DNA of 64,000 bases from a virus (IMGVR_UViG_3300025759_000090:852-64851), one strand, 5' to 3'; counted from the stretch's first letter, positions 1 through 64,000 are shown. Translations and numbers: made by a program. The notes: generated from the letters alone by a model not told the origin.

Positions 1-1
1 T

Positions 2-304
2 AAAAGACTTTTAGAAAAGGAACAACATTCTTGGTCAGGTTTTAAGAACAATTCTCGGATTGCATTATTACCATTATACACGATATCAAACTATTCAGGA
101 AATATCATGTTTACTACACGGCCTGACCAAAATATTTCAGAAAATTATCCTCGATGGAACAAGAAATCTTTCACAGTAACAAATGACAGAATATCAGAAG
201 TTTTGTTGTCAATACATAATGGGAAAAAAATGGATATAAAAGATAGGATTAAGGTCTATGAAGAAACAGGTCATATTACAATTGATGTGAGCGAAGATGA
301 GTGA
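2..304 (+). CDS. hypothetical protein, 5'-truncated at window edge
   Basis: The frame of ORF 107..304 is open back to position 2; its stop overlaps the next ATG (297). Confidence 0.6.
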   Translation, partial: KRLLEKEQHSWSGFKNNSRIALLPLYTISNYSGNIMFTTRPDQNISENYPRWNKKSFTVTNDRISEVLLSIHNGKKMDIKDRIKVYEETGHITIDVSEDE

Positions 305-542
305 GAAAAAAGATAAGAAAATCAAAAATCTTCATATCAGAATCAAAGATTTAGAAAGACTACTTAGAAAGTCTAGGAAATCCGAGAGATTTTGGCGTAA
401 GAAATGCGAGTTGCTTGGTCAAGAGACTATTGACTTGAGTTTAGCCCTCAGATTCGCTGCAAATGACAAAATACAGCAAATTAGTCAGATGGGTAGAAGT
501 CAGAAAGGTGCTTGGGAAGTAGAAGGTGAAGAAAATGAGTGA
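297..542 (+). CDS. basic coiled-coil hypothetical protein
   Basis: 81-aa ORF overlapping both neighbours; K/R-rich helical sequence. Confidence 0.6.
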   Translation: MSEKKDKKIKNLHIRIKDLERLLRKSRKSERFWRKKCELLGQETIDLSLALRFAANDKIQQISQMGRSQKGAWEVEGEENE

Positions 543-771
543 TATTGAAGAGAATCAACTAGAAAGTTTCAGACGTCGAATGTTAGAACCGCCATTCGTA
601 TGTCCTGTTTGTGAAAAAAAACCTGCTTGTATTACAACAACTTTGACATCAACAACTTACGATGTTTCTAGTGGATGGATAGATGTTGCAGACCAAATTG
701 ATTGGAGAAGTTGTATGGATTGTTTTCGGGAAATGAAATCCGACAAAAACTCCGTGTTGAACTCAACATGA
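526..771 (+). CDS. small CxxC zinc-finger protein carrying an in-frame 19-aa segment copied from the tail protein
   Basis: CPVC...CMDC motifs; nt 641-697 are a permuted copy of 27896-27952. The start may be ATG 535 (GGTGA upstream). Confidence 0.65.
   Translation: MKKMSDIEENQLESFRRRMLEPPFVCPVCEKKPACITTTLTSTTYDVSSGWIDVADQIDWRSCMDCFREMKSDKNSVLNST
641..697 (+). repeat. 57-bp circularly permuted exact copy of 27896-27952
   Basis: 641-669 = 27924-27952 and 670-697 = 27896-27923, base for base. Confidence 0.95.
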
Positions 772-879
772 AAAACGCCATTTTTTGAAATATTGCTCAG
801 TTTATATAGTCTTGAGTTCATATGGTTAATCGGCTCGGAAACAGGCGGAATAAAAAACCCCAATACAATCCGAATATTC

Positions 880-1155
880 ATGGTCGAAGTATCTTATTTG
901 CTGGTCGAAGCAGAAGAGGGTCGAGAACTACATCTCGCAACAGATAATTTAGGGAATCGAAAAGTCGTTATGAGAATGCAGAATACAGGAATGGAAATTA
1001 CTTATTTCAAAGACTTGTTTTCTTCATTGGGATTCGATGTTTATTTTCAGAATGTCAGATTGTTGAATCCAACAGATGATGTCAAGAAATGGAATGTGGA
1101 TTACAATGCAGTTTCAGATTATAATGCTAGAAGAATTACATTAATGAATCCTTAA
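880..1155 (+). CDS. hypothetical protein
   Basis: ATG 880 within ORF 793..1155, preceded by an AAAAAACC promoter-like motif at the same spacing as at structural genes. Confidence 0.6.
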   Translation: MVEVSYLLVEAEEGRELHLATDNLGNRKVVMRMQNTGMEITYFKDLFSSLGFDVYFQNVRLLNPTDDVKKWNVDYNAVSDYNARRITLMNP

Positions 1156-1181
1156 TATAGGTGGGAGAATCAGTCATAGAT

Positions 1182-1268
1182 TACTCAACGCAATAATACC
1201 ACGTATTATGGGGGTAGGGGGCGTTGGGTAGGTTTGTGTTATTTCCTTTTTTCATCCCCCTACTCCCA
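1182..1268 (+). ncRNA. candidate structured ncRNA or cis-element (nested hairpin plus pseudoknot-like pairing)
   Basis: Starts exactly where the GGTGGG motif at 1160 predicts a transcript start. Stems: 1182-1191/1221-1230, 1193-1199/1203-1209 and 1209-1221/1256-1268. There is no ATG at the predicted start. Confidence 0.5.
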
Positions 1269-1311
1269 CCAATCATCTTAGACATTAACCAGCGTTTTCT
1301 CTTTCATATTT

Positions 1312-1683
1312 ATGAGCGAACAGCATGGTTCAGATTTGGTTCTTCAAGTGTTTGCATTCTTCACAGTAATTCTATTAACATCAGTTTCTATGATGCCCCC
1401 TTTACCAGCAAGAATAGTTCCGTTTTGGGAAGAAGATTCCTGTATGTGGTTTGATGGTGAAATCGTTTCTAAGCGAATCGAGAATGAAGGATTAATAACA
1501 GCCGATTATATTTTGGGGGTTGATGGAACTTTGGACAATTTTACAGACATACAAATGGAAGTGCATTCTGATGTTTTCGTCTATGAGATTTTACCAATTG
1601 GTGCATACTACAATGGAACTGTTTGTGATACCGTTCCTTTACGTCAGGCTGTAATAGATGGAGTCATTATATTCATCTCTTGA
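1312..1683 (+). CDS. membrane-anchored hypothetical protein
   Basis: N-terminal hydrophobic helix (LVLQVFAFFTVILLTSVSMM); promoter motif at 1283. Confidence 0.65.
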   Translation: MSEQHGSDLVLQVFAFFTVILLTSVSMMPPLPARIVPFWEEDSCMWFDGEIVSKRIENEGLITADYILGVDGTLDNFTDIQMEVHSDVFVYEILPIGAYYNGTVCDTVPLRQAVIDGVIIFIS

Positions 1684-1709
1684 TATAGGTGGGATTAACA
1701 GGTGTTGTT

Positions 1710-1853
1710 ATGGAAAAAGAATGGATATTCCCAGCGTCAATGAATCCACATGAGTTTGGTCGGAAAATGCAAATCATAGTTTTCGCAAATCCGAATGTCG
1801 AATTTGTATTCAAACGAATTGGCGGAAATGTCGTAGTGAAAGTTTTGGAATGA
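1710..1853 (+). CDS. small hypothetical protein (47 aa, MEKEWIFPASMNPHEFG...), not in ORF track
   Basis: ATG 22 nt after the GGTGGG motif at 1688; open to TGA 1851-1853. Confidence 0.6.
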   Translation: MEKEWIFPASMNPHEFGRKMQIIVFANPNVEFVFKRIGGNVVVKVLE

Positions 1854-2006
1854 GGATGCTGTTGATGTCAACATTCATTCTGATGTCAACAATCCCACCC
1901 TTCCAACTTTTTGACGATGTTTGGTCAGAAGCATATTCATTGTCAGAAATGTATTCATTAATATAGGTGGGATTTTCTAACGTAAATTACACAGGAGATG
2001 TGAACA

Positions 2007-2477
2007 ATGACTGAATATACGAAAGCCGAAATAAAAACGATGACGAAAGCAAGCATCATAAATGCATTTGATAAATACGGATGTACCTTTGACGAAAAGA
2101 CTGCGGGGGCAGTAAAATACACAGCAATATCTTTGAACGGTAGTTACCAAAGAATTGCTGCTATTTATGGTTCGCAAGGTGGTGGTGCATCAATATGGAT
2201 TAAGGAAGCAGCATGGGAACAAATTAGACCACAGGTTACAGAAGGAAACATCCGAGTAGATGATGTTGATTTAACCAAGCGTGGATTCCAATGGGCTATC
2301 CATTTTGACAATCCAAATGACCCACACATTCAGATGGTTGTAGATGCTGTTGTTGAAGTTGGAGAAATCAGATGGACTAGAGCCAAGAAAAGAAAAGCAG
2401 ATGACGCTCGCAGGGCAGAACAAAGAATACTTCGTGAAGCAGAAATGGCTGAGAGAAAAAGAAATCCATTTGCGTGA
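2007..2477 (+). CDS. hypothetical protein
   Basis: 156-aa ORF with AGGAGATG RBS and upstream GGTGGG promoter (1966). Confidence 0.7.
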   Translation: MTEYTKAEIKTMTKASIINAFDKYGCTFDEKTAGAVKYTAISLNGSYQRIAAIYGSQGGGASIWIKEAAWEQIRPQVTEGNIRVDDVDLTKRGFQWAIHFDNPNDPHIQMVVDAVVEVGEIRWTRAKKRKADDARRAEQRILREAEMAERKRNPFA

Positions 2478-2486
2478 GTGATTGGG

Positions 2487-2669
2487 ATGGAAATCCTAGA
2501 AATTTTAACAGAAAGTGGAAGGTCTTTTATTGACCAATCTAAGATTATCGCTATTACTATAATCGAAGGTAAATCTGCTGAAATTCATATGACATCAGGA
2601 ACAATTTTCACAACTAAGGAAATGGATGTTGTTCATAGAATAGATTTCCTAAAAAACCTAATCAGTTAA
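2487..2669 (+). CDS. small hypothetical protein
   Basis: GAGTGA RBS-like sequence before ATG 2487. Confidence 0.55.
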   Translation: MEILEILTESGRSFIDQSKIIAITIIEGKSAEIHMTSGTIFTTKEMDVVHRIDFLKNLIS

Positions 2670-2679
2670 GAGATAAATT

Positions 2680-2769
2680 ATGAGCGAAGAACTTGACCCA
2701 ATCGGATTAGCGATTGTGATTGTCTCTCAGATGTTTTGTCTGTTGGCAATTTTGTTCATTCTTTCTTGA
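2680..2769 (+). CDS. 29-aa single-TM peptide (MSEELDPIGLAIVIVSQMFCLLAILFILS)
   Basis: AAAAAACC motif at the canonical distance; hydrophobic helix. Confidence 0.45.
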   Translation: MSEELDPIGLAIVIVSQMFCLLAILFILS

Positions 2770-2930
2770 TTGCTGCAAGTATTGCATCTCGGAATATTAG
2801 GCTGCAACTCAATTCCGAATGCACTTGATACAGTATTATCGAGTTTTATTGAGAAAACGAAGTATTCATAACCGATAGCCAACGTGAGCGAAGCGAAAAA
2901 AGCGACCCGTAGGTCAAGGAAAATGATAAC

Positions 2931-5078
2931 ATGATAACAGAAAACACACTAAATGACCCAAAAAGTAGGATTAAGCCAGCAGAATTTGATTATGACTTAA
3001 CTCCGATTCAAAGATATAATCGAATAAGAATGAAATTACAATCAGAAGGACTTGTATTGAAACAAGAGAGATTTTCCGGTGAAGAACAACATCTTGCTTT
3101 GATTCAATGTGAGGACATAAGCCACATACCAATTGCATACAGCCCTCATGGTGGTCAAGTTCGTGCTTCGGTTGATGGTCGCAAACCTCTTTACAATATA
3201 CCCGTTGATTGGTGGGGCAAAAAAATTATTTTGAAATATTATGCAGGTGAAGATATGGTTGAATTAGTCATGAGTGGAGATAGACAATCATACAAAGTTC
3301 TCAAGCCGAGAAGTTGGAATGTTTCAGCCAAAGCCGAAGTTGGAATCTATGGAGAAGAAAACATGGGTAATGGATATGAAACAAGAAATCTGATTTGTGG
3401 ATTTGCAGATGGTTCTTCTCCTGAAACTATTCATATTCCATTGGATTATAGAAGTCGTGCTGGTTACATCGGGCAAAGATATGACTGTCTAAGAAAGTCT
3501 ATACTTGTTCAAAGAAAAACTGATTCAAATGGAGAATATTACTATGTTTGTGAGGATGGTATTTTGTTCCATTCTATTGCTGATACAAAAGTAGTTTCAG
3601 GTGGTCAATATGATGAACATCCATGCAGACAATCTAGCCTGAATAACATTTTACCAAAGCCAGCAACTTTCAACATAACAACAATATCTAGCACTAAGCC
3701 TTCTGTTACAAAAGTCAAGCGTGGAAGTGCCAAAGCACCATATCTAAAACAACTATCTGCAAATTGGGATAAATCCCTAAAGGGTGCTGTTCTAGTGTCT
3801 TGTCAATGCTGTAAAGGTAAAGGTAGAACTAGGGCTAGTATTTACAACAAAGCAAGTGTTTGTGAATGGTGCAATGGAACAGGTCTAAGTTTCATCTCAG
3901 AAAAACAATTTTCAACATTGCCTGATTCTAAAAAGAATTCAGTTGTTGAAACCGATGTTGAAACTCGTCATTCTCATCCTGAGATTGCAGCACTTCAAGA
4001 TGCTTTAGATATGGGTACAGTTCCAAACAGAAGTATTAGTTTCGCTGAATCTTTAGTTAGTCAATTCTTAGCGAACGGAAAACTATCTTCTTCTCAGATG
4101 TATTATGTCAAGGAACTAAATACGCCTCAAGCAAGTCGTGGTGGAAATCCAAAAATTGATGCTCTAAAGAAAGTCCATGAAAGTCTTACAGGTCGAGACA
4201 AAAACTTCGCAATTGATTTGATTGGTTCATGGAATAAATATGGCCGTCTTTCTGACAAGCAAATGTATTGGGTTGGGGAATTAACCAAGAAAGGAATTGC
4301 GACTTCTCCTGACGTTACTAAAGTGCAAGATGGATGGGATGCAGTTGTTGAACTATTCAATCAGTTTGAAGGTTCAGAAAACGGCAAACCTTTGAAACAC
4401 CCAATCATCACTTTAGTTGTTGAGTCCAACACCAAAGAAGCACCAGCACCATGCGTTCCAAAATACGGAACAAAAGGTGTTGAAACTTTCAATTCATTTC
4501 AAAGAGAATTAGTAATTCGCCCACTAAACTTCTTTGACAAAAGAACAGGAACATCCGAATCAGCAGAATTACAGTTTACAGAAGCAGAAAGAGCATCTTC
4601 TCAGGATAGCCGTAGATTCATCCAAAATGGTGCAACCCTAGCAAGAGGTAATGTAAACCGTTTCAACGGCACTATGACACCTTCTATGGGGCTTCCTGAC
4701 GATACTTGGATAGTTCTTCAATCCCTTCGTGCAGACCCAATCGCAACTATCCGTAGATTAGGTCGAAAAAGTGGTTACTGTTGTTTCTGCAACAAGCACC
4801 TTTCAACAGATGTTTCAATGACTCATGGATATGGTGCAACCTGTGCTAAGAATGCAGGTCTGCCTTATGGTAAAAAATCAGCAGCATTGATTGAGAAAGA
4901 AATAGAGAATGAAGTAAGCCGAGTTGTTATGCAATTAGAAGGCGGTTCATGGGCTGTTGTATGCCTAGAAACTAACTCAGTCATTATGACTTTCGACAAC
5001 AAAGACCAAGCAGAAAATTGGTTGGATGAAGATACCAAAGTTGCCTTCCAAAACAAAGCAGGGGAATTAGTAGAATGA
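2931..5078 (+). CDS. large multi-domain protein with CxxCxGxG zinc knuckles and a C-terminal DUF6011-like zinc domain
   Basis: CQCCKGKG, CEWCNGTG, two FA.(S/D)L......G.LS..Q repeats, and CCFCNKHLSTDVSMTHGYGATC. Confidence 0.7.
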   Translation: MITENTLNDPKSRIKPAEFDYDLTPIQRYNRIRMKLQSEGLVLKQERFSGEEQHLALIQCEDISHIPIAYSPHGGQVRASVDGRKPLYNIPVDWWGKKIILKYYAGEDMVELVMSGDRQSYKVLKPRSWNVSAKAEVGIYGEENMGNGYETRNLICGFADGSSPETIHIPLDYRSRAGYIGQRYDCLRKSILVQRKTDSNGEYYYVCEDGILFHSIADTKVVSGGQYDEHPCRQSSLNNILPKPATFNITTISSTKPSVTKVKRGSAKAPYLKQLSANWDKSLKGAVLVSCQCCKGKGRTRASIYNKASVCEWCNGTGLSFISEKQFSTLPDSKKNSVVETDVETRHSHPEIAALQDALDMGTVPNRSISFAESLVSQFLANGKLSSSQMYYVKELNTPQASRGGNPKIDALKKVHESLTGRDKNFAIDLIGSWNKYGRLSDKQMYWVGELTKKGIATSPDVTKVQDGWDAVVELFNQFEGSENGKPLKHPIITLVVESNTKEAPAPCVPKYGTKGVETFNSFQRELVIRPLNFFDKRTGTSESAELQFTEAERASSQDSRRFIQNGATLARGNVNRFNGTMTPSMGLPDDTWIVLQSLRADPIATIRRLGRKSGYCCFCNKHLSTDVSMTHGYGATCAKNAGLPYGKKSAALIEKEIENEVSRVVMQLEGGSWAVVCLETNSVIMTFDNKDQAENWLDEDTKVAFQNKAGELVE

Positions 5079-5293
5079 AAGTAACAAACTCACAAAGCGT
5101 ATGCGTGGATTGTGGTCTATCCTCTATCTCCATTGGGGATGACCAGCCACGCTGCCAATGTGAGTTCTGTATGCTATGCTCTAGGCCAATAAAATGGAAT
5201 GGAGAAAAGTGGATTCATGTGGAATCCAAAACAGCAGTTTGGGTTTGGTCAAATCCAACTGCAATAGTGAATTGTGTAGATGCTCAGGCTTGA
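5075..5293 (+). CDS. small Cys-rich protein
   Basis: Several CxxC motifs; start overlaps the upstream stop (ATGA). Confidence 0.55.
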   Translation: MKVTNSQSVCVDCGLSSISIGDDQPRCQCEFCMLCSRPIKWNGEKWIHVESKTAVWVWSNPTAIVNCVDAQA

Positions 5294-5391
5294 ATCCGTC
5301 ATCTACATTTTACAATTCACAAAAATATTTTCTCTGACATCTCAGATATACCTGTTGACATCAACAGTAATTAACCGTAATTTCTCCTTCG

Positions 5392-5682
5392 ATGATTATG
5401 GGAAACCGAGCGTTCAGTTTAGCAACAGGAAACAACTTAGTTTTTGCATCAACAACTAACCTACTTTCCATAGCAGGTAATACAACAGGTGGAACAGTAA
5501 CATTAGCACTTTACAATGGTAAAGTTGTAGGTGATATTGCAGCCGCAAATCTTGTTCATACTTTCACTTTGGCTGCTGGTGCAGTTACATATGGTTTTGA
5601 GGGTATTTTATTCCCTGCTGGAATTGTTGCAGTTTTGACTTTGAATGGTGGAACTGCTGATATTCTTTTGGAACACGATTGA
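5392..5682 (+). CDS. putative small structural / capsid-decoration protein
   Basis: G/A/T-rich beta-type sequence; structural-class promoter upstream (likely start 5398). Confidence 0.55.
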   Translation: MIMGNRAFSLATGNNLVFASTTNLLSIAGNTTGGTVTLALYNGKVVGDIAAANLVHTFTLAAGAVTYGFEGILFPAGIVAVLTLNGGTADILLEHD

Positions 5683-5959
5683 GATTCAATTTGCATAGTT
5701 CATATACTGTTGAGTTCAACATGGTCGAAAAAGCACTCAACATCTTTTTTTCAGATTTTTACAAATCTAAATATTCTGTATTTCTGACTATTTTTTTCTA
5801 AATTTGATTTATTCTGCAACCTGCTAGGGGTCAAAACCCTTATTTTCCGATATTTGCCTATTTAGAGCCAATCTGACGGCCTCTTTTGTGTTTTAGGACT
5901 CTACCTACCAGCGACCCCAAAAAACGGTCAGAAACGCTTCTATTGATATTTGTAAGATT

Positions 5960-7477
5960 TTAGTCTCCAAACACGCCAATTTGGGGCATTCCACTATCTT
6001 CATCGAATCCAATTGCTAGTCTTGCATACAATAAAGCATGAAATGCGTGGTCATCTCCATCTCTACCAAATTTAGTTTTATTTTGAGCATGAGTTGGTCG
6101 CATATTTTGTTCATCTTGTTCTGCTGATGAATTCAAAGAAGTCCATTCGTGTAAAACCCATTCCAAATCTGTTGTTTTGTATGGTAGAGAAATTTCTTTA
6201 TTTTTGATTGCTTCAATTGTTGATTCGATGTAAGTTGTTCTATCTACAACAGCCATGTAAATTAGGTTTCTATTGTTGTCTCTTTTCTTGTATTGAAATG
6301 GAGTCAATGGCCGACTAGAATAATAACACGATTTTACCATATCTCCGTACTCTCTTTGGAGTTCTTTTACCTGTCTTGCCCCATACCCTATATCGCATAC
6401 AACTTGTACGCAATTATAGCGTTCTATGAGATTCTTAATTTCTTCAACTTCATCGTTTTGATAGTCAGCCCTTGAATCTAATTTTAGAGCATTTACAATT
6501 TCACCATTTTTTCTCATAATCACAACTGTTGTTTGATTTCCCCAATCAACACCCATCACAGTTTCTTCCGGTGCATCTACAAATCTCAAAATCTTCCTGT
6601 TGGTGTCAACAGCCTTCAATGCTTCATCAAAAGTCAACGGTTTTGTCGAACCAGCGAAAAATTCTCCAAGAACTTCATTCGCATATCTTCTTGGAGTGTA
6701 AGTTGCTTTTTTCATTTTGATATCTTCATCAGTAATTTCAGGATGCATCTTTTGACTGATATGATATCCGATAATTCCTTCTTCTGAATTTCCATGAATC
6801 CATTCTTCTCCGTTCCATTCTCCTTTGGTAGTTTTCTCCCATAATTTCCAAAAGTCTGAACCCTGTTCTCTAGCAGTTCCACTAACAAGAACCCACTTGT
6901 ATTCTGATAGTGCTAACATCTCAACCAACATAGGTAAAACATCTGCACCCGAATCCTGATATTCGTCAATACATACCATGTCTGCTTCGATACCCAATAG
7001 ACCATGTGCATCACCCCAATTTGAGTAAGCATATAGGTGATTCAAAGACCTTGCACCAACATCAAAAGTTTGGTGGCTAACTGACTGTTTGATTCTTGGT
7101 TTCATCAGGCATCCACCATTGATAGATGACATCAAAGCACCATTGAATCTTTCATCAACAAATCTACTAACTTGTGGTTGTCTTGGTGCTGTGTAAACTG
7201 CATTGAAATATGGTATGTTCAGAAGGCCATACATTAGTAGATTACAGATGGTTTCAGTTTTCTCAACTTTTCTACTACATTTGAGAACAACCATTTTTGT
7301 TTTTGAAGATTTATTGCTTGGTTGAAAATGCCGATAGACATCTATCAAATATGGTCTTTCGTGAAGGCTAAATGGCTGACCATTTATTGTTCTAAAATAC
7401 TGACTCCATCTATCAGGATAAATTGCGATTTCTCTTGCTTGTGTTGCTGTTAATTTAGCAGTAATACTATCGCTCAC
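5960..7477 (-). CDS. terL: terminase large subunit
   Basis: Walker A variant KCSRKVEKTE, Walker B CIDEYQD, SGT coupling motif, nuclease GVDWG and DHAFHALLYA. Confidence 0.85.
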   Translation of the reverse strand: MSDSITAKLTATQAREIAIYPDRWSQYFRTINGQPFSLHERPYLIDVYRHFQPSNKSSKTKMVVLKCSRKVEKTETICNLLMYGLLNIPYFNAVYTAPRQPQVSRFVDERFNGALMSSINGGCLMKPRIKQSVSHQTFDVGARSLNHLYAYSNWGDAHGLLGIEADMVCIDEYQDSGADVLPMLVEMLALSEYKWVLVSGTAREQGSDFWKLWEKTTKGEWNGEEWIHGNSEEGIIGYHISQKMHPEITDEDIKMKKATYTPRRYANEVLGEFFAGSTKPLTFDEALKAVDTNRKILRFVDAPEETVMGVDWGNQTTVVIMRKNGEIVNALKLDSRADYQNDEVEEIKNLIERYNCVQVVCDIGYGARQVKELQREYGDMVKSCYYSSRPLTPFQYKKRDNNRNLIYMAVVDRTTYIESTIEAIKNKEISLPYKTTDLEWVLHEWTSLNSSAEQDEQNMRPTHAQNKTKFGRDGDDHAFHALLYARLAIGFDEDSGMPQIGVFGD

Positions 7478-7525
7478 GAATACTGCTGATATTTTGAGGG
7501 TCTATATGGTTTCGATTTTCAAAAT

Positions 7526-7556
7526 AAAAAAAGGGGATTGCCCGAAGGCAACCCCC
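7526..7556 (-). terminator. intrinsic terminator (GC stem, TTCG loop, T-run)
   Basis: The minus strand reads GGGGGTTGCC-TTCG-GGCAATCCCC-TTTTTTT. Confidence 0.8.
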
Positions 7557-7574
7557 TGATTTAGTTAGGTATTT

Positions 7575-7865
7575 TTATTTCCTGTGTTGACTCCAATCAT
7601 AAGGTGTTGGAGTGCAATTTTGTGTGCATATGCAAGCAGGTTCAGGCGAATGCCCGATTGTGAATATTCCACCACAAAACCATTCTTCGTATTGCATTCA
7701 AAGTACCCCCAAGATTGTCTGTATTACCCATTCTAAGAAACAAATGTGTCCGATTAACATTTGAAGATGAGAAGCAATGAATTCTCCATTCCTTAACATC
7801 TCCTTTCGGAGTGGTTTGTTCCATATCGCTCGTACTGCATTTCCCCACATTCTAAGTGTTGACAT
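7575..7865 (-). other. short minus-strand transcription unit; coding frame uncertain (55-aa and 40-aa ORFs in one frame, or the 68-aa ORF 7642..7848)
   Basis: Bounded by a TTGATATAGGGAA promoter (about 7882-7895, minus strand) and the terminator at 7526-7556. Confidence 0.4.
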
Positions 7866-8022
7866 GAGCCTTCGGGTGTGGTTTCCCTATATCAATGATT
7901 TCATATCTGACTATAATTTTAGACTAATTTAGAAGTATTCTTCAAAATCTATCAAAACTTACTCTTTCTGACGATACTCTAAAGAGCCTCGATAAAACAG
8001 ACTTTGAATTAAGGCGACTAGT

Positions 8023-8466
8023 ATGGCTAAAACTACTGCTTCAATTCAACCCCCAACACGCCCCAAAAAGCCAATTACATTCAATGATATTTTACTCATA
8101 GTTCTAGGTGTTCCACTAATCTTAGCATGGTTGTTTTTCGCCTGTTATGTTATCTATTCAGGAATCCAAGATGATACGGGTTTAATCCAAGACAATCTTG
8201 ATTTCTATGTTGCACTAATCGCAATTGTTGGTTCACCAGCATTGTTGTTTATGAATTCCGTTTTGGAATCATGGAAAAGTGAACAAGCAGCAGAACTTTC
8301 TGCTTTACCTTCCCGTCTTGAATCTGAAATGAAAAGTGCAGAAGCATTCCTTGCTCACGTCAAGGAAATGGAGAATGCTCATATCCAACATGAGATACAA
8401 CAAGCAGCCCTAAGACAAAAGCACGAATTAGACATGGATGAGTTCAATACAAAAAAGAAAAATTAA
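8023..8466 (+). CDS. two-TM membrane protein with coiled-coil tail (holin-like topology)
   Basis: Two hydrophobic helices followed by a charged helix. Confidence 0.65.
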   Translation: MAKTTASIQPPTRPKKPITFNDILLIVLGVPLILAWLFFACYVIYSGIQDDTGLIQDNLDFYVALIAIVGSPALLFMNSVLESWKSEQAAELSALPSRLESEMKSAEAFLAHVKEMENAHIQHEIQQAALRQKHELDMDEFNTKKKN

Positions 8467-8476
8467 GGTGAAGTAA

Positions 8477-8806
8477 ATGCAAATATATGGAGTAGATTTA
8501 GAATTATGGATTGCTGTTTTAGCAGCAGTTCTTGGACTGACAGTATGGGGATTGAAAAAGTATCAGAAAATTATGGCTGATGGTAAAGTAAGTCTTGACG
8601 AAGTAATTGAAACTTTAACAGAAAGTGAAAGTAAGATTGATGATGTTGTAGATGCAGTTGAAGATTTAACTGCTGCTATGGATGCTAAAAAGAAAGCAGA
8701 ATTAGTAGAACTGTGCAAAGAAAAAGGACTCCCAACATCAGGAACAAAAGCAGATTTGATATCACGCCTTTCTGAGTCTGTTGAAGCCAACACCGAAGAA
8801 GAGTGA
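8477..8806 (+). CDS. TM-anchored SAP-domain protein
   Basis: N-terminal TM helix; KKAELVELCKEKGLPTSGTKADLISRL fits the SAP consensus. Confidence 0.75.
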   Translation: MQIYGVDLELWIAVLAAVLGLTVWGLKKYQKIMADGKVSLDEVIETLTESESKIDDVVDAVEDLTAAMDAKKKAELVELCKEKGLPTSGTKADLISRLSESVEANTEEE

Positions 8807-8812
8807 TTTTAA

Positions 8813-9055
8813 ATGTCAGAAGAACTCGATTTTATCAAAGAATCTTTGATTCAAATTAGAGAAGATATGACAGTTTTGAAAGACAACCACCTTGCTCATG
8901 TCGAAAAAGATATGAATAAATTAAAAACTGATGTCGCTGTAATCAAAACTAGATTATCTCCGATTGAAAAGTTTGTCGAAATGTGGACTCAAAAGATGGC
9001 TTTAATTTTCTTCGCTGCTGTCTCAGCAAGCGTTGGAATACCAATGGTTCTTTGA
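8813..9055 (+). CDS. coiled-coil protein with C-terminal TM helix (XhlA-like topology)
   Basis: Heptad-like N-terminus and hydrophobic C-terminus. Confidence 0.6.
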   Translation: MSEELDFIKESLIQIREDMTVLKDNHLAHVEKDMNKLKTDVAVIKTRLSPIEKFVEMWTQKMALIFFAAVSASVGIPMVL

Positions 9056-9181
9056 GATAAATGACTCTTGAAACCTGTTGCTGGTTGATACTTTTTTTCA
9101 TGTTCTCAATAATTTCGTTAGATACCAATAAACTAGGTTAGAGCCGTCATGGTGAAAAACCGGAACACAACCCATTAACTT

Positions 9182-11605
9182 ATGGCCGAGCGTCAGCGAA
9201 GTATCATTGACAGGCTTTTGAGAAGAAGGGCTGACCCTTCTGATACTCAAAAGATGTCAGATTTAATCAATGGTAATATGGGAAATGATGGAGTTTCTTG
9301 GGATGGAAAAACTCTTGCATCCCTGTCAAAAATAGGATTAGCAACAACTGCTGGCCGTCAATCTGCATCAGGTGCAGATACACAAGTTTCATACAATCTT
9401 CTCAGACAAATTTCTCTTAAATCGGAAGTCGTAAATGCAATCTTGAGAAGATGTGTTGATGATACTCTTGCGAATGGATATGAATTTGTTTTAGCAGATG
9501 GAAAAGATGAGGGAAGTCAAGAACAATTAGACAAGTTGCGAAAGTTCTTCAAAAACCCAAATCCTGACGATATGGGAGATGAATGGTTAGAGTCTCTTCT
9601 GTTCGATTTAATCCTCTTCGGGGATGCCTATTTAGAACTCGATGGAAGTGCCGACAAATCATCTGCAAATGGTGAAAATTGGTCATATGGTGGAGACTTG
9701 TTGGCTGTGTGGACTATTCCATCAGAAACCATGAAACTCGTTCCAGCAAATCAAACTCCAAAGCCACCAAAAATGGCGTACATTCAAACGATTGACAAAG
9801 TGGTTAGAAAGTTCGATGCAAATAAGGTAATTCACATTGCTAAGTTTAAGCAAGGTAGAGGATATGGTTCAAGTCCATTAATTCCTTTAATGGAGATAAT
9901 AGCAGGTCAATTAAATCTATCAAATTATTTGAATATGCTTTACACAGGAACTTTACCAAAAACCATTCTAAATGTTGGAGATATTTCTAACAGCGAAATG
10001 AAATCTATGTTAGGTCTTATCGAGCAACAATTATCAGGTGGAAAATCACCATTTGGACTTATCGCAATCAACGGTGGAACAGGATTCAATATGCACCGAT
10101 TAATTGATTCAACAAGAGAAGGGGCACAGTTAGATTTGTTGTATTATTACCGTGAAGAAATCTGTGCTGTTTTTGGTATTCCACCAATGAAACTTGGCTG
10201 GGTTCAGACAGGTAAATTAGCAAATCCTGAGCAACAACTTGATGCTTGGTATGATGTTATCGAATCTTATCATGCGAGGATATCTTCTATGATGAATAAT
10301 CGAATACTTCCATTGCTTGGAATTACAGATTGGAAATTCAAGTTTGTAACTATCAGACCTTCAAGAGAAACAGAAAGAGCCGAGACATTGAAAGCACAGG
10401 CATCTGCTGTGGCAACATTAAGACAAGAAGCAGCAATTACAATCAATGAAGCAAGAGAAATGTTAGGTTTCCCTGTAATCAAAAATGAACAAGCAGATGA
10501 CCCATTTTTCATTAGTCCAAAACTTTCAATCAACACTCCAAAAAATGCTGATGCAGAATCCAATACAGATTCAGAATCAGATGTTGGTTTAGATGATTTA
10601 TTTCCAAATCCAATGGAACAAGAAGATGAAGAAGAAATTGGTGATATGCCTAAGTTTTCTGAGCCTGAAACTGAAATAACATATTCAACAGAAGAACTTC
10701 AAAACATGAAAAAAAAAGTTGATGATGCAAGTCGAAATCAATATGATAGAATTATCAGAACAACTACAAGAGAAACAGAAAAAAAACTTCTGAAAAATCA
10801 GGAAGAATTTGCTGACAGATTAATTGACAAATATTCTGAGAGAATAAATCCGACAGATGTTTTTGAATACAGTCTTGGAAACGTGTTGAACCCAACATCT
10901 GATTTTGACGGTGTTCTGACAAAAGCAGTTGGTGGAGATGACTTAGTTTGGATGGTTGATTTACTCGATAGAGAATTACAAGAATTACTTGACAAACAAA
11001 CTATTTCAACATCAACTGCACTTACAGTTGGTTTTGATGAAACTCTTGCTACAATGGCATCTGCATCAGGTGTTGGAATATCTTTTGATTTTAGAGATGC
11101 AGAAGCAATGAGATATTGGAATGCAAGGTGGAGAGTTCCAGCATTGAGAAACACTCTTGGGGCATTCAGAAAAGAAATATTTACAGTCTTTGAATCAGCA
11201 CTTGCAGATAGTAAAAATTGGCAATGGGTTCAAAGAGAAATGAGAAAAGTAATTGACCCATCAGGAAAAGCATTCCCAAGATATTATTACAACAGAATTG
11301 CTAGAACAGAAACAAGAAGAGTTGTTGAAAACTCACATCTTTCAGGATTGAAAAAATTAGGATTTTCACAAGTCCAAAGATTAGTAACTGTTGATTCTGT
11401 AACAGACCGAGATTTGTGTATTCCTTTTGAGAATGCTGTATATCCAATTGACAAATCAGGTGGGGTAATTCCAGCCCATCCAAATTGTCGCTGCACATTT
11501 ACCCCATACGAAGCATCTGACGAAATTAATCCAATAGAACCTGTGGCTGATTCACAGATTTTGAAACCTGATGTTGAGGGTGCTGAGATACTAGATTTGG
11601 AGTGA
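9182..11605 (+). CDS. portal protein fused to a Mu gpF / SPP1 gp7-like head morphogenesis domain
   Basis: Portal motifs PNP, GDAY, YGSSP, ICAVFGIPP and TINEARE; C-terminal RIARTE...PAHPNCRC. Confidence 0.88.
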   Translation: MAERQRSIIDRLLRRRADPSDTQKMSDLINGNMGNDGVSWDGKTLASLSKIGLATTAGRQSASGADTQVSYNLLRQISLKSEVVNAILRRCVDDTLANGYEFVLADGKDEGSQEQLDKLRKFFKNPNPDDMGDEWLESLLFDLILFGDAYLELDGSADKSSANGENWSYGGDLLAVWTIPSETMKLVPANQTPKPPKMAYIQTIDKVVRKFDANKVIHIAKFKQGRGYGSSPLIPLMEIIAGQLNLSNYLNMLYTGTLPKTILNVGDISNSEMKSMLGLIEQQLSGGKSPFGLIAINGGTGFNMHRLIDSTREGAQLDLLYYYREEICAVFGIPPMKLGWVQTGKLANPEQQLDAWYDVIESYHARISSMMNNRILPLLGITDWKFKFVTIRPSRETERAETLKAQASAVATLRQEAAITINEAREMLGFPVIKNEQADDPFFISPKLSINTPKNADAESNTDSESDVGLDDLFPNPMEQEDEEEIGDMPKFSEPETEITYSTEELQNMKKKVDDASRNQYDRIIRTTTRETEKKLLKNQEEFADRLIDKYSERINPTDVFEYSLGNVLNPTSDFDGVLTKAVGGDDLVWMVDLLDRELQELLDKQTISTSTALTVGFDETLATMASASGVGISFDFRDAEAMRYWNARWRVPALRNTLGAFRKEIFTVFESALADSKNWQWVQREMRKVIDPSGKAFPRYYYNRIARTETRRVVENSHLSGLKKLGFSQVQRLVTVDSVTDRDLCIPFENAVYPIDKSGGVIPAHPNCRCTFTPYEASDEINPIEPVADSQILKPDVEGAEILDLE

Positions 11606-11612
11606 ATAAAAT

Positions 11613-12011
11613 ATGGCAAATCCTTTTTCTCGTTTCGCTTCTGAATTAAGAAAAGGGTCGAAAGGAGTTCCAACCAAAATAGTTCCTTCATACCTAGATT
11701 TATTGGCTTCAAGAATACTAACTCAAGCAAAGAAAAATGCCCCTGTACGCACAGGTGCATTGCGAGCGAGTGGAAGAATAGAATTAACAGCAAATCCTAC
11801 ACAAAGGATTGTTTCTTTTGGTGGTCAAGGAACTATGGTTGACTATGCAAGATATGTTGAATTTGGCCGATTTAGTTTTGCACCATATGACCCAATCCCA
11901 TATCTCAGACCAGCGTTAATTTCAGTAATGAAAGATGCAAGAATAGATTTGAAAAAATCTTTAACAAAATCACTAGATGAATTTGAAACAAATTATGGGG
12001 TATTGAAATGA
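11613..12011 (+). CDS. HK97 gp10-like tail/neck completion protein
   Basis: AKKNAPVRTGALRAS, YARYVEFG and PYLRPA motifs. Confidence 0.8.
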   Translation: MANPFSRFASELRKGSKGVPTKIVPSYLDLLASRILTQAKKNAPVRTGALRASGRIELTANPTQRIVSFGGQGTMVDYARYVEFGRFSFAPYDPIPYLRPALISVMKDARIDLKKSLTKSLDEFETNYGVLK

Positions 12012-14428
12012 CAGAACTCCAAACTAAGAAAACGCCAACAAGACAACAACTAACTCCACCAGCAGGTGTCAAAGCGGCCTGTAAAACAGGAATAAAAATG
12101 GTAGAAGAAGGAATGGGTGGAAGTGGATTAGAACCAGCCACAGTTAGGGAAGCAAGAGCAATTGTTAGGGGTACACCAATCACAGTTGCCAAAGCCAAAA
12201 AAATGGTTCGATGGTGGGGAAGAAATGCAAGGTTTTTGACTTACGATAAAGATTCACCAGCATGGGTTGCTGCATTACTTTGGGGTGGCCGAGCAGGGTT
12301 ATCTTGGTCAAGAAAATTAAAGAGAACTTTTGATGCAGAAGATAAGGCTGCACAGGGTTCAGTTTCGTCAGGAGATTTTGTTTCTTGGACTACAAGAAAA
12401 GGAAGATATGTTGGAAAAGTTGAGAGAGTTCAAACATCAGGAAGTATCTCAGTTGCTACAAGTGAAGGTGGCTCAGAAAAAGTAGAAGTTTCATCTGATA
12501 ATCAAGTAGCAATAGTTCGTGTATATGTGGATAATGAAGATAGCACTTTTTCACGTTCAAACAGAACTGTTCCTGTAAAAGTTTCAATGTTAAGAGTTCG
12601 ACAAGAACCGAAAATAAAAGCATCTGCTGCTGTCAAAAAAACTCTCAAACAAAAAGCAGATGACCACAATAAAAAAGTTGGAAATGCAAAATCTAAAAGA
12701 ACAAATGTAAGAACACTTTCAGCCGTTTTTGATAGGGGAGTGGGGGCATACCAAACTAACCCTCAAAGTGTTCGCCCAACAGTCAATTCAGCAGAACAAT
12801 GGGCGTATGCTAGGGTAAATTCATTTCTCTATGTTTTGAGGAATGGTAGATTCAGGGGTGGTAAGCACGATACAGACTTGCTTCCAAGTGGTCATCCTCA
12901 ATCATCTAAGAAAGAAGCGAATCCCTCAAGAACCATAACTTCTACAAGCGAAGATATGACTCACGAAATCTCGATAGATGATGCTACAATAGTTGGAGAT
13001 AATGACTTTGAATCTAAGGCTGGAAAATCTATGCCTGTTGAGATTCATTACAGAATAATTACACCATTCAAAGTTGACAAAACAATTCAAGAAAAAGAAT
13101 CAGATGATGTCAAGATTCGTGGTGCGGTTTATGTCGGTGGAGATGATATGCTAGACAGGCATGGAGAACTTGTTGATTCTAAGGCAATAATGGATGCGTG
13201 GGAGAAGTATTCCAAGAATCCTGTCATTCTATACAATCACTCAAAAACATACGGTGTAATAGGCCGTATGACCGATGTTTCTATGGAAGAACAAGACGGT
13301 GTAAAAATGCCTATGGGAACTGCAATCATTGATGGTGGAGAAAAAGATATCACAAGAAAAATCAGAAAAGGAATGTTGAAGGCATTCTCAATCGGATTTA
13401 TCGCTAAGGCAGCAGTAAAAGAATGTAAAGACGATGATAGTTGCTACATGAAGTTCACCGAAATTGATTGGGTCGAAACTTCGGTTGTAGATGTTCCAGC
13501 AAGTCCTGACGCACTTTTCTCAGTTCAGAAATCTGTAATGTTAGGTGTTGAGGCCAACATGGAAGATTGCGACTGTGGAGATGATTGCTGTGATGAAAAA
13601 GATGCAGAATCAAAAATTAAGAAATTAGATTTTGATACTACTGAAAAACACATAGTAAGAATCGAAGAAGATGACCAATATATTACTGTCGTCTATGGTA
13701 AATCCGAAGAATGGGAAGGAATAGATGTTGATACAACAGATGCACCCGAAGAAGCGGGATATTATGATGAAGATGATGATAAAAAGATGATTTTCGATGT
13801 TTTAGCCAAATTAGATGCTATTGAGAGTCGTCTTGAATCAGACGAATCAGTTAATAGCCACTTGGAGTCAAGCAAGGGATTAATGAACTCCGAAGATATG
13901 GACATAATCACAGAAGATGCTGCTGCAACCGAAGAGGAATCAGTAGTTGTCGAGACTCCTGAATTAACAGAAGAAGTTGTTGAAACAACAGAAGAAATGA
14001 TGGAAGAAAAATCCGTAGAAGAAGAGGTCGCAATGCCTTCTCCAAGAGAAGCATTAATTGATGTTGCATCTGCATTAAAGAGTATCATGGAGACTCTTGA
14101 GTCTATGCAAGAAAAATCACAAGAAGTTGTTGAAGAAGAAATTGACAATTCAGAAGATGAAATTACAAATCTAAAGGCTGAAATTGCTGCACTTAAAGAA
14201 GAGAAAGCAGCAAGAGAAGCAGCAGAAAAACTTGAGGCAGAAGTAGCCAAGAGAGTAGAAGAAAGACTTGCAGAAGTTGGTGTTGAAGCAACTCCATCTC
14301 GCAAATCTATCCCAACTGTTTCAGAAAAGAAAACAGTAGCAAAAACATTCGACCCACAACCAAATGTGAGTAAGGGCATGAACGGATTAGCAGTATGGCT
14401 AGAATCCAATATTGCACATAGGAACTAA
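12008..14428 (+). CDS. prohead maturation protease with long N-terminal accessory domains and acidic C-terminal scaffold-like region
   Basis: DRHGE, NPVILYNH, GMLKAFSIGF and ETSVVDVPA match the HK97-type protease; E-rich coiled coil; directly upstream of the capsid gene. Confidence 0.85.
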   Translation: MTELQTKKTPTRQQLTPPAGVKAACKTGIKMVEEGMGGSGLEPATVREARAIVRGTPITVAKAKKMVRWWGRNARFLTYDKDSPAWVAALLWGGRAGLSWSRKLKRTFDAEDKAAQGSVSSGDFVSWTTRKGRYVGKVERVQTSGSISVATSEGGSEKVEVSSDNQVAIVRVYVDNEDSTFSRSNRTVPVKVSMLRVRQEPKIKASAAVKKTLKQKADDHNKKVGNAKSKRTNVRTLSAVFDRGVGAYQTNPQSVRPTVNSAEQWAYARVNSFLYVLRNGRFRGGKHDTDLLPSGHPQSSKKEANPSRTITSTSEDMTHEISIDDATIVGDNDFESKAGKSMPVEIHYRIITPFKVDKTIQEKESDDVKIRGAVYVGGDDMLDRHGELVDSKAIMDAWEKYSKNPVILYNHSKTYGVIGRMTDVSMEEQDGVKMPMGTAIIDGGEKDITRKIRKGMLKAFSIGFIAKAAVKECKDDDSCYMKFTEIDWVETSVVDVPASPDALFSVQKSVMLGVEANMEDCDCGDDCCDEKDAESKIKKLDFDTTEKHIVRIEEDDQYITVVYGKSEEWEGIDVDTTDAPEEAGYYDEDDDKKMIFDVLAKLDAIESRLESDESVNSHLESSKGLMNSEDMDIITEDAAATEEESVVVETPELTEEVVETTEEMMEEKSVEEEVAMPSPREALIDVASALKSIMETLESMQEKSQEVVEEEIDNSEDEITNLKAEIAALKEEKAAREAAEKLEAEVAKRVEERLAEVGVEATPSRKSIPTVSEKKTVAKTFDPQPNVSKGMNGLAVWLESNIAHRN

Positions 14429-14472
14429 GGAAGAGGGTCAAACAGAGAAAAAATCAAACTGAGGAATATAAA

Positions 14473-15528
14473 ATGTCAGAAGAAATAGAGTTTAATGATG
14501 TAGTAGAAAGAGTGAAAGATGCACTTGCTGGCAATACAGCAGGGTCAGGGGCAACAATGTTGCCTACTGAAACAGCAGACGAAATTATTGCGATAGTGTA
14601 TGAAAGAAATTTCATGCGTGGATTATTCCCAGCACTTCCAATGTCTCGCAGAACTGTAAACGTACCAAGCCTAACAGGTTCAGTTGCGTTCCACCAACAA
14701 ACACTTGCAGATACAACATCAGGAACAGCACAAGCAGAATCATCTCAGACAACTGCTGAATTGACTATGACTCTAAAAACCATGATTGCTAACGTGCCTG
14801 TTGGAAACTATCTAATCGCATACGGTGTTGAAGGTTTACTATCCGTTCTTCGTGATGATATCGCATCCCGTCTTGCATACAATGAGCAATCACTTTTACT
14901 AAACGGTGATACTGAAACAGGAAGTGCATATGCAGACAACATTAACGGTATCTATAACGCATCAACCAACCCAACAGGTGTTGACGCTGATGACAACGAT
15001 TACCTACTAATGTTCGATGGTCTAAGAAAGTCTGCTGGAAAATCAGTTCTAGTAAGCGGAACTTTCGCATTATCGCACATTCGTGAAGCAATTAACGAAC
15101 TTGGTGTTTACGCTGAAAACCGTGATGACCTTGCTTTGATAGTTCCTAGGAATCTTGAGGTTCAACTGCTCGGCTTAGAGCAACTACAAACGCTCGATAA
15201 ATATGGAAGCGGTGCTACAATCTTAACAGGAGAAATCGGTAAGATTTACGGTATCTCAGTATTCGCAACATCTGCCCTTGCTACTAACTTAGGATGGGAT
15301 GGAACTTTCGATGCTACTGCTGCTGTTGCTAACAAAACAACTGCACTTCTTGTTCACAAGAGAAGTCCTTTGATTGGAAACCCAACTGTTGCTGACAGAA
15401 GATTTAGCATAGACTTCCACGATGAGCCAACAAAAGACAGATTCGTTTTGATTCCACGACAAGACATTGCTTTCGGTGTTCGATACGCAGACGCATTAGT
15501 TAGATTTAACGGAATCAACATAGTCTGA
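14473..15528 (+). CDS. major capsid protein (HK97 fold)
   Basis: Position, size (351 aa), LLLNGD and GKIYGISV motifs, strongly biased codons, GAGG RBS. Confidence 0.88.
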   Translation: MSEEIEFNDVVERVKDALAGNTAGSGATMLPTETADEIIAIVYERNFMRGLFPALPMSRRTVNVPSLTGSVAFHQQTLADTTSGTAQAESSQTTAELTMTLKTMIANVPVGNYLIAYGVEGLLSVLRDDIASRLAYNEQSLLLNGDTETGSAYADNINGIYNASTNPTGVDADDNDYLLMFDGLRKSAGKSVLVSGTFALSHIREAINELGVYAENRDDLALIVPRNLEVQLLGLEQLQTLDKYGSGATILTGEIGKIYGISVFATSALATNLGWDGTFDATAAVANKTTALLVHKRSPLIGNPTVADRRFSIDFHDEPTKDRFVLIPRQDIAFGVRYADALVRFNGINIV

Positions 15529-15547
15529 GACTGTTGAAACAAACCTT

Positions 15548-15588
15548 GCCTGATGGCTTAGTTTGGCGGCTACAAATAGCCGTCAGGC
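15548..15588 (+). terminator. hairpin after the capsid gene (terminator or mRNA stabiliser)
   Basis: GCCTGATGGCT (15548-58) pairs with AGCCGTCAGGC (15578-88); no strong T-run. Confidence 0.5.
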
Positions 15589-15636
15589 TAAGTCCTTTAG
15601 CATCGGTGATAAACCATAACGGATTAGACCTAGAGT

Positions 15637-15699
15637 ATGATTCTCTTGGGCTATACTTTTGGTCAATTAATAATAGAAGAAAATGAGGGGTATTACTAA
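15637..15699 (+). CDS. 20-aa mini-ORF (MILLGYTFGQLIIEENEGYY) resembling the N-terminus of the next protein
   Basis: Promoter motif at 15608 at the canonical distance; TAATG overlap with ATG 15699. Confidence 0.55.
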   Translation: MILLGYTFGQLIIEENEGYY

Positions 15700-16376
15700 T
15701 GTCAGTCGGCTGGACTATGGGGCAGTTGATTGTAGATGAAAGTGCTACTTCTGCGATTGATTATTGTACAGTAGCAGATGTTGAAGCATATACAGGAGTT
15801 GACTTCTCAGAAGGTATTGGTGCTACCGAAGCACAGATTGCTACAATGATTTCAAATGCATCAAGATTAGTAGATGCTTATGCTGGTGTTCAGGTCGCTG
15901 GAACAGTCGGAGTTACAGAATATTTTGACGTGAATGAATATACAAAACACATCGTCTTGGGTGTAAGACCTGTTGCTTCAATTACCAACATTTATTCAGT
16001 TGATGATAATGGAGTTGAAACGGCTTTAGTGCAGGGTAGAGTCAGAAATACGGATGAATATTGGCTACATGATAAAGAGGCTGGAATTGTAAGATTTATG
16101 GGGAAATTTACAGAAGATGGAATGGTTGCTTTGAAGGCCGAATATATTGCTGGAACAGCAACACCAACAATAGAAGCAAAGATGGCTACAATTATGATGG
16201 TATCACGAAATGCAGCACGTTCTGCATTGAATGATGAGAACTGCATGGATAGAGTAAAAGAGATGTGGTCGAGACTTCTGAAATCGTCAGAATCAGATAT
16301 GAAAGATATGTTAGAATTAGTCAAAAAACATTCTAAGATTGCAGTTGCTACTTTTGGTTTGGAAGGTAACTATTGA
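15699..16376 (+). CDS. head-tail adaptor (gp6/gp15-like)
   Basis: YCTVADV...ASRLVDAYAG motif; located after the capsid gene. Confidence 0.75.
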   Translation: MSVGWTMGQLIVDESATSAIDYCTVADVEAYTGVDFSEGIGATEAQIATMISNASRLVDAYAGVQVAGTVGVTEYFDVNEYTKHIVLGVRPVASITNIYSVDDNGVETALVQGRVRNTDEYWLHDKEAGIVRFMGKFTEDGMVALKAEYIAGTATPTIEAKMATIMMVSRNAARSALNDENCMDRVKEMWSRLLKSSESDMKDMLELVKKHSKIAVATFGLEGNY

Positions 16377-16386
16377 GGGAAATAAT

Positions 16387-16902
16387 ATGTCAATTTCAGA
16401 CACAGGAATTCCAGCAATAGACCCACATACAATGTTGTCAAGTTTAATCACTACAAACATGACTTCTCCTGATGGAGTTTGGACTCCAATTGTGAATAGT
16501 GGATGGCTTGAATTCAAACGTCAAAAAACATACCAAATCTCAATCGTTCCACTATATACAGATTCAGACGCATTCAATCTTACAGGTGGTGCTTCGTCAA
16601 CACAACCAAGAATATCAACAGGATATTATACCATAGTTTTGTATGCACCAACAAGAGCAAAGTTATGGTCTTTATTTCAGAAATTAATGCTAGTTTTGAA
16701 CGATGAAACTTTGACTTCTCCACAATCAGGAAGTGGAATGTCAGGAGTTGATGGAAGTGATTATCATTTTGTCCGAGTAGTTAGGTCAGAAGATGCTAAA
16801 ACAATTGAGTTCAAAGATTCATTATGTGGTATAGATATTGACAAAACTGATGTTACAGGATATAGAGCAGAAATCACGGTTTCATGCCGATGGAATGAAT
16901 AA
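16387..16902 (+). CDS. putative tail terminator / neck protein
   Basis: Synteny and size; GAGGG RBS before ATG 16387. Confidence 0.55.
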   Translation: MSISDTGIPAIDPHTMLSSLITTNMTSPDGVWTPIVNSGWLEFKRQKTYQISIVPLYTDSDAFNLTGGASSTQPRISTGYYTIVLYAPTRAKLWSLFQKLMLVLNDETLTSPQSGSGMSGVDGSDYHFVRVVRSEDAKTIEFKDSLCGIDIDKTDVTGYRAEITVSCRWNE

Positions 16903-16944
16903 ATACCGATTCCTTGAATAACCGGAAATCAACGGTCAAGTAAT

Positions 16945-17298
16945 ATGGCTCTCATAGATTTGAAGAAAGCAGAACTAATCGCTCTTTGTGAAGAAAACGA
17001 TTTAGATACAGAAGGAACAAAGGCAGAACTAGCAGAAAGACTAGGTGCAGTATTATCTTGGGATGATGTAGTTGAAGAAGTAGTTGAAGAAGTAGTTGAA
17101 GAAGTAGTTGAAGAAGTAGTTGAAGAAGATGAAGATATTGAAGTTTACATCAACAATGTATTCAAAAAATATCTCAAAAGAGATGCAACTGTCAATGAGT
17201 TAAATCATTACAGAAAAGCATTGACATTCCATTGTAATTTAACAAAAGAAAACTTCGTTTTTGGAATCAAAAACTCAGACGAAGCACGTTCATTGTAA
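16945..17298 (+). CDS. SAP-domain protein with (VVEE)n linker
   Basis: LKKAELIALCEENDLDTEGTKAELAERL matches SAP; tandem GTAGTTGAAGAA repeat. Confidence 0.75.
   Translation: MALIDLKKAELIALCEENDLDTEGTKAELAERLGAVLSWDDVVEEVVEEVVEEVVEEVVEEDEDIEVYINNVFKKYLKRDATVNELNHYRKALTFHCNLTKENFVFGIKNSDEARSL
17068..17127 (+). repeat. 12-bp tandem repeat (GTAGTTGAAGAA)x5
   Basis: Read directly; encodes VVEE. Confidence 0.9.
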
Positions 17299-17380
17299 AT
17301 ATGATAAATATTGGTTTTTTATCGAAAAAATATTTTGTTAATCATAACTATCAATAACAGCAAACCGACAGGTTCGTTTC

Positions 17381-17761
17381 ATTCCTTACAAAGACGCATC
17401 GAAAAGAGCAGCCTACAATCGTAGGTATCAGAAGAAAAGATATGCTAAAAGGAAGGCATCATACTTACACAATAAGAAGGTCAGAAGAGAACAAATGAAG
17501 GAATGGTTCAAGTCATTAAAACACACGCTGAAATGTGCTGATTGTAATATCTCAGGTTATCCTCATTCTTGGATTTTAGATTTCCATCATTTAGATTCTT
17601 CTGAGAAGTTTTCAATGGTTTCAAAAATGGTTCACGATGGATATGGAAAAGAAAAGATTCTAGCAGAAATTGAGAAGTGTGTTGTTTTGTGTTCAAATTG
17701 TCATCGGATTAGACATATCGAGGATGTTGAACTCAACACACGGCTCAAGTCAAAAAAGTGA
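17381..17761 (+). CDS. HNH endonuclease (probable ATT start at 17381; first ATG at 17495)
   Basis: CADC...LDFHH...EIEKCVVLCSNCHRIRH; in-frame upstream (I)PYKD... basic extension. Confidence 0.8.
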   Translation: MPYKDASKRAAYNRRYQKKRYAKRKASYLHNKKVRREQMKEWFKSLKHTLKCADCNISGYPHSWILDFHHLDSSEKFSMVSKMVHDGYGKEKILAEIEKCVVLCSNCHRIRHIEDVELNTRLKSKK

Positions 17762-17828
17762 TTTTGATATCAAAAAACATTGATATTTGGGATATATTGA
17801 TAAGGGGAAAGCCTACGGTGGCTCATTT

Positions 17829-18248
17829 ATGAGCCACATGAGCCAACCAACAAACCGACCAAACCTATCAGTCCACGCTTTACAAAGAGTTGATGAAAGA
17901 TTAATTGGAGAAGAAGCACAAAAAGTAATTTCAGCAGTTAGAAAAGCATCTGCAAAGTATGGAACAAAATCAGTAGGAATTATTGCACATGACTTAGGCT
18001 CACAAAGAGGCCAAGCATGGGGCAATACCAGCAACGGAGATTTAGTAGTTGTAATCGTAAGAAATGGTCAAGTGAAAACTGTTTACCTACGAAGGGCAAC
18101 ACAAACATTCGACCTTTCAGTTTCACGTACAGATGTATTAGTTGATATGACAGGAAGAGTTCTCTCAGCACCATTGAGAAACAATCCATCAGCAGGTCGA
18201 AGAGGAAGCAGAAATGCACCAAGAGATATCTTTGCTAACAGGAGATGA
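17829..18248 (+). CDS. hypothetical protein, possible RelE/DUF4258-like RNase fold
   Basis: SVHALQRVDER...VVIVRNGQVKTVY pattern; GGGAA-class promoter. Confidence 0.55.
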   Translation: MSHMSQPTNRPNLSVHALQRVDERLIGEEAQKVISAVRKASAKYGTKSVGIIAHDLGSQRGQAWGNTSNGDLVVVIVRNGQVKTVYLRRATQTFDLSVSRTDVLVDMTGRVLSAPLRNNPSAGRRGSRNAPRDIFANRR

Positions 18249-18253
18249 AAAAA

Positions 18254-19066
18254 ATGACAAATGTAAAACCAAAAATGCAAGTAACAAAAAACGATGAATA
18301 CCCACGCCATGACGGAAATAAACCCAAGACAATTTCTGCTGTAAGAAAAGTAAAATGCAGCAGATGTGGTGGGGGCGGTAGAATGCCTTTCAGAATTGAC
18401 GGTGGTAGATGTTGGGGATGCTTCTCATCAGGAACAGTAAACAACTCATATCGAAAGTGGATTTTTCCTCAAACATGGAATGGAAAAGATTGCACCCAAT
18501 GGCTTCTTGAGCGTCAAGCAAATCTTGACGAAAAAAGAGCGAAGAAACAAGCAGAAATTAAAGCAAAAACAATGACTAGAGTATTACACGCTAGAAAAAT
18601 AAATGATGACAAATTAGTAGATTTAATTGGCTTAACTGTTGAGGAACTTTCTTCTGAATTATCTTGGAATAATTTTGTTACAGATGTATGTGCTAAAGCA
18701 AATAATTTCCAACTAACACAGGGTCAACTCAATGCTCTTGCTAAATCATACCGAAAGCATACAGATAGACAACAACAGAAGCAAGCAAAAATAGATTCTA
18801 TGGTAGAAGTACCAACAGGTAGAAACGACATCACAGGAACTATTGTTAGTGTTAAAATTGCTGAAACAGAGTTTGGTACAACTGCAAAGATGTTGGTAGA
18901 AGTAGATGGATTCAAAATCTTCGGTTCTGTTCCGAAATCTATTTGGATAAATGAAGAAAGCCTAAGAGAATTAGTTGGCAAAACTGTTCAATTTTCAGCA
19001 ACATTACAACCTAAAGAATTAGGATTTGGATTCTTTAGCAGACCTACCAAAGCAAAATTAATTTGA
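18254..19066 (+). CDS. zinc-knuckle protein with probable C-terminal OB fold
   Basis: CSRCGGGG...CWGC; C-terminal ITGTIVSVK...VQFSATL; GGAGATGA RBS. Confidence 0.65.
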   Translation: MTNVKPKMQVTKNDEYPRHDGNKPKTISAVRKVKCSRCGGGGRMPFRIDGGRCWGCFSSGTVNNSYRKWIFPQTWNGKDCTQWLLERQANLDEKRAKKQAEIKAKTMTRVLHARKINDDKLVDLIGLTVEELSSELSWNNFVTDVCAKANNFQLTQGQLNALAKSYRKHTDRQQQKQAKIDSMVEVPTGRNDITGTIVSVKIAETEFGTTAKMLVEVDGFKIFGSVPKSIWINEESLRELVGKTVQFSATLQPKELGFGFFSRPTKAKLI

Positions 19067-19102
19067 GTCCATTCATAACGGTGGGATTTCCCATCATTTT
19101 CT

Positions 19103-20464
19103 ATGGCTAAAGCGAAGTCAAAGAAATTGAGAATCCTGTGGGGTTCTGAGCAACCAACTCGACCAACAGGATATGGAACTGTAACTAGAGAAATCTGCAA
19201 ACGATTAGTTGAAAGAGGACATGAAGTTTTCATAATCGGATGGGATTACAATGGTGAAGATTTCAAACACGAAGAAGGCTGGACTTTAGTTCATGCTGGG
19301 ATTTCAGGATATGGTGCTGAGAGATTAAGTGGCGACCATAGCCCAACTGTTTTGGAATATCATTTGGCTAGATTACAACCCGATTTATATCTGACATTGA
19401 ATGACCCATTTTATATTGGTTCATCTGTTGTCAGCACCAATAAAATGAATGTTCCATATGTTGCATATATGCCGATTGATGGATATCCAATTTCATATGC
19501 TTGGAAGGATGTTTTGAAAATGCTTCATACTCCACTTTGGATGGCAAAATTTGGAAAATCTGTATTTACTGACTTTGTGAATGAATATAGTAGTGCTGGA
19601 AATGCCGATAAGACGCTCAGGGATGCTATGTTAGACCGTTATAGGGGGAATGAGGGGGATATACTGTTACATGGCGTAGAAACGTCTGTATTTGCCCCTA
19701 TATCGGAAAAGAAAAAGGAAGAGACTAAGCAGATGTGGGGAATATCTCATTGGGATTACATTTTTTGTTCAGTTGGAAGAAATACAAATCGAAAACAAAT
19801 CCCAAGATTATTAGAAGCATTCAGAAAGTTTCTCGATGAAGTAGATGACCCTGATTCTGTTGGACTTCTACTTCATTGTGGTGATGCATCAGATACGATG
19901 GGAATGGGGGGTTGGGATTTACCATTAACTTTGAATCAAATGGGATTAACAAAAAATGTCAGATTTACAGACAAAGGCAACAATCCATTGATGGGATTAT
20001 CAAGAGAAGAATTAGCACTCGTCTATGGTATCTCAGATGTTCATGTTTTAGCAACAGGTGGAGAAGGCTTTGGAGTTCCAAGTGCAGAAGCAATGTCATG
20101 TGGAATCCCAATCATACTTCCTGACAACAGCACAGGTTCAGAATTGACAGGCGGAATCTTACCGGAAGGAAAATCATATGTTGAAGCCAACAGGGGATGG
20201 TTGGTGAAATGCATCACTTCGATTTGCGGTGGAAAGTGGTCAGTCAATATGGGATTGGTGGATGTTGATGCTTTGAAATCTGCAATGATTGAATCATATG
20301 AAAATGAAGATTTGAGAAAAGAACTTGGAAGAAATGCAAGAGACTTCGCAATCGAAAATCTTGATTGGGAAATTATAGTTGACCAAACAGAAAAAATACT
20401 ATCCAAGGCCGCCAATACTAAACACCCACTTGGTAAACATTCAACAATGGGAATGAGGCGATAA
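19103..20464 (+). CDS. GT-B (family 4) glycosyltransferase
   Basis: TGYG N-terminus, HGVETSVF, VGRN..RK and EGFGVPSAEAMSCGIP. Confidence 0.9.
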   Translation: MAKAKSKKLRILWGSEQPTRPTGYGTVTREICKRLVERGHEVFIIGWDYNGEDFKHEEGWTLVHAGISGYGAERLSGDHSPTVLEYHLARLQPDLYLTLNDPFYIGSSVVSTNKMNVPYVAYMPIDGYPISYAWKDVLKMLHTPLWMAKFGKSVFTDFVNEYSSAGNADKTLRDAMLDRYRGNEGDILLHGVETSVFAPISEKKKEETKQMWGISHWDYIFCSVGRNTNRKQIPRLLEAFRKFLDEVDDPDSVGLLLHCGDASDTMGMGGWDLPLTLNQMGLTKNVRFTDKGNNPLMGLSREELALVYGISDVHVLATGGEGFGVPSAEAMSCGIPIILPDNSTGSELTGGILPEGKSYVEANRGWLVKCITSICGGKWSVNMGLVDVDALKSAMIESYENEDLRKELGRNARDFAIENLDWEIIVDQTEKILSKAANTKHPLGKHSTMGMRR

Positions 20465-20465
20465 A

Positions 20466-20801
20466 GTGAGTAAGAAAAACAAAGTAATTACCTGTGGTCA
20501 TAAATGGAGATGTGTCTGCGAACATCACAATCTTAGATGTATAATTCCTGTTGATTTTCCACAGGGAGATTCACGTTTGAGATTCGTTTCTGAACTACAA
20601 AGAATGGGTGCTGAAAAACATACGAAAGATTCTGAACATAGATGTGAATTATGTGAAAAAGAAAGACAAGATGGAAGAAGGGCTGGGTATTATCAGAAAG
20701 ACCCAAAAGACGGAAAAGTGAAACCAAAGATTCTGATTGAAAGATTAGAAAAAGAACGTGAAGCAAAGCGGAAATACAAACAATCTAAGCGAGACAGTTA
20801 A
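20466..20801 (+). CDS. basic Cys/His-rich hypothetical protein
   Basis: 111-aa ORF starting 2 nt after the glycosyltransferase stop. Confidence 0.55.
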   Translation: MSKKNKVITCGHKWRCVCEHHNLRCIIPVDFPQGDSRLRFVSELQRMGAEKHTKDSEHRCELCEKERQDGRRAGYYQKDPKDGKVKPKILIERLEKEREAKRKYKQSKRDS

Positions 20802-20827
20802 TAGCCCCATAAGAAGAGGTTTTGGAT

Positions 20828-21241
20828 ATGGCAGTTCACGCATTCACAGGTGTAACAGGCAAGATAACAGTTTCAGGAAGCGTAGTAGGGTTTGTTAGTG
20901 GTGATTTATCATTAGCAGTAGCGACAGGAAAATATGTTACTCTTGGTGGCAACACAGCAACAGCAAATACAAGAGGATTGAAATCAGTTTCAGGTACACT
21001 AAAATATGCTTGGGGAATAACTGACTCAACACTTTACACTTATTTCAATACTGATGCTGAATTCGATATAGAGTTTGAAGCAGCAAATGATGGTGCAAGC
21101 CCCCCTGTCGGACTACACACATATACTGCTTCAACTTGCGTATTTACAGATATGTCAATCGAAGGATTAGAAGCAGGTTCAGAAGGTGCTTTAATGATTA
21201 ATGCTTCTTTTGAGGGTTTGGATTGGTCGAGAGTTGCTTAA
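20828..21241 (+). CDS. major tail tube protein
   Basis: Size, beta-rich G/T/S composition, and position before the chaperone and tape measure genes. Confidence 0.7.
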   Translation: MAVHAFTGVTGKITVSGSVVGFVSGDLSLAVATGKYVTLGGNTATANTRGLKSVSGTLKYAWGITDSTLYTYFNTDAEFDIEFEAANDGASPPVGLHTYTASTCVFTDMSIEGLEAGSEGALMINASFEGLDWSRVA

Positions 21242-21308
21242 GCCTCAAATACCACTTCATTCATAACGGTGGGAAATCTGATTTTACAGATAATAAGAGG
21301 CGAAAAAT

Positions 21309-21641
21309 ATGTCATGGCTCGATTCCGCAATTGAACAAGCAAACAACCCGATTGATGTTGATGTTTCAGGTCTTGGATTATCAGAAGATATTATCCAAGC
21401 GAAACCACTATCAGCAGCAGAATTTCAGGTTCTCAAAGCAGAACCCGAAATCGCAAGATTATCAGGAGAAGATAGAAACGAATTACTTGGTTTACGAACC
21501 GTTTATGAAATGTTATCCAAGTGCGATAAATCATTATCTTGGGGCAAGTTCAGACAACTTCCAATGCAGTTACTTGGAGAGTTGGCAACAAGAGTTACAG
21601 CAGCAGTTGGAACAGGCCAAGACGGTGCTTTGGGAAAATAA
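21309..21641 (+). CDS. tail assembly chaperone (gpG-like)
   Basis: Lies between tail tube and tape measure; ends in slippery G-GGA-AAA. Confidence 0.75.
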   Translation: MSWLDSAIEQANNPIDVDVSGLGLSEDIIQAKPLSAAEFQVLKAEPEIARLSGEDRNELLGLRTVYEMLSKCDKSLSWGKFRQLPMQLLGELATRVTAAVGTGQDGALGK

Positions 21642-21808
21642 TAGATTACTCCAAATCAGACGAAGGACAATTTCTTTTTCAGATATTGACCGAAACAGGA
21701 ATAACCCCTCAAGAATGGCGACAACTAGACCCAAGAGATTCTATGTTTCTTTGGTCGGCTTTTGCAGAAAAAGTAAGGCGGCAATATGAGAGGCAACAAG
21801 GTAGGTGA
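21632..21808 (+). CDS. -1 frameshift extension of the tail chaperone (gpGT-like)
   Basis: GGGAAAA at 21632-21638; the -1 frame is open to 21808 (GITPQEWRQLDPRD). Confidence 0.75.
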   Translation, partial: GKIIDYSKSDEGQFLFQILTETGITPQEWRQLDPRDSMFLWSAFAEKVRRQYERQQGR

Positions 21809-21812
21809 ATAG

Positions 21813-24035
21813 ATGGCTAAAGATGTAAAAATGTCAGTAGTCATTGAAGGTAATTCAAAACAATTACAGGCAGCAATGGCGGCTGCTGCTGCTTCATCTG
21901 ATTCTGCCGGAAAAACAATTACATCCTCATTGAAAAAAATAGGCAAATCTATGGCTAAAGCAAGTGTAGCAGCAGTAACATTAGGTGCAGCAATTACAGG
22001 AGTTTTTGTCAAAAAATCAGTTAGCACATTTTTAGAGTTTGAAGTTGCTATGGCAAGGATGGGTGCAACTCTCGGTGAAACAAGTGAAATCACAGGAGAA
22101 CTCAATGAAAATATGGATGGTCTTGAATCTGTAATCAGGAACATAGCGGCTCAATCTTCTGCTACTGCTACACAGGTAGCACAGGCTGGTAACGTACTTG
22201 CTCTAGCGGGTCTTAGCCTAGAAGAATTGGGTACAGAAACAGAAGGTGCAATCAAGAGTTTAGTTCAGTTTTCAGTTGTTGCTGGAACTGATGTTGAAAC
22301 TGCTGCTGGAATTGTAATTTCTGCTGTCAAAGGTATGGGTCTTGAGATTGCAGATATGGATAGAGTAATGGATGTTTTTGTTGCTACTATGACATCATCA
22401 TTTACAGACTTACAATCTCTTGGAATGTCAATGAAATTTCTTGCCCCAACAGCACAGGCGGCTGGACTTTCTATTGAAGAAATGGCAGCAGCAGTTGGTG
22501 CATTGGGAGATGCAGGTTTGCAGGGTACAATTGCTGGTACAGGATTGAGAATGTCAATTAACAAGTTGTTGAGTCCAACAGATGATGCAAGAAGAGTCAT
22601 GGATAGACTCGGATTGAACTTCCTAACTTTGACCCCTGCTGGTCAATCAGCCGATGCAGCATTAAGAGCAGTTTCAGCAACAATTACTCAGACTAAAATT
22701 GATGTTGAAAGAACATCATTTGCACTTGATATTCTAAATGGAAAATTAGAAGATTTGTCAATTGAACAACAATCTAATTCTCTCGCAATAATGCAGATTA
22801 GAGCAAGGGCTGAACGTCAGGGAAGAGAACTAACTGAAACAGAAATAAAAAGAATTGAAAGATTAGAAATGGCTAACAAAAGTTTGGCTGTTGAACAAGC
22901 ATCAGTTGCACTTGAACAAAGGATTGCTCAAAGAGAAAATAAGAAGTTTACAGATAGTCTGAAAGAACAGGAAAAACAGTTCTCAGAAAACAAAGATATT
23001 GTTGAATCTCAAACTATGGGATTAACATCTTTGGTTGACGTAATTAATCAGTTAGAAGCAGCAGGTGCAACAACAGCAGAAGTGCTAGAAATATTCTCAG
23101 TTCGTGGTGGTACTGCTATCATGGCTTTACAGGGTCAACGTGAAGGATTTTTGAATCTGATTGACGTTACAAATAATGCAGATGGTGCAACTCAAAGATA
23201 TCTACAAACCATGAAAACAACTTCTGATTTCCAACTGAAAGTTGTTGCTTCATCCTTTGAAGAAACAAGACTTGTAGTTGGTGAATTATTTGCTGAATTA
23301 ATTGGTCTTGCAGATGCTAATGATGGCAAGATTTCTAACTCACTAATCCGAGTATCAGAAACACTACGAGAAAATACTGACCAATGGATTGCTTTGAGAG
23401 ATGCAATTGAAAGAGATATTTTACCTTTGATTGCCGGATTACCTGATTTAGTAGATAGAATGATGGTTTCTTTTGATTTAGCAGTTCCTTTTATTAGAGC
23501 ATTCGGGAATATAATGAGAGTTCTTGGATTCCTTTTGAAACCTGTATTCTTTATACTTGATGCAATTGCTACTGCTATTAAAGAGTTAGAAAGTAGTAAA
23601 ATTGGTAAAGTAGTTAGTTCGACATTAACGGGTGCAATATCGGGTGCAGTTGGTGGTGCAATGGTTGGTGGTGGAATCTTTAGTGTTCCATCATCAGTAA
23701 TTGGTGGTGTTGGTGGTGGATTGATTGCTGGTGGTGTAGAAGCAAATGAACAATATTTCCATAGGGGCGGTGTTGCCACATCAGCAACAAGAGGGGTCTT
23801 TGGTGAAGCAGGTCGAGAAGCACTTGTTCCACTAGACCAATATGATATGTCAATAAGTAAGAAATCAGGAATGAATACGGGTTCTCAATCGAATAGTGGA
23901 TTAACCCTCAATTTTGAGAGTATAACTATCAATGGCGGGGGAAGTATGACAGCAGGTGATGTTCGGTCTATAATTAGTGCAGAAATGCCTAAAATCGTCA
24001 AGCAATCATATAGAGGGGCAAGGGGGGTATTCTAA
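21813..24035 (+). CDS. tail tape measure protein (TP901-like)
   Basis: A-rich helical protein with LGDAGLQGTIAGTGLR core; C-terminal GEAGREALVPL. Confidence 0.9.
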   Translation: MAKDVKMSVVIEGNSKQLQAAMAAAAASSDSAGKTITSSLKKIGKSMAKASVAAVTLGAAITGVFVKKSVSTFLEFEVAMARMGATLGETSEITGELNENMDGLESVIRNIAAQSSATATQVAQAGNVLALAGLSLEELGTETEGAIKSLVQFSVVAGTDVETAAGIVISAVKGMGLEIADMDRVMDVFVATMTSSFTDLQSLGMSMKFLAPTAQAAGLSIEEMAAAVGALGDAGLQGTIAGTGLRMSINKLLSPTDDARRVMDRLGLNFLTLTPAGQSADAALRAVSATITQTKIDVERTSFALDILNGKLEDLSIEQQSNSLAIMQIRARAERQGRELTETEIKRIERLEMANKSLAVEQASVALEQRIAQRENKKFTDSLKEQEKQFSENKDIVESQTMGLTSLVDVINQLEAAGATTAEVLEIFSVRGGTAIMALQGQREGFLNLIDVTNNADGATQRYLQTMKTTSDFQLKVVASSFEETRLVVGELFAELIGLADANDGKISNSLIRVSETLRENTDQWIALRDAIERDILPLIAGLPDLVDRMMVSFDLAVPFIRAFGNIMRVLGFLLKPVFFILDAIATAIKELESSKIGKVVSSTLTGAISGAVGGAMVGGGIFSVPSSVIGGVGGGLIAGGVEANEQYFHRGGVATSATRGVFGEAGREALVPLDQYDMSISKKSGMNTGSQSNSGLTLNFESITINGGGSMTAGDVRSIISAEMPKIVKQSYRGARGVF

Positions 24036-27000
24036 TGGCTTCAATCAAACAAGATATTACAAAAACATTCTCAAGAATGGGTAACGGATTAGTAGAATTA
24101 CAACGATGGTTTCCCGTCTATATCAAGAATGATGGAGTCGGTGGTATCTCAGTTGACCCTGTGCTTTATCGAACTAATTTTGGAAACAAAACACCCGAAG
24201 ATGAAGGTGGTCTAAATGATGAGTCAAATACTGCTGGTGTAAGAGTCGAAGTCATTGATGATGATGGCTCTACAATGTCAGGAACTTACACCCTGACAAT
24301 CTCAGGTTCAGGAACACATACACCACTTGCAGAAGTCAACTACAATGGAACTTCTTACAACTTTATGCTGATAGCCCCAACATCTCCTTCTGCATCAACA
24401 GATGGCATTTACGGATATTCAAGTGGGCTAGTTATTGAGAATGCAGGTGCATCTCATTCTTCGGGATTATCTTCAAGCCCAACTATGGTGTTTATGACCG
24501 TTCAAGAGTTTGCTGAAATGTTAGACACTTACAGACATATTGGGGCAACAAGTAAAGATGCAACAAAACCAGCATTCTTGCCACATGGTTTGACGGGAAG
24601 AACGGTAGCAAGTGCATCAGCAAATCCTTTGATGAATGCTGACCCAAGATTGAGTTCTAGTGGTCTAAATAAAGCATCAGCATTGTATGGAAATCAACAC
24701 AAAGTTAGAGCAACGGTTTTCATGCCTATGATGTTAGATAATAATCAATTTGACAAAAGAATAGCAAATGCAGAAGTTGGTTTTTCATATCCAAGAAGGG
24801 ATGGTGTTTCAGGGTTTACAGGTTACAAAGCAAACACAATAACAAGATATAATTCTGACCCAAATACTGCTGGAATCAGATACAAAGAAGTTGGATATTC
24901 AGGCGACCACAAAACGGGTGCTATTGGTGCTTGGTCTATGCAACGACAAGCAACTGTTTCAGCAGATGGTATTAATCATACGATTCATGCAAACTCAGGC
25001 GGTGGTAATTATTATGAACAAGTTGGATATGCAAATGCAGATACTTCTCCTGATTCTGCTGCTGCTTTGAATCCAAAATATAGAATGAGAATGGCTCTTG
25101 CTTGTTTTCTAAAAGATGGAACTTACACACTAAATGATGGTGGCACTATAATCCCATATATCTATGATGCAGATAGAACAATTGGTGGTGTTAATTCTCA
25201 AACACTTTACGCTGTTTGGGATGGGAAAAATGGTTATGGTAATTCTCAACCCGTAGCAGATGATTGTGATGCTCAGATTTATCCAATGTTCGACTTTGTT
25301 CAAGGGATTGTTTCACCAGCATCACAGGGAAATAATTTCGATATTTCTTCTAATGAAATGGAACACGTTATGTTTCCATTAATTGAAGATGACCAACCAC
25401 TAACAGGTGGTGGTGCTGTAACTGATAAATTAATTCAGCCAAGACAATATTTGGTCAGACCAAATCCCAAAAGAGCAGAAATATTTGCTGTTCAAAAAAC
25501 ATCTGCTGGAATCCTCAGAATCTACATTACAGCAGCATCAGTAACAAGTAATTTTAGAGGCGGTCATGGAATGCCTATTTACATCTCAGGGTTAGGTGGA
25601 ACATTAGGCACAGCGAATACTAGCAATGCAAGATGGAATGCAGAAGTAGATACTGCGACAGGGGATGATTCGTCAACAAACAATGGAAATGACATTGACC
25701 ATAATGGCTGGTGGATTATGGATAGGATTTCACAAGTTACAACAGGAACAATAGATGGTGTTTCAGGAACTAAAACATATCAAATGATTGACGTTAGAAT
25801 TGGTTTGGGTGTATTCGGTGGTTCAGGAAAATCCACATATGAAACAACGGGCTATGTCTGTCAAGGAAGATTACATGGTGCTGAACTTCCTAATGGTTCA
25901 CAAACCACACCAGCAAATCTCTATGGCTTCGATGAATCTTGGCAGAAAACAACACGCATTCCACAGACAGGAATGTGGCCGATTGGTATGTCTCAGCCCG
26001 ACTCAAATTGCCCCAAAGGTGGTTCAACAGATTCAACATATCCAAGTAGGCCAACTCAATTTTCTCCCCAACAAAAAAATGCTGATGGAGTATATGTTTT
26101 AGGCTCAACTCAAACTCCAAGAAGTATATCAATTAGAGATGAAGGAGATTCTATTTTTCTTGCTTCTCCAACTACTTCAAGTGTGGGTGGTGGAGTTCTA
26201 AGAATACCACCACCGATAGGATGGGATTTAGCATCAGTATATTATTCTTCGACAGCAACAACTCCGACTACCTACACAAAAGATTGGGATTGGACTGATA
26301 CTGCTTCTACACTTGATGGTCTGCCTACATCTCGATGGGGGTTCAGGGGTGTCAATATACCCTTTTGGTCTTTCATAGATGGATTGACGGGAAGGCATGG
26401 TTGGGATGTAACAAAACCTGACGGTTGGGCTTATGGAAGAAATAGACCATTCCCAGCACATGAGAGAGTTGGAACAAGAGCAGGTTATTCTCCTTCATTA
26501 TACGCTGATGCTGGTCTAAATGGTTGGGGCGTTTCTGCTGGAACTAATACACTAGCATCGGGTGCAGAATCAACAAAGATTGGACTATCAGAAATGGGTT
26601 GTTCTCCAATATGGTTAGACATGGAAATGAAGGCTTTTATTCCGATTCAAAAAGATAGGCTTCTTTTGATTGAGTTTGACAATGGAGTTACGTTTGGAAA
26701 AACAGGCCGACATTCGATGCTAACTCACGGTGGAACAAACAATTTCCTTCAAGGTCATGGCTTCTATTCAATATGGGATGGATTGGGTATTCAAACTCAT
26801 CCGATAGCAACCAAAGTTAATCTGTTTGGTCAAGCAGATAGTAATTCATCTTATGCTGTGAATAGGCCGACAATTTGGGCTTGGGGAACAGATACAGAAT
26901 GGTTCACAAATAAGTGGATTAGTAGTGATGAAAATCTATTTCCAACTGACCCATCAGCAAACCCAGCAATACGACCAAGTGGTGCTAAAGGAACAGCAAT

Positions 27001-28723
27001 TGGTGGTAATAATGGTTGGGGAAGTTTAGGAAATCTTTACGGCTACGGAACACCTAGAACCATGTCAGAAGGAATGCACACAATCAGGACAGTTTTTACT
27101 GAGGCTGGAATGACTTACATCCTTGATGGAACAACAGTTGGAACAGATACTAATTCAGCAAATGCAGTATGGGGAATGACAATAAAAATTGGAGATTCTA
27201 TGGGATTGATGAATCCTGTATTAACCCCTATTGCTGTTAATAATAATGCAGGTCAATTAGTAGCACCAACAAGACCCAATTTGAACGTCAGTCAAGCAGA
27301 TTTACAAATTGACGAAATCATTCTTCGTCAGATTCCAACAAAACCAATGCTACCATTTACAGTTGATTCGATGAAACAACAAATCACAAACGTGGCAAGA
27401 TACAATTCTTTAGATGTTGAAGTCAACAATGTAGATACGAGTAAAGGGATGAATATCACAGCAACTTTGCTTGAGCCACCAACATCAACACAAAATGGAA
27501 TTGAGATTGAGGCTTCGACTGTGATTTCAGGATATGATAATGTTGACCTCAACATCTTAGGTGGGTTCGGAACTTTGGATTTGTCAAACCTTCCAGCAAC
27601 AGCATTGACTAATGGTTTCGTAATCAGATTCAATTTTTACATTCCTGATAATACTCAAACTGAATATCATCCAATTGATTGGAATAAAATTCCGATTGTC
27701 AGAAATTGGTCAATCAATTATGATATCAAACCCGATGCAACTTTGACTTGCACAGGTAACACATTCAATGGAGATGTAACTCCACCAATCAATACAAAAA
27801 TAGGAAATATTGTTTCTTTCAGAATTGGTGCTGCAACTACTGATTCAGATAGAACAATATCATCTGTAAAAATAGATTTTGGAGATGGTTCTGAAAGTGG
27901 ATGGATAGATGTTGCAGACCAAACTTTGACATCAACAACTTACGATGTTTCTCATGTATATACGGGTGCGGGAACAAAGTCAGCAGTAGCATATGTCAAA
28001 GACGATAAAGGAAACATTAGTGATGCTTCTACGGCTATTTCAGTAGTGATTGCAGAAGGACTTCCTGTTGCAGTTCTTAGAGCAAGTCCAGCACTAATTT
28101 ATGCAGGTCAAACAATAACACTTGATGCATCAAGTTCATACTTAGTTTCTACAACATCAGGAATCAATATTGCATCATATGTTTTCAATAGTGGTGTAAG
28201 CGGTGCAAGTGATGTATCTCAATCAGGTTCATCATTACAAGTTACTTATTCTGCTGCTGGTGAATATGCAGCAACACTTCAAGTCAAAGATAATCAAAGC
28301 CCTGTAAATACTTCATCAACATCAACTGTTGTTGTCAAAGTTTTACCAGCAAATACAGCAATAGATTTGTTTGCTAATTTGAACACAAGACCAAGTGGTT
28401 TTACTGCAAAGAGAAGTGCAAATATAACTGCTGTTTCTGTTTTGGATTCTGAATATCCTGATGTTACAGATATGGGTACTAGAGATGAAAGATTTACTCT
28501 AACAGGTTCATTCTTGAAGGCAACAGCAACAACTGATATCTTGCAGATGGAGACATATATTTCTGACGGAACATTGTTGTTCATTGAATGGGAAACTACG
28601 AATTGGGCTGGTCAATCTTCGGTACAAAGATTCACAGGAAGAATGATTGATTTCGATTATGAAAGAGAAGGTGGTAGGCATGGAGAAACACCATACACAG
28701 CAACCTTCCAAATAGCATCTTGA
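24035..28723 (+). CDS. large tail/baseplate protein with C-terminal PKD (Ig-like) domains
   Basis: 1562 aa after the tape measure gene; IDFGDG...SHVY and ITLDASSS...YSAAGEYAATLQVKD PKD signatures. Confidence 0.75.
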   Translation: MASIKQDITKTFSRMGNGLVELQRWFPVYIKNDGVGGISVDPVLYRTNFGNKTPEDEGGLNDESNTAGVRVEVIDDDGSTMSGTYTLTISGSGTHTPLAEVNYNGTSYNFMLIAPTSPSASTDGIYGYSSGLVIENAGASHSSGLSSSPTMVFMTVQEFAEMLDTYRHIGATSKDATKPAFLPHGLTGRTVASASANPLMNADPRLSSSGLNKASALYGNQHKVRATVFMPMMLDNNQFDKRIANAEVGFSYPRRDGVSGFTGYKANTITRYNSDPNTAGIRYKEVGYSGDHKTGAIGAWSMQRQATVSADGINHTIHANSGGGNYYEQVGYANADTSPDSAAALNPKYRMRMALACFLKDGTYTLNDGGTIIPYIYDADRTIGGVNSQTLYAVWDGKNGYGNSQPVADDCDAQIYPMFDFVQGIVSPASQGNNFDISSNEMEHVMFPLIEDDQPLTGGGAVTDKLIQPRQYLVRPNPKRAEIFAVQKTSAGILRIYITAASVTSNFRGGHGMPIYISGLGGTLGTANTSNARWNAEVDTATGDDSSTNNGNDIDHNGWWIMDRISQVTTGTIDGVSGTKTYQMIDVRIGLGVFGGSGKSTYETTGYVCQGRLHGAELPNGSQTTPANLYGFDESWQKTTRIPQTGMWPIGMSQPDSNCPKGGSTDSTYPSRPTQFSPQQKNADGVYVLGSTQTPRSISIRDEGDSIFLASPTTSSVGGGVLRIPPPIGWDLASVYYSSTATTPTTYTKDWDWTDTASTLDGLPTSRWGFRGVNIPFWSFIDGLTGRHGWDVTKPDGWAYGRNRPFPAHERVGTRAGYSPSLYADAGLNGWGVSAGTNTLASGAESTKIGLSEMGCSPIWLDMEMKAFIPIQKDRLLLIEFDNGVTFGKTGRHSMLTHGGTNNFLQGHGFYSIWDGLGIQTHPIATKVNLFGQADSNSSYAVNRPTIWAWGTDTEWFTNKWISSDENLFPTDPSANPAIRPSGAKGTAIGGNNGWGSLGNLYGYGTPRTMSEGMHTIRTVFTEAGMTYILDGTTVGTDTNSANAVWGMTIKIGDSMGLMNPVLTPIAVNNNAGQLVAPTRPNLNVSQADLQIDEIILRQIPTKPMLPFTVDSMKQQITNVARYNSLDVEVNNVDTSKGMNITATLLEPPTSTQNGIEIEASTVISGYDNVDLNILGGFGTLDLSNLPATALTNGFVIRFNFYIPDNTQTEYHPIDWNKIPIVRNWSINYDIKPDATLTCTGNTFNGDVTPPINTKIGNIVSFRIGAATTDSDRTISSVKIDFGDGSESGWIDVADQTLTSTTYDVSHVYTGAGTKSAVAYVKDDKGNISDASTAISVVIAEGLPVAVLRASPALIYAGQTITLDASSSYLVSTTSGINIASYVFNSGVSGASDVSQSGSSLQVTYSAAGEYAATLQVKDNQSPVNTSSTSTVVVKVLPANTAIDLFANLNTRPSGFTAKRSANITAVSVLDSEYPDVTDMGTRDERFTLTGSFLKATATTDILQMETYISDGTLLFIEWETTNWAGQSSVQRFTGRMIDFDYEREGGRHGETPYTATFQIAS

Positions 28724-28766
28724 TAAAACGGTTCATTGATAACGGTGGGAGAAAAAAGGTAGTATC

Positions 28767-29135
28767 ATGGGAATAGACCGGATAGACGATGATATGTATG
28801 ACAAAATAAAATTAGATGTGATGAAATATCACATTCAATATACCTTACAAATTACTGCTGATAAACTTGCAGAAGCGGGGAAAACATTGGGTGATTTACC
28901 AATACCTTCTGTTGAAGATATAGGAAATGCAGCATTCGCAGAATTACTTAACGCATCGTCTCAACAAAACCAAACATTGAAAGAAATAACAGAAGAAGAA
29001 GGATATTCAACATCAGCCCCAAACGTAATTCTTCGATATGATGAAAGTGATAAGAGAGATTTCAGTAAAATATTTCGTGAATCAATTATTGCTGCTGTAA
29101 GTAATGTCAAAACATTTTCAGATAAGTTTGCCTGA
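28767..29135 (+). CDS. hypothetical protein
   Basis: GGTGGG promoter 23 nt upstream. Confidence 0.65.
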   Translation: MGIDRIDDDMYDKIKLDVMKYHIQYTLQITADKLAEAGKTLGDLPIPSVEDIGNAAFAELLNASSQQNQTLKEITEEEGYSTSAPNVILRYDESDKRDFSKIFRESIIAAVSNVKTFSDKFA

Positions 29136-29223
29136 TATTCTGTAAGAATAGTCAGATAGAGAATATTGATAAAGGGAAACCCCTTCGGACACATTGCGAA
29201 AACACGCAACGGAGATGAAAAAT

Positions 29224-29310
29224 ATGACAACAACAGGAATAAATGGATGCTATGAAGATGCAAATGGAAACTATTGGTACAATGGAGAACAAGTAACTTT
29301 TGAGTATTGA
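29224..29310 (+). CDS. 28-aa peptide (MTTTGINGCYEDANGNYWYNGEQVTFEY)
   Basis: GGGAA-class promoter at 29166 and GGAGATGA RBS. Confidence 0.5.
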   Translation: MTTTGINGCYEDANGNYWYNGEQVTFEY

Positions 29311-29348
29311 ATAAATGAATGAAGGAAATAAAAAAGGAGATGAAAAAA

Positions 29349-29777
29349 ATGACATGGCTATGGAATGAAATGGATGACGAAAATACCCTAATGAATACTG
29401 ATAATTATGATTCAATTGTCAGAAATCTTGGAGTTGGATATGTAGTTTTGAGAGATTCTTACAAAGATGGTTTTGTTGGTGTAAAATCCAATGACCGTGA
29501 ATACTTTGTATGCAATGCTTTCAAAGGTGGTTGGGATAACCCAACATTCGATGGAGAAAACCCATCCGGTGATATCTACACTTCTATAATCAGCCCCTAT
29601 GCTCTACGCTTGAATATTGATTTACTATTTGACAATGATTTCAAATCTGTACCTGTGTTGGCTGATGATAGAAACTTGAATGTTTCAATAATCGGAGTTG
29701 ACACAAGCCGAGATGAAATTGTTGTTAAAGTTCAATTTTGGAACAGGGCTTACGGAACTGACGATATACTATACTGA
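29349..29777 (+). CDS. hypothetical protein (accessory cassette)
   Basis: GGAGATGAAAAAAATG RBS/start; followed by a terminator. Confidence 0.65.
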   Translation: MTWLWNEMDDENTLMNTDNYDSIVRNLGVGYVVLRDSYKDGFVGVKSNDREYFVCNAFKGGWDNPTFDGENPSGDIYTSIISPYALRLNIDLLFDNDFKSVPVLADDRNLNVSIIGVDTSRDEIVVKVQFWNRAYGTDDILY

Positions 29778-29797
29778 AATAGATACCTAACAAAATC

Positions 29798-29829
29798 GGG
29801 GGTCGCCTTCGGGCGACTCCCTTTTTTTT
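29798..29829 (+). terminator. intrinsic terminator (TTCG loop)
   Basis: GGGGGTCGCC-TTCG-GGCGACTCCC followed by T8. Confidence 0.85.
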
Positions 29830-29883
29830 ATTTTGAAATTCGATAGATATTCTATTGAACCACGTTTGCCCGATAGAGCCAAT

Positions 29884-30990
29884 ATGAGCGACTTCTTTGA
29901 CTTGATAGTGGAACATTACAACCCAACGTCAGAAGCGTGGGAAAACGTAACTATAACGGGTGTAATCAGTATCAAAGTCAAACACCGATTGAATGCCCCA
30001 TCCGAATGTCAAATTGTTCTATCAAATGTAAAAGGAAAAAGAGCATTTACAATTTCAAGAGGCGATAGAGTTACAGTCAAAGCAACACCGAATAAATGGA
30101 TTTCAGGAAGCGTTACAAAACCGTTTGTATTTTGTGGAATTGTCTCAGATATAGAAACTTCAAATTCTACATATTCAGTTCTTGTTTACGATACATTGGG
30201 TTTATTGTCAAATGAAATTATATTATCTAATCCATTATCAATATCAACACGTTCAGATGGTGCTTCTGTTCTGAAAGAAATTGTTTCAGGGAGTTCATAC
30301 AATCTACTAACAAGTCTTGAAAAAATGTTAGGTGAAACAAGAATAATAATTCCAAGTAATTTGAATCTAAAAGGTAAGACAAGATTATCGGGAATGCAAT
30401 CCGTTCTATCTTTGATTAATGCAACTCCAAATCTGTTCAGATTATCTTCAAGTCTCTCAGAAAGACGTGTTGAGTTCAACAGGCTACCTTCGCTTGATGA
30501 TACAAATTACACGCCATATATCGCTGGAAGATTACCAAGAACTACTGCACCTTTGGATATCATACCAACTTCAATAATTAGAGAAGAAGATGATTCTGAT
30601 TTGATTAATGTTGTTTCAGTTCAAAATAGTGATTTAGATATTCTAGTAACTGAACCAGCAATTTTGCCAGCATCACCGATACAAAGATTGTTTGAAGAAA
30701 GTATGATTTCTGACGAAGTTTCTGCAAGATTATTTGCACGTCAAATTTTGAATCAACAGGGAGTGGATAAATCAAGATGGATTGTAGAAGCAATCCCAAA
30801 CAGATTGGATATTATTGCAGGTGATATTATTGAGTTCAAATCTGTTGAAGGTGGGCTTGCTGGAAAACATATGGTTTTCGATGTTACTTGGAACATGACT
30901 ACGGATGGTTGTGATATGACTTTGACAGTTGGCCGACAAGCCCCTGATTTCATTACATCTATCAGATTTGCAGCAGGTCAAAGTATTTGA
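29884..30990 (+). CDS. putative baseplate hub / tail tip protein
   Basis: About 370 aa; FCGIVSDI and IIAGDIIEF...VFDVTW pattern typical of hub proteins; structural-class promoter. Confidence 0.6.
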   Translation: MSDFFDLIVEHYNPTSEAWENVTITGVISIKVKHRLNAPSECQIVLSNVKGKRAFTISRGDRVTVKATPNKWISGSVTKPFVFCGIVSDIETSNSTYSVLVYDTLGLLSNEIILSNPLSISTRSDGASVLKEIVSGSSYNLLTSLEKMLGETRIIIPSNLNLKGKTRLSGMQSVLSLINATPNLFRLSSSLSERRVEFNRLPSLDDTNYTPYIAGRLPRTTAPLDIIPTSIIREEDDSDLINVVSVQNSDLDILVTEPAILPASPIQRLFEESMISDEVSARLFARQILNQQGVDKSRWIVEAIPNRLDIIAGDIIEFKSVEGGLAGKHMVFDVTWNMTTDGCDMTLTVGRQAPDFITSIRFAAGQSI

Positions 30991-31130
30991 TTACAAATCT
31001 GACTATTACGAATATCAAAATAGTGGTGTTTTAAGCCCGTCTTTTTTTCGGGTGGTATGATTTGACCTGTTGACGAAAAGAAGCCCTTAGAATGCTTGCA
31101 TTCATATCGGTGGGGGTAAAATCAGTTGTC

Positions 31131-32870
31131 ATGGCCGTAGTCAAAATCAACATCCCCTCAAAAAACAGACTTCCTGACCTTTGGGAAGATATTCAACCTG
31201 ACTTTCCAATGCCTTCTCCAAGAACATATCAGGCCGAAGCATTATCTGTAATCAAATGGGCTTTGGATAATGATGATTTTGATAACATAATTGTTCAAGC
31301 ACCAACAGGTATTGGGAAGTCAGCAATTGCTATGACTTTACAGAAGTGGTTTCAATCTGCATATCTACTCGCACCAAGTCTTGGTTTGACTGAACAATAC
31401 AAGAGAGATTATGGTTCATCTTTGAAAGAAATAAAAGGGAGAAATAATTTTCCTTGTTGGGTTAGAGAAGGTACAGCAGAATCAGCACCTTGTTATGGTG
31501 CAAAGCGTTCATGTCCTCATACAAAAGAGGATGACCCATGTCCGTATTATGAACAGAAATTTGAGGCTGCAAATTCAAGATTAGTTTTATCGAATCCAGC
31601 ATATCTTTTCAGATTGATTCAAGGAGACAAAAACTTTGGTCAAAGAGAATTTACAATTGTTGATGAAGCACATGATATGGAATCATTTCTTCTAGGATTA
31701 TTTGAAACAAGAATTACTCTTGGAGATTGGGCGTTGGCTCATGGCTCAACAACTAATTTTCCAATGCATTATCATGCGGCAGATTGGATTCCAGCGATTA
31801 CAGAATTACACAAAGCGGCACAGGTTGGAATAGAAATATCTGAACAGAATGAAGATGAGAAAGCAACAGAAAGATATCGAAAATTATTGGGTAAAACTAC
31901 GACACTTCTTGAACTACTGAAAGAACCAAATCGAGTTGTTGTCGAAAATGAATCTGACCGGAACGGAAGGTATCTGAAAATAAGACCTGTTCGTGTCAAC
32001 AGGTTAGCATCAGAAATGCTAGAACGTGTCTCCAAAAAACGAATCTTTCTTTCAGCAACAATTCTCGATGTTGATACTTTTCTTTCAGGTCTTGGATTAG
32101 AAAATCAAAAGAATCTTTATGTCAATATTACCAAGTCTCCATTCCCCCCTGAGAACTTCAAAATACATTATGCCCCATGTGGTTCAATGTCATATTCAAA
32201 GAGAGACAAATCTGTTCTGAAACAGGTCAAAGCAATTGCTGCAATTATGGAAAAATATCCTGAGAGAAGAGGGGTTGTTTTACCACATAGTCATTTCATC
32301 AGAAATGCGATTGTGAATGGTTTGAAAGAACTCGGATATGGTGATAGAATTGTTACACATGATTCTAATCCAAGAGCAAGAGATGTTGCCCTGAAACATT
32401 TCTTTTCTAGCGAAGATAAAAGTCTAGTTTTGATTAGCACATATGTTGGTCAAGGATTCGATTTCAAAGGCAAGTTAGCAGAATGGTTGGTCATCTGTAA
32501 AGTTCCATATTTACCAATCAAAGGAGATGCCGTAATAGAGCAGCGTTTACAGGAAGATGAACACGCTTGGCGGAGTAAGTACGAAGGTACTCTTGATTGC
32601 CCTTATGAGCCGCCTACAAAGTATTCTAACGGTATGTGTGGGTCATTCAATTGCCCTGCCCCATGCAAGGCTTGGTATCAACTCCAAACAGGTCTAAAAT
32701 TAGTGCAAGGTGCTGGCCGAATAATCAGAAGTCCAACTGACAAAGGAGACTTGTTTATCTTGGATGGTTCATGGGCTAGATTTGCTAGAATGAATGCTCG
32801 ACTTTTACCACATTGGTTTCGGGGTTCAATCGGTGAAACACCGAATTGGTTGAAGCGACATATTCAGTAA
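31131..32870 (+). CDS. DinG/XPD(Rad3)-family SF2 helicase
   Basis: QAPTGIGKS, KGRNNFPC with Cys cluster, DEAH, LSAT, GFDF and QGAGRIIRSPTD. Confidence 0.9.
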   Translation: MAVVKINIPSKNRLPDLWEDIQPDFPMPSPRTYQAEALSVIKWALDNDDFDNIIVQAPTGIGKSAIAMTLQKWFQSAYLLAPSLGLTEQYKRDYGSSLKEIKGRNNFPCWVREGTAESAPCYGAKRSCPHTKEDDPCPYYEQKFEAANSRLVLSNPAYLFRLIQGDKNFGQREFTIVDEAHDMESFLLGLFETRITLGDWALAHGSTTNFPMHYHAADWIPAITELHKAAQVGIEISEQNEDEKATERYRKLLGKTTTLLELLKEPNRVVVENESDRNGRYLKIRPVRVNRLASEMLERVSKKRIFLSATILDVDTFLSGLGLENQKNLYVNITKSPFPPENFKIHYAPCGSMSYSKRDKSVLKQVKAIAAIMEKYPERRGVVLPHSHFIRNAIVNGLKELGYGDRIVTHDSNPRARDVALKHFFSSEDKSLVLISTYVGQGFDFKGKLAEWLVICKVPYLPIKGDAVIEQRLQEDEHAWRSKYEGTLDCPYEPPTKYSNGMCGSFNCPAPCKAWYQLQTGLKLVQGAGRIIRSPTDKGDLFILDGSWARFARMNARLLPHWFRGSIGETPNWLKRHIQ

Positions 32871-32895
32871 AACTTTGATGTTGGCCTCAACACGT

Positions 32896-33606
32896 TTATG
32901 CTCGGCAAACTCTTGCATCTCCAACTGCACAAACTATTTTCAAAGGCAGGTCATTCCATCCCCATTCAGCCGCTATTCTGAGAGAAGTTATTCTCCTAGA
33001 AGCGTTAGAACTGTTTCTTGATTCGTGGCCGCTAAGACCATATCCTGTGATTGCTGTGTAAATGTCAGAAGCAATGTATGTTTGCTTTGCGAATGCTTCC
33101 CATTCCCAAACTCTTTCATTGTATGCGATTGCAGAATGTGTTCCTTTTTGGATTTGATTAGTTTCAGATAATTTGAATGAGTAAACCCAATCTGCTTTGT
33201 TGAAGTTCCACACACACTTCAATCTCCTAGAAGCATATTGAGCAACGTGAACTAACTCATGTGCTAGGGCTACAATTGATTTAACTGAGCCATCGAAATA
33301 AACGTGAACACTTACAGCCGTAGCAAAATCATTTGCATCTGTATCATCCAATTGAACAAATGCTTCTTTGCCTACACCCCATTCGTCATATGTAGTTTTA
33401 CTTGCACATACAATTGATATTCTGAACTTGTTCAATGCGATTTTACTAACACCTTCTGTTGTTAATGTTTGAAACACACTTTCTGCAACATTCTTTGTTG
33501 TGTAAGGTGCTGACATATTCTCAGGATTATAGAAAATGATAGGCATTTTATATCCATCCACTAAAACGGATTCCCATGATGTTTGTGTCTCTTGCGTCTT
33601 GCTCAT
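32896..33606 (-). CDS. putative zinc metallopeptidase (HExxH)
   Basis: LAHELVHVAQY plus downstream WEWEA; own GGGAA-class promoter. Confidence 0.7.
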   Translation of the reverse strand: MSKTQETQTSWESVLVDGYKMPIIFYNPENMSAPYTTKNVAESVFQTLTTEGVSKIALNKFRISIVCASKTTYDEWGVGKEAFVQLDDTDANDFATAVSVHVYFDGSVKSIVALAHELVHVAQYASRRLKCVWNFNKADWVYSFKLSETNQIQKGTHSAIAYNERVWEWEAFAKQTYIASDIYTAITGYGLSGHESRNSSNASRRITSLRIAAEWGWNDLPLKIVCAVGDARVCRA

Positions 33607-33737
33607 GTAATGAGCAAGGGGGGCATTCCCCTTATCAATGTTTAGGCAATATCAATGGTTTTTGATATCAAAATTGTATTTTCTATCCACGCCAGCCATG
33701 TGATTCTTTCATAATGGTGGGCTAATCCTGATTGTTC

Positions 33738-34865
33738 ATGGTCGAAGATGCGATAATTGTAAGGCAAGCCCGTAGATGGATTCGTAAACAGGCGAAGGGG
33801 GATATGCCTGATGAATTGTATTCTGCACTAGCAGAAGGTGCTGATGGCCTTGAAAAAAGACAAATCAAAAGTCTTGCTAAAGTCTCAAGAATTGTTGCTG
33901 ATAATGGAACAATTCGACCATACAACGATTTCAAAAAAGATTGGAAATATACCAAGTCAATCTATGGTCATAGAGAGTCATGTTCGTTATGTGGAAAAAG
34001 ACCGATAGTTGAGAATTGTGTTTTACGAGATGAGGATGCAGATAGAGAAATCATTGTTGGAAATGTATGTGCATATAGATATGTAGAAATCACAGTTGAT
34101 AATCGAGTTTTAGATGGTGAAGAAAAAAAGGAATATCTCAAGAAAAATATGAAAGAAGCCAAACATAAATTTAACCGAACTACTTTCACTCAAAAATATC
34201 CATCTGCAATGTCTGACTTGAAAAGATATGAACAGATGATGACGAACAATAGATTTCTATCTCAACCAAGAAAAAAACTATGGAAATCTATTCATAGAAA
34301 CATGGTCAAGAGATTAATGTCTCATGGTTATCCAAGTCCTAAATTAAGCAGACAATGGGAATCATTTATGATTGATGCAGAAGAAGAATATCAAGAGTAT
34401 TGTCAACAAGAAAATGAACACCAAGATAAGATAAGAAAACTTGTAGAAGAACGACAAGAAAGAAGAAGAAAAATGGCTCAAGAAATTGCTAATAAAAGAC
34501 AAGAATGGCATGAGCAAACTAGGAAGTTTCAGATGATGGTTAAGTCTCTCGATAATCTAAGTTCATGGGAACAAACAATGTCCGTTAGAGTTGCTCAAAG
34601 AATTAAAAATCAAGGAGTCAAAAGATTGGATTCGGGTTACAAGAGATTTTACCAAGAAATAGTAATTAGATATGCTTTAGAAACGGGGGATGAAAATCTC
34701 CCATCAACACCACTATCAGAAGAGATACAGGGGTGGGATAAAACAAGATTAAATGGATGGGAAAATGATTTTGTAAAATCAATAATAATCAAGGCAATGT
34801 TGAATCGAGAAATGACATCGAAACAGATGGAAATTATTGAAAAAATTAGGAAGAGATTGGCATGA
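33738..34865 (+). CDS. hypothetical protein with zinc-binding motif and coiled coil
   Basis: CSLCG...VGNVC; GGTGGG promoter. Confidence 0.7.
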   Translation: MVEDAIIVRQARRWIRKQAKGDMPDELYSALAEGADGLEKRQIKSLAKVSRIVADNGTIRPYNDFKKDWKYTKSIYGHRESCSLCGKRPIVENCVLRDEDADREIIVGNVCAYRYVEITVDNRVLDGEEKKEYLKKNMKEAKHKFNRTTFTQKYPSAMSDLKRYEQMMTNNRFLSQPRKKLWKSIHRNMVKRLMSHGYPSPKLSRQWESFMIDAEEEYQEYCQQENEHQDKIRKLVEERQERRRKMAQEIANKRQEWHEQTRKFQMMVKSLDNLSSWEQTMSVRVAQRIKNQGVKRLDSGYKRFYQEIVIRYALETGDENLPSTPLSEEIQGWDKTRLNGWENDFVKSIIIKAMLNREMTSKQMEIIEKIRKRLA

Positions 34866-35146
34866 GATTTTTAGATGGTAAACCAATTCCTAAGCAGGTT
34901 CTAACGCCTGATAATAGGAACTTAGGTTCTCCCTCAAGAATAGCAGATGTGTATGGTGTAAGCATCATCGAAAAATGTCTAAATCCTGATTGTGAGAGAG
35001 AAGCAGAAATGGATGCATTACTACTATCTCCGTTGAATCAATTTCCCAATATTGTAGTCATATGTGGAGACAAAGGTTGTGGAGTTTATTGGACTTTGAT
35101 TGGTTCTCCACCAAAAGAAACAGTATGGCTTCATATCGAGGATTGA
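34862..35146 (+). CDS. small zinc-ribbon-like protein
   Basis: CLNPDC...CGDKGC; ATGA overlap. Confidence 0.6.
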   Translation: MRFLDGKPIPKQVLTPDNRNLGSPSRIADVYGVSIIEKCLNPDCEREAEMDALLLSPLNQFPNIVVICGDKGCGVYWTLIGSPPKETVWLHIED

Positions 35147-35173
35147 AAAGGGTGGGATAAACAGGTGGATAAT

Positions 35174-37186
35174 ATGGAAGAAAATCAGATAGAAGTTTTA
35201 CAGTCATCAGAAAGTGCAAGTAAGTTTACAGTTATGATTGGTGAACATGAAGTTGTTCTCACATTTTTGTCATCTAAGAAAGGGAGAATTGACTTCTCAA
35301 CAGACATAGATGGGAAGCCAAAAGGAAAACTAAATCTTCTATCTCAACACAGTATAAATCGGTTCGTTTCTGCTGCTGGTATTGCAGAAGGTCAGAAGCA
35401 ACTTTTCAAAGATACATTATTGGAAGTTGGAGTTATCATTAGAGATGCTAAATATACACCAGCACCCGAAGTTGTGAAGATTCCTGAAATTGACAAATAT
35501 CTTGGTCAAGATTCTACATTAGGAGTTGTTGATGCCAACACGATGGAAAAGTTTCTTGCTGACGAATTGTTGTTGGATAAAATCAACAAAATATTACACG
35601 AATCAAGAGACACGCCTTTCATTGGTGATGATACAAATTTATTGTTGACTTTTCTAGTTATTATGTCATGTAAAACAGACAACCCATTGAACTTGGAAAT
35701 GGTAGCAACTTCTGCTGCTGGAAAAACATACATGGTTTTGACTGCAAGAAATGGTGTTCCAAAATCAATGTGTATGGTTCTTGCAGGTGCAAGTAGAGAG
35801 GCTTTGAAATATGATTATGATGAGATTGATGATGAAGGAAATTTCATCATTCACGTTGATAACAAATGCATCATAATTTTGGAGAAAGATGAGTCATATT
35901 CTTTTGTCAAAAAAATGAAACCTTTGATGTCAGGTGATGATGATGAATTGGTTTGGAAAACACCAATCAAGAATGACTTGACAGGAGAAATAGAAACAAG
36001 AGATTTCATCATTCGTGGTCAACCCTCATTCATTACTTTGACTACAAGAAATCCAACAGAACAAGAGCAGATAACAAGAACTCTTTTGATGACTCCTGAT
36101 ACTACTGCTGGCAAGGTTGCTGATGTTGTGAAAAACTCTCTTTTGGCTAAAGCAAATCCTGACTTATTTCGGGTTCACAAAGACCTTACTTTAATGCAAG
36201 CATCCATGCTTTCGCTAGGCAAATATAGAGTTAGAAATATCTTCGCCCCTCAGATGGCAGATTTCTTCCCATCAAGGTCGGCTCAACATCAAAGAGATAT
36301 AGGAAAAGTCCTATCAATTATTGACTCGATTACATTACTACATCAGAAGCAAAGACCTATTTACACGAATTCAAATGGAGAAGAATTTTTACTTGCATCT
36401 ATTGAAGATAATATCATAGGTTTGGTGTTAGCAGATTTGGTTCTTAGAGCAAGCCTTTCAGGTGTACCCGATGACTCTTGGGCTACCTTTACTCAGATGA
36501 TTAAAATGGATGAGTCTAATAGGGCTTTAACGATTGATAATATACTACAATGGTTACACATCCATGCCTTCTCTCTTTCAAAGAATGCTTTGGTAGAAAA
36601 ACACCTTCCAACTCTTGAAGATTCAGGTCTAATAGAAGTTCTTAGAAGAGGCGGTGGAAGAGGCGGAAAAAAGAAAACTTACAAGATTGTTAAGACAAGA
36701 AAAGGACTCATGGATAATTATTCTTTGACTCCATTATTTGTAGAAGGAATCCGAAACAGTTTGATGGATATCATCTCAGAATATCGAAGTATAATTAACA
36801 AATCAGAAGTTCCAAATTCTGTAAGAAAGTTAGACAAAGGAGAAGGTGTAATATTGAAAGATTTGGGTTGTCAAAACAAAAAAGAATCTAAGGTTTGGAG
36901 AAGTCTTTTCTTGCCGACATATTTTCGACCAATCAATAAAGACACGTTGATGTCAACAATCATTGGAGATAGTGAACAGAAGGACATTTTGTTTTCAGGA
37001 AAATCTTGGTTAGATGATGAACTAGAATCAGATGCAACTCAAGATTTAGAGAAACATCGAGTCATAAAAGAAAAAGTTAGAGAAGCATCCAAAGTTCATG
37101 TTAATGCTGACGATAACGATGTATGGGATGCTCTCATGGAAAATCATTTTTCAGATGATGATTTAAATCCCACTAATCATTCATAA
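35174..37186 (+). CDS. P-loop ATPase, putative replicative (MCM/AAA+-like) helicase
   Basis: Walker A ATSAAGKT, Arg-finger-like QITR, C-terminal wHTH-like segment; first gene of the replication block. Confidence 0.65.
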   Translation: MEENQIEVLQSSESASKFTVMIGEHEVVLTFLSSKKGRIDFSTDIDGKPKGKLNLLSQHSINRFVSAAGIAEGQKQLFKDTLLEVGVIIRDAKYTPAPEVVKIPEIDKYLGQDSTLGVVDANTMEKFLADELLLDKINKILHESRDTPFIGDDTNLLLTFLVIMSCKTDNPLNLEMVATSAAGKTYMVLTARNGVPKSMCMVLAGASREALKYDYDEIDDEGNFIIHVDNKCIIILEKDESYSFVKKMKPLMSGDDDELVWKTPIKNDLTGEIETRDFIIRGQPSFITLTTRNPTEQEQITRTLLMTPDTTAGKVADVVKNSLLAKANPDLFRVHKDLTLMQASMLSLGKYRVRNIFAPQMADFFPSRSAQHQRDIGKVLSIIDSITLLHQKQRPIYTNSNGEEFLLASIEDNIIGLVLADLVLRASLSGVPDDSWATFTQMIKMDESNRALTIDNILQWLHIHAFSLSKNALVEKHLPTLEDSGLIEVLRRGGGRGGKKKTYKIVKTRKGLMDNYSLTPLFVEGIRNSLMDIISEYRSIINKSEVPNSVRKLDKGEGVILKDLGCQNKKESKVWRSLFLPTYFRPINKDTLMSTIIGDSEQKDILFSGKSWLDDELESDATQDLEKHRVIKEKVREASKVHVNADDNDVWDALMENHFSDDDLNPTNHS

Positions 37187-37210
37187 GGGTGGGAGAAACG
37201 GATAGGTTTT

Positions 37211-38413
37211 ATGTCGCCTAAAAAGACCCCAAGTAAATTGCCAAAGTATGCTGAAAAGAGATTACGCCCATTCATAGATAGTGGGATTTCAAAAGGAATC
37301 TTTACTGATGATTCCACAGTAATTCAACTGTTCGCAAACTTTGCTAAAGACCCAACAAACAAACCGCAAATAGACGCTCTAGGTGGAATGAAAAGTGAGA
37401 TAGCACAGTCATTCGTTACAGATGCAGTTCTGATAGATTTAACCAGCATTCTAAGACAGAAAAGATACACAGCACACGTTGATGTTTTTGAAGTTGCACA
37501 TAGGACAGTTGGAATCAATAAAGGCAATCCTCGACCTGCCTGTTTTATGATAGGTCAAGCAGTTATCGAAGATACAGATGGAAGCGTTATGGATTCAGCA
37601 CTTTTCAGAATGAGTTTATGGGATGCCGAAACTGCAATAGCAGACGATGTTGAAGCAGGTGGAACTTACTCTCTAAGTGTATCTTGTAGGAATCTTGATG
37701 CGGAAGTTCTTGACCTTAGAACTCTTTCAGGAATTACTTCTTTCAAATCAGAAAATTATGACCATTCTGATAGAAGTGAATTGCTAAAATCAATGTTCGA
37801 TATTACACCAATTTCTGACTTAGATGATGACATTAGCAGAAGCCCAACTGATTATCGTTTAGTTGAAGCAACTGTATCATATGCAGGTGTTCAGAATAGT
37901 AGGGCTGGAAGTCAATTTGGCAAGATGCTTTTGAAGGATGATTCTACTATGACTATGGAAGCAATTGAAAGTGGTGAAAACTTACTTTTGAATTGCATAA
38001 CATCAACATCTATTGCTTCAAGATTTGGAAAATACAGTCGCATTTTAGCACTCCTAACTACGAAAGATAATGGTGAATATGGACTATCTGCAAATGTAGA
38101 AACTGCAATTGGTATTATCACAGTTGCACCCCCTGTTCCTGAAACTTCTGTTGGTTCAGATGATGATGATGATGATGCTGCTGATTACTTCAATAATTCA
38201 GACATCAAAACAATCGGTGATGATGAAGATGATGAAGAAGAAGTTGTGGAAGAAGTTGTGGAAGAAGTTGTGGAAGAAGTTGTGGAAGAAGTTGTGGAAG
38301 AAACCGAATCTGAAACAGAAGAAGAAGCGACTGTTGAAGTCAACACGGAATCTAATGAAAATCCAAGTCCAGCAGAATCCGATGACGATGACGATGATTG
38401 GGAAGATTGGTGA
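37211..38413 (+). CDS. putative ssDNA-binding (RPA/OB-fold) protein with acidic tail
   Basis: RMSLWD and LKDDS OB-like motifs; long D/E tail ending DDWEDW. Confidence 0.6.
   Translation: MSPKKTPSKLPKYAEKRLRPFIDSGISKGIFTDDSTVIQLFANFAKDPTNKPQIDALGGMKSEIAQSFVTDAVLIDLTSILRQKRYTAHVDVFEVAHRTVGINKGNPRPACFMIGQAVIEDTDGSVMDSALFRMSLWDAETAIADDVEAGGTYSLSVSCRNLDAEVLDLRTLSGITSFKSENYDHSDRSELLKSMFDITPISDLDDDISRSPTDYRLVEATVSYAGVQNSRAGSQFGKMLLKDDSTMTMEAIESGENLLLNCITSTSIASRFGKYSRILALLTTKDNGEYGLSANVETAIGIITVAPPVPETSVGSDDDDDDAADYFNNSDIKTIGDDEDDEEEVVEEVVEEVVEEVVEEVVEETESETEEEATVEVNTESNENPSPAESDDDDDDWEDW
38236..38301 (+). repeat. 12-bp tandem repeat (GAAGAAGTTGTG)x5
   Basis: Read directly; encodes EEVV. Confidence 0.9.
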
Positions 38414-38418
38414 TTGAA

Positions 38419-39306
38419 GTGGCGAAAAAGAAAGTTGCGAAATATGCAGATTTGATTGAGTCATGCGACACAGGTTCAGATATGGCAAATAGACCCCAAC
38501 TAAGGCACATAAAACTGCAAGGATTTGCTGGTGGTGGTAAATCTCATTTCGCAATTTCTTTCTTCGCACATCAATCGAAAGGACTGAAACCCGAAGAGTG
38601 TTTATGTACGATTATTGATTGTGATTTAGAAGGTCAATCTGCTTTGGTGAAAAGAGAAGATATCTTGCCAAAAGAACTTCGACCAAGACTTCTGAGAAAG
38701 GTTTGTAGAACACCAACAGATGTCAATGAAATTTCACTTGCATTTATTGATTTACACAGGCAACATCAGGAAAAATATCCTGATGGATGTCGAGTATTAA
38801 TTTTTGAAAACGAATCTGCATTTTATGTTGGATGTAGAGATTTTTATTCTCAAGAAGTTCATGGTAAAAGTGAAGCAGATTTGATGCTAGAAAGACAAAC
38901 CCAAGCGATAGCAGAAGGCAAGAAAACTTTACCTGCTTTCAAGGAAGGTCAAATGCACTCATACAAAGTCATTAACAGATTATTCTTTACACCATATGAA
39001 AGGCTTAAAATTGCAGCAGAAATGTTTCAGTTTCACTTCCTATCAACTGTGCTTCTTAGAGAATATACTGAGGGGTATGGAACAGCCAACGAAAAGAGAG
39101 TTGTTACAGCAGCAGGTAGAGCAGAAATGACTGACCCTATCTTCGATTGGATTATTGAGTTTCATCAACAACAAAGAGCCAAAGGAAAAGAAATCAAAAC
39201 TAGACACATTTCCATTGTTAGAAAGAGTAGAGTTTGCACTCCATTCCAACTGATGAATCCGAATCAAGAAAAGTTTTGGAAGGCTGTTGAAGATAACAGT
39301 CAATAA
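38419..39306 (+). CDS. RecA/Sak4-like P-loop ATPase
   Basis: GFAGGGKS Walker A and IIDCD; lies between the SSB and exonuclease genes. Confidence 0.65.
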   Translation: MAKKKVAKYADLIESCDTGSDMANRPQLRHIKLQGFAGGGKSHFAISFFAHQSKGLKPEECLCTIIDCDLEGQSALVKREDILPKELRPRLLRKVCRTPTDVNEISLAFIDLHRQHQEKYPDGCRVLIFENESAFYVGCRDFYSQEVHGKSEADLMLERQTQAIAEGKKTLPAFKEGQMHSYKVINRLFFTPYERLKIAAEMFQFHFLSTVLLREYTEGYGTANEKRVVTAAGRAEMTDPIFDWIIEFHQQQRAKGKEIKTRHISIVRKSRVCTPFQLMNPNQEKFWKAVEDNSQ

Positions 39307-39337
39307 TTATCAAATAGAGACAAACTGAGGCATTGAA

Positions 39338-40534
39338 ATGAAAGTTCCGTACTTATCCGCATCAAGACTAAAACTTGCTCAGGATTGTATGTTTTCTTAT
39401 GGGAAAAAATACGACCCTGATACTGCTGATGATAGAACTATCAGATGGAAGAATGAACATCGAGATAATATGCAAGCAGCGAAGTTAGGAAATAACATTC
39501 ACAATGCTTTGGAAGAATGGAGAAGGCCGAACCCCGAAACAGGAAAAGTAAGAAGGCCATTGTTGAAAAAATTGCTAGAATTGTATGACGAAGAATCTTC
39601 TAAGAATGAAGTAAATTTCGATATGTATGAAGATGGAAAAAATATGATTAAAAGATGGTTCGTAGAAAGGGGTGGAAATAAGGTAAAAGTTCTTGCAGTC
39701 GAACAAGCATTTGGCTCACACAAAGCACCATACAAACTATCCAATGGAACACCCATTTTCGGTTTCATAGATTTGGTGTTAGAACACCCTGATGGAACAA
39801 TAGAATTGCTCGATTACAAATCGCAAAGAAAACCAATCAAACAAGAAGAAGCAGATTCAAATGTTCAGGCTGGAATGTATCTTGCAGTAGCAAGTGAAAT
39901 ATGGCCTGATAGAGATATCATTTTTACTTTTGATTTGTTACGATATGGAACTGTAACAACCATATGGTCAGATGAAAAAATAGACTCATTCAAATCATGG
40001 TTGAAAGGTAAGTATGAATGGATTCAATCTGTAACTGACCCTGTACCAACAATAGGTGAAGGATGTAAGTGGTGTCCGTTTGTAGATATATGTCCGACAG
40101 CACAGGATTTGATAATGAATGGTTCATGGGATTTGGTAGTGCCTGATGACCCAACTATTCTTGACCAAAATGAAATGCTTACAACTCTTGCATCAGTCAA
40201 AGCAGCACAGGCAATTTTGACTAAGAAAAGAAAGCAAATAGAAGATACAATAAAACAAGAATGGTTTGACATGGTTTCAGGTGGAGAAGCAGTAGAAACT
40301 AAGGAGTGGAAGGTTACATATGATGATAGAAAAAGAACAGAATATATTCCATCAGAAGTTCAAAGAATAGTAGGTGCAACAGCCTATGGTCAAATCTCAA
40401 CTTTATCTAAGACTGCTGTTGAACGAATATTGCCTATATTACCCGATAATGTAGCCGAAGAAGTAAAGAGTTCCGCTATTACTAAACCCTACCGCACATT
40501 GAATGTAAGACGAAAGGCGAATGACGAACTCTAA
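39338..40534 (+). CDS. PD-(D/E)XK (RecB/Cas4-like) exonuclease
   Basis: SASRL, GNNIHNALE, GFIDLV, LLDYKS, QAGMY and CKWCPFVDIC. Confidence 0.88.
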   Translation: MKVPYLSASRLKLAQDCMFSYGKKYDPDTADDRTIRWKNEHRDNMQAAKLGNNIHNALEEWRRPNPETGKVRRPLLKKLLELYDEESSKNEVNFDMYEDGKNMIKRWFVERGGNKVKVLAVEQAFGSHKAPYKLSNGTPIFGFIDLVLEHPDGTIELLDYKSQRKPIKQEEADSNVQAGMYLAVASEIWPDRDIIFTFDLLRYGTVTTIWSDEKIDSFKSWLKGKYEWIQSVTDPVPTIGEGCKWCPFVDICPTAQDLIMNGSWDLVVPDDPTILDQNEMLTTLASVKAAQAILTKKRKQIEDTIKQEWFDMVSGGEAVETKEWKVTYDDRKRTEYIPSEVQRIVGATAYGQISTLSKTAVERILPILPDNVAEEVKSSAITKPYRTLNVRRKANDEL

Positions 40535-40877
40535 CGATGAACAAAAAGACCCAATTTCAAGGGAAGTTCCTTCGTCAAAATATGGTACTCGTAAGTTCGG
40601 TAGAATGGGTAAAACCGATGGCCGAAATGTCAAAAGATTATGGAAGGCTTTGATTGCTGCTGGTGCGATTTATCCTGATGGAAATCCGTTGACAACAGGA
40701 GAAATAGTTCAGTTGAAAAATCAACCATTTGAGATTCACAGATTGACAAATCATCTAGCCAAAAAACCACATCTGTTTTTTTGTGCTGGTGAATCGAGAG
40801 TTGCAGGTCTTGATGGAAGAACAAAATATCCTCAGAAAACTTGGTTAGCACATGAAGATGCTTACGATGAAAAATAA
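40521..40877 (+). CDS. hypothetical protein, possibly DNA-binding
   Basis: Basic 118-aa ORF overlapping the upstream stop. Confidence 0.6.
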   Translation: MTNSNDEQKDPISREVPSSKYGTRKFGRMGKTDGRNVKRLWKALIAAGAIYPDGNPLTTGEIVQLKNQPFEIHRLTNHLAKKPHLFFCAGESRVAGLDGRTKYPQKTWLAHEDAYDEK

Positions 40878-41009
40878 ATTTCTCGATTTTTTCCTCAGTT
40901 TTTTTCAAACATTCCATGTTGAAGCCAACATCTGAATTGATTCAAGCCGAAAAACTATGAATTCACAAAATGACTTCATTTATATCGGTGGGCTAACCAA
41001 TGAAAAATT

Positions 41010-41807
41010 ATGATAACACCCAACAGTCATGTATCAAGAAATGCAACAATAAGAGTATCAGCATCATCACTTTCAAAGACGTTGAAAAGAATAGTTATGG
41101 ATAAGCCAGCCAGCCCTGTGAGGATGCTTCTAACAAACGATGGAATTAGTATATGGACTCACGACATATCTAACACTATGAATCTTCTATTAACCAATTC
41201 TAAGGTAGATGATTTGAAAGTAAAAGAGCCGTGTGTTTTACTCATTTCTCCCGATTCGTTTTCTGATTTATTATCTGCAAAATTTGGTAATGAAATAATA
41301 CAAATTTCAACAGAAGCGAACAAGCCAATTGTCATCAAAAATAAAAACGGTTCTCGAACTGTATATCATGCAGCAGATGAAGATGACTGTGCAATAGTTC
41401 CTGATAGATGGTTGATGCCAAAAGACAAGAAAGGATGGGTCAAGATTCCTCAAAAAGACAATGAAGTTTGCACTACAAGAATAACGATTTCAAGAGATTC
41501 ATTATCTCAAGGTTTGGTTGATATGAAAGTAGCCAAAGCACCTTACATTGTATTTACTTTTGACAACAAAAAATCAACCTGTGCATCAGGTCATTGGGGT
41601 GCTAAAAATAATCAATCTTATTCCGTTATAGATGCAGAAGTTGAAGGAGAAAAAGTCGAGATTAGTTTGTCAGAAATACTTGCTGGAATACTATCTCGAT
41701 GTGATGGAAATACTTTCATTATTCACAAACACAAAGATATTCCATTTATTGTTGTAGAATGTGGTGATACAACATTGATTGTTGCTGAGACAATGAGGGA
41801 TGTGTGA
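41010..41807 (+). CDS. putative sliding clamp (PCNA-like)
   Basis: 265 aa with a two-domain beta-alpha-beta pattern; context of primase, RFC and PolB. Confidence 0.6.
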   Translation: MITPNSHVSRNATIRVSASSLSKTLKRIVMDKPASPVRMLLTNDGISIWTHDISNTMNLLLTNSKVDDLKVKEPCVLLISPDSFSDLLSAKFGNEIIQISTEANKPIVIKNKNGSRTVYHAADEDDCAIVPDRWLMPKDKKGWVKIPQKDNEVCTTRITISRDSLSQGLVDMKVAKAPYIVFTFDNKKSTCASGHWGAKNNQSYSVIDAEVEGEKVEISLSEILAGILSRCDGNTFIIHKHKDIPFIVVECGDTTLIVAETMRDV

Positions 41808-42034
41808 GTATGTTCGACCCAAACAAAAACCGATTCGATTTACAATTAGCAGAAGAGATGTTAGGTATGACAGAAGATGACAAAATATCCTTGAAACTAA
41901 TTGTCTCAGTTGACCTACTTTTGGCTCATGCTGGAATCACCGATGAACAAGTTCAGATGGCTTACAAAGCAAGAGTTAAATCTCACATTCAAGATGCTTC
42001 GGATAATCTAAAAAATATACTGAATGAAGAGTGA
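41804..42034 (+). CDS. hypothetical protein
   Basis: Overlaps both neighbours. Confidence 0.55.
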   Translation: MSMFDPNKNRFDLQLAEEMLGMTEDDKISLKLIVSVDLLLAHAGITDEQVQMAYKARVKSHIQDASDNLKNILNEE

Positions 42035-43230
42035 TTGAGATGAGTTTATTCGATGTTGACAACATTGATGAAATGGCTAATCATTTTGGATTCAAACATT
42101 ATCCAAGAGCCATAGGAAATCCACGTCAAAACTTTGTCTTTGCTACGGAAGATATCTATCGGTCTTACTCAAAATGGAATGGAAATAAATCTTGTTTCAT
42201 AAGCACAGGTGGATATGATAATTTACAATATGAAGTTGGAAATAAACAATCTCCAAAAACAATTGTTTACGAACTAACTTTCTTCGACTTTGACCATTCA
42301 ACAAAACCTGAAAATGCATTTGCTGATGCTCAAAGATTATCTGCGTTTTTGAGAGAAATGAATGTGGCTCATTGGGTTCAATATAGTGGTAGTAAAGGAT
42401 ATCATTTATTCATAGTCCATGAGGCTACTAGATTCAAATTTGACTTCAAGGATGGTAGTGGTGAAGCATTGAAGCAAATCGTGCATCAGACGCAAGACCA
42501 TTTGCGTAAAACGATAGGTCTGAATACACTTGATGAGCAGACAACAGGCGACCCCAAAAGACTGTGCAGATTTCCTTTTTCTAAGCACATAGATAGACAT
42601 GGAAATAGTAGTGGCCGACACGCAATGCCTGTTGATGTGGAACTTCTCGATACACTATCACATGAGGACATTGAAAAGATGTCTTATCGGCCAAAATATG
42701 AGTTGCCTAAAATCAATGGAAGGAAATTAAAACTGATTGATTTTGTAAAGGAACTCGGAGTAAAATTACATTCTCCTGAATCATTACTTCGACCCGTTGT
42801 AAATGTTGACTTCAACATTGCTCAAACCGATGCGGAAGCATCTCGATTTCTTGCATCCTTAGATAGAAGATGTATGGGAGTTGTCAATGAATTAAAGAGA
42901 AGAAATCCACCACATAAGCCGAGAGTTTATTCTGCTTTGTTTGCTAAAATATTAGGAATGGGTTTGCATGATTTTGAAAAGATATGGATGCAGTTAGGAA
43001 CTGAAATTGGATATGTAGATTTACACAATACTGAACATCGGCTGTATCAAATGTCAACTATCTTCGATGACCCCAAATATTACATCTTCCCAAACTGCAC
43101 TACGCTCAAAGCAAATGGATGCTGTGTAGGCGATATTTGCCCCCGATTCAAGGATATGGGGGGCATGGATTATCAACCCCGTCAGATTAAACGCAAATGG
43201 TCGAAACGGGATGATATCAAATCAACGTAA
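42031..43230 (+). CDS. archaeo-eukaryotic primase, PriS fused to a PriL-like Cys-rich C-terminal domain
   Basis: FDFD, YSGSKGYH, D..RLCRFP; C-terminal CTTLKANGCC...CP. Confidence 0.85.
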   Translation: MIEMSLFDVDNIDEMANHFGFKHYPRAIGNPRQNFVFATEDIYRSYSKWNGNKSCFISTGGYDNLQYEVGNKQSPKTIVYELTFFDFDHSTKPENAFADAQRLSAFLREMNVAHWVQYSGSKGYHLFIVHEATRFKFDFKDGSGEALKQIVHQTQDHLRKTIGLNTLDEQTTGDPKRLCRFPFSKHIDRHGNSSGRHAMPVDVELLDTLSHEDIEKMSYRPKYELPKINGRKLKLIDFVKELGVKLHSPESLLRPVVNVDFNIAQTDAEASRFLASLDRRCMGVVNELKRRNPPHKPRVYSALFAKILGMGLHDFEKIWMQLGTEIGYVDLHNTEHRLYQMSTIFDDPKYYIFPNCTTLKANGCCVGDICPRFKDMGGMDYQPRQIKRKWSKRDDIKST

Positions 43231-44074
43231 GACAAGATATGGAAGATTACTTGATGACCGTTCTGAACTAATTGATTTTCTCGATTCTGCTTCACTTGGT
43301 CAACTGCTGGGATTCTCTCGATTCCTAACTGTGGAACTTGTTGAAGTCAACACGCAATCATTGTCAATTTCTCCAAGTTCAGATGAGATTTTTCCACTTG
43401 TCAATCAGATGATTTTGAATGAGTTATTTTCTCGACATAGACGGGTTGACCATAGAGAACATAAAGAAATGCTGACCTATCTTTCTGAACTTGGTTTTGA
43501 GATAGTTAGTCTTGATACAGGCAAGGGTGATGTATCAACAAGAAAGGTCAGCATAGAACGTAAGGAAGATGACTTCATTCCTTCCCTGTTTGATGGCCGT
43601 AGGCTCAAGCAGTTGGGTGCTATGAGAGAAGAGGCTGAATACTCCTATCTGATTGTTTCAAAGTCTTACGATGCGATTAGATTAGGTGCAAGAGATAGGG
43701 GTGTTAGTGAACAAACTCTAATCTCTTTCATAGCATCTCTATGTGCTGTTGGATATCCACCAATTTTTATTGACAACAGGCATGATGCTGCATTACTAAC
43801 TCACAAGATAGTTCAGAAAATAGAAGATGATAATCCAAGACTGTATGTGCCTAGACCAAAATCTCCAACTGTAAATGAATATCGAGATTGTCTGATTGAA
43901 GGATTACCAAAAATCGGTTCAAAATTACGAAGAAGGATTACCAAAAAATATCCAACAATAATTTCACTTTGTCAAACAACACCGGAAGAACTCTCGACAA
44001 TCGAAGGTGTTGGCCTCAACACAGCAAACAGAATACTCTCAGTTTTACGTGGAGAAAAAAATGATTCGGCTTAG
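43211..44074 (+). CDS. ERCC4/XPF (Hef-like) nuclease with HhH motifs
   Basis: GD...IERKEDDFIPSLFDGRRLKQL; LPKIG and IEGVG HhH motifs. Confidence 0.85.
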   Translation: MISNQRKTRYGRLLDDRSELIDFLDSASLGQLLGFSRFLTVELVEVNTQSLSISPSSDEIFPLVNQMILNELFSRHRRVDHREHKEMLTYLSELGFEIVSLDTGKGDVSTRKVSIERKEDDFIPSLFDGRRLKQLGAMREEAEYSYLIVSKSYDAIRLGARDRGVSEQTLISFIASLCAVGYPPIFIDNRHDAALLTHKIVQKIEDDNPRLYVPRPKSPTVNEYRDCLIEGLPKIGSKLRRRITKKYPTIISLCQTTPEELSTIEGVGLNTANRILSVLRGEKNDSA

Positions 44075-44154
44075 TCAGAAAATGAAGTTTTGATAGAAAA
44101 AACCATTGATTTACCCTATGTATTGATATAGGGAATGCCCCCCTTGCTCATAAC

Positions 44155-44643
44155 ATGAGCAACCAAGCAGACAACAAAAACGCACCGGAACTTGTGTTAA
44201 TGATGGGATTACCAGCAGCAGGTAAATCATATGTAAGAGAAAATATGTTCTTGGGAACTCATTCTTTCATCGACTGTGATACAATCAAAGAATCAATGCC
44301 TGAATATGACCCACTAAATCCTCAAACTGTCCACGAAGAATCAAAAGTATTGTGTCATCAAATGATGCTAGACTTATTTGAAAACCCAACCAATGCAGTA
44401 TATGATTCCACAGGAACTAACTCTGAGAAAATGACAACATACATTCACATGGCTCAGGCTGCTGGAATGACAACAAAATTAGTATTCGTAGATGTTTCAA
44501 TCGAGACATCAATTTACAGAAATGCAAACAGGCCAAGAGTAGTGCCTGAACACATCATCAGAACCAAAGCACAACAAATCTACGAATCATACGATATTGT
44601 ATCATCATTAACAGATTCAATCGAGAGAGTTTTGAACGAGTAA
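44155..44643 (+). CDS. P-loop kinase (AAA_33 / zeta-toxin / PNK-like)
   Basis: GLPAAGKS, IDCD, YDSTG and RNANRPRVVP. Confidence 0.8.
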   Translation: MSNQADNKNAPELVLMMGLPAAGKSYVRENMFLGTHSFIDCDTIKESMPEYDPLNPQTVHEESKVLCHQMMLDLFENPTNAVYDSTGTNSEKMTTYIHMAQAAGMTTKLVFVDVSIETSIYRNANRPRVVPEHIIRTKAQQIYESYDIVSSLTDSIERVLNE

Positions 44644-44684
44644 AATCAATTCTATCATAAGGGTGGGATTAAACAGATTATCTC

Positions 44685-45710
44685 ATGTGGTCTGAAAAGT
44701 ATCGCCCAAATAATCTCGATGATATTGTTGGTCAGGAACATATCGTGAAAAGACTCAGGTATGTAGTTGAGAAATTACATGAGAATGGTGATGATGCTGC
44801 ATTCCCTCATATGATGTTTTCAGGCAAGGCTGGAACAGGAAAAACATCAGTTGCAGTAGCCCTGATGAAATCTATGTTTGGTGAAGATTGGAAGGCCAAT
44901 TTTATCGAGTTAAATGCAAGTGATGAGAGAAGCATCAATGTCATCAGAACTACGGTCAAAGACTTCGCTAGAAGAGGGACAATTGGAACATATCAAACTA
45001 AGGATGGAAAAGATTTGTTGATTCCATTCAATGTTGTATTTCTCGATGAGTGTGATAATCTCACTTCTGATGCTCAAGCAGCATTGAGAAGAATCATGGA
45101 AAAATATTCCAAGCAAACTAGATTCATTTTATCCTGTAATTATCCTCACAAAGTTATAGCACCAATCAGGGATAGATGTGCTTTCTCAGGTTCAAGGTTC
45201 AAGCCTATCCCATCTGATGCTATTTGCAGGGCTTTAGAGGCCGTTGTAGAGCAAGAACGTCTCGATATAGCACCGAATGCACTAGAGGCCGTAGGAATGG
45301 CTGCAAATGGCTCTATGAGAAGTGCATTAAATTTGCTTTTTTCTGTTACTCGCATTCCAATCCGAGTAGAAATTGAAGATGTCAATGAAATTACAAACGA
45401 AATATCTCAGAAATCGCTTCGACAAATGCTAGGATTGGCTGTTGAATCCAACAAATTAGGTGTTGAAGATTCAAAATATGTCAAGATTCACCAGCGATTA
45501 GATTCTATGGTCGAGAATTTGGGTGAAAAAGGTATGAGTGGAGTCGAAATTTTAGATGCATTTTTGATGACTGTTGAAGAAGATTCCAATGTTCCAAACA
45601 AACTGAGAAAATCAATCTACAAAAGTATGGGCGAAGCAATATATTGGTGTTCAATTTCATCTGACGATTTACTAACCGTCAAGACATTTCTAAGGAGAAT
45701 AACTGTATGA
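44685..45710 (+). CDS. rfcS: replication factor C small subunit (clamp loader)
   Basis: [38 protein letters not shown] and RFILSCNY. Confidence 0.93.
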
Positions 45711-45934
45711 GTGAAATTGAAGAAAAAGTAATAGAAAAAATACGACAAAGAGCCGAGTTAGGTTTGAACAAATATAACACAACAATGGAACGTACAGATT
45801 TGACTTTGAAAGAATGGATAAATCATGCTATGGAAGAGGCTATGGATTTGTCAGTTTATCTTCAACGGATTCTGATGATGTTGGAATCTCAAGATGTTGA
45901 AACCAACACGGAGTTTTTGGAAGAATCCGAGTGA
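45707..45934 (+). CDS. conserved phage protein, possible all-alpha NTP pyrophosphatase-like
   Basis: GLNKY...[12 protein letters not shown] motif. Confidence 0.55.
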
Positions 45935-46092
45935 AAAAAAATTGCTTGGCTGAAATAGAAAATAGTAATATTTGCTGTTTATTTATATACTAAACAAGTC
46001 AGATATGCTATCCATTCATATACCGATGGCCTTCCCCTGCTGTGCATAGCACAGCGAGAAACGGCGAAGCGAAAACGAAAAGAGGAATAAAA

Positions 46093-46287
46093 ATGATAAC
46101 AAGAAAAGTTAGAGAAACTAATACTGATGTGAGTTTATGGAAGAATGCGGATGGATGGGTATTACATTGTGATGAACATGGTTTATGTTGTGTTTGGCCG
46201 ACTAAAAAAGAAGCATTGGAGTTTATGCCTTATCCGTCAAATTACTGTGAAGAATGTTGTGAAATTGTAATGAATGGAGATGAGTGA
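46093..46287 (+). CDS. small Cys-rich protein
   Basis: GAGGA RBS before ATG 46093; CDEH and CEEC motifs. Confidence 0.55.
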   Translation: MITRKVRETNTDVSLWKNADGWVLHCDEHGLCCVWPTKKEALEFMPYPSNYCEECCEIVMNGDE

Positions 46288-46546
46288 AATGAGTAAAACA
46301 ACTGAGTTTGGAGATGAAATAATGAGAAAAAGCAAAGGTGCTTATTGGTATAATAACGATGAAAGAATAGTCCACGATTGTAAGTGGTTGATGACTAAAG
46401 AAGATGTTGTTTTTGAAGGAATCGAAGGAATATGGAAATGGTTAGAAAATGAAGATGGGGTGCGTGTTTATACCAATACATCAACGGGTGAACAGATGTA
46501 TGTTTCAGAATACAAAAAATACAAAAAATTATTCAGGATGGCGTGA
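46274..46546 (+). CDS. hypothetical protein
   Basis: Part of an overlapping ORF chain. Confidence 0.55.
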   Translation: MEMSEMSKTTEFGDEIMRKSKGAYWYNNDERIVHDCKWLMTKEDVVFEGIEGIWKWLENEDGVRVYTNTSTGEQMYVSEYKKYKKLFRMA

Positions 46547-46755
46547 GTAAAATGAAAGTAGTAAATCTAAAGCAAAGAGTGCCGATATGCCCGAACAAAG
46601 ATGATGAGTTTAATCCAAATGCATTTACAGAAGAAGAGACTAAAGAAATGTGTCGAACAGGTAATTTTGTATGTCCTTATTGTAAGTCATTTTCTCACAA
46701 AGCAATTAGTGGGAAAGTATGGAATGTTCATTGGGGTATATGGATTCAATCATAA
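46543..46755 (+). CDS. small zinc-finger protein
   Basis: CPYC motif; GTGA overlap. Confidence 0.5.
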   Translation: MSKMKVVNLKQRVPICPNKDDEFNPNAFTEEETKEMCRTGNFVCPYCKSFSHKAISGKVWNVHWGIWIQS

Positions 46756-46779
46756 GGGTGGGAAAACCCGATTGGGTTT

Positions 46780-49431
46780 ATGGAATCTTTTCTCATTGTA
46801 TCAATTGAATATGACGAAACAAATAATCTTCTAACTCATCTCAGATTGAAGTCTTTAGATGGCTCAACAAAAAAGGTAACAGTCGAGGGTTGTGTTCCAA
46901 GATTTTGGTCAGAAAAAAATCCTGATGATATTCCAAATCTTCCTGATTTTGTTACGTCAACAAAACTCTCAGATAAGACTTCGATAACAGGCGTTCCATT
47001 ATATGAGATTAGAGTTGAGAAGCCATCAGATATTAGAGAGATTAGAGATTACTTTTATCCACATTATTCAGCAGATGTTTCTTGGAGTTCTTTGGTTCGG
47101 TGGATTTACGGATGGACTTCGGTTGTTGACATCAACACGGATGAATTAGCATCGGGAAGAAATCTCAGACCGATTCACATTCGACCAAGTGAAACTGACC
47201 CAACAAAATTTAATCTCGACATAGTTTGGTTTGATATTGAAACAGCAGATTCACTTGATGTTGATAATGCCCCTGAAAGAGTTGTAAGTATTGCATTTGT
47301 TGATAGTGTAACGGGTATTCACGAAGTTGGAACTACTTCTCCAACTAGCCAACATCAAGTTAGGCGTTTTTTGGGGTCAGGGAAGGCGTTAGAAAGCGTT
47401 GTTGAGCATTCTAGTCCAATTCCACCACTTGACCCTGAGAAGGTCTTAGTTGAGTCCTTTTCTCATGTTGATGAAGATACCAACGAAGCGGCTTTACTTT
47501 GGTGGTTCAAAAGAAGATTAGATGAATTAGATAGAGACTTACTTGGTGGTCAACATATTATCGGTTATGATATTCCATATTTGAGAAATAGATGTCGAGT
47601 AATGAGAAAAGAAATGGATAGAAGATACAACGGTAAAGTTCCTGTTCATCATCGTTATCCAAATCTGTATTATTCACTCAAAAAACAAACACTCTTTGAT
47701 TCAAAAATTGCATATGCAGAACAGGTTCAAGGTGCTGCTGCTACAACAGGTTCAGGTTCACTTGCTTGGATGGCTGGCTCTGTTCTTGGATATGGTAAAG
47801 TTCCACGCACAAGAATAACAGATTTGATGGAAAAAGACCCAATGATGTTGGCTGTCTATAACATATGGGATAATGTATGTGTTGAGAGATGTATGAATGA
47901 ACTAAATCTTGTTCCATTTTACCTAACAAAAACTGCATTCCATAATTCAGTTATGAAAAAATCAAATTCAAACATGATGTTGATTGAGGATATGATGGGG
48001 CATCTACTTTTTGACAAGAATATTATCATGCCTTCTGTTGAAGTTGTGAGACAAAGAAGAAGTGGTGGAATTGAGCAGGGTGGCTTCGTTATGGAAGCAC
48101 CAATTGGAGTTTATCAGAATGCGTTTGAAGTTGACAATTCAATGGAATATCCATCGGTGATTATTACTACAAATGGAAGTCCTGATACTCTTGTGAATCC
48201 AGCAGATTATCCCAATGGATTTCCATTCCCAATTACTACTACACCAGCAGGTCGGATTTATCGAAGAGATAGGGAAGGAATAATGCCATCTGTTCTTCGT
48301 AATCTTGCTGCATTAAGAAAGGAAACTCAGGCACTAATGAGAGAGGCATATGAGAATGGTAATGATGAACTTGGAGATATCCTAAATCGGAAGCAGCGTG
48401 TGCAGAAAGAATCAATGAATAGTTGGTACGGAGTTCTAGGCTCAGGAGAAACCGAGAAAACAAAACGAAGGCCATTCAGATTAGCATTGCCTGAATTGGG
48501 TTCAGATATTACAGAAGTTGCTAGAATACATAATCAATGGAATAGGGATTTAATCGAAGCAACAAATCTTTGGTTTTCTGAATTGGGTATTGAACCCTTT
48601 ACAGAAGATATTGGAGATGCAGAAGGAATCAAATTATCATTCCATGTTATAGGTCAAGATACTGATTCTTGTAAGGTCGCAATAACTAATCACGATGAGG
48701 CTCAAAACACAGTTAGAGATTTCACAAAAGATGACGTGATTTCGATAGCAAATATGTTGTGTATAATGTTGAATAATTCATACGATAGATTTGTTCAAGA
48801 GACATTGGGTGTTGACAAGAATGAGTTCTTTTTTGTGAAGCCTGATGCACATTATGAGAGATTCTTTTCTTGGGGTGTAAAGAAGAGATATGCGTATCGA
48901 GATTTCAATGGTAAACATGGATTCAGGGGGGTTGAAATCAGAAGGTCATCTGCACCTAAGATTGTGAAAGATTCACAGTTGAAAGTTTTCGATTCTATAC
49001 TACAAGGATGCAACAAATCTGAACTTAATAATTTGTTAAGAGAAATACATTCTGATTTAATGAATGTCGAGAAAACACCGAGTATAGATTTTGGTCAACC
49101 AATGGGAATGAAAAAGACAGGAACACAGGCACATAAAGCAGGGCTATGGTCTAACAAAAATATTGGAACTAATTTTGACATTGGAGATAAGCCCGTTTTG
49201 TTCAATGCTTCTTCGACAAAAAATGGGAATCTTCCAGCAAACAAAATTGTCGCAATCGAATGGGGTGAAACTCCTGAGTCTTTTGGTGTTGAAGTCAACA
49301 GGGAAGAATCATTCGATAAGCACTTCACAAAATCAAAATCTTGGGAAGGAATTTTGGGTGCATTCAGAACTTCTTGGAAAACTGCAATCGTTGGCATGAA
49401 TCAAGTTGGATTGGATGAGTGGTTCAAATGA
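46780..49431 (+). CDS. polB: family B DNA polymerase
   Basis: Exonuclease motifs FDIET, GYDIPY and YNIWD; polymerase motifs DNSMEYPS, KESMNSWYG, DTDS, KKRYA and RGVE. Confidence 0.92.
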   Translation: MESFLIVSIEYDETNNLLTHLRLKSLDGSTKKVTVEGCVPRFWSEKNPDDIPNLPDFVTSTKLSDKTSITGVPLYEIRVEKPSDIREIRDYFYPHYSADVSWSSLVRWIYGWTSVVDINTDELASGRNLRPIHIRPSETDPTKFNLDIVWFDIETADSLDVDNAPERVVSIAFVDSVTGIHEVGTTSPTSQHQVRRFLGSGKALESVVEHSSPIPPLDPEKVLVESFSHVDEDTNEAALLWWFKRRLDELDRDLLGGQHIIGYDIPYLRNRCRVMRKEMDRRYNGKVPVHHRYPNLYYSLKKQTLFDSKIAYAEQVQGAAATTGSGSLAWMAGSVLGYGKVPRTRITDLMEKDPMMLAVYNIWDNVCVERCMNELNLVPFYLTKTAFHNSVMKKSNSNMMLIEDMMGHLLFDKNIIMPSVEVVRQRRSGGIEQGGFVMEAPIGVYQNAFEVDNSMEYPSVIITTNGSPDTLVNPADYPNGFPFPITTTPAGRIYRRDREGIMPSVLRNLAALRKETQALMREAYENGNDELGDILNRKQRVQKESMNSWYGVLGSGETEKTKRRPFRLALPELGSDITEVARIHNQWNRDLIEATNLWFSELGIEPFTEDIGDAEGIKLSFHVIGQDTDSCKVAITNHDEAQNTVRDFTKDDVISIANMLCIMLNNSYDRFVQETLGVDKNEFFFVKPDAHYERFFSWGVKKRYAYRDFNGKHGFRGVEIRRSSAPKIVKDSQLKVFDSILQGCNKSELNNLLREIHSDLMNVEKTPSIDFGQPMGMKKTGTQAHKAGLWSNKNIGTNFDIGDKPVLFNASSTKNGNLPANKIVAIEWGETPESFGVEVNREESFDKHFTKSKSWEGILGAFRTSWKTAIVGMNQVGLDEWFK

Positions 49432-49889
49432 GTGTAGTGCAAAGTCGAAGGAGAAGAGTCTATGAAACTTTGAGAAATGAATGTGGGTTTACACATCATC
49501 AAACTATGTGGTTGATATCACTCAATCTAACTCATTTAGGTAAGTTCGATGAGATACTAAGAAATGCTTCAAGAAAAGAAAAAAACTTGTGGTCAGAACA
49601 CGCTCAAAGAATTGCTGTTTTATGCATGAGAGATGACCCGAAACAATCAGGAATTTCTGTTTTCAATTTCTGCTGGCCTGACAAAGACCAAGAACCATTA
49701 TTTCCATATGTATGTGTGAAAGAAATAAATCGAATCTTGATACAGGCTATGAATTACACAAACTCTCAGGCCAGCACATACCGATATTATGCTGGAAAAA
49801 AGATTCTTGATTACGAAAGAAAACAGGCTGAAATTGCTTGGGATGAAAGAATGATTATGACGTATTTGAAAATCAAGAAGTTGCTCTAA
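49419..49889 (+). CDS. hypothetical protein
   Basis: Overlaps the polB stop (likely ATG 49428). Confidence 0.6.
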   Translation: MVQMSVVQSRRRRVYETLRNECGFTHHQTMWLISLNLTHLGKFDEILRNASRKEKNLWSEHAQRIAVLCMRDDPKQSGISVFNFCWPDKDQEPLFPYVCVKEINRILIQAMNYTNSQASTYRYYAGKKILDYERKQAEIAWDERMIMTYLKIKKLL

Positions 49890-50007
49890 TACCCAAAACC
49901 ATTGAAGTCTGACTATTTTGTTAGACCACATGGAAGGGTATATTAGGGAACACTAGTTCGGAAGAGTCGCCCTGAATAGGCATTATGAAAAAAATGGAGA
50001 TGAAAAA

Positions 50008-51255
50008 ATGACAACACGAAATGAAAATATGACGGAGACACAACAAAGAATGTACGATGTGGTTGATGACCACAACGGTAGGGTTGACCGTGAAACCTAT
50101 TTGGCTGAAATAGCCAATAGTATCACGGCAAATGGTGGTACACCAAACCCAACTTCTCTCAAAGCACATTGTTTTACAGCAAAGAATCTTGCTGGTGCTG
50201 GACTACAAAAAATAGACATTAACGGCCAACAGTATGTTTGGACTGATGAACAAGTCGAAGCGGCAATTAACGGAACTACATCAATACCTAGAGGGGGTAG
50301 AACAATGTCTCCAACTATCACTACAACTGTATCAGGAACGACATTTGCTGCACCAGCACCAAATGTATTCTGTGGAATTGAGAAGAGAGATGCGTCTGCT
50401 TATCCAGCAGATATTCAAGCACTAATACCAACCAAAGCAAAGGGCTACGTTGAGCAAGGTTTAGTTGGCTCAGAATTAGAGTTTATGGCTTTCTGTCATA
50501 AAATGAATTCACATTTGATGACTCAGGGTGGAACAGGCTGTGGAAAAACTATGGCTATCTATGAGTTTGCACGTCTTATCGGACAACCAATTTGCAGAAT
50601 AGTTGGTGGTGTTGGTATTGAATGGGATGACCTTCAAGGAACACTTCTAGTTAGAGAAACAGCAAGTGGTGCAACCGAGACACGTTTTATTGACGGCCAA
50701 CTAACGAAAGCAATGCGTCATGGATGCATTCTTTACATTGATGAAATCAACTTCATCAAGCCAGCAGTTCTAAGTCAATTAAACGATGTTTTAGATGCTG
50801 GTCATATGGTCATAAATCAGAATGAAACTGCATCAGGTGCAGAAGTTCTTCATGCTCATCCTGACTTTAGAATTATAGCATCTATGAATCCAAACTATGC
50901 TGGAACTTCACCACTAAACAATGCAACACGAAGAAGGTTTAGTCGCACACTAAACTTCGACTATCTTGGCCGTGATTTAGAGATTGACGTTATCCAACAA
51001 CAATCAGGTAATTTCAATGTAGATGCTGCAACAGAAATTGTTCAGTTTGCTCGCAATGTTAGAAAGGCAAATGAGTCAATGACATTCTCAGAACCAACTG
51101 ACTTAGGAACAAGCACACTTGTAACTGTAATGGAGACATTATCTGTTTACAATATGCAACAAACTCTTGATACAGTTGTTTATCCATTGTTTGACGTTGA
51201 TGACATTGAAGAAGTTAAAATCCTAGCAAGAGCAAATATCGAGGATTTGGCTTAA
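50008..51255 (+). CDS. MoxR/CbbQ/CobS-like AAA+ ATPase
   Basis: GGTGCGKT, DGQLTKAM, LYIDEIN, HPDFRIIASMNP and RRRF. Confidence 0.9.
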   Translation: MTTRNENMTETQQRMYDVVDDHNGRVDRETYLAEIANSITANGGTPNPTSLKAHCFTAKNLAGAGLQKIDINGQQYVWTDEQVEAAINGTTSIPRGGRTMSPTITTTVSGTTFAAPAPNVFCGIEKRDASAYPADIQALIPTKAKGYVEQGLVGSELEFMAFCHKMNSHLMTQGGTGCGKTMAIYEFARLIGQPICRIVGGVGIEWDDLQGTLLVRETASGATETRFIDGQLTKAMRHGCILYIDEINFIKPAVLSQLNDVLDAGHMVINQNETASGAEVLHAHPDFRIIASMNPNYAGTSPLNNATRRRFSRTLNFDYLGRDLEIDVIQQQSGNFNVDAATEIVQFARNVRKANESMTFSEPTDLGTSTLVTVMETLSVYNMQQTLDTVVYPLFDVDDIEEVKILARANIEDLA

Positions 51256-51329
51256 GGAATAAATTGGAGATTACAAAATAAAAATTAAGGATGTGATATC
51301 AAGGAAAAAATAACAGACGAAAAAAACTT

Positions 51330-51361
51330 GGGGGGCAACTTCGGTTGTCTCCCTTTTTTTT
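51330..51361 (+). terminator. intrinsic terminator (TTCG loop)
   Basis: GGGGGGCAAC-TTCG-GTTGTCTCCC followed by T8. Confidence 0.85.
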
Positions 51362-51596
51362 ATTTTCAATATCGGATTTTTTTCTCAAATTTTTTCTGAT
51401 GTGATTTAGAATATTAGATGTTGACCTCAACATATGCCGATAGAGCGATTCTAAGGCCACGTTTTGATATCGGTGGTAATCTGAGTCCTGTTAATCGAAC
51501 AAATGGCTCAGATTGCTTCTATTGGTATCAGAATAGTCAGATTCGTAAATGCTTCTGACTACGATATTGATAAAGGTGGGAATATCAGGCTTTGAT

Positions 51597-51788
51597 ATGA
51601 GCAATCAGAATGAGATAAATGCACAGCACGAAATCGAAGATATGAGATTACAAATTCAGCAATTGAATGTCAGAATAGAAAAGTTGGAATCTATACTAAC
51701 TGCAATATCCCAAGCAGCAGATATCAGAACTCCAAATATGACAAATGAACATCTAAGAAATCAGACTACATTGATGGGCTGGAAATGA
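51597..51788 (+). CDS. small coiled-coil protein
   Basis: ATG 22 nt after the GGTGGG motif. Confidence 0.6.
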   Translation: MSNQNEINAQHEIEDMRLQIQQLNVRIEKLESILTAISQAADIRTPNMTNEHLRNQTTLMGWK

Positions 51789-52624
51789 TTGGAATAAAAT
51801 CAATCTATCAACCAATGAAATCTTTGTTAGATAATTGGTCAATGAAAAACAAATCTAACATGAACACGATAATCATTCATGGAGAATCAGGAGTTGGAAA
51901 AACAACTCTATCAAAATCATATTCAACAAACTCAGGTTTTGAACCCCAATTCATATCAGACTTGAATGGTAAATATCCTTTCTCAAAAGTAACAGCATTA
52001 AGTCTTTCAGGACTACCAAGAATAGCAATTGTTGATGATGCTGATTCTCTATCAAAAAAACATTGGAAAATAGTATCAGATTTTTCAAATCAAAAATTAT
52101 CTCCAATGATAATCATCGTCATCAATCTGAAATCTGTTCCGTTCAATCTCAGGAAGATTAGTTTACTTGTTGAAGTCAACAGACCTTCTAAGGAAAATCT
52201 GTTCGATTTTTTGAAATCCAAATCAACGGATTTTGATGATGAACATCTGAAATATATTGCTGAGATATCTCCAACTTGGAGAAGTGCTGGACTCAATCTC
52301 CTGACATCTCCAAATGGATTTAGATGTGAAGAAGAAATTAGAACAAAAGATTTGTTTGGTGTCGAAGAGAACCAAGCAATATTATCAGGAAAATATCATG
52401 GAAATAGAATGAATAATCATCCTTCAAGTTTGATTCAAATGGCTGAATATAATCATGTAAATACAGATGATTTAATCACAGGAATAAAGATGCATTCTGA
52501 ATCTTGGAATTATGCTGGATTATCTAGGGTTTTGAAGAACTATTTGTTGACCCTAAGAACGGCTCACAGCAAGCCTGTTCCATTCAGGAAGAATGCTAGG
52601 TTTGGTAAAGGTGGTAAAGTCTGA
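51785..52624 (+). CDS. AAA+ ATPase, RFC large-subunit-like
   Basis: HGESGVGKT, IVDDAD, PMIII and WRSAGLNL (sensor-2-like). Confidence 0.65.
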   Translation: MIGIKSIYQPMKSLLDNWSMKNKSNMNTIIIHGESGVGKTTLSKSYSTNSGFEPQFISDLNGKYPFSKVTALSLSGLPRIAIVDDADSLSKKHWKIVSDFSNQKLSPMIIIVINLKSVPFNLRKISLLVEVNRPSKENLFDFLKSKSTDFDDEHLKYIAEISPTWRSAGLNLLTSPNGFRCEEEIRTKDLFGVEENQAILSGKYHGNRMNNHPSSLIQMAEYNHVNTDDLITGIKMHSESWNYAGLSRVLKNYLLTLRTAHSKPVPFRKNARFGKGGKV

Positions 52625-52680
52625 CTAAAACAATCCACCACATAGAACTGCTTATTAGTGGAAACTAACCCCGTAGGGAT

Positions 52681-54855
52681 ATGCAAAGCACAGCCGAAGC
52701 CACAAGATTGTCAAGAAACAAAGTGAAAGAAGCCCGATTCCATAGAGTCTCGAAGGTCATGTCAGGAGAATTAACAGGGTTTGGTTCTAAGGTCGAGAGA
52801 GTAGTAATTGACCCACATGGCAAAGCCTGTACCAATGGAAAAATAATTTGGATTCCTGAGTCAATGCACGACAATCCAATTTACAATCAAATCATGCAAG
52901 AAGCAATCTTAGCACATGCGAATGCTCATCACAGATATACAGATTTCGTAGCATGGAATCGCAAGGTGGTCAAGCCGACTCAGAAATATGCTTGCGACCC
53001 ACTACTACACAAGTTTGTAAATATGCTAGAAGATGCTAGAATCAATCACCTATTCGGTCAGGATTGGAAGGGTAGTAAAAAGAGGATGCAATTTACTCAC
53101 GAAGTTTTCATGCAAAGACACAAAGAAAACACAACTGATGATTCACCTTTGAAAGAGCAAGCAATGGTTGCTATGATGACCGAAGCAATTGTTCACGAAC
53201 CACATTGGTTTACAACACCCGAAGTTGTTGACTTCATGGATGCTAATAGAGCATTACTAAACAATGCAATCAAGCAAAGACATACATCTGCTGTGATAGA
53301 CCAAGCAAAGAGATTAATCAAAGCGTTTAGAGAAGCATTCCCTGACGAAGATGACCCATCCACAGGAATGTCATCAGATGACCTATCTCAACAACAAGTC
53401 GAGGAAGCATCAGAACAACAAGAGTCTCAAGGTCGCAATCCTGAACAAGTCAGTTCTAACAGATTCAAGGACATGAAAGAAGCAGAAAAAGCAGAACCAA
53501 AAGAAGAGAAGAAATCAGAAGATTCAGATTCAAATTCAGATTCAGATTCCACACTTGGAGATTCAGAATCAGAAGGTTCAGATTCAGATTCAGAAGGTGC
53601 TGGTAGTGATGGAGAAGATTCAGATGAAGAATCAGATTCAGAAGGTGCTGGTGGAGAAGGTGGAGAAGATTCAGATTCAGATGGAGATTCAGACTCAGAA
53701 CCAATGACAGGAGATGCAGATTCAGAAGGTGCTGAAACTGATGGAGATGGAGATGGAGAAGATTCAGATGGAGATGTAGATGGAGATTCAGATTCAGATG
53801 ATGGTGGTCGAGGCGGAGTTGGTGAAACAGGTACGTTTGAAGAGGCTTGGGCTGACTTACTTGACTCAGTTGATAGTGATGTAGCCGAGATAGAAGAAAC
53901 GGCCTTAGATTTGGATAATGGGATAGAAACATCTGCAACAAAACAAATAGTGAAAGATGTTACAGAAATCAAAGGTAAAACCGTTGAAGAAGATTCTTAC
54001 AGCATGGTTACAGAATGTGGTCATAAAATAGAAGTTGTCGCTACTGCTAAAGACTTTAGAAATAGAGAAAATAAAATCATGCGTCATGCAAGCACATACA
54101 ACCGTGTAGCAACACAACAAAAGAGAGTAATCAAGAGGATTACTAACGAGATGAAAAGAAGATTGAAAGGTCAAGACCCATCATGGGAAACAGAACAAAA
54201 AAGTGGTCGTCTAAATCCACGAAGGGCATACAAATTAGGTAATGCTAAAGTCCACAAGATTGACAAAGTTTACAGAAAGAAAACCACACCTAAAGATGTT
54301 ACAGGAAATGCTATCATTCTAATTGACGCATCAGGCTCAATGAGAAGTGGTAGTCGAGCATCAGATGCTTCTAATGCAGCAGTTGTTTTCTCAGAAGTTT
54401 TCCGCAACATCGGAATGAACTACGAAGTTGTTGACTTCAACACCCATTATGGAACAACCATGAGAGTCAGAAAATCCTTCGCAAGTGCTGGAACTTCAAC
54501 TCTTGACAAAGCGTGTATTGCTGCACCATTTACAGGTTCAGCAAATGCAGATGGATATGCTGTTCAATGGTGCTTAGATAGACTTGCTACAATGAATGGT
54601 AGTCGCCTTCTCATTGTTATCTCAGATGGTCAACCAGCAGGTGCTTCGCCATCAGGCTTGACTGACGAAGAACATTTGATTCAAGTAACAGAAAATGCAA
54701 ACAAGAAAATCGGTCTGCTTGGTATTGGAATCGCTGGTCAAGATACATCTCAATTTTACCCTAACGCTATTACTATCACAGACGAGTCTCAGATAGCAAG
54801 AGAAGCCATGACGGTGCTTCGCCCTATGTTGAAGCGTATCGTGCCTAGAGCATAG
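52681..54855 (+). CDS. CobT/NorD-like vWA-domain protein with D/S/E/G-rich linker
   Basis: MIDAS motif LIDASGSM, VISDGQP, NMLEDARI and SGRLN; likely partner of the MoxR ATPase. Confidence 0.88.
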   Translation: MQSTAEATRLSRNKVKEARFHRVSKVMSGELTGFGSKVERVVIDPHGKACTNGKIIWIPESMHDNPIYNQIMQEAILAHANAHHRYTDFVAWNRKVVKPTQKYACDPLLHKFVNMLEDARINHLFGQDWKGSKKRMQFTHEVFMQRHKENTTDDSPLKEQAMVAMMTEAIVHEPHWFTTPEVVDFMDANRALLNNAIKQRHTSAVIDQAKRLIKAFREAFPDEDDPSTGMSSDDLSQQQVEEASEQQESQGRNPEQVSSNRFKDMKEAEKAEPKEEKKSEDSDSNSDSDSTLGDSESEGSDSDSEGAGSDGEDSDEESDSEGAGGEGGEDSDSDGDSDSEPMTGDADSEGAETDGDGDGEDSDGDVDGDSDSDDGGRGGVGETGTFEEAWADLLDSVDSDVAEIEETALDLDNGIETSATKQIVKDVTEIKGKTVEEDSYSMVTECGHKIEVVATAKDFRNRENKIMRHASTYNRVATQQKRVIKRITNEMKRRLKGQDPSWETEQKSGRLNPRRAYKLGNAKVHKIDKVYRKKTTPKDVTGNAIILIDASGSMRSGSRASDASNAAVVFSEVFRNIGMNYEVVDFNTHYGTTMRVRKSFASAGTSTLDKACIAAPFTGSANADGYAVQWCLDRLATMNGSRLLIVISDGQPAGASPSGLTDEEHLIQVTENANKKIGLLGIGIAGQDTSQFYPNAITITDESQIAREAMTVLRPMLKRIVPRA

Positions 54856-54891
54856 GTCTGAGGGTCAGGAAACGGTAAAGGAGATATTGAT

Positions 54892-56079
54892 ATGAGAAGG
54901 GCAATAGAAACAGATTACGATTACAAACATTGGGTTGGGGAAACTTTTCTTGATAAGCGGGAATTATTATTTTTTCAAGATAGTCGCAATAATGCAGAAT
55001 TACATACAACTCATCCTAAAAAATATTGGGCTGATTCAAGTTTGAATCCAAAAGTGCAATTCAAAGATAGTTCTATGATAAGTGAAATATGGGCGGAACT
55101 TGGAAGATATATGTCAGAAAAAGAAATCAAAACCTGTGCTGATTGGTTGCATTATATTAGCGGCATTTCATCAGTATCACCATGTATTCAAGATGGTCGA
55201 GTAAATGCTCATTCTTACTCAATCACAACCCCTGTTGAAAAAATCAAAATTGCTGTGCAAAGTGATAAGAATGATTTTGATGGTGAACAACCATATTTCA
55301 AAAGAAGTCTTTTGTCTTTCATGGTCTTGCATAATGATGGAAGAAATGTCATCCTTGCACCATTGTTAAATGGAACAACAAAGTTTCCATTTGAGAACAA
55401 CGTTGAGGAAGTTAATTATCCTCATGCAGAAGATGTTTTTGTATCTAAATTATGTTCCGCCAAATCAAAGAATCATGGATGGGTGAATGAATTATTTGTT
55501 GTGAATGTTGATTCAATTGAAGGTCAGCCTGAAAATAGTAAAGGTGGAAGTGTGTTTGATGACGAACTTAAGTTTGGAGATTTCATTCATTCTTCATGGC
55601 ATAATATAACTCAGTCAGGAACAATAGAAATTGGTGAAGCAATTCTTGGAGACAATCTAGTTTATGATTTCATTCCGAAAACCGATTTGTATGTTGGTGG
55701 AAATCTGATTGAGAAGATGTTGACGCTAACAAATGATAATTACAATATGTTTGCTATGCTAGATTTGATGAATGAATTGACACATCAATGTGAGAGAGTT
55801 ATTGATACACATACTGTTTCAACTACTACCAAAGTCAAAACTTCTAAGACTACATTTATTCCAACATGGAAGGATAACAGACCAAGCGAAACAATAGATT
55901 TGACCGATGGTGAATATGTGATGTATTCTGACATTTTCAGGTGTCCTGTATGCAATGTAAAGGTCAAGGTTATAGGTAAGGGTAGCAACCGGAAATCCCA
56001 AGCAGAATGCCCCCTGTGTAAAAAAGGGCAAATTGAGTTTCCACATTTAGTAAATAAAGAAGGAGTTGAAGAAGAATGA
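54892..56079 (+). CDS. hypothetical protein with C-terminal zinc ribbon
   Basis: GGAGA RBS; CPVC...CPLC. Confidence 0.7.
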   Translation: MRRAIETDYDYKHWVGETFLDKRELLFFQDSRNNAELHTTHPKKYWADSSLNPKVQFKDSSMISEIWAELGRYMSEKEIKTCADWLHYISGISSVSPCIQDGRVNAHSYSITTPVEKIKIAVQSDKNDFDGEQPYFKRSLLSFMVLHNDGRNVILAPLLNGTTKFPFENNVEEVNYPHAEDVFVSKLCSAKSKNHGWVNELFVVNVDSIEGQPENSKGGSVFDDELKFGDFIHSSWHNITQSGTIEIGEAILGDNLVYDFIPKTDLYVGGNLIEKMLTLTNDNYNMFAMLDLMNELTHQCERVIDTHTVSTTTKVKTSKTTFIPTWKDNRPSETIDLTDGEYVMYSDIFRCPVCNVKVKVIGKGSNRKSQAECPLCKKGQIEFPHLVNKEGVEEE

Positions 56080-56648
56080 GTAAGAGAATTACAAAGAGTT
56101 TGAGGCAAGCAATAGTTAGAGCAATATACACAGGGAATGAACAACATTCTCAACCAATGAGGCCAAGCGAAATTGTTGGATATATCAAGAATGATTCTAA
56201 GTTGCCAATTTCGATGAGGGGAAAAACAACAAAGCAAGTTGCTTACATTTTGAGTCAGTTAGCAAGAGATTATGATGATGTCATAGTTACAGAAGTCTTA
56301 GGAAGAAACGGAACTAATCATCATGGTAATGAAAGATTCACAAAAGCATTCTCAATCAAATCAGATTATACTTTGTCTGATGCTGAAAAAGCAATTGCTG
56401 TTCCACAAAAGAAAAGACAAAACAAACAACAGATTACAGTTATGCTTTCACGAAACTCAATTGAGTATATTCAGGAATGGAAGAAACTTGGAATGTCAGC
56501 AGGTCAAGTTGTTGAGAATCTAATTACAGCAGATAGAGAAATCAATGGTTTACCTTCTAAGCAAACTAAGAATTCATTTGTTGAATTTACTAATCCTTTG
56601 CAGATAAATGACAAACTTGCTGTTTCTGATACAAATAGAAACGAATAG
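56076..56648 (+). CDS. putative DNA-binding protein (wHTH-like N-terminus, RHH-like C-terminus)
   Basis: MRPSEI...TKQVAYILSQL; QITVMLSRNSIEYI...SAGQVVENLI. Confidence 0.55.
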   Translation: MSKRITKSLRQAIVRAIYTGNEQHSQPMRPSEIVGYIKNDSKLPISMRGKTTKQVAYILSQLARDYDDVIVTEVLGRNGTNHHGNERFTKAFSIKSDYTLSDAEKAIAVPQKKRQNKQQITVMLSRNSIEYIQEWKKLGMSAGQVVENLITADREINGLPSKQTKNSFVEFTNPLQINDKLAVSDTNRNE

Positions 56649-56827
56649 AGGCCATGAAATTATTCAGGGGTACAGTTTAACCTAAAATACAAACAAGTGG
56701 CTAGGATTGGCTCTATTGATACAAATATGACTAATATCGTTCTGACTGTTATCTGACCATATTCAAATCAATTTATTCACAACATATTCTGACAATCCTC
56801 AATAGCCGGAACACATCAGGGTTCATT

Positions 56828-57115
56828 GTGAGACAAATCGTATGGTCTGTTGATATGATGGATGGTCATGTTCTGATAGGACATGATGAATCAGGATTTG
56901 AGTTAGTTCAAGTCAGAACAGGTTCTTCACATTGGAAGTTTTCATTCTCAGGTTATGATGGTCATGGAAGAGTTAGAGTTGGTCATGGATGTAATTACAA
57001 TCCATTACTTTTGATTGAGGATATTTTTCAGAAAATTGAAAATGGAATTGAAACGCCTGTTGAACTCAACATGGATAATTTCGATAACTCCACATTTTCT
57101 GAGGAATGGAGTTGA
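56828..57115 (+). CDS. hypothetical protein
   Basis: CAATAGCCGG promoter motif 28 nt upstream of the GTG. Confidence 0.55.
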   Translation: MRQIVWSVDMMDGHVLIGHDESGFELVQVRTGSSHWKFSFSGYDGHGRVRVGHGCNYNPLLLIEDIFQKIENGIETPVELNMDNFDNSTFSEEWS

Positions 57116-57191
57116 ACGATTTGGATGGTGTTTGTTACGAAGGATTCAACAGATTTTGGAATTGGGTTGCTAAGAAAATTGGGTTGTTGAT

Positions 57192-57473
57192 TTGATGATA
57201 TCTTGGACTACAACAATTAGAGATGCAACATATCTTGTTGGCTTTGACAAAAATATGAAAGAGATAGGAAGTTTAGTTGAAATCGAAAACGAATGGATAA
57301 TGCATCTTGATGAAAAAACAATCAGGGTAAAAGGCAATGGATGCAAAGACCCATTGAGATTCATGGAATGTTTAGTTTCACCATTATCTAATGATTCAAA
57401 AAAAGAAAAACATCCGATAATTTTGGAGTTCATTCATCCTGATGGTGAATGTTGGGAAGTTTGGAATAATTAG
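57192..57473 (+). CDS. hypothetical protein
   Basis: 93-aa ORF in a + strand chain. Confidence 0.5.
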   Translation: MMISWTTTIRDATYLVGFDKNMKEIGSLVEIENEWIMHLDEKTIRVKGNGCKDPLRFMECLVSPLSNDSKKEKHPIILEFIHPDGECWEVWNN

Positions 57474-57523
57474 ATACAGCCAATAACCCCTTTCATGGCT
57501 GGTGTATATATTGGTGGTGGCGT

Positions 57524-60500
57524 ATGCCTAGAACAAATAATGAAAATCTTATTTCCGGCACACAAGCAGAACGAATATCTGTAACACTAGATGCTGAACA
57601 ATTAGTCAAAGATACAACTACACAAGCATTGTTCGTAGGTGATGGCTCTACTGTTGGCGGAAGGGCTGTTGATGTCCGACCCGTTTCAGATATTACAGGC
57701 AACTATACTTTGGTCAGGGCTGACGAAGGAAAGATTCTCAGATTCAATTCTGCATCTGCAATTACAATCACAATTCCAACAAATGCGAATGTCGGATATC
57801 CTGTCAGTTTGACACGAATCCCATTCATAAATTTGGGTGCTGGTATTGTTACTTTGGTTGCAGATACCGGAGTAACTTTAAATTCTATCGAACCCAATAT
57901 TAATTCTAAAGAAAGTGGAGAAATACACAAGACAGCAACTAACACTTGGTATCTATCAAAAGGTGGTGCAGGTGTAAGTCAATTAACAGAACTAACTGAT
58001 GTCAATATTACTAATCTTCTCAATACTCAAACCTTACAATATAATACCACATCAGGTAAGTGGGAAAACGTATCTTCAACTGATGCAAATACAACTTACG
58101 ATTTAGCAGTTCCAGCATCAACAACAAATCTCAGATTGACAGGTTCAGATGGCTCAACAGATAATATAACTTTGACAGGTGCAGGTGCAACTTCGATTGC
58201 TAGAACATCAGAAACAGAAATGACAATCACATCCACGAACACAACTTATGGGGTGTTGATACCAACAGGTACTACAAGTCTGAGATTGTCAGGTTCAGAT
58301 TCATCAACAGATGACATTTCAATTGTTGGTGGAACAAATACAACTGTTACAAGAACATCAGATTCGATTCTAACTTTAGCCTCGGATGATACTACTTATT
58401 CTCTAGGAACTTCATCTGCTGGAAGTAATGCAACAATTGATTTGATAGCAGGTGGTTCAGGTAGTGGAACAGACTCGGTAACATTGGCTGCTGGAAGCAA
58501 CATAACTATCTCAGAAACAGGAGATACAATCACCTTTGCTGGAACTGCTGGAACTGTTACAAGTGTATCGGGTTCAAGTCCTATTTCTGTATCATCAGGA
58601 ACATCAACCCCAACCATATCAATTTCTCAAGCAGATGCAAGCACGAATGGATTCCTGAGCAGTTCAGATTGGTCAGTATTCCAAAGCCGTTTATCCAGCG
58701 TTGGAATAACAAGCGGTGGTGGTCTATCTGTATCAGGAAGTCCACTAACAAGTAATGGTTCAATTACACTAACAAACACAGGAGTAACATCTAATGTTGC
58801 AGGTACAGGAATATCAGTCTCAGGTGGAACAGGTGCAGTTACAATTACTAACACCGATTTGGGTTCTTCTCAAAACATATTCAAGACCGTAGCAATTAGT
58901 GGTCAAGACAATATTGTAGCAGATAGTAATTCAGATACATTGACACTTGCAGAAGGTAGCAATATTACATTGACTACTAATGCTGGAACTGATACAATTA
59001 CAATCGCTGGAACTGATACAACTTATTCTGCTGGAACAGGATTAAATTTAGCCGGAACTACTTTCTCAAATACAGATTTGGGTTCGGCTCAGAACATATT
59101 CAAAACAATAGCAGTAAGTGGTCAGTCGGATATAGTCGCAGATAGCAATACAGACACGCTTACATTCGCTGCTGGGAGTAATGTGTCTATTACTACTACT
59201 GCGGGTACAGACACGCTTACAATCGCTTCTACGGACACAAACTATTCTGCTGGTTCAGGACTAGATTTGAATGGAACTACTTTCAGCGTTGATGTCTCAG
59301 ATTTCATGGCTAATGGAGTCAACAATAGAATCCTAACTGCATCGGGTGCAGATTCCATAAATGCTGAGTCAGGTTTGACTTTCGATGGCAGCACTTTGAA
59401 TGTTGGTGGAAGTGTAATAATTTCTTCTGACCTTACTGTGAATGGAACTACTACAACAATCAACACTCAGACTCTAAGTGTTGATGACCCAATGGTTGTT
59501 GTTGGAGATAACAATTCAGCGAATAGTGTTGACTTAGGAATCATAGGAAAATATGTTGACACCAACACATATTATTCAGGACTTCTACGAGATGCAAGTG
59601 CTGGCAAATTTAGATTATTCACAACAACTCAAGATTTGAGTTCGGCAACAACTGTTGACCCAACAAACGGTGGATATGCAAATGCAGATTTGATTGCTGG
59701 TGCAATACAACAATCGGGTGCAACAAATGGAATAGTATATGCAGATTCAAATGGCAACTTACTTGGTGGTAGAACAATATCAGAAGGAGTCGGTATTGAC
59801 ATCACAAATGGTAGTGCAGTTTCAGGTAATCCAACTATCTCTCTTGACTTATCTGAATTGACAACTTCAACATCAAATGCTGACGGTGATTTCTTTGTTG
59901 TCGTAGATACAGGAAATGCTCAGAAGAAATTAACGAAGGCTAACATCAATATTTCAGGATTCAATAATGATTCAGGATTCACAACAAATACAGGTACAGT
60001 TACATCAGTTGGGCTTGCAGGTGATAGTGGCTCAACAGCAATCACAACATCAGGTACATTCACGATTGCAGGTGGAACAAATGTAACAACAAGTTTGTCA
60101 GGTTCAACTCTTACAATTGCTGCAACAGATACTAACACAACTTATTCTGCTGGTGATGGTCTTGACCTTTCAGGAACGACATTCAGCACCGACCTAAAAT
60201 CTAATGGTGGTTTGGTAATTGAGTCAACAGAATTAGCAGTTGATTTAGGTGCATCTTCAATTACAGGAACACTAGCAATTTCAGATGGTGGAACAGGTGC
60301 AACATCTGCTGGTAATGCAAGAACAAATTTAGGTCTAGGTTCACTAGCAACTTTGTCATCTGTTGCATTCTCAAATATAGCACCAGCAGCAGTTCAATTG
60401 AGTAGCGAATCTTTCACAGATGTTGATACCACATTGATGACTTCTGCTGCTATCCAAGATAAGATATTATCATACGGATATACAACCAATACAGGAACAA

Positions 60501-63500
60501 CCACAGCAGACAATACTCAGACATTTACTAACAAGTCAGGGAACATTTCTCAATGGACTAATGACTCAGGTTATACAACAAATGTTGGAGATATCACAGG
60601 AATTACAGCAGGGGTTGGTTTGTCAGGCGGTGGAACAAGCGGTTCTGTATCGTTAGCACTTGACCTTCACGAACTCTCAGCATTGGGTGCAGAGGCCTCG
60701 ACATCAGATTATGTTTCGATTGTTGATTCAACAGATAATTCGACAAAGAAAGTATTAATTTCAAATCTGCCATTTGGTTCAGGTACAGGAGACATAACAG
60801 CAGTAGTTGCAGGTGCAGGTTTGTCAGGTGGTGCAACAAGTGGAAGTGCAACTCTCAGTATTCCGAATCAAGGTAGTGTATCTGCTGGGTCATATACGAA
60901 CTCAAACATCACAGTTGACGCAAGAGGAATCATCACAGATATTAGCAATGGTTCAAGTGGTTTAGCGGGTTCTATATCTAGCACACAAGTTGCATTTGGA
61001 ACAGGAACAGATACATTAGGCGGAGATGCTAACTTTACATTTGATTCAACAGATGATGTATTAAGTGTTGAAAAGATAAAGACTCAAGTTATCATACAAG
61101 TTGAAAATGATACTGCATCTTCAATTAGTACGGGTAGTGTTGTTTATGTTAGTGGAGACGGAACTCATCCTTCTGTAACTAAAGCAAGAGCCGATTCATC
61201 TTCAACAATGCCTTCTCTTGGAATAGTTACAAACAATATTGGTGCATCATCTAGTGGTTATGTAGCAACTACCGGAGATTTAACAATTAGTAGCACATTG
61301 ATAGACGAAACTCTTTCCGACCCATCTGATGTTGGTTCGATTTTGTATGTTAGTCCAACTACTGCCGGAAATATGACTATCACAAAACCAACAACTTCAA
61401 CTCATTTAATTCAAAATGTTGGAAGAATTGTTGGTATCAACGGTTCAAATGTTAAAATTGCCATAGCAAATATAGGAAGGACAAATGATGTTCCTAATAC
61501 TATCAGTATTACAGGTAGCATAACAGGTTCGTCAATTATCAAATCCGGTGGAACATCATCTCAATTTTTGAAAGCCGATGGTAGTGTTGATTCTTCTGCT
61601 TACTCGACAACAGTAGGAACTGTAACATCTGTTTCAGTAGGAACAGGATTAGATGTTTCAAATTCAACCACTACACCTTCAATCACTCTCGACCTATCTG
61701 AGTTTACAGACATGACTGATACTATGATTGGAACTGATGAGTTCATAGTATTAGATGCAGGTTTGGAAAGGAGAAAAGCAGCAAATGAAATAGGGTTAAG
61801 CATCTTCAATAATGATAGTGGTTTTACTAGCAATGTCGGAGATATAACGGGAGTAACTGCTGGAACGGGTTTGTCAGGTGGGGGAACTTCGGGTGCAGTT
61901 ACATTGAACATTGACTCAACAGTTGCTACACTTACAGGAACACAAACTTTGACCAACAAATCAGGGAACATTTCTCAATGGACTAATGATAGTGGCTACA
62001 CTACTAATGTTGGAGACATCACAGGTGTTACTGCTGGAACTTTACTAGATGGTGGTGGAACATCGGGAACGGTAACGCTGAGTGTTGATTTGTCAGAATT
62101 AACAACATCAACATCAGATGCAGATGGAGATTTCTTTGCAGTAATTGACTCGGCAAACGCTCAGAAGAAATTGACAAAGAGCAACATCAATATTTCAGGT
62201 TTCAACAACGATGCTGGATTCACCAATAATGTTGGAGACATTACAGGTGTAACTGCCGGACAATCTTTGACAGGTGGTGGTTCAAGTGGTTCTGTAACTT
62301 TAGGTGTATCAGACAATAGCATTAGTGCTTTACAATTGAATGTCTCAGGTAACGGTAGTTCCGGTCAGGCACTAACATCCGATGGTGATGGGTCTTTCTC
62401 TTGGACTACTATGGAAGTTGGAGATATCACAAATGTAGTCGCTGGAACAGGATTAACAGGTGGTGGTTCTAGTGGTTCTGTAACTCTCAATGTGAGTGGA
62501 TTGACTGTTTCTGAATTCGCCGCAAGTAGTATTCAATTAAGTTCCGAATCGTTTACAGACAACGACACATCTATTATGACATCGGCAGCGATTCAAGATA
62601 AGATTTTATCTTACGGTTACACTACAAATACAGGAACTACTACTGCTAGTAATACTCAGACGTTTACCAATAAGTCAGGGAACATTTCTCAATGGACTAA
62701 TGATTCAGGATATACAACTACAAGCGGTACTGTAACATCCGTTTCAGTAGGAACAGGACTTGACATTTCTAATCCAACTACCACACCTTCTATTACTCTC
62801 GACTTATCTGAAATTACTACTTCAACAAGTAATGCAGATGGAGATTTCTTTGTAGTTGTAGATTCAGCAAATGCTCAAAAGAAATTGACCAAAGGTAATA
62901 TTGCTATTTCAGGATTTAATAATGATTCAGGATTTACTACTAACACAGGAACAGTAACATCAGTTTCAGGTGGAACGGGATTAACCGGAACAGTAACTAC
63001 TTCGGGTTCAATAAGTTTAGCAAATACTGCTGTTACTGCGGGTTCTTATACTAACGCAGATATCACAGTTGATGCTCAAGGAAGGATAACTGCTGCTTCT
63101 AGTGGTAGTGGTGGTTCAGTTGGTGGTAGTGATACTCAATTATTGTATAATGATGGTGGAACAGAAAACGGAATAGCATCTGTAACTTGGACTGATACAG
63201 CAGGTTCAGAACAACTTAAGATTACAGATACAAGCGATACTGCATTAGTTCTCATAGAACAATTAGGAACAGGTAATGCGTTTGAGATTCACGATTCGGC
63301 AAGTGATACTTCAATCTTCAAAGTTAGAAGTAGTGGTGCAATTGGAATTGGATTGCCTAGTGGAACAGGTTTTGGATATGGAAAGGTGTATGTTCAGGGC
63401 ATAGTAAGAGCAGATGAGTTTGGTGCGGCGGGTGGTTCATCCGGCGACCCAAGCCATACTTTTGAAGGCGACCAAGATACGGGTATGTATAGTGGTGGAA

Positions 63501-64000
63501 CAGATATACTAGGTTTCTCAACAGGTGGACAGTCAAGAATGACTATTGCGGCTGATGGAACAGTAGATGTTGTTGGAACATTAGATACGAACAACTTGAC
63601 GATTGCAGGGGGTCAAGGTTCTGACGGTCAAGTTCTAACTTCAACAGGAAGCGGTGTTGCTTGGGAAAATGCGGGCGGTGGTGGTGCTTCTTCTATTGGT
63701 GAGTTATCGGATGTGTTAATGGATGCCACTGATTTTACTGATGGATTTTTACTTCAACCAAATAGTGATGGTTTAGCCCCAACAACAGGAATATTATCTT
63801 CTGCTATTGAAAATATAGGTCTAGGAAAGAATGCCTTAAGTTCATTAACTTCAGGAGACTATAATATAGCAATAGGTTCAGATGCTCTTAGTTCACAAAC
63901 AACTGCTTCACGTTCAGTAGCAATAGGTCTAGGGGCATTAAATGATGCAAATGCATCTAACGCAGTCGCAATAGGTCAGTATGCTTTACGATATGCAACT
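57524..64000 (+). CDS. giant tail fibre / adhesin (>2,159 aa), 3'-truncated; absent from the ORF track because it has no stop in the window
   Basis: ATG 57524 after GGTGG; frame checked open at multiple points to 64000; N-terminal DTTTQALFVGDGSTVGG resembles Mtd_N; G/T/S-rich internal repeats. Confidence 0.85.
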   Translation, partial: MPRTNNENLISGTQAERISVTLDAEQLVKDTTTQALFVGDGSTVGGRAVDVRPVSDITGNYTLVRADEGKILRFNSASAITITIPTNANVGYPVSLTRIPFINLGAGIVTLVADTGVTLNSIEPNINSKESGEIHKTATNTWYLSKGGAGVSQLTELTDVNITNLLNTQTLQYNTTSGKWENVSSTDANTTYDLAVPASTTNLRLTGSDGSTDNITLTGAGATSIARTSETEMTITSTNTTYGVLIPTGTTSLRLSGSDSSTDDISIVGGTNTTVTRTSDSILTLASDDTTYSLGTSSAGSNATIDLIAGGSGSGTDSVTLAAGSNITISETGDTITFAGTAGTVTSVSGSSPISVSSGTSTPTISISQADASTNGFLSSSDWSVFQSRLSSVGITSGGGLSVSGSPLTSNGSITLTNTGVTSNVAGTGISVSGGTGAVTITNTDLGSSQNIFKTVAISGQDNIVADSNSDTLTLAEGSNITLTTNAGTDTITIAGTDTTYSAGTGLNLAGTTFSNTDLGSAQNIFKTIAVSGQSDIVADSNTDTLTFAAGSNVSITTTAGTDTLTIASTDTNYSAGSGLDLNGTTFSVDVSDFMANGVNNRILTASGADSINAESGLTFDGSTLNVGGSVIISSDLTVNGTTTTINTQTLSVDDPMVVVGDNNSANSVDLGIIGKYVDTNTYYSGLLRDASAGKFRLFTTTQDLSSATTVDPTNGGYANADLIAGAIQQSGATNGIVYADSNGNLLGGRTISEGVGIDITNGSAVSGNPTISLDLSELTTSTSNADGDFFVVVDTGNAQKKLTKANINISGFNNDSGFTTNTGTVTSVGLAGDSGSTAITTSGTFTIAGGTNVTTSLSGSTLTIAATDTNTTYSAGDGLDLSGTTFSTDLKSNGGLVIESTELAVDLGASSITGTLAISDGGTGATSAGNARTNLGLGSLATLSSVAFSNIAPAAVQLSSESFTDVDTTLMTSAAIQDKILSYGYTTNTGTTTADNTQTFTNKSGNISQWTNDSGYTTNVGDITGITAGVGLSGGGTSGSVSLALDLHELSALGAEASTSDYVSIVDSTDNSTKKVLISNLPFGSGTGDITAVVAGAGLSGGATSGSATLSIPNQGSVSAGSYTNSNITVDARGIITDISNGSSGLAGSISSTQVAFGTGTDTLGGDANFTFDSTDDVLSVEKIKTQVIIQVENDTASSISTGSVVYVSGDGTHPSVTKARADSSSTMPSLGIVTNNIGASSSGYVATTGDLTISSTLIDETLSDPSDVGSILYVSPTTAGNMTITKPTTSTHLIQNVGRIVGINGSNVKIAIANIGRTNDVPNTISITGSITGSSIIKSGGTSSQFLKADGSVDSSAYSTTVGTVTSVSVGTGLDVSNSTTTPSITLDLSEFTDMTDTMIGTDEFIVLDAGLERRKAANEIGLSIFNNDSGFTSNVGDITGVTAGTGLSGGGTSGAVTLNIDSTVATLTGTQTLTNKSGNISQWTNDSGYTTNVGDITGVTAGTLLDGGGTSGTVTLSVDLSELTTSTSDADGDFFAVIDSANAQKKLTKSNINISGFNNDAGFTNNVGDITGVTAGQSLTGGGSSGSVTLGVSDNSISALQLNVSGNGSSGQALTSDGDGSFSWTTMEVGDITNVVAGTGLTGGGSSGSVTLNVSGLTVSEFAASSIQLSSESFTDNDTSIMTSAAIQDKILSYGYTTNTGTTTASNTQTFTNKSGNISQWTNDSGYTTTSGTVTSVSVGTGLDISNPTTTPSITLDLSEITTSTSNADGDFFVVVDSANAQKKLTKGNIAISGFNNDSGFTTNTGTVTSVSGGTGLTGTVTTSGSISLANTAVTAGSYTNADITVDAQGRITAASSGSGGSVGGSDTQLLYNDGGTENGIASVTWTDTAGSEQLKITDTSDTALVLIEQLGTGNAFEIHDSASDTSIFKVRSSGAIGIGLPSGTGFGYGKVYVQGIVRADEFGAAGGSSGDPSHTFEGDQDTGMYSGGTDILGFSTGGQSRMTIAADGTVDVVGTLDTNNLTIAGGQGSDGQVLTSTGSGVAWENAGGGGASSIGELSDVLMDATDFTDGFLLQPNSDGLAPTTGILSSAIENIGLGKNALSSLTSGDYNIAIGSDALSSQTTASRSVAIGLGALNDANASNAVAIGQYALRYAT

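Follow-up and report, generated by a model that had tools for sequence, protein, structure and literature searches.

The genome of an uncultured marine tailed archaeal virus (magrovirus) carries a dispersed array of the interrupted palindrome TGTTGRNNYCAACA, which is strongly over-represented, maintained by purifying selection on the DNA, spaced more evenly than random placement would produce, and converted in place into other versions of the word, here called dialects, among related viruses. We infer that the reader of the array is a protein dimer, and the copies are probably cognate double-stranded DNA sites of a sequence-specific, two-fold symmetric protein that co-evolves with them. The analysis concerned a 64,851-bp contig (G000) and a 64-kb window comprising its bases 852 to 64851; site coordinates follow the window. 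Since the contig is a 64.85-kb fragment and its relatives measure 78 to 83 kb, part of the gene set is missing.

The window contains 33 exact copies of TGTTGRNNYCAACA and the whole contig 34, the additional copy lying at contig position 192, outside the window. All 30 starts listed in a preliminary description were among the exact matches, although that list was incomplete, lacking the copies at 1061, 45440, and 58254. Dinucleotide-preserving shuffles of the window (n = 100) yielded a mean of 0.05 copies and a maximum of 1, which corresponds to a several-hundred-fold enrichment. The excess persisted when codons were respected: the 27 coding copies compare with 0.51 (maximum, 3) in 500 synonymous-codon shuffles and with 0.03 expected from codon-order shuffles. 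The boundary of the motif is sharp. Only 4 further copies were found at one mismatch (chance total for up to one mismatch, 1.47), arm spacings other than N4 gave 0 to 4 copies each, and every one of the 34 occurrences of TGTTG-N4-CAACA has R at position 6 and Y at position 9, so that 10 positions of the word are fully specified and 2 are two-fold degenerate. At two mismatches there were 31 copies, against approximately 18 expected by chance for up to two; a degenerate copy formerly noted at 15532 has two mismatches, is near chance level, and therefore weighs little. Sequence flanking the copies is not conserved, which indicates that the array is not a mobile repeat; MITE- or REP-type repeats have a longer conserved unit and are mostly intergenic, whereas these copies have random flanks and 27 of the 33 are in genes.

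Because the R/Y rule is symmetric, both strands read TGTTGR, in agreement with the two-fold symmetry anticipated for a dimer site. A palindrome could also act as a hairpin in single-stranded DNA or RNA, either as a lagging-strand priming or helicase-loading signal, which would be the same on both strands because the word is palindromic, or as a stem-loop for RNA processing or stability. Arm complementarity is preserved through every dialect change, a primase-polymerase, a clamp loader, and a family B DNA polymerase (PolB) are all encoded by the virus itself, and the ∼2-kb site spacing is similar to Okazaki fragment lengths in phages. However, the arms are invariant in sequence within the genome, beyond mere complementarity, and the stem would have just 5 bp, of which 3 are A-T. 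The R/Y rule holds at positions 6 and 9 without pairing, these being A..C, which cannot base-pair, in 14 of 34 copies; together with the symmetry of the rule, this fits a double-stranded DNA dimer site better than a hairpin. In the relative G003 the site is (A)TGTTC-CACA-GAACA(T), and its asymmetric centre can point either way with respect to the coding strand (12 versus 6), so an RNA loop of one constant sequence is not preserved. The 5-bp stem, intragenic sites, and presence of both orientations likewise do not match an intrinsic terminator or a strand-specific intergenic stem-loop. We consider a hairpin improbable.

The copies were mapped onto open reading frames (ORFs), which bore out the earlier statement that unrelated genes carry them in two different frames; the word also occurs in genes of either strand and in intergenic DNA. 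For the peptide V-[EDG]-x-N we counted 35 occurrences (expected, 14.3), of which 22 bear TGTTGRNNYCAACA.

Table. Copies of the word in the window and the first-proposed binder; palindromic copies have no strand assigned (.). Copies absent from the first list are named as such.
Position	Strand	Feature	Context	Position kept in
755-768	.	site copy	81-aa ORF 526-771	
1061-1074	.	site copy, absent from first list	ORF 793-1155	
1860-1873	.	site copy	intergenic	
4418-4431	.	site copy	715-aa ORF 2931-5078 (weak DUF6011 match)	
5353-5366	.	site copy	intergenic	
5708-5721	.	site copy	intergenic	
6598-6611	.	site copy	minus-strand large terminase-like gene 5960-7477	TGTCG, TATTG, TATYG relatives
8779-8792	.	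site copy	SAP-domain ORF 8477-8806	
10884-10897	.	site copy	portal gene	L005, L006 (homologous TGTCG-type site)
13546-13559	.	site copy	806-aa ORF with prohead protease domain	L005, L006, G003
17725-17738	.	site copy	88-aa ORF 17495-17761	
20179-20192	.	site copy	GT4 glycosyltransferase gene	L006
22567-22580	.	site copy	minor-tail/tape-measure-like gene 21813-24035	
27415-27428	.	site copy	1562-aa tail gene	L029, L030
27541-27554	.	site copy	1562-aa tail gene	
30468-30481	.	site copy	385-aa ORF	L029, L030
32879-32892	.	site copy	intergenic, past helicase gene	
35527-35540	.	site copy	conserved 673-aa ORF	L030, G004, G005
38332-38345	.	site copy	400-aa ORF	
40917-40930	.	site copy	intergenic	
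42804-42817	.	site copy	primase-polymerase-like gene	L025
43339-43352	.	site copy	ERCC4/XPF-HhH nuclease gene	L025, G005
44008-44021	.	site copy	ERCC4/XPF-HhH nuclease gene	
45440-45453	.	site copy, absent from first list	clamp-loader-like AAA+ gene	
45895-45908	.	site copy	75-aa ORF	L025
47124-47137	.	site copy	family B DNA polymerase	L025, G004, G005
49287-49300	.	site copy	family B DNA polymerase	G005
51419-51432	.	site copy	intergenic	
52168-52181	.	site copy	279-aa AAA+ (clamp-loader-like) gene	
54429-54442	.	site copy	CobT-like vWA gene	
56076-56648	+	winged-helix + ribbon-helix-helix (RHH) protein, first-proposed binder	fold supported by modelling	
57058-57071	.	site copy	95-aa ORF	L098
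58254-58267	.	site copy, absent from first list	>2159-aa tail-fibre-like gene	
59554-59567	.	last site copy	tail-fibre-like gene; remaining 4.4 kb of window without copy	

At 13 loci compared across 9 related records (87 to 96% nucleotide identity), both arms were intact in 92 of 92 site copies. Mismatch rates were 1.5% at constrained positions, 7.6% in both the centre and the flanks, and 8.2% in the remaining sequence; purifying selection thus operates at the DNA level and is confined to the arms, whereas the centre, which is free, changes as fast as the background. Together with the synonymous shuffles, this upholds the proposal that selection acts on the DNA and not on the peptide.

Other relatives carry the same 5-N4-5 build with different arms: TGTCG, TATTG, TATYG, TGTTC, and TACTG, the TATYGRNNYCRATA dialect being present in G005, L051, L053, and L067. 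These dialects often sit at the homologous codon. Coincidence in place with TGTCG-type loci was found for 3/5, 3/4, 4/6, 2/3, 3/4, and 1/4 mappable sites, and with G005, G004, and G003 for 5/18, 3/18, and 1/17, respectively, where chance predicts ∼0.01 per site. Codon-level series show the arms being rewritten at unchanged positions by synonymous substitutions and by Val/Ile and Asn/Asp exchanges. The TGTTG dialect, the dialect series, and the in-place conversion between dialects are new here; no description of the array was found in the literature, and the main texts consulted on these viruses do not contain the string "palindrom," consistent with the preliminary remark that no such system was known in archaeal tailed viruses.

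The coefficient of variation (CV) of the gaps in the contig was 0.61, versus 0.97 under random placement (P about 0.001), and 15 gaps measured 2 to 3 kb compared with 4.8 expected, a number reached in 0 of 20,000 simulations. No phase-locked period was detected in the contig, the best Rayleigh R (0.39) falling inside the null. The spacing first called quasi-regular is hence over-dispersed, with gaps more uniform than random placement gives, yet it is aperiodic. The TATYG genome G005 provides an independent case of evenness (38 sites; CV, 0.62; P = 0.0014); of the 4 full genomes examined for evenness, only 2 gave a significant result, and relatives have 22 to 38 sites.

A neutral or selfish origin would make the array a by-product of biased repair or gene conversion, or of peptide selection. 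Biased repair or gene conversion has been proposed for HIP1-type iterated palindromes, which can become very dense although no reader is known for them, and the mild enrichment of two-mismatch copies in the magrovirus points the same way. Against it, shuffles that preserve the proteins yield 0.5 copies, the word occupies two frames, both coding strands, and intergenic DNA, its spacing is over-dispersed, its positions outlast dialect changes, its arms are frozen while the free centre drifts at the background rate, and sites do not coincide with homology breakpoints, leaving no link to recombination. This already disfavoured account is very improbable.

Sites at intervals could instead be targets of a sequence-specific enzyme, with modification marking the viral DNA or nicks interrupting it, as in T5-like phages, whose DNA is nicked at intervals. 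We take an interrupted palindrome with degenerate R/Y positions to resemble a type II recognition sequence; PD-(D/E)XK and ERCC4 nucleases are encoded, and the 88-aa ORF at 17495 to 17761 appears HNH-like by eye. However, Pfam scans of 60 ORFs revealed no methyltransferase or restriction-type gene, symmetric nicking would result in double-strand breaks, and restriction recognition sites are usually avoided, whereas this word is enriched, which also does not suit a restriction-modification system or orphan methyltransferase. We judge an enzyme target to be quite improbable.

The favoured reading of a cognate protein dimer calls for a reader, which we think is rather likely to be virus encoded. 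Among 60 ORFs of the incomplete contig, Pfam scans identified no ParB, integrase, methyltransferase, or helix-turn-helix (HTH) repressor, and no further reader candidate emerged when 10 ORFs were compared with PHROGs. A comparison of gene presence and absence with the site-poor genome G001 singled out no gene common to all site-rich genomes. Of the binders first put forward, the two SAP proteins were confirmed solely as SAP proteins and gained no support as reader; to our knowledge, the SAP domain is not a sequence-specific dimeric reader. The product of 56076 to 56648 fared better in structure than in role: it models as a winged helix plus RHH dimer, the sole modelled dimeric DNA-binding candidate, but neither its recognition helix nor its RHH strand varies in step with the dialects, the RHH strand being identical between TGTTG and TGTCG lineages. 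Moreover, the RHH is lost in G003, whose site centre stays constrained, and the gene is retained in lineages with few or no sites. That this protein reads the sites is doubtful.

Alternatively, the reader could be a chromatin, replication-initiation, or segregation factor of the archaeal (Poseidoniales) host, whose site the virus copies so as to recruit or titrate the factor, with dialects following host lineages. No viral reader gene emerged from the Pfam and PHROGs scans or the presence/absence comparison, and the G003 site may bear a loose likeness to archaeal origin-recognition boxes. Dialect groups differ in G+C content (TGTTG, 0.38; TGTCG, 0.44 to 0.47; others, 0.45 to 0.56), which suggests different hosts. 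In addition, the magrovirus replication genes listed in the part of the source used here include no origin-binding initiator (PMC5434244). However, close relatives at 79 to 92% protein identity already differ in dialect, and one arm position in G005 accepts T or C where its relatives are strict. Certain related lineages have a sparse array or none, which counts against a host reader and suggests that the system is dispensable or replaceable. A host reader is rather unlikely.

By analogy, the nearest counterparts of the array appear to be the stoperators of cluster A mycobacteriophages and the KorB, Noc, and MatP site arrays. Stoperators are located mostly between genes, unlike the 27 of 33 intragenic magrovirus copies, which reshape proteins. 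According to the part of the source drawn on here, 20 to 30 of these short 13-bp sites, oriented with transcription, are spread across a ∼50-kb genome, mostly away from promoters, and their consensus varies among related phages, tracking the specificity of the cognate (L5 gp71-type) repressor (PMC6550527). The magrovirus array is similar in its tens of dispersed copies per viral genome (33 in 64 kb; 22 to 38 in relatives), most of them likewise not at promoters, in its density of about one site per 2 kb, and in the shift of its consensus between relatives, which a cognate reader would be expected to follow. It differs in having a palindromic site whose centre is free, the asymmetric G003 centres occurring in both orientations. 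Unlike the stoperator phages, the virus has an archaeal host and, among 60 ORFs of a fragmentary contig, no repressor, integrase, or partition gene.

KorB-OB of plasmid RK2, Noc-NBS, and ParB-parS are dispersed 13- to 16-bp palindromes whose dimeric reader acts over distance. The magrovirus word is a dispersed palindrome within this size class, but no ParB/Srx-domain CTPase was found by Pfam among 60 ORFs. The enterobacterial matS site, a 13-bp palindrome with 5-bp arms and an R-N-Y centre, is read by the ribbon-helix-helix protein MatP and occurs at low density within one chromosomal macrodomain. The virus, too, is predicted to encode an RHH protein, the winged-helix and RHH dimer, but this protein has no Pfam MatP match and does not track dialects. 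In archaeal ORB/Orc1 origins, inverted boxes cluster about an A+T-rich unwinding element and are read by Orc1/Cdc6. In contrast, the magrovirus sites are single and dispersed, and no Orc1/Cdc6 match was found, the 279-aa AAA+ protein scoring as clamp-loader-like in Pfam and PHROGs.

Under the favoured reading, one homodimeric protein would dock at all 33 (34) copies, each half-site being TGTTGR, with the two central bases free and the arm centres ∼9 bp apart. Selection would hold one site per ∼2 kb across the whole chromosome, placed wherever an encoded viral protein can accommodate V-(E/D/G)-x-N or L-x-(S/P)-T. Such a reader would treat the genome as a physical object, to be coated, silenced, protected, or marked as "self," for instance, rather than act at single promoters, and reader and sites would co-evolve, with dialects switching via the cheapest coding changes. 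Its role could possibly be that of a roadblock or silencing array of the stoperator/KorB kind, or possibly self-marking for replication, packaging, or nuclease protection; coating, compaction, or anchoring is a more tentative suggestion, and some other role seems unlikely.

Tentatively, the array might be a lineage-specific genomic "barcode," in which a virus-encoded dimer reads the evenly spaced identity sites and licenses only its own chromosome, whether for replication by the viral replisome, for packaging, or for protection from virus-encoded nucleases. If so, this would be a self/non-self system inside essential coding sequence, with no described counterpart in archaeal viruses, and in-place dialect switching would give rise to incompatibility groups and push magrovirus lineages to split.

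An exact search of the window recovered 33 copies of TGTTGRNNYCAACA, against an expectation of 0.05 from dinucleotide shuffles. All 30 copies listed in the preliminary description were confirmed, and copies starting at 1061, 45440, and 58254 were added. The window comprises bases 852 to 64851 of one viral contig, which is 64,851 bp long, and a search of the full contig located a 34th copy outside the window, at contig position 192. Only 4 one-mismatch copies were present (chance total for up to one mismatch, 1.47), and alternative spacings between the TGTTG and CAACA arms yielded 0 to 4 copies. Within TGTTG-N4-CAACA, position 6 was a purine and position 9 a pyrimidine in 34/34 copies; since this rule is symmetric, both strands read TGTTGR. 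The flanking bases were unconstrained, and the site is therefore a discrete 14-bp element that forms no part of a longer repeat. Copies of the word with two mismatches numbered 31 across the window, where about 18 with up to two mismatches would be expected by chance; these may be decaying or nascent sites.

Most sites (27/33) lie in open reading frames (ORFs), one of them in the minus-strand terminase gene, and favor the last 40% of genes (18/27, P = 0.0046). The 6 intergenic sites represent an approximately 3-fold enrichment over the non-coding fraction of 6.5% (P = 0.018). The encoded peptides are V-(E/D/G)-x-N at 21 to 22 sites and L-x-(S/P)-T at 5 to 6. When synonymous codons were shuffled with every protein kept, 0.51 copies arose (maximum of 3 in 500 shuffles), compared with 27 observed in coding sequence, demonstrating selection on the DNA, as had been proposed pending such a codon-preserving control. 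Codon-order shuffles gave 0.03 copies. The peptide V-[EDG]-x-N itself occurs 35 times versus 14.3 expected, and 22 of the 35 occurrences carry the word, indicating that the DNA signal has shaped proteins. Conservation in relatives, also raised in the preliminary description, was evaluated in 9 related TGTTG-dialect records, which supplied 13 loci (87 to 96% nucleotide identity). Both arms were intact in 92/92 site copies. The mismatch rate was 1.5% at the twelve constrained positions; the central pair and the 14-bp flanks each reached 7.6%, and the remaining sequence 8.2%.

The coefficient of variation (CV) of the gaps between sites was 0.61, compared with 0.97 under random placement (P of about 0.001). 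Fifteen gaps measured 2 to 3 kb, versus 4.8 expected, and the largest gap was 4.8 kb, versus a random mean of 7.6 kb. No phase-locked period or strict periodicity was found in this genome (G000). In light of the low CV and the lack of a phase-locked period, we conclude that the sites are evenly spread and not periodic; of the quasi-regular spacing originally described, the evenness stands and the period does not. G005, a complete relative whose dialect differs, is similarly even (38 sites, CV of 0.62, P = 0.0014), and the trend was not significant in relatives G003 and G004 (CV of 0.75 and 0.78). No copy falls in the final 4.4 kb, which belongs to the distal tail-fiber gene.

Relatives were gathered via their portal, polymerase, helicase, von Willebrand factor A (vWA), and winged-helix/ribbon-helix-helix (wH-RHH) proteins. 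The dialect words that they carry all consist of 5-bp arms around a 4-bp gap (see the table), and TATYGRNNYCRATA is the dialect of G005, L051, L053, and L067. The site-poor relative G001 has a thin array of TACG-N6-CGTA (10 copies versus about 1.3 expected), and some other related lineages have no detectable array. Site positions are often unchanged while the dialect word differs. Counting mappable sites at which another dialect lies no more than 9 nt from the homologous codon (chance of about 0.01 per site), we found coincidence at 3/5, 3/4, 4/6, 2/3, 3/4, and 1/4 sites in TGTCG-type loci, 5/18 in G005, 3/18 in G004, and 1/17 in G003. At one terminase position, the codons run from GTT GAC ACC AAC (V D T N) and GTC GAC ACC GAC (V D T D) to ATT GAC GCC AAT (I D A N) and ATC GAC TCC GAT (I D S D), with unrelated codons at that position in G001. 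This in-place series indicates that dialect differences are the base changes cheapest for the proteins. A scan of viral contigs for the exact word gave, among the matches listed, 116 new loci, 114 with one copy and 2 with two copies.

Two other repeat classes were observed in relatives. Collagen-like repeat genes (G001/L074 at 4.5 to 10.5 kb, G004, and L097) contain many GGTCC/GGACC-N4 pseudo-palindromes that are unrelated to the site array and swamp naive palindrome counts. In G001 (L074 to L078), a second palindrome, TATAAC-N6-GTTATA, occurs in 12 copies (e.g., at 14818, 43848, 46169, and 75202 to 82479). Its copies cluster among consecutive small genes close to one end of the genome, frequently with GGTGGGGGTA or CCCCTA ahead of them, and the element looks promoter associated.

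Coordinates of candidate proteins and other features, with site dialects of related genomes
Feature	Coordinates or records	Remarks
88-aa ORF	17495-17761	Virion module
118-aa winged-helix-like protein	40521-40877	Replication module
395-aa zinc-ribbon protein	54892-56079	
wH-RHH protein	56076-56648	
Tandem paralogue, 95 aa	56828-57115	Shared G-x-G-C ... P-L ... E motif
Tandem paralogue, 93 aa	57192-57473	Shared G-x-G-C ... P-L ... E motif
Family of ~190 to 220 aa	L084:8380-8952, L082:17910-18512, L092:15843-16439, L078:120-782, L263	
Dialect TGTTG	Closest relatives	
Dialect TGTCG	L005, L006, L025, L029, L030, L098, L134, L136	About 80-92% protein identity
Dialect (C)TATTG..CAATA(G)	G004, many loci	
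Dialect TATYG..CRATA	G005, L051, L053, L067	
Dialect (A)TGTTC-YNNR-GAACA(T)	G003	27 copies
Dialect TACTG	L032, L101	

The sites are most likely double-stranded DNA docking points for a homodimeric, sequence-specific protein that would coevolve with them. This reading of the sequences follows from a symmetric, invariant, interrupted palindrome under purifying selection at the DNA level, spread evenly along the entire chromosome regardless of gene boundaries and occurring in lineage-specific versions. A palindrome could instead act as a hairpin, a reading that is weakened by the invariant sequence of the arms, by a purine/pyrimidine rule that serves no pairing (A and C are combined in 14/34 copies), and by the asymmetric centers of G003, which face either way with respect to the coding strand (12 versus 6). 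Placement of the sites at recombination or mosaic junctions was not supported, as 7 of 69 homology breakpoints fell within 100 nt of a site, versus 7.2 expected. With regard to docking of a dimeric protein, the evenness of the coverage and the disregard for promoters suggest action on the whole chromosome. By analogy, the fast change of dialect between close relatives would fit cis-site/trans-factor pairs for which exclusivity matters, as in immunity, incompatibility, or packaging specificity.

Pfam searches identified virion genes (portal, prohead protease, HK97-type capsid protein, minor-tail or tape-measure protein, and large terminase), a GT4 glycosyltransferase, DNA-handling genes (XPD-like helicase, PD-(D/E)XK nuclease, ERCC4-HhH nuclease, primase-polymerase, and clamp-loader-like AAA+ protein), a family B polymerase, a MoxR-type AAA+ ATPase with a CobT-like vWA protein, and two SAP proteins. 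This gene set agrees with those in the sections consulted of published accounts of magroviruses and Poseidoniales viruses (PMC5434244, PMC11706807), and we infer an archaeal (Poseidoniales) host. Complete relatives measure 78 to 83 kb; the G000 record is a fragment, since its last ORF runs past the contig end. An 88-aa ORF with an HNH-endonuclease-like pattern by eye (CxxC ... HH ... CxNCH) had no match in Pfam and is kept in all four complete relatives (120 to 244 aa). One RNA-library run, X24, contributed 40 contigs on window positions 40000 to 59999, 32 of them at ≥99% identity, which is compatible with natural transcription and no proof of it. A metagenome-assembled genome labeled Legionellales includes a 55.5-kb contig that belongs to these viruses (L103, genome_contigs), with size and coordinates equal to those of the viral record behind L067; its placement there is probably a binning error.

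Among 60 ORFs, Pfam revealed no ParB, methyltransferase, integrase, or classical repressor, and PHROGs searches on 10 ORFs and single-sequence PDB searches on 3 ORFs returned nothing useful. For the possibility that the sites are targets of an enzyme, the Pfam scans supplied no gene for such an enzyme. The wH-RHH protein had been put forward as a candidate binder. Its model contains an N-terminal winged helix (mean pLDDT of 80.7; weak fold matches, best E of 0.03) and a predicted C-terminal ribbon-helix-helix (RHH). Residues 105 to 170 are predicted to pair via an antiparallel strand centered on residue 121, with a score of 0.48 versus 0.00 for the best control, contacts agreeing at ≥92% between runs, and a partner pLDDT of ≥67; in the calibration of the method, this mark was reached by 20/30 proteins solved as pairs and 1/23 solved as single chains. 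Because RHH dimers are common among known structures, this predicted pairing may reflect likeness only. The fold is supported, but several observations speak against a role in site recognition. The recognition helix is highly variable even where genomes have TATTG in common and differs between TGTTG and TGTCG lineages only where TGTTG locus L132 matches TGTCG, the RHH strand is identical between these two lineages, and the gene is retained in site-poor lineages. G003 has lost the RHH, its genome contains no second match, and its site center is still strongly constrained. We consider it unlikely that this protein reads the sites.

Two further candidates were rejected. The 118-aa protein, which resembles a winged helix by eye and shows 63 to 90% identity across the clade, has a putative recognition helix that is invariant in TGTTG, TGTCG, TGTTC, TACTG, and TATTG genomes. 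The tandem paralogues, encoded directly upstream of the giant tail-fiber-like gene, were missed by blastp in G001; a profile then hit G001, G002, and G006 to G008, and the family has a profile match in every relative searched. The 395-aa protein combines a hypervariable N-terminal part (34% identity to a close TGTCG lineage, with neighboring genes at 65 to 92%) and clade-wide conservation confined to the C-terminal ∼100 residues, including a zinc ribbon; an ESM Atlas search with it gave only noise (best score of 0.77). Another possible candidate, a family of ∼190 to 220 aa shared by every complete relative and one record of the TGTTG lineage, belongs to a region missing from the G000 contig. 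It had no match in Pfam; by eye, its N-terminal helix-turn-helix and its coiled coil recall a small terminase subunit. The site-specific, genome-wide system initially proposed holds up in outline, and the evidence goes against the binder first named for it.

The KorB-OB, Noc-NBS, ParB-parS, and MatP-matS systems share a dispersed-palindrome logic with the magrovirus array, but their defining proteins were not found among the scanned ORFs of the G000 fragment. Cluster A mycobacteriophages have the nearest described system, the stoperator array; according to the portions consulted of PMC6550527, its 20 to 30 repressor sites per genome lie mostly away from promoters and its consensus differs between heteroimmune relatives. 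Stoperators are asymmetric and oriented with transcription (same portions of PMC6550527), whereas the magrovirus site is a palindrome. Judged by titles and the openings of abstracts, our literature search found no genome palindrome array in magroviruses or Poseidoniales viruses; the paper listed for the latter deals with Bathyarchaeia viruses. The string "palindrom" is absent from the main text of PMC5434244, PMC10160649, and PMC11706807. We regard the finding as a probable dispersed cognate-site array, a kind of system with no described example in this virus group.

Should the sites form a protein-docking array, selection for a DNA signal overrides protein sequence in the polymerase, portal, terminase, and other core genes, and the signal has been retuned over an entire virus clade with its sites staying put. 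The dialects would then provide a natural series in which DNA-binding specificity changes together with dozens of its sites, and the dialect word offers a simple marker to sort magrovirus contigs by lineage. The array would also point to an unrecognized genome-wide function in as yet unculturable viruses that rank among the most abundant of those infecting ocean archaea.
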